Source: an uncultured Methanosarcinales archaeon (GTDB taxonomy: Archaea > Nanobdellota > Nanobdellia > Woesearchaeales > CAZYIM01). Taken from it: a stretch of DNA of 22,399 nt. The notes beneath the pieces were generated by a model. The model was not told the DNA's origin. It saw nothing but the letters and a program-made list of their open reading frames with translations, and made no database searches. Positions 1 through 22,399 of the stretch are shown here, in pieces (within the stretch, counting starts at the first letter, position 1; each line of letters starts with the position of its first letter). The translations under genes were made by a program, and so were the position numbers. The DNA lies in the NCBI GenBank assembly GCA_964647565.1, contig CAZYIM010000012.1, positions 1-22,399 of the forward strand. Reading direction: 5' to 3'.

Positions 1-556
1 ATGAAATATTAAAATCAAAAAAGTTTGATTTATTGGTTTTTGATTCATTAAGTAAAAGCATATTTTTAAGAACTTGATCAAAAGTACCTGGCGTCTGACG
101 AATAAAATCATGAATTTCTGCATTATGGCCATCAATGCTGAACATGATCATATCCCACTTCATCTTGATAATTTTGTTTATGTCAGATTCTGTCAATAAG
201 ACACCGTTGGTATTTATATTACCAAACATCTTCTTGGATTTGATCTTTTCCATAAGCTCTATTATTATCTTTTTTCGTATAAATGGTTCGCCACCTCCTG
301 AAATAAGCCATTTTCTTACACCCAATTTCGCGGATTCATCTACCAGGTCTAGTAATCTTTCATCAGATATCTCACACCACCTCTCCTGATGCTGATCGAA
401 TGAGGGCTTAATTTTCTTACGTTTTCTATATTCAATACGGGTTCCACACATTATACAATTAAGATTACATCTGTTGGTTGGATGTATCTCTATTGAAATA
501 GGGCCTTGGGGCTCATTAATAGCCCATCCAATAAGTCTGTTTACAGGTTCATCCAT
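1..556 (-). CDS. Radical SAM protein, Twitch-family paralog (3'-truncated by window edge; absent from ORF track)
   Basis: Manual translation from ATG at 556: MDEPVNRLIGWAINEPQGPISIEIHPTNRCNLNCIMC...SGGGEP...NTNG...KWDMIMFSIDGHNAEIHDFIRQTPGTF...; open to position 2. It has CxxxCxxC and the same RLxxW..P N-terminus as the other paralogs. Confidence 0.93.
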   Translation of the reverse strand, partial: MDEPVNRLIGWAINEPQGPISIEIHPTNRCNLNCIMCGTRIEYRKRKKIKPSFDQHQERWCEISDERLLDLVDESAKLGVRKWLISGGGEPFIRKKIIIELMEKIKSKKMFGNINTNGVLLTESDINKIIKMKWDMIMFSIDGHNAEIHDFIRQTPGTFDQVLKNMLLLNESKTNKSNFFDFNIS

Positions 557-569
557 TCTAAGCTTACCA

Positions 570-577
570 CACCTCCT
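570..577 (-). promoter_or_regulatory. Shine-Dalgarno-like site AGGAGGTG
   Basis: The plus strand reads cacctcct at 570-577, 13 nt upstream of ATG 556. The spacing is somewhat long. Confidence 0.5.
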
Positions 578-596
578 TTTACGGAAAAAATCTGAG

Positions 597-660
597 CTTT
601 AAAAGATTTTGGAAACATTTTGAGTGGATTTCTCCAGAAAAAAACATAACATTTAAAAAT
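597..660. promoter_or_regulatory. Divergent promoter region with TATA-like boxes
   Basis: TTTTAAAG on the minus strand (604-597) upstream of ATG 556, and TTTAAAAA on the plus strand (652-659) upstream of ATG 694. The AT-rich background lowers specificity. Confidence 0.35.
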
Positions 661-693
661 AAAAACACATTTTCACCACTATCCAGTACTAAA

Positions 694-2055
694 ATGGTTC
701 GTAAGCTAAAATCGTTGGGAAAATTATTGACATTCGGATTAAGTTCTCTATTCATATGCATGACTTCTTGCACAAAAAATATTCCATTTCAACCTGAAGA
801 TGAACTACTAAAACCAGGTATAGAACTTAACAAAATCAATCCCAATCAACCAAATACTGAAGATAATCTGGAAATGGCCATACAAGAATCCGACCAATAT
901 GACTTCTCATGGTATAAGAATGATTTAAAGTTATCTTCAAAAAACAGATTATTGACAAATAAAGTTATGAAGACAGACATATTATCAAGTTACACAGACC
1001 ACACAATAGAAGGATACACCTTCAGATGTGAGGCCGAAAATAAAGATGGGGCAACAGTTGAAGATTCTACAACAATAAATACAAAAAAATTAAATTTGGA
1101 AATAAAGGGAGTAAATATATTCAATCCCGGCCAAGAACCACCCCCTCGGATAGATGTGACCTTCAATACAGTTAATGAATTAAATCCCAACACTGCTTCT
1201 ATCTGGCAACTATATTTTCAAGATAATGAAAACTCAGAGGAAATTTTTGAACGGTATTCTGGTCATTTAACTCTTACTTTAACAGAAGATCATATAAGAT
1301 ATGAGATTAGAAAAGCAAAAGGATTGGGAATGAAGGTTATCACTTACCCAGTAATGGCACTAACATCGCCATCAGGAACTAACGGATATCATTATTGTAT
1401 TCCAGGATCATCTGGCTGGTTTGAAAATTACAGAAAAAAACTTGTAAAATTGGCTAATCTGGCTGAAGAAGAAAATGTTGACATGTTCTGCATCGGATCA
1501 GAATTGAGAATGTCAGAAAATAAAACGTCTGAATGGGAAAAAACAATACAAGAGGTCAAAAAAGTATTTTCTGGAGAAATTCTTTACTCTTTTCTTACCT
1601 GTCAGACAGAAGAGATAAACCAGATGAAAAATAGATCCTGGATCAAACATTTAGATTATATTGGATTCAGCAGTAATCTAGAAACTAGAGAAACCAATTA
1701 TGATCCTACAGTGTCATTCCTCACATCAAAATATTCTTTAATCCTTGATGAAATGGAAAATGTTTGTAATCTTCATAACAAAAAAGGAATAATAACTGAA
1801 ACTGGAGCTCGAAGCATTGATGGAGGAACAATAAGCCCCCGAGATTGGAACGAAAATGTGATGGATTTACAGGAACAGGCGGATTATTGTGAAGCGTTTA
1901 TGCGAGCAGTACAGGGAAGAACGACGTTTAAGGGTGTAATCTGGAATCATTTCCAAGTAGGCGGAGAGTTTAACACAGGAACAGATCATATGTATAATTA
2001 CAGCATTATTTGGAAACCTACTTTCAATGTACTGAAATCCTGGTTTAGAGATTAA
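694..2055 (+). CDS. Lipoprotein with C-terminal glycoside hydrolase family 113-like (clan GH-A TIM barrel) domain
   Basis: Signal peptide ending LFICMTS-C26. Motifs GMKVITYP, WFENYRKKLVKLANLAEEENVDMFCIGSEL (putative acid/base Glu), LDYIG, ITETGARS (putative nucleophile Glu) and DLQEQADYCEAF resemble GH113 beta-mannanase-like proteins. Confidence 0.75.
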   Translation: MVRKLKSLGKLLTFGLSSLFICMTSCTKNIPFQPEDELLKPGIELNKINPNQPNTEDNLEMAIQESDQYDFSWYKNDLKLSSKNRLLTNKVMKTDILSSYTDHTIEGYTFRCEAENKDGATVEDSTTINTKKLNLEIKGVNIFNPGQEPPPRIDVTFNTVNELNPNTASIWQLYFQDNENSEEIFERYSGHLTLTLTEDHIRYEIRKAKGLGMKVITYPVMALTSPSGTNGYHYCIPGSSGWFENYRKKLVKLANLAEEENVDMFCIGSELRMSENKTSEWEKTIQEVKKVFSGEILYSFLTCQTEEINQMKNRSWIKHLDYIGFSSNLETRETNYDPTVSFLTSKYSLILDEMENVCNLHNKKGIITETGARSIDGGTISPRDWNENVMDLQEQADYCEAFMRAVQGRTTFKGVIWNHFQVGGEFNTGTDHMYNYSIIWKPTFNVLKSWFRD

Positions 2056-3197
2056 TCAGTAAATTTATCATTTAGTGCTCTAAATTTGTCTCTGAGTCTT
2101 CTTCGATAGGTGATATCGCTGGGACAACATTTATGACAATGATCAAAAAGCTTTTTCTTGAGCATGTCCTTTCTGACTTGCTTCATCTTCCGACCATACC
2201 AGATTTCAGATAGGCTTTTTTCCTTGACATTATCTCCCTTGGTCAATAATCCACAATGTCCTGCAAGGCCATCAAACTTGATTGCCATATTATCGAATGG
2301 CTTGAAACATGTTGAGGAAAGGAAAGGATCTTTCTCAATGTCAGCATCATCCAAGATGACCTTAGATATCTTACCTGAACTCTTGACAAGATCCTGATCG
2401 AGATTGGTTCCATGAGCATAAAAGTTGTTATCTATCCTGTGCTTATAAGCCACAGTCTTTGCGTTTTCGATGATAGATGGTAAAAGATCTCTGTCCTCTT
2501 GGTCAAGCCTCAGATGCTCGCAGCCATTATGGAAAAGCATCAAGGGTTCAGTAAAGATATAAGAACACCCCAACGTGTGTGCAAATTCCACATAATCGAC
2601 TAAATGTTTATAATTCCTCTTGTTAATAATTACATTAAAATTAATCATGGGATCTGAACTTTTACGTTCTTTTTTGTACTCATTTAAGATTTTAACAGAG
2701 CGGATAGTTTTAACAAATGCACCTTTCTTGCCCCGCAGATGATCGTGGAGATCGGCTTTATGGCCATCGATTGAGAAATGAATTCTGTCCCAACCAATAT
2801 CCACAAGAGATTTAAGCTGTTCTTCTGTCCATAAGGTTCCATTTGTGGTCAAGATACCGAACATACCTCTTTCTTTAACACGTTTTAGCACAGGAATAAG
2901 TAGTTTTGGCTTTGCCAGGGGTTCATTAGCTCCCTCTATATTCCAAACCTTTACACCCAAGTCTGCTGCCTGATCTACCAGTTCAAGCCACCCCTTTATT
3001 TTCAAACCATATTTCCTGGTTTCTTTTACATGGTCTGAATCAGAACTCTGTCTACTGCAAGGAAGGCATCTCAGATTGCATATTTTGTGAAGTTCTACAT
3101 CTATCTGGAGGGGAGGTTGTTTTTCGCCTAAATACCAAGAGTAAAGACGTTTTATACGCTGCTTTTCAATAAGTGCAAATCTGGCTTCTGGTTGCAT
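2052..3197 (-). CDS. Radical SAM protein with Twitch (truncated SPASM) domain
   Basis: CNLRCLPC, GANEP, TTNG, GWDRIHFSIDG; C-terminal C-X17-C-X38-CxxCC. Confidence 0.93.
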   Translation of the reverse strand: MQPEARFALIEKQRIKRLYSWYLGEKQPPLQIDVELHKICNLRCLPCSRQSSDSDHVKETRKYGLKIKGWLELVDQAADLGVKVWNIEGANEPLAKPKLLIPVLKRVKERGMFGILTTNGTLWTEEQLKSLVDIGWDRIHFSIDGHKADLHDHLRGKKGAFVKTIRSVKILNEYKKERKSSDPMINFNVIINKRNYKHLVDYVEFAHTLGCSYIFTEPLMLFHNGCEHLRLDQEDRDLLPSIIENAKTVAYKHRIDNNFYAHGTNLDQDLVKSSGKISKVILDDADIEKDPFLSSTCFKPFDNMAIKFDGLAGHCGLLTKGDNVKEKSLSEIWYGRKMKQVRKDMLKKKLFDHCHKCCPSDITYRRRLRDKFRALNDKFTD

Positions 3198-3206
3198 TTT
3201 TATTGG

Positions 3207-4871
3207 TTAAATCTTTGTTGATTTTCTTTTATATATTTCAATAGTATATCTATGAGGGAGAAAATATACGTCATTTTTAATTGTATCTAATTTAGAGTAG
3301 GAATCCTTATCCTCAAAAAAGGAATTAATACAATCTTCTGCTGCAAAATAGTTCTCAGGTCTTGAGTCTATAATAGATTTGCCCTCAACCCAGAATAGAA
3401 AATAATCTGGTTTTTTATACTGATCGCGGTCACAGATCTTGGGAACGAGGTATTCTACCCCATATAATTCAACTAAAAATACTATTGGACTGAAATATTC
3501 AAAATCTGAGAGTAAAATCTCATATGATTTATTTTTATTCTCAACATCTTGAATTATACGTCTTAGGACTATATCTTGACCTAAAGATTTGTTCTGATAT
3601 ATAAAAACGCCATTACTCCATTCTTCAGACGTTACCCTATTACGAAATCTGAATCTATCAAAATATGTGTTCATCAAATCATTCGGATCGTCTTTTATCA
3701 AACTCATTGTGAGCTTACTGCTATAGCACAAAATAAAAAATTGGGAGATTCCGATCAGTACTATTATGGTGATAAAAATATTTCTCAAATGTTTTTTTGT
3801 TAACTGCATGACCGCAGCTGCAGTAATAATGGCAACAGGTATAACTAAGGGCATCATAAACCGCCAAGAACGGTTGTGTGATGCAATAAAAGTAAAAAAG
3901 ATATAAACAATGAACATTAGTGAAGTTAAGAACAATTTATTCTTTGAGCTGATTTTTTTATTAAACAGAAACATAATGAAGGTAATTAAGAAAATCGATC
4001 CAAAAAAATACAAAAGTTGATATTGAATAATTATCTTCGGCCAATAAAGAATGTTGGTAATATCAAACACACCATAAACTTGTTGAGTTGTCTGAAACTC
4101 TATTGACGTCTTCATCACACTTAAAATTTCTTCAGGATATCTAAAAAACCAAGTTAAGTATAAACCAACCGACAGGATGCTCGTAATTAATAAATTCTTT
4201 ATTTTCACTCGGAGTTTATTCTTTTCAGATTCAGAAATTAATTTGTGGAAAAAGATAAACAATACAGGACCTACTAAATATAATGCAGCTGTAGGTTTGA
4301 TTAAGGCAGTCAATCCTATGATTAAACCTAAAAGAATTGACTGCTTTGATTTTGTAAAGTTCTCTGTTTTGAGAAGCAAATACAGATCAAGGCATATCAT
4401 AGCGAGAAGTGCAAAATCACGGATATAAACTCTGGACATACCAAAAACCTGGGGATAAAAAGATACTAAAAATGCTGCCAGCAACCCTGTTTTTTCTGAA
4501 AATAATCTTGTGCCCAATAAAAAAGTACTTAATATGAGAAGGATGAAAAACATATTGTTAAGCATAAGTGCCCCGCCTACGCTACCACCAAAAGCGAAAA
4601 AGAATGGCTGGGTTATTAAATAAAATAAGGGCCCATAACAGGATCCGACCGGGCAATCAGACACTTTTAACACATTTAGCATATCTCCTTGTTTAAGAAG
4701 ATTATACATTCTCAAGCTAGTACTCAAATAAAACGCTGCATCTGCAGATGGAAGATTGTCATGTTTGCTCACTATATACAAATTATTCACCATATGGAAT
4801 AGAATTATTATGAATAAGATCAATAAGACTGCTTTTCGATTAAACGCGAATTGTTTAGACTTGTTGGGCAT
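3207..4871 (-). CDS. ArnT/PMT-like GT-C membrane glycosyltransferase
   Basis: About 11-13 hydrophobic helices, acidic first loop (PSADAAFY), YGPLFY, GLLAAFL..FYP.VFGMSR...DF, GLTALIK, RFMMP, and a soluble C-terminal domain ending IEIYKR. Confidence 0.85.
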   Translation of the reverse strand: MPNKSKQFAFNRKAVLLILFIIILFHMVNNLYIVSKHDNLPSADAAFYLSTSLRMYNLLKQGDMLNVLKVSDCPVGSCYGPLFYLITQPFFFAFGGSVGGALMLNNMFFILLILSTFLLGTRLFSEKTGLLAAFLVSFYPQVFGMSRVYIRDFALLAMICLDLYLLLKTENFTKSKQSILLGLIIGLTALIKPTAALYLVGPVLFIFFHKLISESEKNKLRVKIKNLLITSILSVGLYLTWFFRYPEEILSVMKTSIEFQTTQQVYGVFDITNILYWPKIIIQYQLLYFFGSIFLITFIMFLFNKKISSKNKLFLTSLMFIVYIFFTFIASHNRSWRFMMPLVIPVAIITAAAVMQLTKKHLRNIFITIIVLIGISQFFILCYSSKLTMSLIKDDPNDLMNTYFDRFRFRNRVTSEEWSNGVFIYQNKSLGQDIVLRRIIQDVENKNKSYEILLSDFEYFSPIVFLVELYGVEYLVPKICDRDQYKKPDYFLFWVEGKSIIDSRPENYFAAEDCINSFFEDKDSYSKLDTIKNDVYFLPHRYTIEIYKRKSTKI

Positions 4872-4884
4872 TTGTATACCATCT

Positions 4885-6108
4885 TCATGATTTTTTCTTT
4901 AAAAAAGGAAACTTAACTCCAATGCCACGAGGCTTATAAGTAGCTTTTCTAGGTTTCAAATACGTATCAAGTTCTTTTCTAATCTCCTGGACTTCAAACA
5001 CTCTCCAGACACAACAAGTAGCACATTCAGGGGGTAGCTTACGTGTCAATATCTGCTTTCTATACTGCTCAAAGTATGGACCGTACCAAAGCTCCTTCAA
5101 AGATTTATTTTTTATAGTGACATCTGTCTTCCAGACAAAATCATTGAAGCAAGCCGCAATATTTCCGTTTGCTATGATAGTTATGTGCGTCCACGGCTCA
5201 AAACAAGGTATTGATTTGAAGTTCTCAATAGGATCAGACTTAGTATCTTCGATGAGTTTCTCACCGTTTTCCATTTTTCTCCGTATTTTGATCTTGTCTG
5301 CCTCCTCCATCAATACCTCATGCATAGAGTTGGTCTTGTCAACATACCGCAAGTCTATGAATTTCTGCATGTTAGAATCTATCTTATATTTCTTAAGCAA
5401 GGGCAAGCAGGAGCTGATTATATCCTGGAACTCTCTCATCTGTTCCATGTTCATCTTGAGCTTTTCACCTTCCTTTGAAAAAACTGTCATTGGCAGCAAT
5501 AATATCTCATTACAATCCACCTCATTGGCAAGTTCCACAATATTTCGAAGATCTTTATAGTTCCTATTGGATATAACTGTATTGAATGAAATTCTTGGCA
5601 GATCTGACTTCTTCTTTTTCTTGAAATCTGATAACTGCTTGATGTTCTTGATGATACCATCGTAAGCTTCTGCACCTCTTAACTCGTTTTGCAGTTCTGG
5701 CGTCGAACCATCAATACTGACCTTTATTCTTGTCCACCCAATATCAACCAGGTTTTTAGTCATCTCAGGTGTCAGAAGGCTGCCATTCGTGACCAAATCC
5801 CCCTCCATACCATGCTTTCGGATTCGTTTCATGAGTTTAAAGGTTATTTCCCTGGATAGAGGTTCACCTCCGCCAACAAAAGCAATATCCCTGACTCCAA
5901 TCTCTGCAGCTTCATCTATCAGCTTAAGAAGACGCTGATCAGTCAACTCATTAGCATAGCGTTCCTTGAATTCTTTTTCTGAAACCGACTGTCGCCAACA
6001 ACTAGGACAATTGAAATTACATCTGTCTGTTGGAATAAGCTCAATGGTCACAGGAGGTTGAGGATTCCCCTTCGCCCACTCAATAAGACGTTTTGTTTTC
6101 AAGTTCAT
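4885..6108 (-). CDS. Radical SAM protein with Twitch domain (start more likely 6108 than 6153)
   Basis: CNFNCPSC, GGGEP, VTNG, GWTRIKVSIDG; C-X17-C-X41-CxxCC. MNLKTKRLIEW from 6108 aligns exactly with MDEPVNRLIGW of the 556 paralog and removes a 14-nt overlap. Confidence 0.92.
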   Translation of the reverse strand: MNLKTKRLIEWAKGNPQPPVTIELIPTDRCNFNCPSCWRQSVSEKEFKERYANELTDQRLLKLIDEAAEIGVRDIAFVGGGEPLSREITFKLMKRIRKHGMEGDLVTNGSLLTPEMTKNLVDIGWTRIKVSIDGSTPELQNELRGAEAYDGIIKNIKQLSDFKKKKKSDLPRISFNTVISNRNYKDLRNIVELANEVDCNEILLLPMTVFSKEGEKLKMNMEQMREFQDIISSCLPLLKKYKIDSNMQKFIDLRYVDKTNSMHEVLMEEADKIKIRRKMENGEKLIEDTKSDPIENFKSIPCFEPWTHITIIANGNIAACFNDFVWKTDVTIKNKSLKELWYGPYFEQYRKQILTRKLPPECATCCVWRVFEVQEIRKELDTYLKPRKATYKPRGIGVKFPFLKKKS

Positions 6109-6139
6109 TTTGAATCCATAATCAATTTTAAATTTATGA

Positions 6140-7078
6140 CTAAATAAGTCCATTATTTTCCAATTTTACAATTGTCATATCTGCAAGCATTTGATGCGCT
6201 TTTTTCGAAGGATGTACATCATGTCGGGAAATTATCATTTCTTGATTCCGACTATCAAACTCCCCAAAAGACATCCATAATATATTTTCTTCATCACACA
6301 AGTCTATTATTCTGTCCCCATAGGTCTTTGTATAATCAATCACAAATAAAACAAAATTATATTCCTGAGCCAGAGTCTTGAGCTCAAGAATGGGTTTCTT
6401 AATATTAACAAATTCACGATCAACATATGAGTCATTCATTAATATCTGTTCCTGGAATTCATTCTTGTATTTCTCCAACTCAGATTTCATATTGTACTCC
6501 TCTCCATCGGAAATGTGAATTTCATTTAAGGGTATTGGGTAAAAGATATCATCACCATTCACAACCACAGTAACTAATTCTGGTGAAAACTCAAGTCCTT
6601 TTAATTTTAAAAGCTCAGACTCCTGAAGAGTATTATAGCCAGGAATGCCAAAATTGAGAACTTCCCACGCGCCACCCGTTTTAGCTCTTAGCTGCGTCTC
6701 AAGTTGAAAAGGATATGTCTCATCCTCCTCCAATCCCTGACCAAAGACAAATGAGTCTCCAAGCACAATAATTCTTTTAACACTATCAGGTTTACGAAGA
6801 GTAACCTCTTTACCCCTAAAACCGTGAGAATTGGTTTTAATTACAGTTTCAGGAATGCGAACATAAAAACCATCAAACACTTGGGTATGATTTGGCTTTA
6901 GCACTTGACGAAGTATACTATTATTATGGAGTTCAAATGCCTCAAATATGTATCTTGGTTTTTTAGGGATATAATATGAATACCATAAAAAAATACACGG
7001 GATAATGATGAGTATACATATCAATAGAATCGCTAATTTGAATCCCCTTTGATTTTTTGATTTTTTGCTTGATATCAT
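6140..7078 (-). CDS. Membrane-anchored SGNH/GDSL hydrolase-like esterase or acyltransferase (start likely 7078)
   Basis: One N-terminal TM helix, NSHGFR, LGDSFVFG (catalytic Ser), NFGIPGY, DVHP (Asp-x-His). ATG 7078 forms an ATGA overlap with the upstream stop at 7077-7075. Confidence 0.87.
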   Translation of the reverse strand: MISSKKSKNQRGFKLAILLICILIIIPCIFLWYSYYIPKKPRYIFEAFELHNNSILRQVLKPNHTQVFDGFYVRIPETVIKTNSHGFRGKEVTLRKPDSVKRIIVLGDSFVFGQGLEEDETYPFQLETQLRAKTGGAWEVLNFGIPGYNTLQESELLKLKGLEFSPELVTVVVNGDDIFYPIPLNEIHISDGEEYNMKSELEKYKNEFQEQILMNDSYVDREFVNIKKPILELKTLAQEYNFVLFVIDYTKTYGDRIIDLCDEENILWMSFGEFDSRNQEMIISRHDVHPSKKAHQMLADMTIVKLENNGLI

Positions 7079-8205
7079 AGTTGTTTTTCCATCATTTCTC
7101 TGAGCCATCGTCTTTGAGTTGTATGGCTAGGATTACATTGCGCACAATAACGGGAGAGTTTTTTTGAAAGCAAGCTTTGTCTCAAATCAGCGAAAAATGA
7201 TCCATACCAAATATCTTCTAATGATTTATCCTTAATGTTCTCACCCTCATCTGTACAGACATCACAAGAGATTACCCTGCCATCTGCCTTGATACACATA
7301 TGGAACCAGGGATCGTAGCAAGGAACAGAAAGAAAGCTGTTTTCCTCGTATTTAGCCGCATCTTTTTTAACAACTTTATGCATAGAGGAGCTTTTTTCAA
7401 TCAGTTCTTCATCCAAATTGGATACAAGTGAAGTGAAGTTTCCATCTATCTTTAATCTTTTAGCGAGTGAGATCGCTTCTTTCAGGTATTTCTGGAACTC
7501 GAGTTGTTCTTTATCATCCAATTTGAGTTTTTTACCGTGCTCAGAATAAATTATCAAAGGTTCGATGAACATGTAACCAATACCCAATTTTTTGGCCAGC
7601 TTAACCTGATCAGGAATTTTCCTGTAATTCTTCTTCGAGAGCACAGTATTCATATTGATCTGCGGATTGTGTTTACCCAGTTTTTTCTTCAGAGCTTGGA
7701 TTTGCAAGATAGTGGCTGTTGCTTTATCAAATGCTCCTAGCAGCTGTCGCAAATAATCATGAGTTGCTGCATCAGGTCCATCAATAGAAAAATGTATCCT
7801 GTCCCAACCAAGTTCAACAAGCATTTTAATGTTATCATCAGACAGATTAGTGCCATTAGTCGTTAGAATTCCAAACATATCGTGCTTCTTTATCTCCTTA
7901 ACAACCGGAATGAATAATTCTTGTACAAATGGAGGATCACCACCTCCTGCAACGTGCCATTGCCAGACACCAAGCTTTGCAGCCTGTTTTACAATATCAA
8001 CCCATTGATTAGAGTTCATCTCTATGGTTTTGGAAAAATCGTCTATAGCCCCGAATTTTTCATCATGACGTCGAGAGCAGGACAGACAGCTAAGATTACA
8101 TCGCCTATGCAACTCAATATCTACTTTAATAGGACCTGCAGTCTCTCCCTTAGACCAATCAAACAACCTGATTATCTTTTCCTTCTCAATATCAGTCTCG
8201 TCCAT
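7075..8205 (-). CDS. Radical SAM protein with Twitch domain
   Basis: CNLSCLSC, GGGDP, TTNG, GWDRIHFSIDG; C-X17-C-X39-CxxC plus extra Cys in HMCIK and CDVC. Confidence 0.93.
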   Translation of the reverse strand: MDETDIEKEKIIRLFDWSKGETAGPIKVDIELHRRCNLSCLSCSRRHDEKFGAIDDFSKTIEMNSNQWVDIVKQAAKLGVWQWHVAGGGDPPFVQELFIPVVKEIKKHDMFGILTTNGTNLSDDNIKMLVELGWDRIHFSIDGPDAATHDYLRQLLGAFDKATATILQIQALKKKLGKHNPQINMNTVLSKKNYRKIPDQVKLAKKLGIGYMFIEPLIIYSEHGKKLKLDDKEQLEFQKYLKEAISLAKRLKIDGNFTSLVSNLDEELIEKSSSMHKVVKKDAAKYEENSFLSVPCYDPWFHMCIKADGRVISCDVCTDEGENIKDKSLEDIWYGSFFADLRQSLLSKKLSRYCAQCNPSHTTQRRWLREMMEKQL

Positions 8206-8211
8206 TTTGTA

Positions 8212-9840
8212 TTAATTTATTTCGTGCCCATGTTTCTTGATATATTCTCTGATCTCTTTTTTACTATCAAAAATAGAGTAGAGATAAAATATTTTATAAA
8301 AATGAATGTTCGAATTATCAAATTGATTATTAAGTTTTTTCCTGAGATTAAAATACATATTAAACGAACTTTGCAGCTGCTTTTTCTTTTTTGCCCAAGT
8401 TAATCCATTTATTTCATCAAAGGCAAGCCCTTCACAACTATCGTCTTTTTTATCTTGAATATTCTTAATTCCATATCGCGAGGGATATTTGGTCAGCTTG
8501 CTAGGAATAAGATAGAACTTGGTAATATAGAAATAGTCCAGATATTTCCTGTTTTTTTCAATGAACTGCACTGTCAATTTCCTGTCTTGTTCGTTTTCAT
8601 GTGGTAGGCCACTAATCAGTTCCAGCTCGTTCCAAATATTCAGTTTATCTGCATACTTAAGCATTGCTGAAGCCTGTATTAGATCGATGTTTTTTTCTAG
8701 ATATTTTTGCATTTTAGGTGAAGCACACTCTAAACCATACAAAAGCCTAGTTGCACCGGCTCTCTGTAACTTTTCCAATAAAGGTTTATCCAGATGTTTA
8801 AATGTTGCACAATCAAACCATTTCAAATCAAGATCCTGCTTGATGATTTGATCTGCTAACTGTCGTGCATAAATCTTGGTAGGATTAACACAGGTATTCA
8901 TGAACATAAACTGCTTGGTATTATATTTCCTCGAGAGATGTTTAAGGTCTTGGGCTACATCCTCTGGTTTCTTTACAATGAATTTATCTGTAAAAGAGTC
9001 CTTACAGAATATGCAATTATTTGGGCAACCCCAGGTGAAATAATATGGTAATATCAGGATCTTCTTGTTAGACAACTTATTTTCTTTAACATCTCGGGGA
9101 ATAAATCTATAAAGGTCCAAAGGCAAGCCATCGAAATTAGGTAACGGAAGAAGGACCTCTTTAGTATGATATGTCATAGGAGGTTTTCTAATTCCAGACT
9201 TGCTGCGATCAATTATGTCTAAAAATTTTCTAATCCTTTTTTCATTGAAAATAGTATCTTCAAAAAGAACATCTTTAGGAACAATCCCTTTTTGGAACGC
9301 ATATAATAATCTTGCAATCTGTAAATGGTTACTTCGAAACCAGAATATATCGATAAAAGGAATTTGCTTTAAAGGAATAGTACCTATAGTTTTTTCAAAT
9401 CGTGAACCTCCCAAGATGATTAAGGATCCCGTTTCCTCTTTGATTATTTTTGAGAGAACTATTGCAGCACCCATTGGTTCAAATGTCCAGCAGTCGACAA
9501 ACGAAAAACCCACCACATCAATATGTTTGTATTTGGTTTTCTTTAGTATCCTATGCCCAGTTTCCTCTAACTGGTCATCATTACCAGTTTTTATGAATCT
9601 AGCTATTCTTTGTCTATCAGTAAAAACTGACATGTCAACCTTTTTTTTTAGATCTTTACTATTTTTATTATCATGAAAAACTTTTATCCCGAGATCGTCC
9701 AGCTCAACTTTAGCACCATAAGATTCTAGAAATGATTTGATTATGGGTAAGCTAATAAGGGGTAACCTTGCAGGTTCTTTTTGGTGGCCGAGTATTGAGT
9801 CCCCGAACAAGTCCGGCAAATAGAATAATTTGGCCTTCAT
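8212..9840 (-). CDS. Cobalamin (B12)-binding radical SAM protein, divergent
   Basis: N-terminal Rossmann-like motifs (LPLISLPIIKSFL, DVVGFS, IILGG), PNFDGLPLDLY, WGCPNNCIFC, AGA..L.YGLE, GLPHE. ATGA overlap with the upstream gene. Confidence 0.82.
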   Translation of the reverse strand: MKAKLFYLPDLFGDSILGHQKEPARLPLISLPIIKSFLESYGAKVELDDLGIKVFHDNKNSKDLKKKVDMSVFTDRQRIARFIKTGNDDQLEETGHRILKKTKYKHIDVVGFSFVDCWTFEPMGAAIVLSKIIKEETGSLIILGGSRFEKTIGTIPLKQIPFIDIFWFRSNHLQIARLLYAFQKGIVPKDVLFEDTIFNEKRIRKFLDIIDRSKSGIRKPPMTYHTKEVLLPLPNFDGLPLDLYRFIPRDVKENKLSNKKILILPYYFTWGCPNNCIFCKDSFTDKFIVKKPEDVAQDLKHLSRKYNTKQFMFMNTCVNPTKIYARQLADQIIKQDLDLKWFDCATFKHLDKPLLEKLQRAGATRLLYGLECASPKMQKYLEKNIDLIQASAMLKYADKLNIWNELELISGLPHENEQDRKLTVQFIEKNRKYLDYFYITKFYLIPSKLTKYPSRYGIKNIQDKKDDSCEGLAFDEINGLTWAKKKKQLQSSFNMYFNLRKKLNNQFDNSNIHFYKIFYLYSIFDSKKEIREYIKKHGHEIN

Positions 9841-10898
9841 TTTTGATTCTTAGCTTTTTCTCTTAGCTCCTTTGATGAAACCACCTGACTGCCGCAACAA
9901 GTTCTGCAACAAGGATACATCCTATTATCTGCAATGCTTTCCCTTACAGAAGAAAAGAATTCTCCTTTCCAGATATCCTCAAGTTTATTTTCGGTTATGT
10001 TTATTTTATTAAAGCTTGAGCCATAACAGGGCTCAACAAAACCATTCTCCCTTACACCAATATACAACCAGGGTAAATGGCAGTGGTAACCAATAATGCC
10101 TGCATCTTGATGATTAGTTTCTTTTTGAATTACAGTTCCTAACTCACAGCTCTTGCTCACCATTTCTTGATCCCTAAAAAATTCAAGATTTTCATCTATT
10201 CCTAGTTCCTCAGCAAGCCTAATCAGTTTAGGAATAGATCTCTGGAACTGTTGTTCTTGCTTTTTGTTGAGCAATAGGGACTTCACTTTCGGTGTCCTTT
10301 CTTGCAAGACTTGAAGGCGAAAACAATCTAATCCTAATCCATTTATCAGATGAAAAATTTGCTTGATTTTATTGAAATTCTGATTTGTAAGAAGGGTCGC
10401 TATCTCAACCCGAGTTTTTCCTTTAAACCATTTTAGGGTTTGAATAGTTTTTTCAAACGAACCCTTTACTCCCCTCAAACCATCATGAATCTCTACATCA
10501 GGCCCATCAAGACTGACTAGCACTTCATCCCAATCCATTTTTTCTATTATTTCTATATCTTTTTTTTCTAGAAGAGTGGCATTAGTCACAATTGTACCTG
10601 TCATGCCAAATTCTTTTGCCTTTTGCATGATCATAAGTGCTGTTTTTTTGCGAAGGAATAGCTCTCCACTACCATCAATATTTAGGTGTTTGATTCCAAG
10701 TTCATTAGCTTGTTCTAGAATGTCCAGTAAAATCTCAGAAGAAAGCTCTTCAGAAGGGGATGTCGTGTGCCTCTCACAGGACAGACACTTAAGATTACAT
10801 CGTTCTGTCAAGCGAAGATTTAAAACAAGAGGCGGCTGTGGTTGTCCATTTGACCATGCTAAAATATGTTTTATCCCCCCCTTATCTAAATCATCCAT
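9837..10898 (-). CDS. Radical SAM protein with Twitch domain
   Basis: CNLKCLSC, GSGEL, VTNA, WDEVLVSLDG..HDGLRGVKGSF; C-X17-C-X39-CxxCC, preceded by an extra Cys. Confidence 0.92.
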   Translation of the reverse strand: MDDLDKGGIKHILAWSNGQPQPPLVLNLRLTERCNLKCLSCERHTTSPSEELSSEILLDILEQANELGIKHLNIDGSGELFLRKKTALMIMQKAKEFGMTGTIVTNATLLEKKDIEIIEKMDWDEVLVSLDGPDVEIHDGLRGVKGSFEKTIQTLKWFKGKTRVEIATLLTNQNFNKIKQIFHLINGLGLDCFRLQVLQERTPKVKSLLLNKKQEQQFQRSIPKLIRLAEELGIDENLEFFRDQEMVSKSCELGTVIQKETNHQDAGIIGYHCHLPWLYIGVRENGFVEPCYGSSFNKINITENKLEDIWKGEFFSSVRESIADNRMYPCCRTCCGSQVVSSKELREKAKNQK

Positions 10899-10916
10899 GC
10901 GTTACTGGAACCAACG

Positions 10917-10949
10917 TGGATTTAAATAATTTGACATTTTTTAAATCCA
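10917..10949. promoter_or_regulatory. Imperfect inverted repeat overlapping a TATA-like box (candidate promoter/operator)
   Basis: TGGATTTAAA (10917-10926) and TTTAAATCCA (10940-10949) are perfect 10-bp arms, extending to 13/14 matches around a 5-nt loop. ATTTAAAT lies 22-29 nt upstream of ATG 10898. Confidence 0.55.
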
Positions 10950-10978
10950 AATATGGTCGCGCCACGAACAGGTAATGC

Positions 10979-11998
10979 CTATTTATAAATGAACTTTGCA
11001 TTACATTTTTCCCTATACTCTTTGAAATTGACAATACATTGTCCAGTACATCGAGATAAGCAAAACCGTTTATAATCTTTAATTATACGCTTTAAGCATG
11101 CCCTTAGAGACGTTGATCTAATATTACCATAAGAATAAGGTACGGGTGGACAGAAGGTCACATCTCCTGTCGGTAATACACATATATGTTCGGCACCACC
11201 TCCAGTACAATGACTCGACTCTGAATAAAATTCTAATAGAGGATAAGGTATATCTTTATTGAATTTCTTTCTAAACTGATCTCTTTCTTGGGGAGTAAGA
11301 TTCTCATCAAAACGATCAAATAGATGGCCAGAGAGTAAGGGAAAATAGGTAAATACATCCATAACTCCAAGTTTTTTTCCCAGTTTTGAAACACCTTCAA
11401 GCTCATTAAAGTTATTTTTAGAAACATAAGTCCAAATCCGAGTAGTAATCCCCTTTTGTGAGGCAAGTTTCAGACCAGTTACGGCTTTTTCAAAGCATCC
11501 TTTAACTCCTCTAAGTTGATCATGCACGAATTTATCAGCACTATCGATTGAGACGACTAGCTCATAAATACCTGCTGACTTAAGCTTGGTAATGAGTCTT
11601 TCATTTAAGACTAAGCCATTAGTAACCACACTCACTTTTAATTTTTTTTTGGAAGCAAATTTGATCAGTTCAAGTGCATCATTCCTGAGTAAAAATTCTC
11701 CACTACAAAAATAAACCTTAGAACCACCTAAATTCTTGAATTGGCGCATTATGTCTTTAACCTCTTCTGTCGCAAGCGAACCAAGGAGATTATTATGTGT
11801 GTGTTTTTCATAACAATGAACGCAGTTCGCATTACACTCATGGGAACAAGAAATAAATATGCTTTTAATGTTTAAAATACCTAAAGGCGCCAAAATATAG
11901 CATTTGATTGAAAATCTAAGTCTGCTGAGATAAACCCACCTTACATTAACAAATCTTATGAAATTTATGAAGTTCATTTTTATTATTTCCGCATTCAT
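10979..11998 (-). CDS. Radical SAM protein with Cys-rich SPASM-like C-terminus (PqqE/AhbD-like barrel)
   Basis: CNANCVHC, CSGEFLLR, VTNG, VSIDS...HDQLRGVKGCF; C-terminal CTGG...ICV..TGDVTFC....YGNI...C...C...C...C...C. TAATG overlap with the upstream gene at 11998. Confidence 0.9.
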   Translation of the reverse strand: MNAEIIKMNFINFIRFVNVRWVYLSRLRFSIKCYILAPLGILNIKSIFISCSHECNANCVHCYEKHTHNNLLGSLATEEVKDIMRQFKNLGGSKVYFCSGEFLLRNDALELIKFASKKKLKVSVVTNGLVLNERLITKLKSAGIYELVVSIDSADKFVHDQLRGVKGCFEKAVTGLKLASQKGITTRIWTYVSKNNFNELEGVSKLGKKLGVMDVFTYFPLLSGHLFDRFDENLTPQERDQFRKKFNKDIPYPLLEFYSESSHCTGGGAEHICVLPTGDVTFCPPVPYSYGNIRSTSLRACLKRIIKDYKRFCLSRCTGQCIVNFKEYREKCNAKFIYK

Positions 11999-13383
11999 TA
12001 ATAAATATTTCTGAAGACATTAAAAACTGATTTAACAACCCAAGTAAACTCATCCAAAGATTTTATTGAATTCAGTAATCGCAAGATTCTTCCCCTGTAA
12101 AACAGCATGTATGCCCTCTTTTGATATTTTGCAATATCTTTTGAGGACAAGTCTTCAAGTTCAAAATATGCTCTCTTTGCAAAAAAACCTGTATTGAAAT
12201 TTATCATCTTTTCTTTGTCTTTTTTCAACAAAATTACTTTTTTTTCTAATTCGGTTCCCGGAAGGGGCATTGCCAATGCAAAATTCGCTGTGTCAAGATC
12301 ACTGTTCTTTGCAAAAGATATGGTCTTTTCAATACTCTTTCTTGTATCTCCGGGTAGGCCTAATATAAAAAGGCCTGTTGTTATTATCCCTTCATTCTTA
12401 AACCAACGTATAGCTTGCTGCACCTTACCCAGGTCAAGTTGCTTACCAAGAATCTTAAGTACAGTTGTATCCGCGGATTCAACACCTAAAGCAACCTTGA
12501 ATACGCCTGCACGTTTCATTTTAATGACCAATTTCTCTGAAATACAGTCCGCCCTTATACCATTCTGTAAATGAATTGCTACATCAATATTCTTTCTTAT
12601 AATTAAATCAAAAATTTTTTCAGCACGTTTCAAATCATAACTAAAATTATCATCAAGAATATCAATCTGTTTTACACCAAAATGCCTTACTAGGTACTCA
12701 ATTTCAGATACTACATTCTGTGGAGACCTAGCTCTGAATTTATTACCAAAAATGTTTTTATTGCAATTGATACATAAAAAGGGGCATCCTCTGCTAGTAA
12801 TTATTGGCGCTACAGGTTTCTTTCTGTATCTACAGGAATAAAAACTCAGAGATACAATATCATCATAGTCAGGAAAAGGTATCGCGTCAAGGTTATTAAT
12901 CATTTCTCGTCCAGGATTTTTAACAAGAGATCCCTTATCTAAATAACCTATTCCCCGAATCTTTTTTAAGTTAAATTTCATTGTAAGGTCGTAAAACGTT
13001 ATTTCGCCTTCGCCTAAAACTACACAGTCAGCATGAGAGTCTTGTAGTGTTTTTTTTGGCATTGAACTAGCATAGGGCCCTCCTATTACAACTTTCGCAC
13101 CTGTTTTTTCTTTTATCAAATTCGAAAGTCGCATCCCTGCTTGTGCAGATATTATGTTGGTATAAATTCCTACCAGTTCAGGATTATCGTTTTTAATCAT
13201 ATCTAGCACAATCCTGTCAGACATCTTATGTACTTTTGCATCGATTATGCTACAGCCAATACCATGTTTTCTAAGGTATGATGCTATATAAAGCAAACCT
13301 AGCGGGGGATATATTATGGTATCATTAATGCCCTTTGCACAAGGGGAATATGGATTGATCAAAATAACATTATTATAGTTCAT
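11998..13383 (-). CDS. Cobalamin-binding radical SAM protein (class B methyltransferase-like; start likely 13383)
   Basis: VILINP, YPPLGLLYIASYL, VIGGPY, GEGE, TSRGCPFLCINC, ILDDNF, LGVES, FILGLPGDT. ATG 13383 lies 4 nt after the upstream stop. Confidence 0.92.
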   Translation of the reverse strand: MNYNNVILINPYSPCAKGINDTIIYPPLGLLYIASYLRKHGIGCSIIDAKVHKMSDRIVLDMIKNDNPELVGIYTNIISAQAGMRLSNLIKEKTGAKVVIGGPYASSMPKKTLQDSHADCVVLGEGEITFYDLTMKFNLKKIRGIGYLDKGSLVKNPGREMINNLDAIPFPDYDDIVSLSFYSCRYRKKPVAPIITSRGCPFLCINCNKNIFGNKFRARSPQNVVSEIEYLVRHFGVKQIDILDDNFSYDLKRAEKIFDLIIRKNIDVAIHLQNGIRADCISEKLVIKMKRAGVFKVALGVESADTTVLKILGKQLDLGKVQQAIRWFKNEGIITTGLFILGLPGDTRKSIEKTISFAKNSDLDTANFALAMPLPGTELEKKVILLKKDKEKMINFNTGFFAKRAYFELEDLSSKDIAKYQKRAYMLFYRGRILRLLNSIKSLDEFTWVVKSVFNVFRNIY

Positions 13384-13387
13384 AATA

Positions 13388-14884
13388 TCAACCGAAAATT
13401 CTCTTAAAACCGTAATGTAAATATTGGTAAATAAGTTCAAAAAGGGAAAATTGAATACCTATCTTTTTTTTCCCTGATAAAAAATTGTTATACTTAACAA
13501 GAAGAAGATAAAAAGAGTTTCTTGGTTGAGATGGTAAAAACTTATAGAAACCATTTTGAAGTACATATTTTATTGTTTTCTTAGGTAGCAATACCGTCAA
13601 TCTAATCAAGGATGTGATTTTCCCTTCATCTTTACTAAATGTATCTCCGCCAAATGTAAAAAATTGAGTATGAAGACTTTTCTCGTATTCTTCGATTTTC
13701 TCTTTTGTCAAAACCTTGTGCTTCTTCGCAATTTTGACAATATCTGTCCTCGGGAAATATCTAAGCCAAAATATGTTTATATAATCCACAGGATTTTCCA
13801 TGTAGAATTGAACCAAATCAAATAAATCATTTTTTGTCTGGGTTGGGACGCCAAAAAGATTATCTGTAATTGTAAAAATTCCGTATTTAGCCAGTAGCCT
13901 TATCCCTTCACTCAACTGTTTATCTGTACTTTCTCTACATAAAATCTCTTTCCTTATTCTCTCATTGGAGGATTGGATGCCAATTTCGACAGTTATACAC
14001 CCCGCCTTGTTTAACAAATTTACGGACTCCTCATTCAAGAGGGCTGGATGTAACCAGCAAAAAAAAGGGAGATTAATATCTTGTTTATACTTAATAGCAA
14101 ATTCTCTAAGCCATTTAATGTCTAAGTTAAAGGTTTCGTCATGAAAAATAACAGATCTAATATCGTATTTCTTCTTTGCTATCTTCAGTTCTTTAATGAC
14201 ATTATCAACACTTCGACGCCGAAAATATTTTTTATCAAATTTGTAAACTTTCCTCAAGACAGAATTGTTGCAATAGCTACATCTAAATGGGCATCCCCTC
14301 GCAGTCATTATTGTGTATGTTCTGGAGAAATTGGGTATCTTTTTTCTGAATAGATCCTTGTCAGGAATCGTCAGGATATCAAGATTCTTGGTCAATGGCC
14401 TAACAGGATTCTTTATAATCTTTCCATTAGTTTTAAACCAAATATTTAGGATGTCCTGTCTGTTCTCTTTTTTAGCTAATGATCTGATCAACTCTGCAAA
14501 GGCCTCCTCGCCTTCACCTACGCAAATCATATCAACAAAGTCATTATTGATTACTTCCTCGGGCATTGATGTTGGATGAATACCGCCGAATATAATAGGC
14601 ACGTCCATTTTCTTCTTAATCGCAATGGCTAGCTCGCAAGCCCACACATATTTATCTGAGATAACTGAGAAGGCTATGAGATCTGGTTTCCACTTGAGCA
14701 ACTCATTAATAATTCTATGTTTGAAGCTAAAAAAATTTTTAAGTCTTTTAGATTGAAAGTAACTATCGTCGAACAAGGATGGCTCAAAAAACAATCTACT
14801 TTCGTAGCCTTCGGATTTTACAACTGCTGAAAGATACTCAACATTTAAGCCGTCTAGTTCTGAATGAATAAAAGCAACCTTCAT
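13388..14884 (-). CDS. Cobalamin-binding radical SAM protein (class B methyltransferase-like)
   Basis: EYLSAV, PDLIAFS, IFGGIHPT, VGEGEE, TARGCPFRCSYC, RRSVDNVIKE, FHDETF, IGIQS, FPRT. Confidence 0.92.
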   Translation of the reverse strand: MKVAFIHSELDGLNVEYLSAVVKSEGYESRLFFEPSLFDDSYFQSKRLKNFFSFKHRIINELLKWKPDLIAFSVISDKYVWACELAIAIKKKMDVPIIFGGIHPTSMPEEVINNDFVDMICVGEGEEAFAELIRSLAKKENRQDILNIWFKTNGKIIKNPVRPLTKNLDILTIPDKDLFRKKIPNFSRTYTIMTARGCPFRCSYCNNSVLRKVYKFDKKYFRRRSVDNVIKELKIAKKKYDIRSVIFHDETFNLDIKWLREFAIKYKQDINLPFFCWLHPALLNEESVNLLNKAGCITVEIGIQSSNERIRKEILCRESTDKQLSEGIRLLAKYGIFTITDNLFGVPTQTKNDLFDLVQFYMENPVDYINIFWLRYFPRTDIVKIAKKHKVLTKEKIEEYEKSLHTQFFTFGGDTFSKDEGKITSLIRLTVLLPKKTIKYVLQNGFYKFLPSQPRNSFYLLLVKYNNFLSGKKKIGIQFSLFELIYQYLHYGFKRIFG

Positions 14885-14954
14885 TTTATATTTAGTCTAA
14901 CTTCTTTTTTAGTTCAGTAATTGATCAACCACACCAACCCCGCCAATAGTATTG

Positions 14955-15018
14955 TGAAGTTGATGAAAGTATAAAAAAGTTTTTATAATCTATCACCGTG
15001 GACTAATTTAGAATCACT
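14955..15018. promoter_or_regulatory. Divergent promoter region (back-to-back TATA-like boxes)
   Basis: GTATAAAAAAGTTTTTATAAT (14969-14989) reads TTTTATAC on the minus strand and TTTATAAT on the plus strand. TTGATG-N18-TATAAT also fits a sigma70 promoter, so the type is ambiguous. Confidence 0.45.
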
Positions 15019-15028
15019 CTGATTAAAA

Positions 15029-16855
15029 ATGCCCAGGGCGTTAAAATATAACAAAATCTTACTCCTAGTCTTAATAATTATATTCATAATATTCACCTCA
15101 ATATGGCTTTATTTTGATAATTTTGTTATAACTCATGATCAATCACTATATTTAGTGGATAGTGTTCGAATATATAATGATATGCGAGGATCCGAGAATA
15201 GTATAACTAAGTTATTTACATCTCAAAGTTGGAACCCTCCCGCCATCCCATTTATCACGGCAGTTTTATATCATTTTACTGGAATGTCTCCAGACATAGC
15301 AATTTTAACTATTTCCAGTTTGTTTGTTATGATTTTAGCTCTCTCCACATATTCTATTTGCAAAAGAATAAACTACGAGAAAATAGGTGTACTGGCAGTA
15401 TTCATTGTTCTTACATATCCTATAGTCTTCTTCCATTCAAGGCTCTATATGCTTGATTTGCCATTAACAGCTCTTGTAACTTTGGGTTTTTTACTATTAT
15501 TTATGTCTGAAAACTTCACAATACGGAAATATTCAATAGCAATAGGTATCATATTTGCAGTAGGTCAATTGACAAAGATATATTATTTAGGATATTTCCT
15601 ACTCCCATTAATATTTATATTCTTTAGAACAATAAAATCCAGTAAACTTATTAAGCTTGATAAAACAAGGCGAATAATTAACCTCGCCATATCAATAGTA
15701 ATTGGTGTTTTATTCTCAATTATTTTCTTCCTGTTCCGATTAAAGGAAAGAACCCTACAAAAATTTTTTTCGCTAAACACAAATCCCAGCATAGGTACTT
15801 GGCAAATTGAGGCAATAATTGTCAGCATTCGAACGCAAATACCCAACATCATAGTATTTTTTATATTTTGCTTCCTTCTAATAACACTAATTAAGCAAAT
15901 AAAAAATAAAAAATTTTCTAAGGGTAATAGGATATTAATAATCACTACATTAGTCATTTCTACAAGTGTGTTTATGTTTTTACATTTTAAAACCCAAGAA
16001 TATCTACAATTAGCTTATGGCGAACGGATGGTTCCCTTTTACTGGTTTTTTGCTAGGTTTGTGGACACACAAATTTCCTTTTTCTATTCAGCTCTCTTAA
16101 TAATAGGATTTATATTATATATTAGATTGTGCGATATGAAAAATAAGAAAATCATACTAATTTGGCTTCTCGGCCCGTTTTTATATGCCGCTTTTTTTTT
16201 GTATATTAGCAGTATACGCCACACCATGCCTATTCTGCCAGCCGCAGCCATAATTACCGCTTCAGCAGTTATAGCAATAAAACGAAAACATTATGCTAGG
16301 ATATTGGTAATATTAATTCTTACAACAGGATTATCTATATTTATCATCAATTCTGTCGCGATAGAAAATGAAAAAACTTATTCAACCTTTGATTCTTTCA
16401 GATTGATTATCCACAATGAAAGACGTCTAAGATCCTCAACAGCAGTCAAATTTCCTTGGAATCATTCAGATGCTATAGTAAATTATGTTTATAATCACTC
16501 TAGAGCTCAATCGCTAGATAAACCTGTATCTGTTCTTATTGTCTCAAACAATGATGTTTTTTTAAACTCACAAATTTGTAATTATTATTCTCTGTTAAAT
16601 AATTATCCTATTACGTGGAATGATGTCGAGTTAACAAATGCAAATAGTCTGGCTAAATTAAAAAATTATGACTACATCATTGTTGAACTTTCGGACTTGG
16701 ATTATACAGGTTTTCAAACCACTACAAACTATAACCAACTGCTTAAATCGGTTAGAGAACTGCTTCTTGAACAATACAAGGATCAATTTATCCATCTTAA
16801 ATATTTCCAGCTATCTAAAAAAACTAGTGTCGAAATACTCCTCCCAAGAAAATAA
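15029..16855 (+). CDS. ArnT/PMT-like GT-C membrane glycosyltransferase
   Basis: Polytopic; THDQSLY acidic loop, NPPAIPF, YPIVFFHSRLYMLDLPLTA, GQLTK, RHTMPILP, and a soluble C-terminal domain. Paralogous to 3207-4871. Confidence 0.87.
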   Translation: MPRALKYNKILLLVLIIIFIIFTSIWLYFDNFVITHDQSLYLVDSVRIYNDMRGSENSITKLFTSQSWNPPAIPFITAVLYHFTGMSPDIAILTISSLFVMILALSTYSICKRINYEKIGVLAVFIVLTYPIVFFHSRLYMLDLPLTALVTLGFLLLFMSENFTIRKYSIAIGIIFAVGQLTKIYYLGYFLLPLIFIFFRTIKSSKLIKLDKTRRIINLAISIVIGVLFSIIFFLFRLKERTLQKFFSLNTNPSIGTWQIEAIIVSIRTQIPNIIVFFIFCFLLITLIKQIKNKKFSKGNRILIITTLVISTSVFMFLHFKTQEYLQLAYGERMVPFYWFFARFVDTQISFFYSALLIIGFILYIRLCDMKNKKIILIWLLGPFLYAAFFLYISSIRHTMPILPAAAIITASAVIAIKRKHYARILVILILTTGLSIFIINSVAIENEKTYSTFDSFRLIIHNERRLRSSTAVKFPWNHSDAIVNYVYNHSRAQSLDKPVSVLIVSNNDVFLNSQICNYYSLLNNYPITWNDVELTNANSLAKLKNYDYIIVELSDLDYTGFQTTTNYNQLLKSVRELLLEQYKDQFIHLKYFQLSKKTSVEILLPRK

Positions 16856-16905
16856 TAGCTCTTTTCGAAACATAGGTTAGTACAATAATAGTTTTGCTAA
16901 TTCTT

Positions 16906-18036
16906 TTAATTAGATGAATTCCAAGCAGTAATTTCAAATAAAATACGTGTAAGTTGATTAGCAATAAACATATGGGTTCGTTTATTCGGGTGAGGATCAT
17001 ATTTGAAAGATAAATCATGCTTTTTACTATGATTTCTTATTGCTGGTGCCAAGTCATAATATGTGATGTTTTCATCAATATCATTCAAGTAATCCAAAGA
17101 ATTATAGGGATCAATATTTAATAAGATGAACTTAATATTGTTTTCTCTACAAATTTCATTGAACTCATTTATGATAGTATTACCCCTATTTTGCATATAG
17201 GTTTTAGAAGCATCTTTAGTTGAAGAATAATTATATCTTGACATAATATTCTCCCAAAGTTCTTCGTCATGTTTTTCAAATCTCTGTTTCAAGATAAGTA
17301 ATTGAATATGATAATTAAGATAACTCAGGAGATATGAGTTTTTTAAAAGATAATTATCCCTCTTATTGAAAAACGGGTCATCCCTCTCGAGATATAATGT
17401 CGTGGGCGCACTCTTAGGGTTTTTATAGCTCACATTTTCAATGTTATCCAAACCAATCTCCAAAAGATTAGTTGAATATCTCTCAATACTTGCAAAAGAG
17501 AGCAACAAGATAACATAATCTGACGAATATTTGACGCCTTCCTTCATAAAAAGCAATAACTCTTGATCGATACCATATCCAGGAACTCCGAAATTTATTA
17601 TTTCAAGGTCATCATTCTCGTTTTCGAGAATGTCCGTGAATCTTTCGCCGTATTTTACGCCTTCGCCAAATGTCAAACTATCACCAAAAGCCAATATTCT
17701 TATTTTGTTATGGGGTTTAGCGTAACTGTATTCCTTATCTCTAAGACCTTTTGAATTTATTTTGTATATTACAGAAAAATCTGAAGTCGTGGCCAAGACT
17801 TGTACATTAGGTCTAAGCCAATAAGATCTGTTATCGTGAATAAATAACTCTGCAGGTAATCTTTCAGGATTTTTTAATTCCTTCAAATACAATCCATAAT
17901 CTATACCTTCCCAGGTTCCAATTAGCCTCCATACTATTTCAGCCATCAATAAAATAATAACTACTGTGAAAAGCAGAACAAGGAGCCTCTTTATCAAATG
18001 AGTTTTTGTTCTCTTTTTCATTCTAAATAGGGTCAT
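16906..18036 (-). CDS. Membrane-anchored SGNH/GDSL hydrolase-like protein
   Basis: TM helix ending AEIVWR, INSKGLRD, FGDSLTFG, NFGVPGYGIDQ, DPHP. Confidence 0.87.
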   Translation of the reverse strand: MTLFRMKKRTKTHLIKRLLVLLFTVVIILLMAEIVWRLIGTWEGIDYGLYLKELKNPERLPAELFIHDNRSYWLRPNVQVLATTSDFSVIYKINSKGLRDKEYSYAKPHNKIRILAFGDSLTFGEGVKYGERFTDILENENDDLEIINFGVPGYGIDQELLLFMKEGVKYSSDYVILLLSFASIERYSTNLLEIGLDNIENVSYKNPKSAPTTLYLERDDPFFNKRDNYLLKNSYLLSYLNYHIQLLILKQRFEKHDEELWENIMSRYNYSSTKDASKTYMQNRGNTIINEFNEICRENNIKFILLNIDPYNSLDYLNDIDENITYYDLAPAIRNHSKKHDLSFKYDPHPNKRTHMFIANQLTRILFEITAWNSSN

Positions 18037-18048
18037 ACAATAGATATT

Positions 18049-19203
18049 CTATCGTTGGATAAGTTCTTTAATGGTTTTTGTATCAATCTTAGACAGAAGA
18101 TCTCGGCGAAGCTTTCTAGTATTGATCACAATTCCTGAAGCACAAGTTTTACAGTAGTCAGGTAAAGTACCCCTTATCATTCTCCTTCTCACCCGATTAA
18201 AGTAATCCCCAAACCAAACTTCTTTAAGAGATTTCTTGTGAAGTCTTGGAGCATAGTCCTGGAAATTATTCAATCGACACTCAACTACATGCCCTGATGC
18301 TCGTATCTCAAGATTAAGCCAAGGTTCAAAGCAGGGTGCAGACAGCAAGGTCTTTGCATATTTTCCCCGTTCAGTTATATCTTCCACCAAAACTTGATCC
18401 ATATCTTCCTTGTCAATGAACCTGCCCTCATTTAAGCTTTCAAGATTGGTTGACACCCCTAATGTTCTGGCTAGTTTGATGGCTTCAGGCAACAGGGCTT
18501 GGAATTCCTTCTTTTGTTTCTGATTCAGTTTCAGTTTAGCCCCTTCAACTGACCAGACATTAAGAGGTTCAAAACATACCCCGCAGGTCTTCAGATCCGC
18601 ACCCCATTTTACCAGCTCACCCACTCGGTTGTAATTTCTGTTAGTCAGGACAGTATGGAAACTGTATATAGGTTGTTTTTTGCGAAGTTTCTTCTTCCAA
18701 TAAGCAAAAAGTCTCATAGCCTCTACACTCTTGTCAAAGCTTCCATCAACTCCAGTCAGATGATCATGGACCTCTGCGTTTGAGCCTTCCAGGCTAAAAA
18801 GGATCTGGTCCCAGCCTATCCTTACTAATTCTTCAATATATTCTGGCTTAAATAAAGTACCATTTGTTGTTAGACAGCCATACATATTATATTTCTTTAT
18901 CAACCGCATAAGTTCCATCATGAATGCAGGTCTTATCATAGGTTCCCAGCCACCAGCTATCTGCCATTCCAATACCCCCATCTTACCAGCCTCATGAACA
19001 AGTTTAATGAGTCTCTCTTCCTTTAAGGCTCTGCTATAATTGGTCAATCCTATTCTGTATGGATCTCTCTGCCAACAGAACTTACATTTTAAGTTACACC
19101 CAAAAGTAGGTTCTAGATCAATCCGAATAGGTGGTGCTTCACATCCAGATGCCCAAATAGCCAATCTTCTAATCTTCTCCTGTTCGATTTTATTCCCCAA
19201 CAC
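18049..19203 (-). CDS. Radical SAM protein with Twitch domain (GTG start)
   Basis: RRLAIWASG..PP, CNLKCKFC, GGWEP, TTNG, GWDQILFSLEG; C-X17-C-X41-CxxC. Confidence 0.92.
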   Translation of the reverse strand: MLGNKIEQEKIRRLAIWASGCEAPPIRIDLEPTFGCNLKCKFCWQRDPYRIGLTNYSRALKEERLIKLVHEAGKMGVLEWQIAGGWEPMIRPAFMMELMRLIKKYNMYGCLTTNGTLFKPEYIEELVRIGWDQILFSLEGSNAEVHDHLTGVDGSFDKSVEAMRLFAYWKKKLRKKQPIYSFHTVLTNRNYNRVGELVKWGADLKTCGVCFEPLNVWSVEGAKLKLNQKQKKEFQALLPEAIKLARTLGVSTNLESLNEGRFIDKEDMDQVLVEDITERGKYAKTLLSAPCFEPWLNLEIRASGHVVECRLNNFQDYAPRLHKKSLKEVWFGDYFNRVRRRMIRGTLPDYCKTCASGIVINTRKLRRDLLSKIDTKTIKELIQR

Positions 19204-19225
19204 AAAATAAAGAGGATAATCACGA

Positions 19226-19300
19226 ATATAAAAAGTTTGCTGAAGTTGCTAGCCCGAATATTTAAGTAAATTATTTAAACGGTCTAAACATGAATCACTA
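19226..19300. promoter_or_regulatory. Divergent promoter region with TATA-like boxes
   Basis: TTTTATAT on the minus strand (19233-19226) lies 23-30 nt upstream of GTG 19203. ATTTAAAC on the plus strand (19273-19280) lies upstream of ATG 19327. Confidence 0.45.
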
Positions 19301-19326
19301 AGGGGTAATGGATTTATACATAAAAA

Positions 19327-20619
19327 ATGAAAATAAAAGATAAGTTAATAATTATATCTGTTTCATCAATATGCATCATCCTTGTTTTCATATTGCTTTA
19401 TTTCTTAGTTACCGAACAAAGATTAGAAAATAATCAAAAGGTAGTTCTAATAGGCATAGATGGCCTTGAATGGGATGTAATCTATCCCCTGATCGAGAAG
19501 GGTGAACTACTAAATATCAAACGATTAATGGACGATGGGATCTATGGTAACTTGACATCGATAATACCCTCTAAATCACCTGTTGTATGGACTACTATTG
19601 CCACTGGAAGAACTCCTGCAGACCACGGAATAACTGACTATCTTATTAATAACGAAACTGCTTCTTCAAAACATAGGAAAGTTGATGCCATTTGGAATAT
19701 TCTGAACCGTGATGGCTATTCTACGGGTATTGTGGGATATTATTCTACCTGGCCCGTTGAAAAGGTTGCTGGATATATGATCAGCGATAGATTTCGAATA
19801 ATGATTGAAAAAAAACAAGAAGATAAAAAGGATTTTGAATCTTATTCTATTGCAAATAACAAAGGATTAGCCTATCCTTTCAGTCTTATGAACAAGTATA
19901 TTCAAAATATAGCTAAAAAAGGATTTCTTTCAGAAAATAACAATATAGAAATCAAAGATGATGATTCTTATGACAAAGCATTAACAGACATATACTTCAG
20001 TGCATACAGAGCTGATAGAATAAATATGGATATAGCCAAATATCTTCTTATTAATGAACCACAGCCTGATTTATTCATGGTTTATCTTCCGGGAATAGAT
20101 TGGATATCACATTATTTCTGGAGATTTTATCAACCCGAAATAAATTATACCCATTTCCCCACTCCTGTTACAAAACAGGAAAAGGAAAGGTTTGGCGAAA
20201 TAATTCTTGATTACTATAAAGTTATAGACGGAATTATTGGACACTTACAAACCCTGGTTGAAGAAGATACCACCATCATAGTCATATCAGACCACGGATT
20301 CCAGGCATTACCCTGGCTACTTAATAATAATTCTTATTATATATCTGGTCTGCATAAGCATCAGGGTGTTTTTATTGCTCACGGACCAACGATTAGAACT
20401 GTGGGAGAGATAAATGACATAAGCGTATATGATATCACCCCATTAATATTGTACATTAAGGGGCTTCCTCCCGGTAAAAAGATGATTCGTGAATTTCCAG
20501 AAGAGATTATTAAAGGGGCGTATAGAATGAAGGAGCAAAATGGTTTAAACCAGGAAGGGACAAGGGATACGTCCAATTCATATAGGGCAAAACTTAAATC
20601 TCTGAGATATGTAAAATAA
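19327..20619 (+). CDS. Membrane-anchored alkaline phosphatase superfamily protein (type I phosphodiesterase/nucleotide pyrophosphatase-like)
   Basis: N-terminal TM helix, IGIDG, PSKSPVVWTTIATG (Ser at the nucleophile position), DWISH, SDHGF, GLH..QG, and C-terminal KLKSLRY. Confidence 0.87.
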   Translation: MKIKDKLIIISVSSICIILVFILLYFLVTEQRLENNQKVVLIGIDGLEWDVIYPLIEKGELLNIKRLMDDGIYGNLTSIIPSKSPVVWTTIATGRTPADHGITDYLINNETASSKHRKVDAIWNILNRDGYSTGIVGYYSTWPVEKVAGYMISDRFRIMIEKKQEDKKDFESYSIANNKGLAYPFSLMNKYIQNIAKKGFLSENNNIEIKDDDSYDKALTDIYFSAYRADRINMDIAKYLLINEPQPDLFMVYLPGIDWISHYFWRFYQPEINYTHFPTPVTKQEKERFGEIILDYYKVIDGIIGHLQTLVEEDTTIIVISDHGFQALPWLLNNNSYYISGLHKHQGVFIAHGPTIRTVGEINDISVYDITPLILYIKGLPPGKKMIREFPEEIIKGAYRMKEQNGLNQEGTRDTSNSYRAKLKSLRYVK

Positions 20620-20620
20620 A

Positions 20621-21220
20621 ATGAAAAACAAAATAAATCTTTCATTACTCTTGTTTCTCTCTATTTTAATCATTAGCTCTTGTACACCATCTTCAAATAA
20701 AATAAATCGAATTGAAGATTTAGGATTATCATTTGAAGGGATAGAAGATTTTGTGATAAAGGATCAATATGTTGAATTGAATAATCAAAACGAATACAAA
20801 AAGATAATAGCTGAAAAAGGAAATCTTAGTATTAGGATTGAAACAACTCATTTCAACAGCAGTACAGAGGCTACAAACTATATCAACAACAGAATAAATA
20901 TGTTTGAATCAATATTCTATCCAGCATCCTCCCCGTATCCAGGAGATGTCAGTCGAGTAATTGACTGTCCTGAGGAATTCAAGCCAAAAAAAGGTACTGC
21001 CCAGAATAACAATATTGAGTTTGTCTATTATGCAACTTATGGGACCGAAAGAAGAGGATATGGATCTTGTTCTTGGGATAATGTCCATTACAAAAGCGTA
21101 ATAGCATTTATTCATTGTAATTCAAGCAACAAAATATTTCAGTTTGAAATATTTATACCCGTTAATGACAAAACAGGTATGATGGAGAAAATAATTAATT
21201 CAATAACATGTACAAAATAG
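20621..21220 (+). CDS. Hypothetical lipoprotein
   Basis: Signal peptide ending LIISS-C21; starts 1 nt after the upstream stop; four further Cys. No recognised domain. Confidence 0.8.
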   Translation: MKNKINLSLLLFLSILIISSCTPSSNKINRIEDLGLSFEGIEDFVIKDQYVELNNQNEYKKIIAEKGNLSIRIETTHFNSSTEATNYINNRINMFESIFYPASSPYPGDVSRVIDCPEEFKPKKGTAQNNNIEFVYYATYGTERRGYGSCSWDNVHYKSVIAFIHCNSSNKIFQFEIFIPVNDKTGMMEKIINSITCTK

Positions 21221-21263
21221 TTCAATAATTCATAAAAAGCGATATTAACAATCAGAAAAAAAT

Positions 21264-22399
21264 ATGAAAAACAGCAAAATAAGGTTCATATCAGGGATAT
21301 TTGTTATAGTTTTGATATTAACGGGTTGCCAAATAGAAACGAATCCAGTTAGCAACAAATGGATCATACTTCCTAATGACTTCAAATGCTCCGAATGTAA
21401 TATTATCTTCATCACTGCTGATGCCTTAAGAGCAGATCATCTAGGATCCTATGGATATCCATTAAATACAACACCATCCATAGATACATTTGCCCAAGAC
21501 TCGGTAATTTTCACAAATTCTGTCAGTCAATCAGGAACAACATTATGGTCTCTTCCTTCGTTATTTAAATCTATTCTACCAACAGAGATAGATTCAAGAT
21601 CATCTTCAAAAAGCTTTGTGGAGATTCTACAAGAAAAAGGCTATTACACAGCTGCAATCCTGGGTCACGAGTATTACAAGAAGGTTTTTTATGAAGTAAA
21701 AGGCTTTGACTTCGAGGATGATAATTCCCCAATAAAACGAAATGCAACTATATTGACCAATTCAGTGATTGGTTGGCTTAATGATACACCTAAACCGCCT
21801 TTCTTCCTGTGGGTGCATTATCTCGAGCCACATATGCCATACAAGCCTCCTAAGAGTTTCTTTGAAAAATTCTACAATAAAAGTCATGACGAATTAACTT
21901 TCTTGGATGTCAGTCCCTGCGGAATGTGTATAGAGAATTTTACCCGGGCTCATGATATACTAAAAGAAAACCTAACCGAAGTTGAGTATCAGGTTTATGG
22001 TAAAAAAGTAGGTCTTACTGATCGTGAACTGGCCCAAATAAAGGCGTTGTATGATGCCAACATTTATTACTTAGACATGAATTTGGGTCGTCTTTTTAAG
22101 TATCTTAAAGCATCGGGTTTATTGGAAAATACAATAATTATTTTCAGTTCGGATCATGCTGAAATGATGGGTGAAAAAAAAATTATCGATCATAATGAAC
22201 TTTACTATGACGGAATACATGTTCCCTTGATAATAAGACATCCTAAATTAGGAAAAAAAATAATTGATAACCCCGTATCTTTATTAAACATCTACCCCAC
22301 CATTCTCGAAATTGCAGATATTGAATATGACCCTTCACTAATAAAGGGACGAAGTTTATTTCTGAATACAAAGAATATTCAGATTGCAACATATCATCC
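21264..22399 (+). CDS. Sulfatase-like alkaline phosphatase superfamily lipoprotein (3'-truncated; absent from ORF track)
   Basis: Manual translation from ATG 21264: MKNSKIRFISGIFVIVLILTGC...CSECNIIFITADALRADHLGSYGY..NTTPSID...SQSGTTLWSLPSLF...PFFLWVHYLEPHMPY...LYDANI..LD...SSDHAE...HVPLII...GRSL; open to the window end. Confidence 0.9.
   Translation, partial: MKNSKIRFISGIFVIVLILTGCQIETNPVSNKWIILPNDFKCSECNIIFITADALRADHLGSYGYPLNTTPSIDTFAQDSVIFTNSVSQSGTTLWSLPSLFKSILPTEIDSRSSSKSFVEILQEKGYYTAAILGHEYYKKVFYEVKGFDFEDDNSPIKRNATILTNSVIGWLNDTPKPPFFLWVHYLEPHMPYKPPKSFFEKFYNKSHDELTFLDVSPCGMCIENFTRAHDILKENLTEVEYQVYGKKVGLTDRELAQIKALYDANIYYLDMNLGRLFKYLKASGLLENTIIIFSSDHAEMMGEKKIIDHNELYYDGIHVPLIIRHPKLGKKIIDNPVSLLNIYPTILEIADIEYDPSLIKGRSLFLNTKNIQIATYH

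Follow-up and report, generated by a model that had tools for sequence, protein, structure and literature searches.

We identified an array of radical SAM (rSAM) genes in an archaeal MAG, located in the first 22.4 kb (the stretch analysed here, hereafter the window) of a 65.5-kb contig (C12), which on balance is probably the leftmost part of a very extensive locus for a cell-envelope glycan (or glycolipid). The host is a small marine DPANN archaeon of the Woesearchaeales type. C12 is assigned to the MAG by binning and by paralogy with C13, since no housekeeping gene is present on it. The window had been described in an initial annotation as one system; it is not a self-contained unit but sits at one end of a group of loci totalling about 144 kb, and the same gene mix occurs again on two further contigs, C13 and C17. 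The three contigs combined carry 56 rSAM genes, and rSAM enzymes of uncharacterised families make up about four in ten genes of the island. This density of rSAM genes in a sugar-polymer island points to undescribed radical chemistry on cell-surface sugars, and no published account of such rSAM-rich arrays was found in literature searches.

Gene content of the window

The window contains 18 genes, of which g5 served as the reference member for family searches:

g1, 2..556, minus strand: twitch-family rSAM, N-terminal 185 aa, truncated by the contig end; PF04055 71.8 bits; aligned with residues 15-182 of g5 at 40% identity
g2, 694..2055, plus strand: GH113-like glycoside hydrolase with lipoprotein-like N-terminus (hydrophobic, then a lipobox-like Cys); PF22612 128 bits
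g3, 2052..3197, minus strand: twitch-type rSAM; PF04055 and PF13186; CX3CX2C at residue 40; C-terminal C297-X17-C315-X38-C354-X2-C357
g4, 3207..4871, minus strand: GT-C glycosyltransferase (PMT_2/GT39-like); PF13231 40.3 bits (cut-off 26.1); 8 TM-like segments
g5, 4885..6153, minus strand: twitch-type rSAM; PF04055 77.8 bits, PF13186 32 bits; C-terminal C317-X17-C335-X41-C377-X2-C380
g6, 6140..7108, minus strand: membrane-anchored SGNH/GDSL esterase or acyltransferase; PF13472 45.7 bits; single N-terminal TM segment, GDS at residue 117
g7, 7075..8205, minus strand: twitch/SPASM-variant rSAM; PF04055 and PF13186; C-terminal Cys at 296, 304, 314, 317, 354 and 357
g8, 8212..9840, minus strand: rSAM with class-B architecture; PF04055 as only Pfam match
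g9, 9837..10898, minus strand: twitch/SPASM-variant rSAM; PF04055 and PF13186; Cys at 273, 291, 330, 331, 334 and 335
g10, 10979..11998, minus strand: rSAM with Cys-rich SPASM-like C-terminus and AhbD/NirJ-like core; PF04055 82 bits
g11, 11998..13440, minus strand: class B B12-binding rSAM; PF02310 63 bits, PF04055 81 bits
g12, 13388..14884, minus strand: class B B12-binding rSAM; PF02310 55 bits, PF04055 89 bits
g13, 15029..16855, plus strand: GT-C glycosyltransferase (PMT_2); PF13231 32.4 bits (cut-off 26.1); 12 TM-like segments
g14, 16906..18036, minus strand: membrane-anchored, SGNH-like (weak); PF13472 31.4 bits, under the 32.9 cut-off; GDS at residue 118, one TM segment
g15, 18049..19203, minus strand: twitch-type rSAM; PF04055 82 bits and PF13186; C-terminal C291-X17-C309-X41-C351-X2-C354
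g16, 19327..20619, plus strand: membrane-anchored AlkP-superfamily phosphodiesterase/pyrophosphatase-like protein; PF01663 (Phosphodiest) 115 bits; N-terminal TM segment
g17, 20621..21220, plus strand: lipoprotein-like protein of no named family, with a lipobox-like Cys; no Pfam match
g18, 21264..22397, plus strand: sulfatase-fold (AlkP-superfamily), lipoprotein-like protein; PF00884 166 bits; reading frame enters an N-run just beyond the window

The gene counts of the initial annotation were confirmed. Ten genes (g1, g3, g5, g7-g12 and g15) match PF04055 above cut-off, and the remaining eight, comprising two GT-C, two SGNH (g14 below cut-off), two AlkP-type, one GH113-like and one unknown protein (g17, whose Atlas neighbours are unnamed 'lipoprotein' clusters), all carry an N-terminal TM segment or a lipobox-like Cys. 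A TM-like N-terminus was found in none of the ten rSAMs, the sole hydrophobic stretch being at residue 33 of g10; a cytoplasmic location of the rSAMs is supported. The described translational couplings are also present, as TCAT on the plus strand at 7075-7078 and 9837-9840 and CATTA at 11996-12000, which read ATGA (twice) and TAATG on the coding strand. The start of g6 is probably at 7078, giving the ATGA overlap with g7, and that of g11 is likely the Met at residue 20 (around position 13383). Alignments of g5 with its homologues begin near residue 15, so its translation may actually start at the second Met (residue 16). An ORF at C17:1-555, which matches residues 193-398 of g5, is possibly the missing C-terminal half of g1; no sequence overlap joins the C12 end at g1 to the C17 end.

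The finer classification stood in part. Of six proposed Twitch paralogs, g3, g5 and g15 have the C-X17-C-X38-41-C-X2-C spacing and g7 and g9 are variants with four to six Cys, while the C-terminus of g1 is lost to the contig end. The spacing predicts a BtrN-like single auxiliary cluster, and among solved structures only BtrN matched the C-terminal domain of the g5-family (A1) profile (residues 166-237, E 2.3e-7). The SPASM-like assignment of g10 agrees with its eight C-terminal Cys, but the Pfam SPASM match covers only model positions 1-43 of 67 and at 18.7 bits lies below the 21.5 cut-off; g10 scores 130 bits against TIGR04545 (cut-off 500), and the loci fetched contain no close orthologue of it (best 28%). 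Three B12-binding rSAMs had been proposed, and PF02310 matches bear this out for g11 and g12; since g8 has no PF02310 match and its class-B fold is seen in the model only, the claim is partly shown. In the AF2 model of g8 (pLDDT 73) two domains are arranged as in class B, and AprD4 (best), TsrM, MgmA and OxsB are the top Foldseek matches (TM about 0.5). No B12 sequence signature was detectable in g8, and its NCBIfam matches are exclusively class-B families, well under their cut-offs. Relatives of g8 are paralogues on C17 and orthologues in two foreign loci (L045 and L030), and g12 has a paralogue of 42% identity at C12:38505-39995. Class-B type ORFs number about 40 in one 2.7-Mb genome.

None of the window rSAMs reached a curated NCBIfam cut-off, including those of cofactor, heme and RiPP families, and therefore no reaction was assigned. 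Against NF033640 (twitch subfamily) they score 53-88 bits, under the cut-off of 170. The AF2 model of g5 (pLDDT 87.8) was matched by Foldseek to peptide maturases (SuiB, SkfB, PqqE, CteB, anSME) about as well as to sugar enzymes (BlsE, DesII), with TM 0.46-0.58.

Flank, related loci and domain fusions

Candidates for the polyprenyl-phosphate GT2 and flippase genes that the initial annotation had suggested looking for in the flanks are present on C12 between 22 and 65 kb. This region contains 12 more rSAMs, four PMT_2, five GT2, Wzx and GT4 genes, and four sulfatase-fold/AlkP-type genes [three sulfatase-fold (one being the tail of g18) and one Phosphodiest]. ABC2_membrane, ABC_tran and Wzt_C genes (Wzm/Wzt) at 59-63 kb adjoin a 792-aa GT2 and a GT4. 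The top models for one flank GT2, next to a PMT_2 gene, are AglJ, PpgS and Dol-P-hexose transferase. Within the window, no NDP-sugar synthesis genes were found.

Five twitch rSAMs of the window are closer to foreign DPANN orthologues (46-65% identity) than to their own paralogues (32-41%), as seen for g3 (52 versus 40%), g7 (60 versus 40%), g9 (46 versus 32%) and g15 (60 versus 41%); orthologues of g5 in uncultured archaea share 45-74% identity. We surveyed 32 foreign loci, each 8 kb or longer, and in 29 the family occurs in runs of at least five tandem rSAMs, often with an AglG-like GT2 at the head. Most foreign arrays hold at least ten rSAMs, and exported proteins are nearly absent from them. 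GT2 genes occur in 13 of these loci, any GT in 18, AKR in eight, carbamoyltransferase in five, MFS in three, and DegT and ABC2 in two each. ABC2 and ATPase genes adjoin the arrays in L023 and L068, and the best match of GT2s at array heads (n = 6) is AglG (120-154 bits). The proposed association with GT-C, SGNH and AlkP genes is strong inside the genome itself but recurs in just four, three and one of the 32 foreign loci, respectively. Genome-wide, 9/12 GT-C, 7/12 SGNH and 6/11 AlkP genes lie within three ORFs of an rSAM, compared to 145/2231 other ORFs, an enrichment whose labels derive from cluster members and which reflects a handful of loci only.

Fusion proteins connect the family to sugar enzymes. 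Two GT4-rSAM fusions (P0122 and P0123; E 3e-49 and 2e-45) share 31-32% identity across 90% of g5, and GT28-rSAM, GT2-rSAM and PseC-like DegT (sugar aminotransferase)-rSAM fusions occur in genomes of the same order. P0204 joins a family rSAM to a Phosphodiest domain, the same domain type as in g16, and one ABC ATPase-rSAM fusion is found among the long relatives. The 22 long forms examined include ten multi-rSAM polypeptides and six rSAM-TPR fusions. Five other genomes of the same order were examined, and in four of them rSAM-dense stretches lie within sugar clusters with NeuB, CMP-sugar synthetase, GDP-mannose dehydratase, DegT, deacetylases and PMT_2. In the fifth, the two rSAM stretches contain genes of S-layer-like and type IV pilus type, along with a GT28-type gene and a fusion of GT2 to rSAM.

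Proposed route and competing explanations

The reading that we favour, with moderate confidence, is that lipid- or nucleotide-linked sugars are tailored by radical chemistry in the cytoplasm, then exported, transferred by GT-C enzymes and decorated outside. A glycan system, as initially annotated, is well supported by the GT2, Wzx, Wzm/Wzt and GT4 genes in the flank and by the fusions to glycosyltransferases and a PseC-like aminotransferase. Gene content, topology, orthology, conserved arrays and domain fusions were observed directly; the named reactions (oxidation, epimerisation, methylation, and acyl or phospho decoration) are what we infer. A Dol-P-sugar-synthase-like or AglG-like GT2 would load the carrier, and the soluble rSAMs (about six BtrN-like twitch, one SPASM-like and three class-B enzymes) would act on sugars that are still attached to dolichyl phosphate or, less likely, to a nucleotide. 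The twitch enzymes may, by analogy, remove a hydrogen atom from the carbinol carbon of a sugar to yield keto-sugars, which could then be transaminated, re-reduced (net epimerisation), dehydrated or decarboxylated, and the class-B enzymes may C-methylate the sugar, or deoxygenate or ring-contract it as AprD4, HpnJ or Cds. The products would be flipped or exported via the Wzx and Wzm/Wzt of the flank and transferred by g4 and g13 outside the membrane, where the SGNH proteins may add O-acyl groups, the AlkP-type proteins phospho-substituents, and the GH113-like hydrolase may trim the product.

It is unlikely that the arrays instead produce an aminoglycoside-like natural product, namely a secreted, soluble glycoside or cyclitol, with GT-C, SGNH and AlkP serving separate envelope functions. 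The BtrN-like twitch domains and AprD4-like g8 would fit such a product, as would the fused or adjacent PseC/DegT aminotransferases, which follow BtrN/BtrS logic. Many foreign arrays carry AKR, MFS and carbamoyltransferase genes and could fit it equally, and GT-C is found in only four of the 32 foreign loci. However, membrane GT-C and SGNH genes of the window alternate one by one with the rSAMs and show translational coupling to them, and the same contig bears Wzx, Wzm/Wzt and the Wzt_C carbohydrate-binding domain. The fusions of relatives with GT4 and with an ABC ATPase, and the resemblance of array-head GT2s to Dol-P-glycan enzymes, also argue for the surface polymer. We consider it improbable, too, that the rSAMs mature proteins or peptides, introducing thioether or C-C crosslinks or epimerised or otherwise modified residues into the co-encoded exported enzymes or an unrecognised RiPP. 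The ratio of rSAMs to exported proteins in the window is about 1:1, the top NCBIfam/Foldseek neighbours include maturases of peptides and metalloenzymes (W_rSAM_matur, WgkB, StsB, SuiB, SkfB and PqqE), and the TPR fusions hint at protein partners. Yet most foreign arrays nearly lack exported proteins, and sugar enzymes are the fusion partners. PqqD/RRE domains were found by Pfam in none of the ten window rSAMs, no intergenic gap inside the window exceeds 144 bp, and no precursor, RRE or RiPP exporter was detected in the 43 kb past the window; small ORFs of foreign arrays are coiled-coil and Glu/Lys-rich, not Cys/Ser-rich cores. The best anSME match in the whole genome reaches 98.5 bits, where the cut-off is 349 (20-29 bits for the window rSAMs listed), and the C/S-x-P-x-R (formylglycine) motif is absent from all eight sulfatase/AlkP proteins examined, g18 having SGTT at the aligned place.

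Remodelling of membrane lipids (isoprenoid tails or glycolipid head groups), perhaps host-scavenged, by enzymes like Tes, Gms, Cds and HpnJ is very improbable. HpnJ is the best NCBIfam match of g11, followed by BchE (178 bits), and a ladderane-lipid B12 rSAM family is also matched; the HpnJ score is 185 bits against a cut-off of 578, and among the fold matches of g5 the Tes structure (7tol) stands far down (TM 0.39). LPG_synthase_TM genes are present in the loci and a GGR-like gene and IspG on C13, but the neighbours are genes for polymer assembly and export, not lipid synthesis. Ring contraction of sugar head groups on lipids has been proposed for the rSAMs Cds and HpnJ (review PMC13459092), and the head-group version of this explanation overlaps with cytoplasmic sugar tailoring for a surface glycan without contradicting it.

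Comparison with known systems

As in the GtrA/GtrB/Gtr-type GT-C, ArnC/ArnD/ArnT and Agl (AglJ, AglG) systems, a polyprenyl-P/Dol-P-like GT2 adjoins a PMT_2 GT-C gene here. ArnD is a precedent for tailoring a lipid-linked sugar before flipping, and polysaccharide-deacetylase genes in related loci provide a likeness to it. The GT2s score far under the curated cut-offs (134 versus 325 and 120-154 versus 440 bits), a GtrA-type flippase was not identified, and AglB lies on a separate contig (C16). The counterparts of the Wzm/Wzt (Wzt_C) ABC-dependent glycan pathways lie outside the window. We know of no Gtr, Arn or Agl system that contains rSAM enzymes and, to our knowledge, ABC-transporter-dependent glycan pathways are without rSAM tailoring.

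With GenK/Fom3-type C-methyltransferases, AprD4 (an aminoglycoside diol dehydratase) and HpnJ, g11 and g12 share PF02310 and PF04055, and g8 has the two-domain fold in common with AprD4 without a detectable B12 motif; every match of g8, g11 and g12 to these families is far under the family cut-off. BtrN (PDB 4M7S/4M7T) is the 2-deoxy-scyllo-inosamine dehydrogenase of the butirosin pathway, with C169, C187, C232 and C235 as ligands. The twitch-type rSAMs share its CX3CX2C core and C-terminal Cys pattern, and BlsE and DesII, twitch carbohydrate rSAMs, are among the top fold matches of the g5 model. In sequence, the likeness to BtrN is confined to the twitch domain; the proteins described here are 350-420 aa long, with a conserved N-terminal W...G...PP motif not visible in the BtrN comparison. 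Unlike BtrN-type enzymes, which are single in an antibiotic cluster, they are present in 10-25 distinct paralogues at each locus, within putative surface-glycan islands. The BtrN step is followed by an aminotransferase, and the DegT-type aminotransferase fused to a family relative parallels this order.

Radical SAM enzymes and surface-protein genes of the window

The initial annotation counted ten radical SAM (rSAM) enzymes among the 18 ORFs of the window, and this count was reproduced: g1, g3, g5, g7, g8, g9, g10, g11, g12 and g15 all score above the PF04055 cut-off (Pfam), and the CX3CX2C motif is present in 10/10. Its description of the eight other ORFs as membrane or exported proteins also stood, as an N-terminal TM segment or a lipobox-like Cys was detected in 8/8 of them and in 0/10 rSAMs. 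Two of the eight are GT-C proteins (g4, 40.3 bits, 8 TM-like segments; g13, 32.4 bits, 12 TM-like segments; PMT_2 cut-off 26.1). SGNH protein g6 scores 45.7 bits against a Pfam cut-off of 32.9 and SGNH-like g14, at 31.4 bits, stays under it; their GDS motifs lie at residues 117 and 118, respectively, and both have D-x-H in a C-terminal Asp/His block. Pfam further identified g16 as a Phosphodiest-type AlkP protein, g18 as a sulfatase-fold AlkP-superfamily protein and g2 as a GH113-like hydrolase. The 199 aa product of g17 is lipoprotein-like, and neither Pfam nor the atlas search returned a family for it. The three proposed overlaps (ATGA twice, TAATG once, minus strand) are present, and g12 to g3 form a single minus-strand row of 12.8 kb with a sole gap of 80 bp. 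The left end of the window is the end of contig C12; its right end, at about 22.4 kb of C12, is a short N-run inside g18, which leaves the C-terminus of g18 uncertain.

Six of the rSAMs had been called twitch paralogs. A full SPASM motif has seven Cys for two auxiliary clusters, and a twitch domain carries the ligands, about four Cys, for one auxiliary [4Fe-4S] cluster. The C-terminal part of g3, g5 and g15 contains C-X17-C-X38-41-C-X2-C, g7 and g9 carry variants of this pattern and g1 is truncated. When g5 was aligned with 25 homologues, C317, C335, C377, C380 and C381 proved invariant; BtrN has this spacing at its single auxiliary cluster. A profile built on this alignment matched the solved rSAM cores of TigE, SkfB, BlsE, PqqE and MoaA, and the only solved structure matched by its C-terminal domain was BtrN (residues 166-237, E 2.3e-7). 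Because the invariant Cys do not suffice for the seven-Cys SPASM motif, which is absent from g3, g5, g7, g9 and g15, and because both the spacing and the profile match point to BtrN, the twitch call is right for g3, g5 and g15, predicted to be BtrN-like with one auxiliary cluster, despite their Pfam SPASM label; g7 and g9 fit it as variants and g1 is cut. All six score below the NF033640 (N_Twi_rSAM) cut-off (53-88 versus 170 bits), which does not exclude a twitch domain since that model describes an N-terminal-twitch subfamily.

The six paralogues also share a motif before CX3CX2C, consisting of a basic/aliphatic pair followed by W, G and P-P or G-P; W26 and P34 hardly vary among the 26 aligned sequences, and the motif may be a family signature. 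The truncated g1 may have its complementary half at the start of contig C17 of the same genome:

Window 2-556, minus strand: g1, N-terminal half of a twitch rSAM, matching g5 residues 15-182, cut by the contig end
C17:1-555 (L017:1-555, plus strand): C-terminal half, matching g5 residues 193-398

Judging only from these two half-genes, the reverse of C12 may abut C17 in a locus of about 120 kb; the two contig ends have no exact overlap of 11-200 bases.

Of three rSAMs described as B12-binding, g11 (63.4 bits) and g12 (55.2 bits) combine PF02310 with the rSAM core and are predicted class B cobalamin-dependent enzymes. No PF02310 match was obtained for g8, which is class B by fold only: its AF2 model (pLDDT 73) has the class-B two-domain architecture, with AprD4 (aminoglycoside diol dehydratase) as best Foldseek match, followed by TsrM, MgmA, OxsB and TokK (all TM ~0.5). 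The remaining rSAM, g10, combines an AhbD/NirJ-like core with eight Cys in its C-terminal part and gives a partial Pfam SPASM match below cut-off. None of the ten reaches a curated NCBIfam cut-off; their top matches (W_rSAM_matur, AhbD, NirJ, PqqE, HpnJ and BchE) reach between one quarter and one third of the cut-offs. The class-B equivalogs (HpnJ, BchE, PhpK, GenK-type and others) were likewise not reached, the best being HpnJ at 185 versus 578 bits.

Glycan genes and rSAM expansion in the source genome

The genes that the initial annotation proposed to seek in the flanks, such as GT2 glycosyltransferases and a flippase, were found in the remaining 43 kb of C12. This flank encodes 12 further rSAMs (7 twitch/SPASM-type, 5 class B), four PMT_2 proteins, three sulfatase-fold proteins (one being the g18 tail), one Phosphodiest protein, five GT2 (one of 792 aa), one GT4, two class-I methyltransferases and one NTP_transf_5 protein. 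Its exporter genes comprise Polysacc_synt (Wzx, 108 bits), ABC2_membrane, ABC_tran and Wzt_C (76 bits). Exporter/flippase and glycosyltransferase genes occur together on this contig, outside the window, as ABC-transporter- or Wzx-dependent glycan assembly calls for. A 226-aa GT2 adjoining a PMT_2 gene best matches AglJ (134 bits), then PpgS and Dol-P-hexose transferase, all below cut-offs. Its position beside a PMT_2 gene points indirectly to polyprenyl-phosphate-linked sugars as putative donors of the GT-C proteins. One small Peptidase_S24-like ORF also lies in the flank.

The same gene mix occurs on contigs C13 (~40-64 kb) and C17 (all 54.7 kb), with AsnB-type amidotransferases, a polysaccharide deacetylase, LPG_synthase_TM, an arylsulfotransferase and aldo-keto reductases (AKR) in addition. 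AglB (STT3) is encoded on C16, in a separate and more conventional sugar cluster. Several individual genes of C13 and C17 stand out:

L015:18241-19287, plus strand (C13, ~43.2-44.3 kb): full-length GcpE/IspG (HMBPP synthase, MEP pathway), 477 bits, between rSAM genes
L016:2128-2925/2922-3302 and L016:3346-4146/4143-4529 (C13): two consecutive split rSAMs, in each of which core and SPASM domain are separate ORFs with a 4-base overlap
L016:8632-9816 (C13): arylsulfotransferase (ASST) family gene among rSAM and SGNH genes
L018:10606-13407 (C17): 933-aa aldo-keto reductase fused to TPR repeats, inside the rSAM cluster
L018:13404-14462 (C17): weakly AKR-like protein with a 4Fe-4S dicluster domain, beside the AKR-TPR gene

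GcpE/IspG is unexpected here because archaea normally use the mevalonate route. The split rSAMs either are truly divided genes or reflect two frameshifts that look identical. The ASST gene hints at sulfation, though the 'sulfatase' paralogues are without the formylglycine motif.

The source genome is a MAG of 2.68 Mb in 86 contigs, 86.9% complete, with an archaeal SSU rRNA (1405 bits); the 40 nearest genomes, referred to as same-order genomes, measure 0.6-2.1 Mb. C12 is 65,507 bp long and has a G+C of 0.34 versus 0.384 for the genome. Eight DNA sequencing runs carry the sequence, all marine/seawater metagenomes from two studies, and the runs listed include no RNA run. Pfam detected 56 rSAM genes on three contigs (C12 22, C13 11 with TYW1 excluded, C17 23). 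Genome-wide, when the 2446 ORFs of 100 aa or more were compared by local BLAST with the Pfam-labelled proteins of the clusters, 57 were marked as twitch/SPASM-type and 40 as class-B-type, giving 97/2446 (~1 in 25, ~4%). A six-frame PF04055 search yielded 66 matches from 117 first-look candidates in this genome and 3-54 in the 40 same-order genomes. Smaller rSAM clusters are located on C35 (25.3 kb; 5 class-B-type rSAMs, 2 GT-C, 2 carbamoyltransferases), C29 and C40, the last being also the site of the best, still sub-threshold, anSME-like matches of the genome.

Related arrays, fusion proteins and alternative substrates

Searching a collection of 5.8 billion proteins with g5 gave 131 matches, about 80 of them at 45-74% identity, all from uncultured archaea (where named, 'archaeon' or Aenigmarchaeota) and none characterised; the 40 same-order genomes hold nothing closer to g5 than ~31% identity. 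A profile search of 1.84 billion representative proteins placed 1,095 clusters (50% identity) in the g5 family at E<=1e-30. A scan of viral contigs with the g5 family returned 18 pattern matches of which 0 were confirmed, and the 'Viruses' labels on two Atlas clusters are therefore unsubstantiated for close relatives. A metagenome scan with SGNH protein g6 gave 62 pattern matches, 0 confirmed.

Foreign loci were chosen by g5 homology alone (13 genome and 43 metagenome loci). Among the 32 loci of at least 8 kb, some of them near-duplicates, 29 contain runs of at least five consecutive rSAM ORFs, the longest runs being 14; GT2 genes occur in 13 of these loci, any GT in 18, AKR in 8, carbamoyltransferase in 5, MFS in 3, DegT in 2 and ABC-2 in 2. 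The association of GT-C, SGNH and AlkP genes with rSAMs is strong within the source genome, where an rSAM lies within three ORFs of 9/12 GT-C, 7/12 SGNH and 6/11 AlkP ORFs versus 145/2231 unlabelled ORFs (labels derived from cluster members, few loci involved), but rare abroad, where only 4, 3 and 1 of the 32 loci, respectively, contain such genes. The arrays are often headed by a ~296-aa GT2, six of which best match AglG, a glucosyl-dolichyl-phosphate glucuronosyltransferase, at 120-154 bits versus a cut-off of 440 (NCBIfam). C12:59582-53722 (a GT2 followed by three rSAMs) is syntenic with foreign locus L045:307-4277. For five window twitch rSAMs the foreign orthologue is closer (46-65% identity) than the best own paralogue (32-41%), so the paralogues are old and individually conserved and do not stem from a recent burst.

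Further ORFs were observed within these arrays:

L030:11217-11573, L050:11148-11453, L052:11189-11512 and L062:5438-5788: ~100-118-aa coiled-coil protein with a conserved amphipathic C-terminal motif, directly after the g5 orthologue in Aenigmatarchaeota-type arrays
L022, L024, L047, L056 and L057: a different Glu/Lys-rich coiled-coil ORF, before the array-head GT2
L060:17482-18582 and L031:15521-16621, both minus strand: array-head GT2 (366 aa) whose C-terminal stretch matches NF033640 (residues 287-357), without an rSAM core

The coiled-coil proteins might serve as a chain-length ruler or scaffold. Locus L031 belongs to a MAG titled Syntrophomonadaceae, which suggests transfer to bacteria or mis-binning.

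Links to sugars were also found in loci selected independently of g5. When stretches rich in rSAMs were chosen from five other same-order genomes by PF04055 density alone, those of 4/5 genomes lay within sugar clusters with GT2, GT4, DegT, carbamoyltransferase, deacetylases, AsnB and PMT_2, together with NeuB, a CMP-sugar synthetase-type gene, GDP-mannose dehydratase and a teichoic-type transferase. In the fifth genome, both stretches carry genes of S-layer-like and type IV pilus type; a GT28-type gene and a GT2-rSAM fusion are additionally present in one. Same-order fusion proteins join Glyco_tran_28_C, rSAM and SPASM (659 aa), DegT, rSAM and SPASM (L034:10486-12450, 654 aa; the DegT part PseC/LegC/WecE-like, 194 bits) and GT2 and rSAM (781 aa). 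A search for longer proteins with g5 gave six matches, of which three are GT1/GT4-rSAM fusions; P0122 and P0123, long relatives fused to GT4, align at 31-32% identity over 90% of g5 (E 3e-49 and 2e-45). Among the top 150 representatives of the g5 family, 22 are long forms: ten with two to four rSAM modules, six rSAM-TPR, one rSAM-Phosphodiest (no TM segment), one ABC ATPase-rSAM and four without an extra domain. The multi-rSAM fusions suggest that several enzymes act on one substrate. Fusions of an rSAM with GT4, GT2, GT28 or DegT provide directly testable enzyme-substrate hypotheses.

Two other roles for the rSAMs were weighed against action on sugars, namely modification of a RiPP precursor and an anSME-type role toward the sulfatase/AlkP proteins. 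The AF2 model of g5 (pLDDT 87.8) matches SuiB, BlsE, SkfB, PqqE, DesII, MoaA and anSME alike (TM 0.46-0.58); the modelled fold leaves peptide and sugar enzymes unseparated and does not decide the substrate class. For a RiPP pathway, no precursor, RRE or C39-type exporter was found: no window rSAM matches PF05402 (PqqD/RRE) at E<=0.01, the N-terminal extensions of the rSAMs are only ~25-35 aa, the gaps in the window (<=144 bp) leave no room for a precursor, and the small ORFs of foreign arrays encode coiled-coil proteins that are rich in Glu/Lys and conserve an amphipathic tail. As to the anSME reading, TIGR03942 (cut-off 349 bits) reaches at most 98.5 bits anywhere in the genome (C40) and 20-29 bits for those window rSAMs that the search listed, and the C/S-x-P-x-R motif of an anSME partner occurs in 0/8 sulfatase/AlkP proteins examined, g18 having SGTT at that site. 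The anSME reading was rejected, and the RiPP reading is unlikely on these findings.

Proposed sugar tailoring and comparison with known systems

We consider it somewhat probable that the rSAMs tailor a sugar in the cytoplasm, which is then exported, transferred by GT-C enzymes and finished outside, a scheme of which we infer every chemical step. A GT2 would load the sugar on dolichyl phosphate, or NDP-sugars would be used directly. Cytoplasmic twitch rSAMs would abstract H from sugar carbons, giving keto intermediates that could be transaminated (DegT), re-reduced (AKR/SDR, with net epimerisation), dehydrated or decarboxylated, and class-B enzymes could C-methylate, deoxygenate or ring-contract the sugar. 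In the review PMC13459092, the rSAMs Cds and HpnJ are proposed to ring-contract lipid-bound sugar head groups. Wzx or Wzm/Wzt would export the product, GT-C enzymes would transfer it outside the membrane, and anchored SGNH, AlkP-type and GH113-like proteins would finish it.

A wider and distinctly more tentative proposal is that DPANN archaea build part of their cell surface with an oxygen-independent 'radical toolkit'. It would consist of a conserved set of 10-25 individually specialised twitch and class-B rSAMs, each maintained as a separate orthologue in different phyla, and these enzymes would successively process a single sugar on dolichyl phosphate or a single growing glycan. The resulting sugars would be hyper-modified (C-methylated, deoxygenated, amino, carbocyclic or C-C cross-linked) in ways without precedent in glycobiology, and the expansion to ~97 ORFs here, with a matching expansion of GT-C, SGNH and AlkP genes, would make the surface more diverse, perhaps helping attachment to a host or escape from viruses. 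If glycan tailoring is true, these loci would represent a large block of unexplored enzymology and an unknown class of archaeal surface carbohydrates, and would help to explain why genome-reduced symbionts code so heavily for iron-sulfur, SAM- and B12-dependent enzymes.

The component parts (glycan locus, GT-C, twitch rSAM and class-B rSAM) are of known kinds. In the literature searched, which excludes subscription journals, no description was found of rSAM arrays in DPANN glycan loci in this combination and at this scale. To our knowledge, nearly all radical SAM enzymes known to act on sugars catalyse isolated steps of antibiotic pathways; the surface-glycan loci considered here contain dozens of different rSAMs of ancient divergence. 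The window and its genome add an extreme genome-wide rSAM expansion (~97 ORFs) and a tight interleaving of rSAMs with GT-C, SGNH and AlkP genes that is rare in foreign loci.
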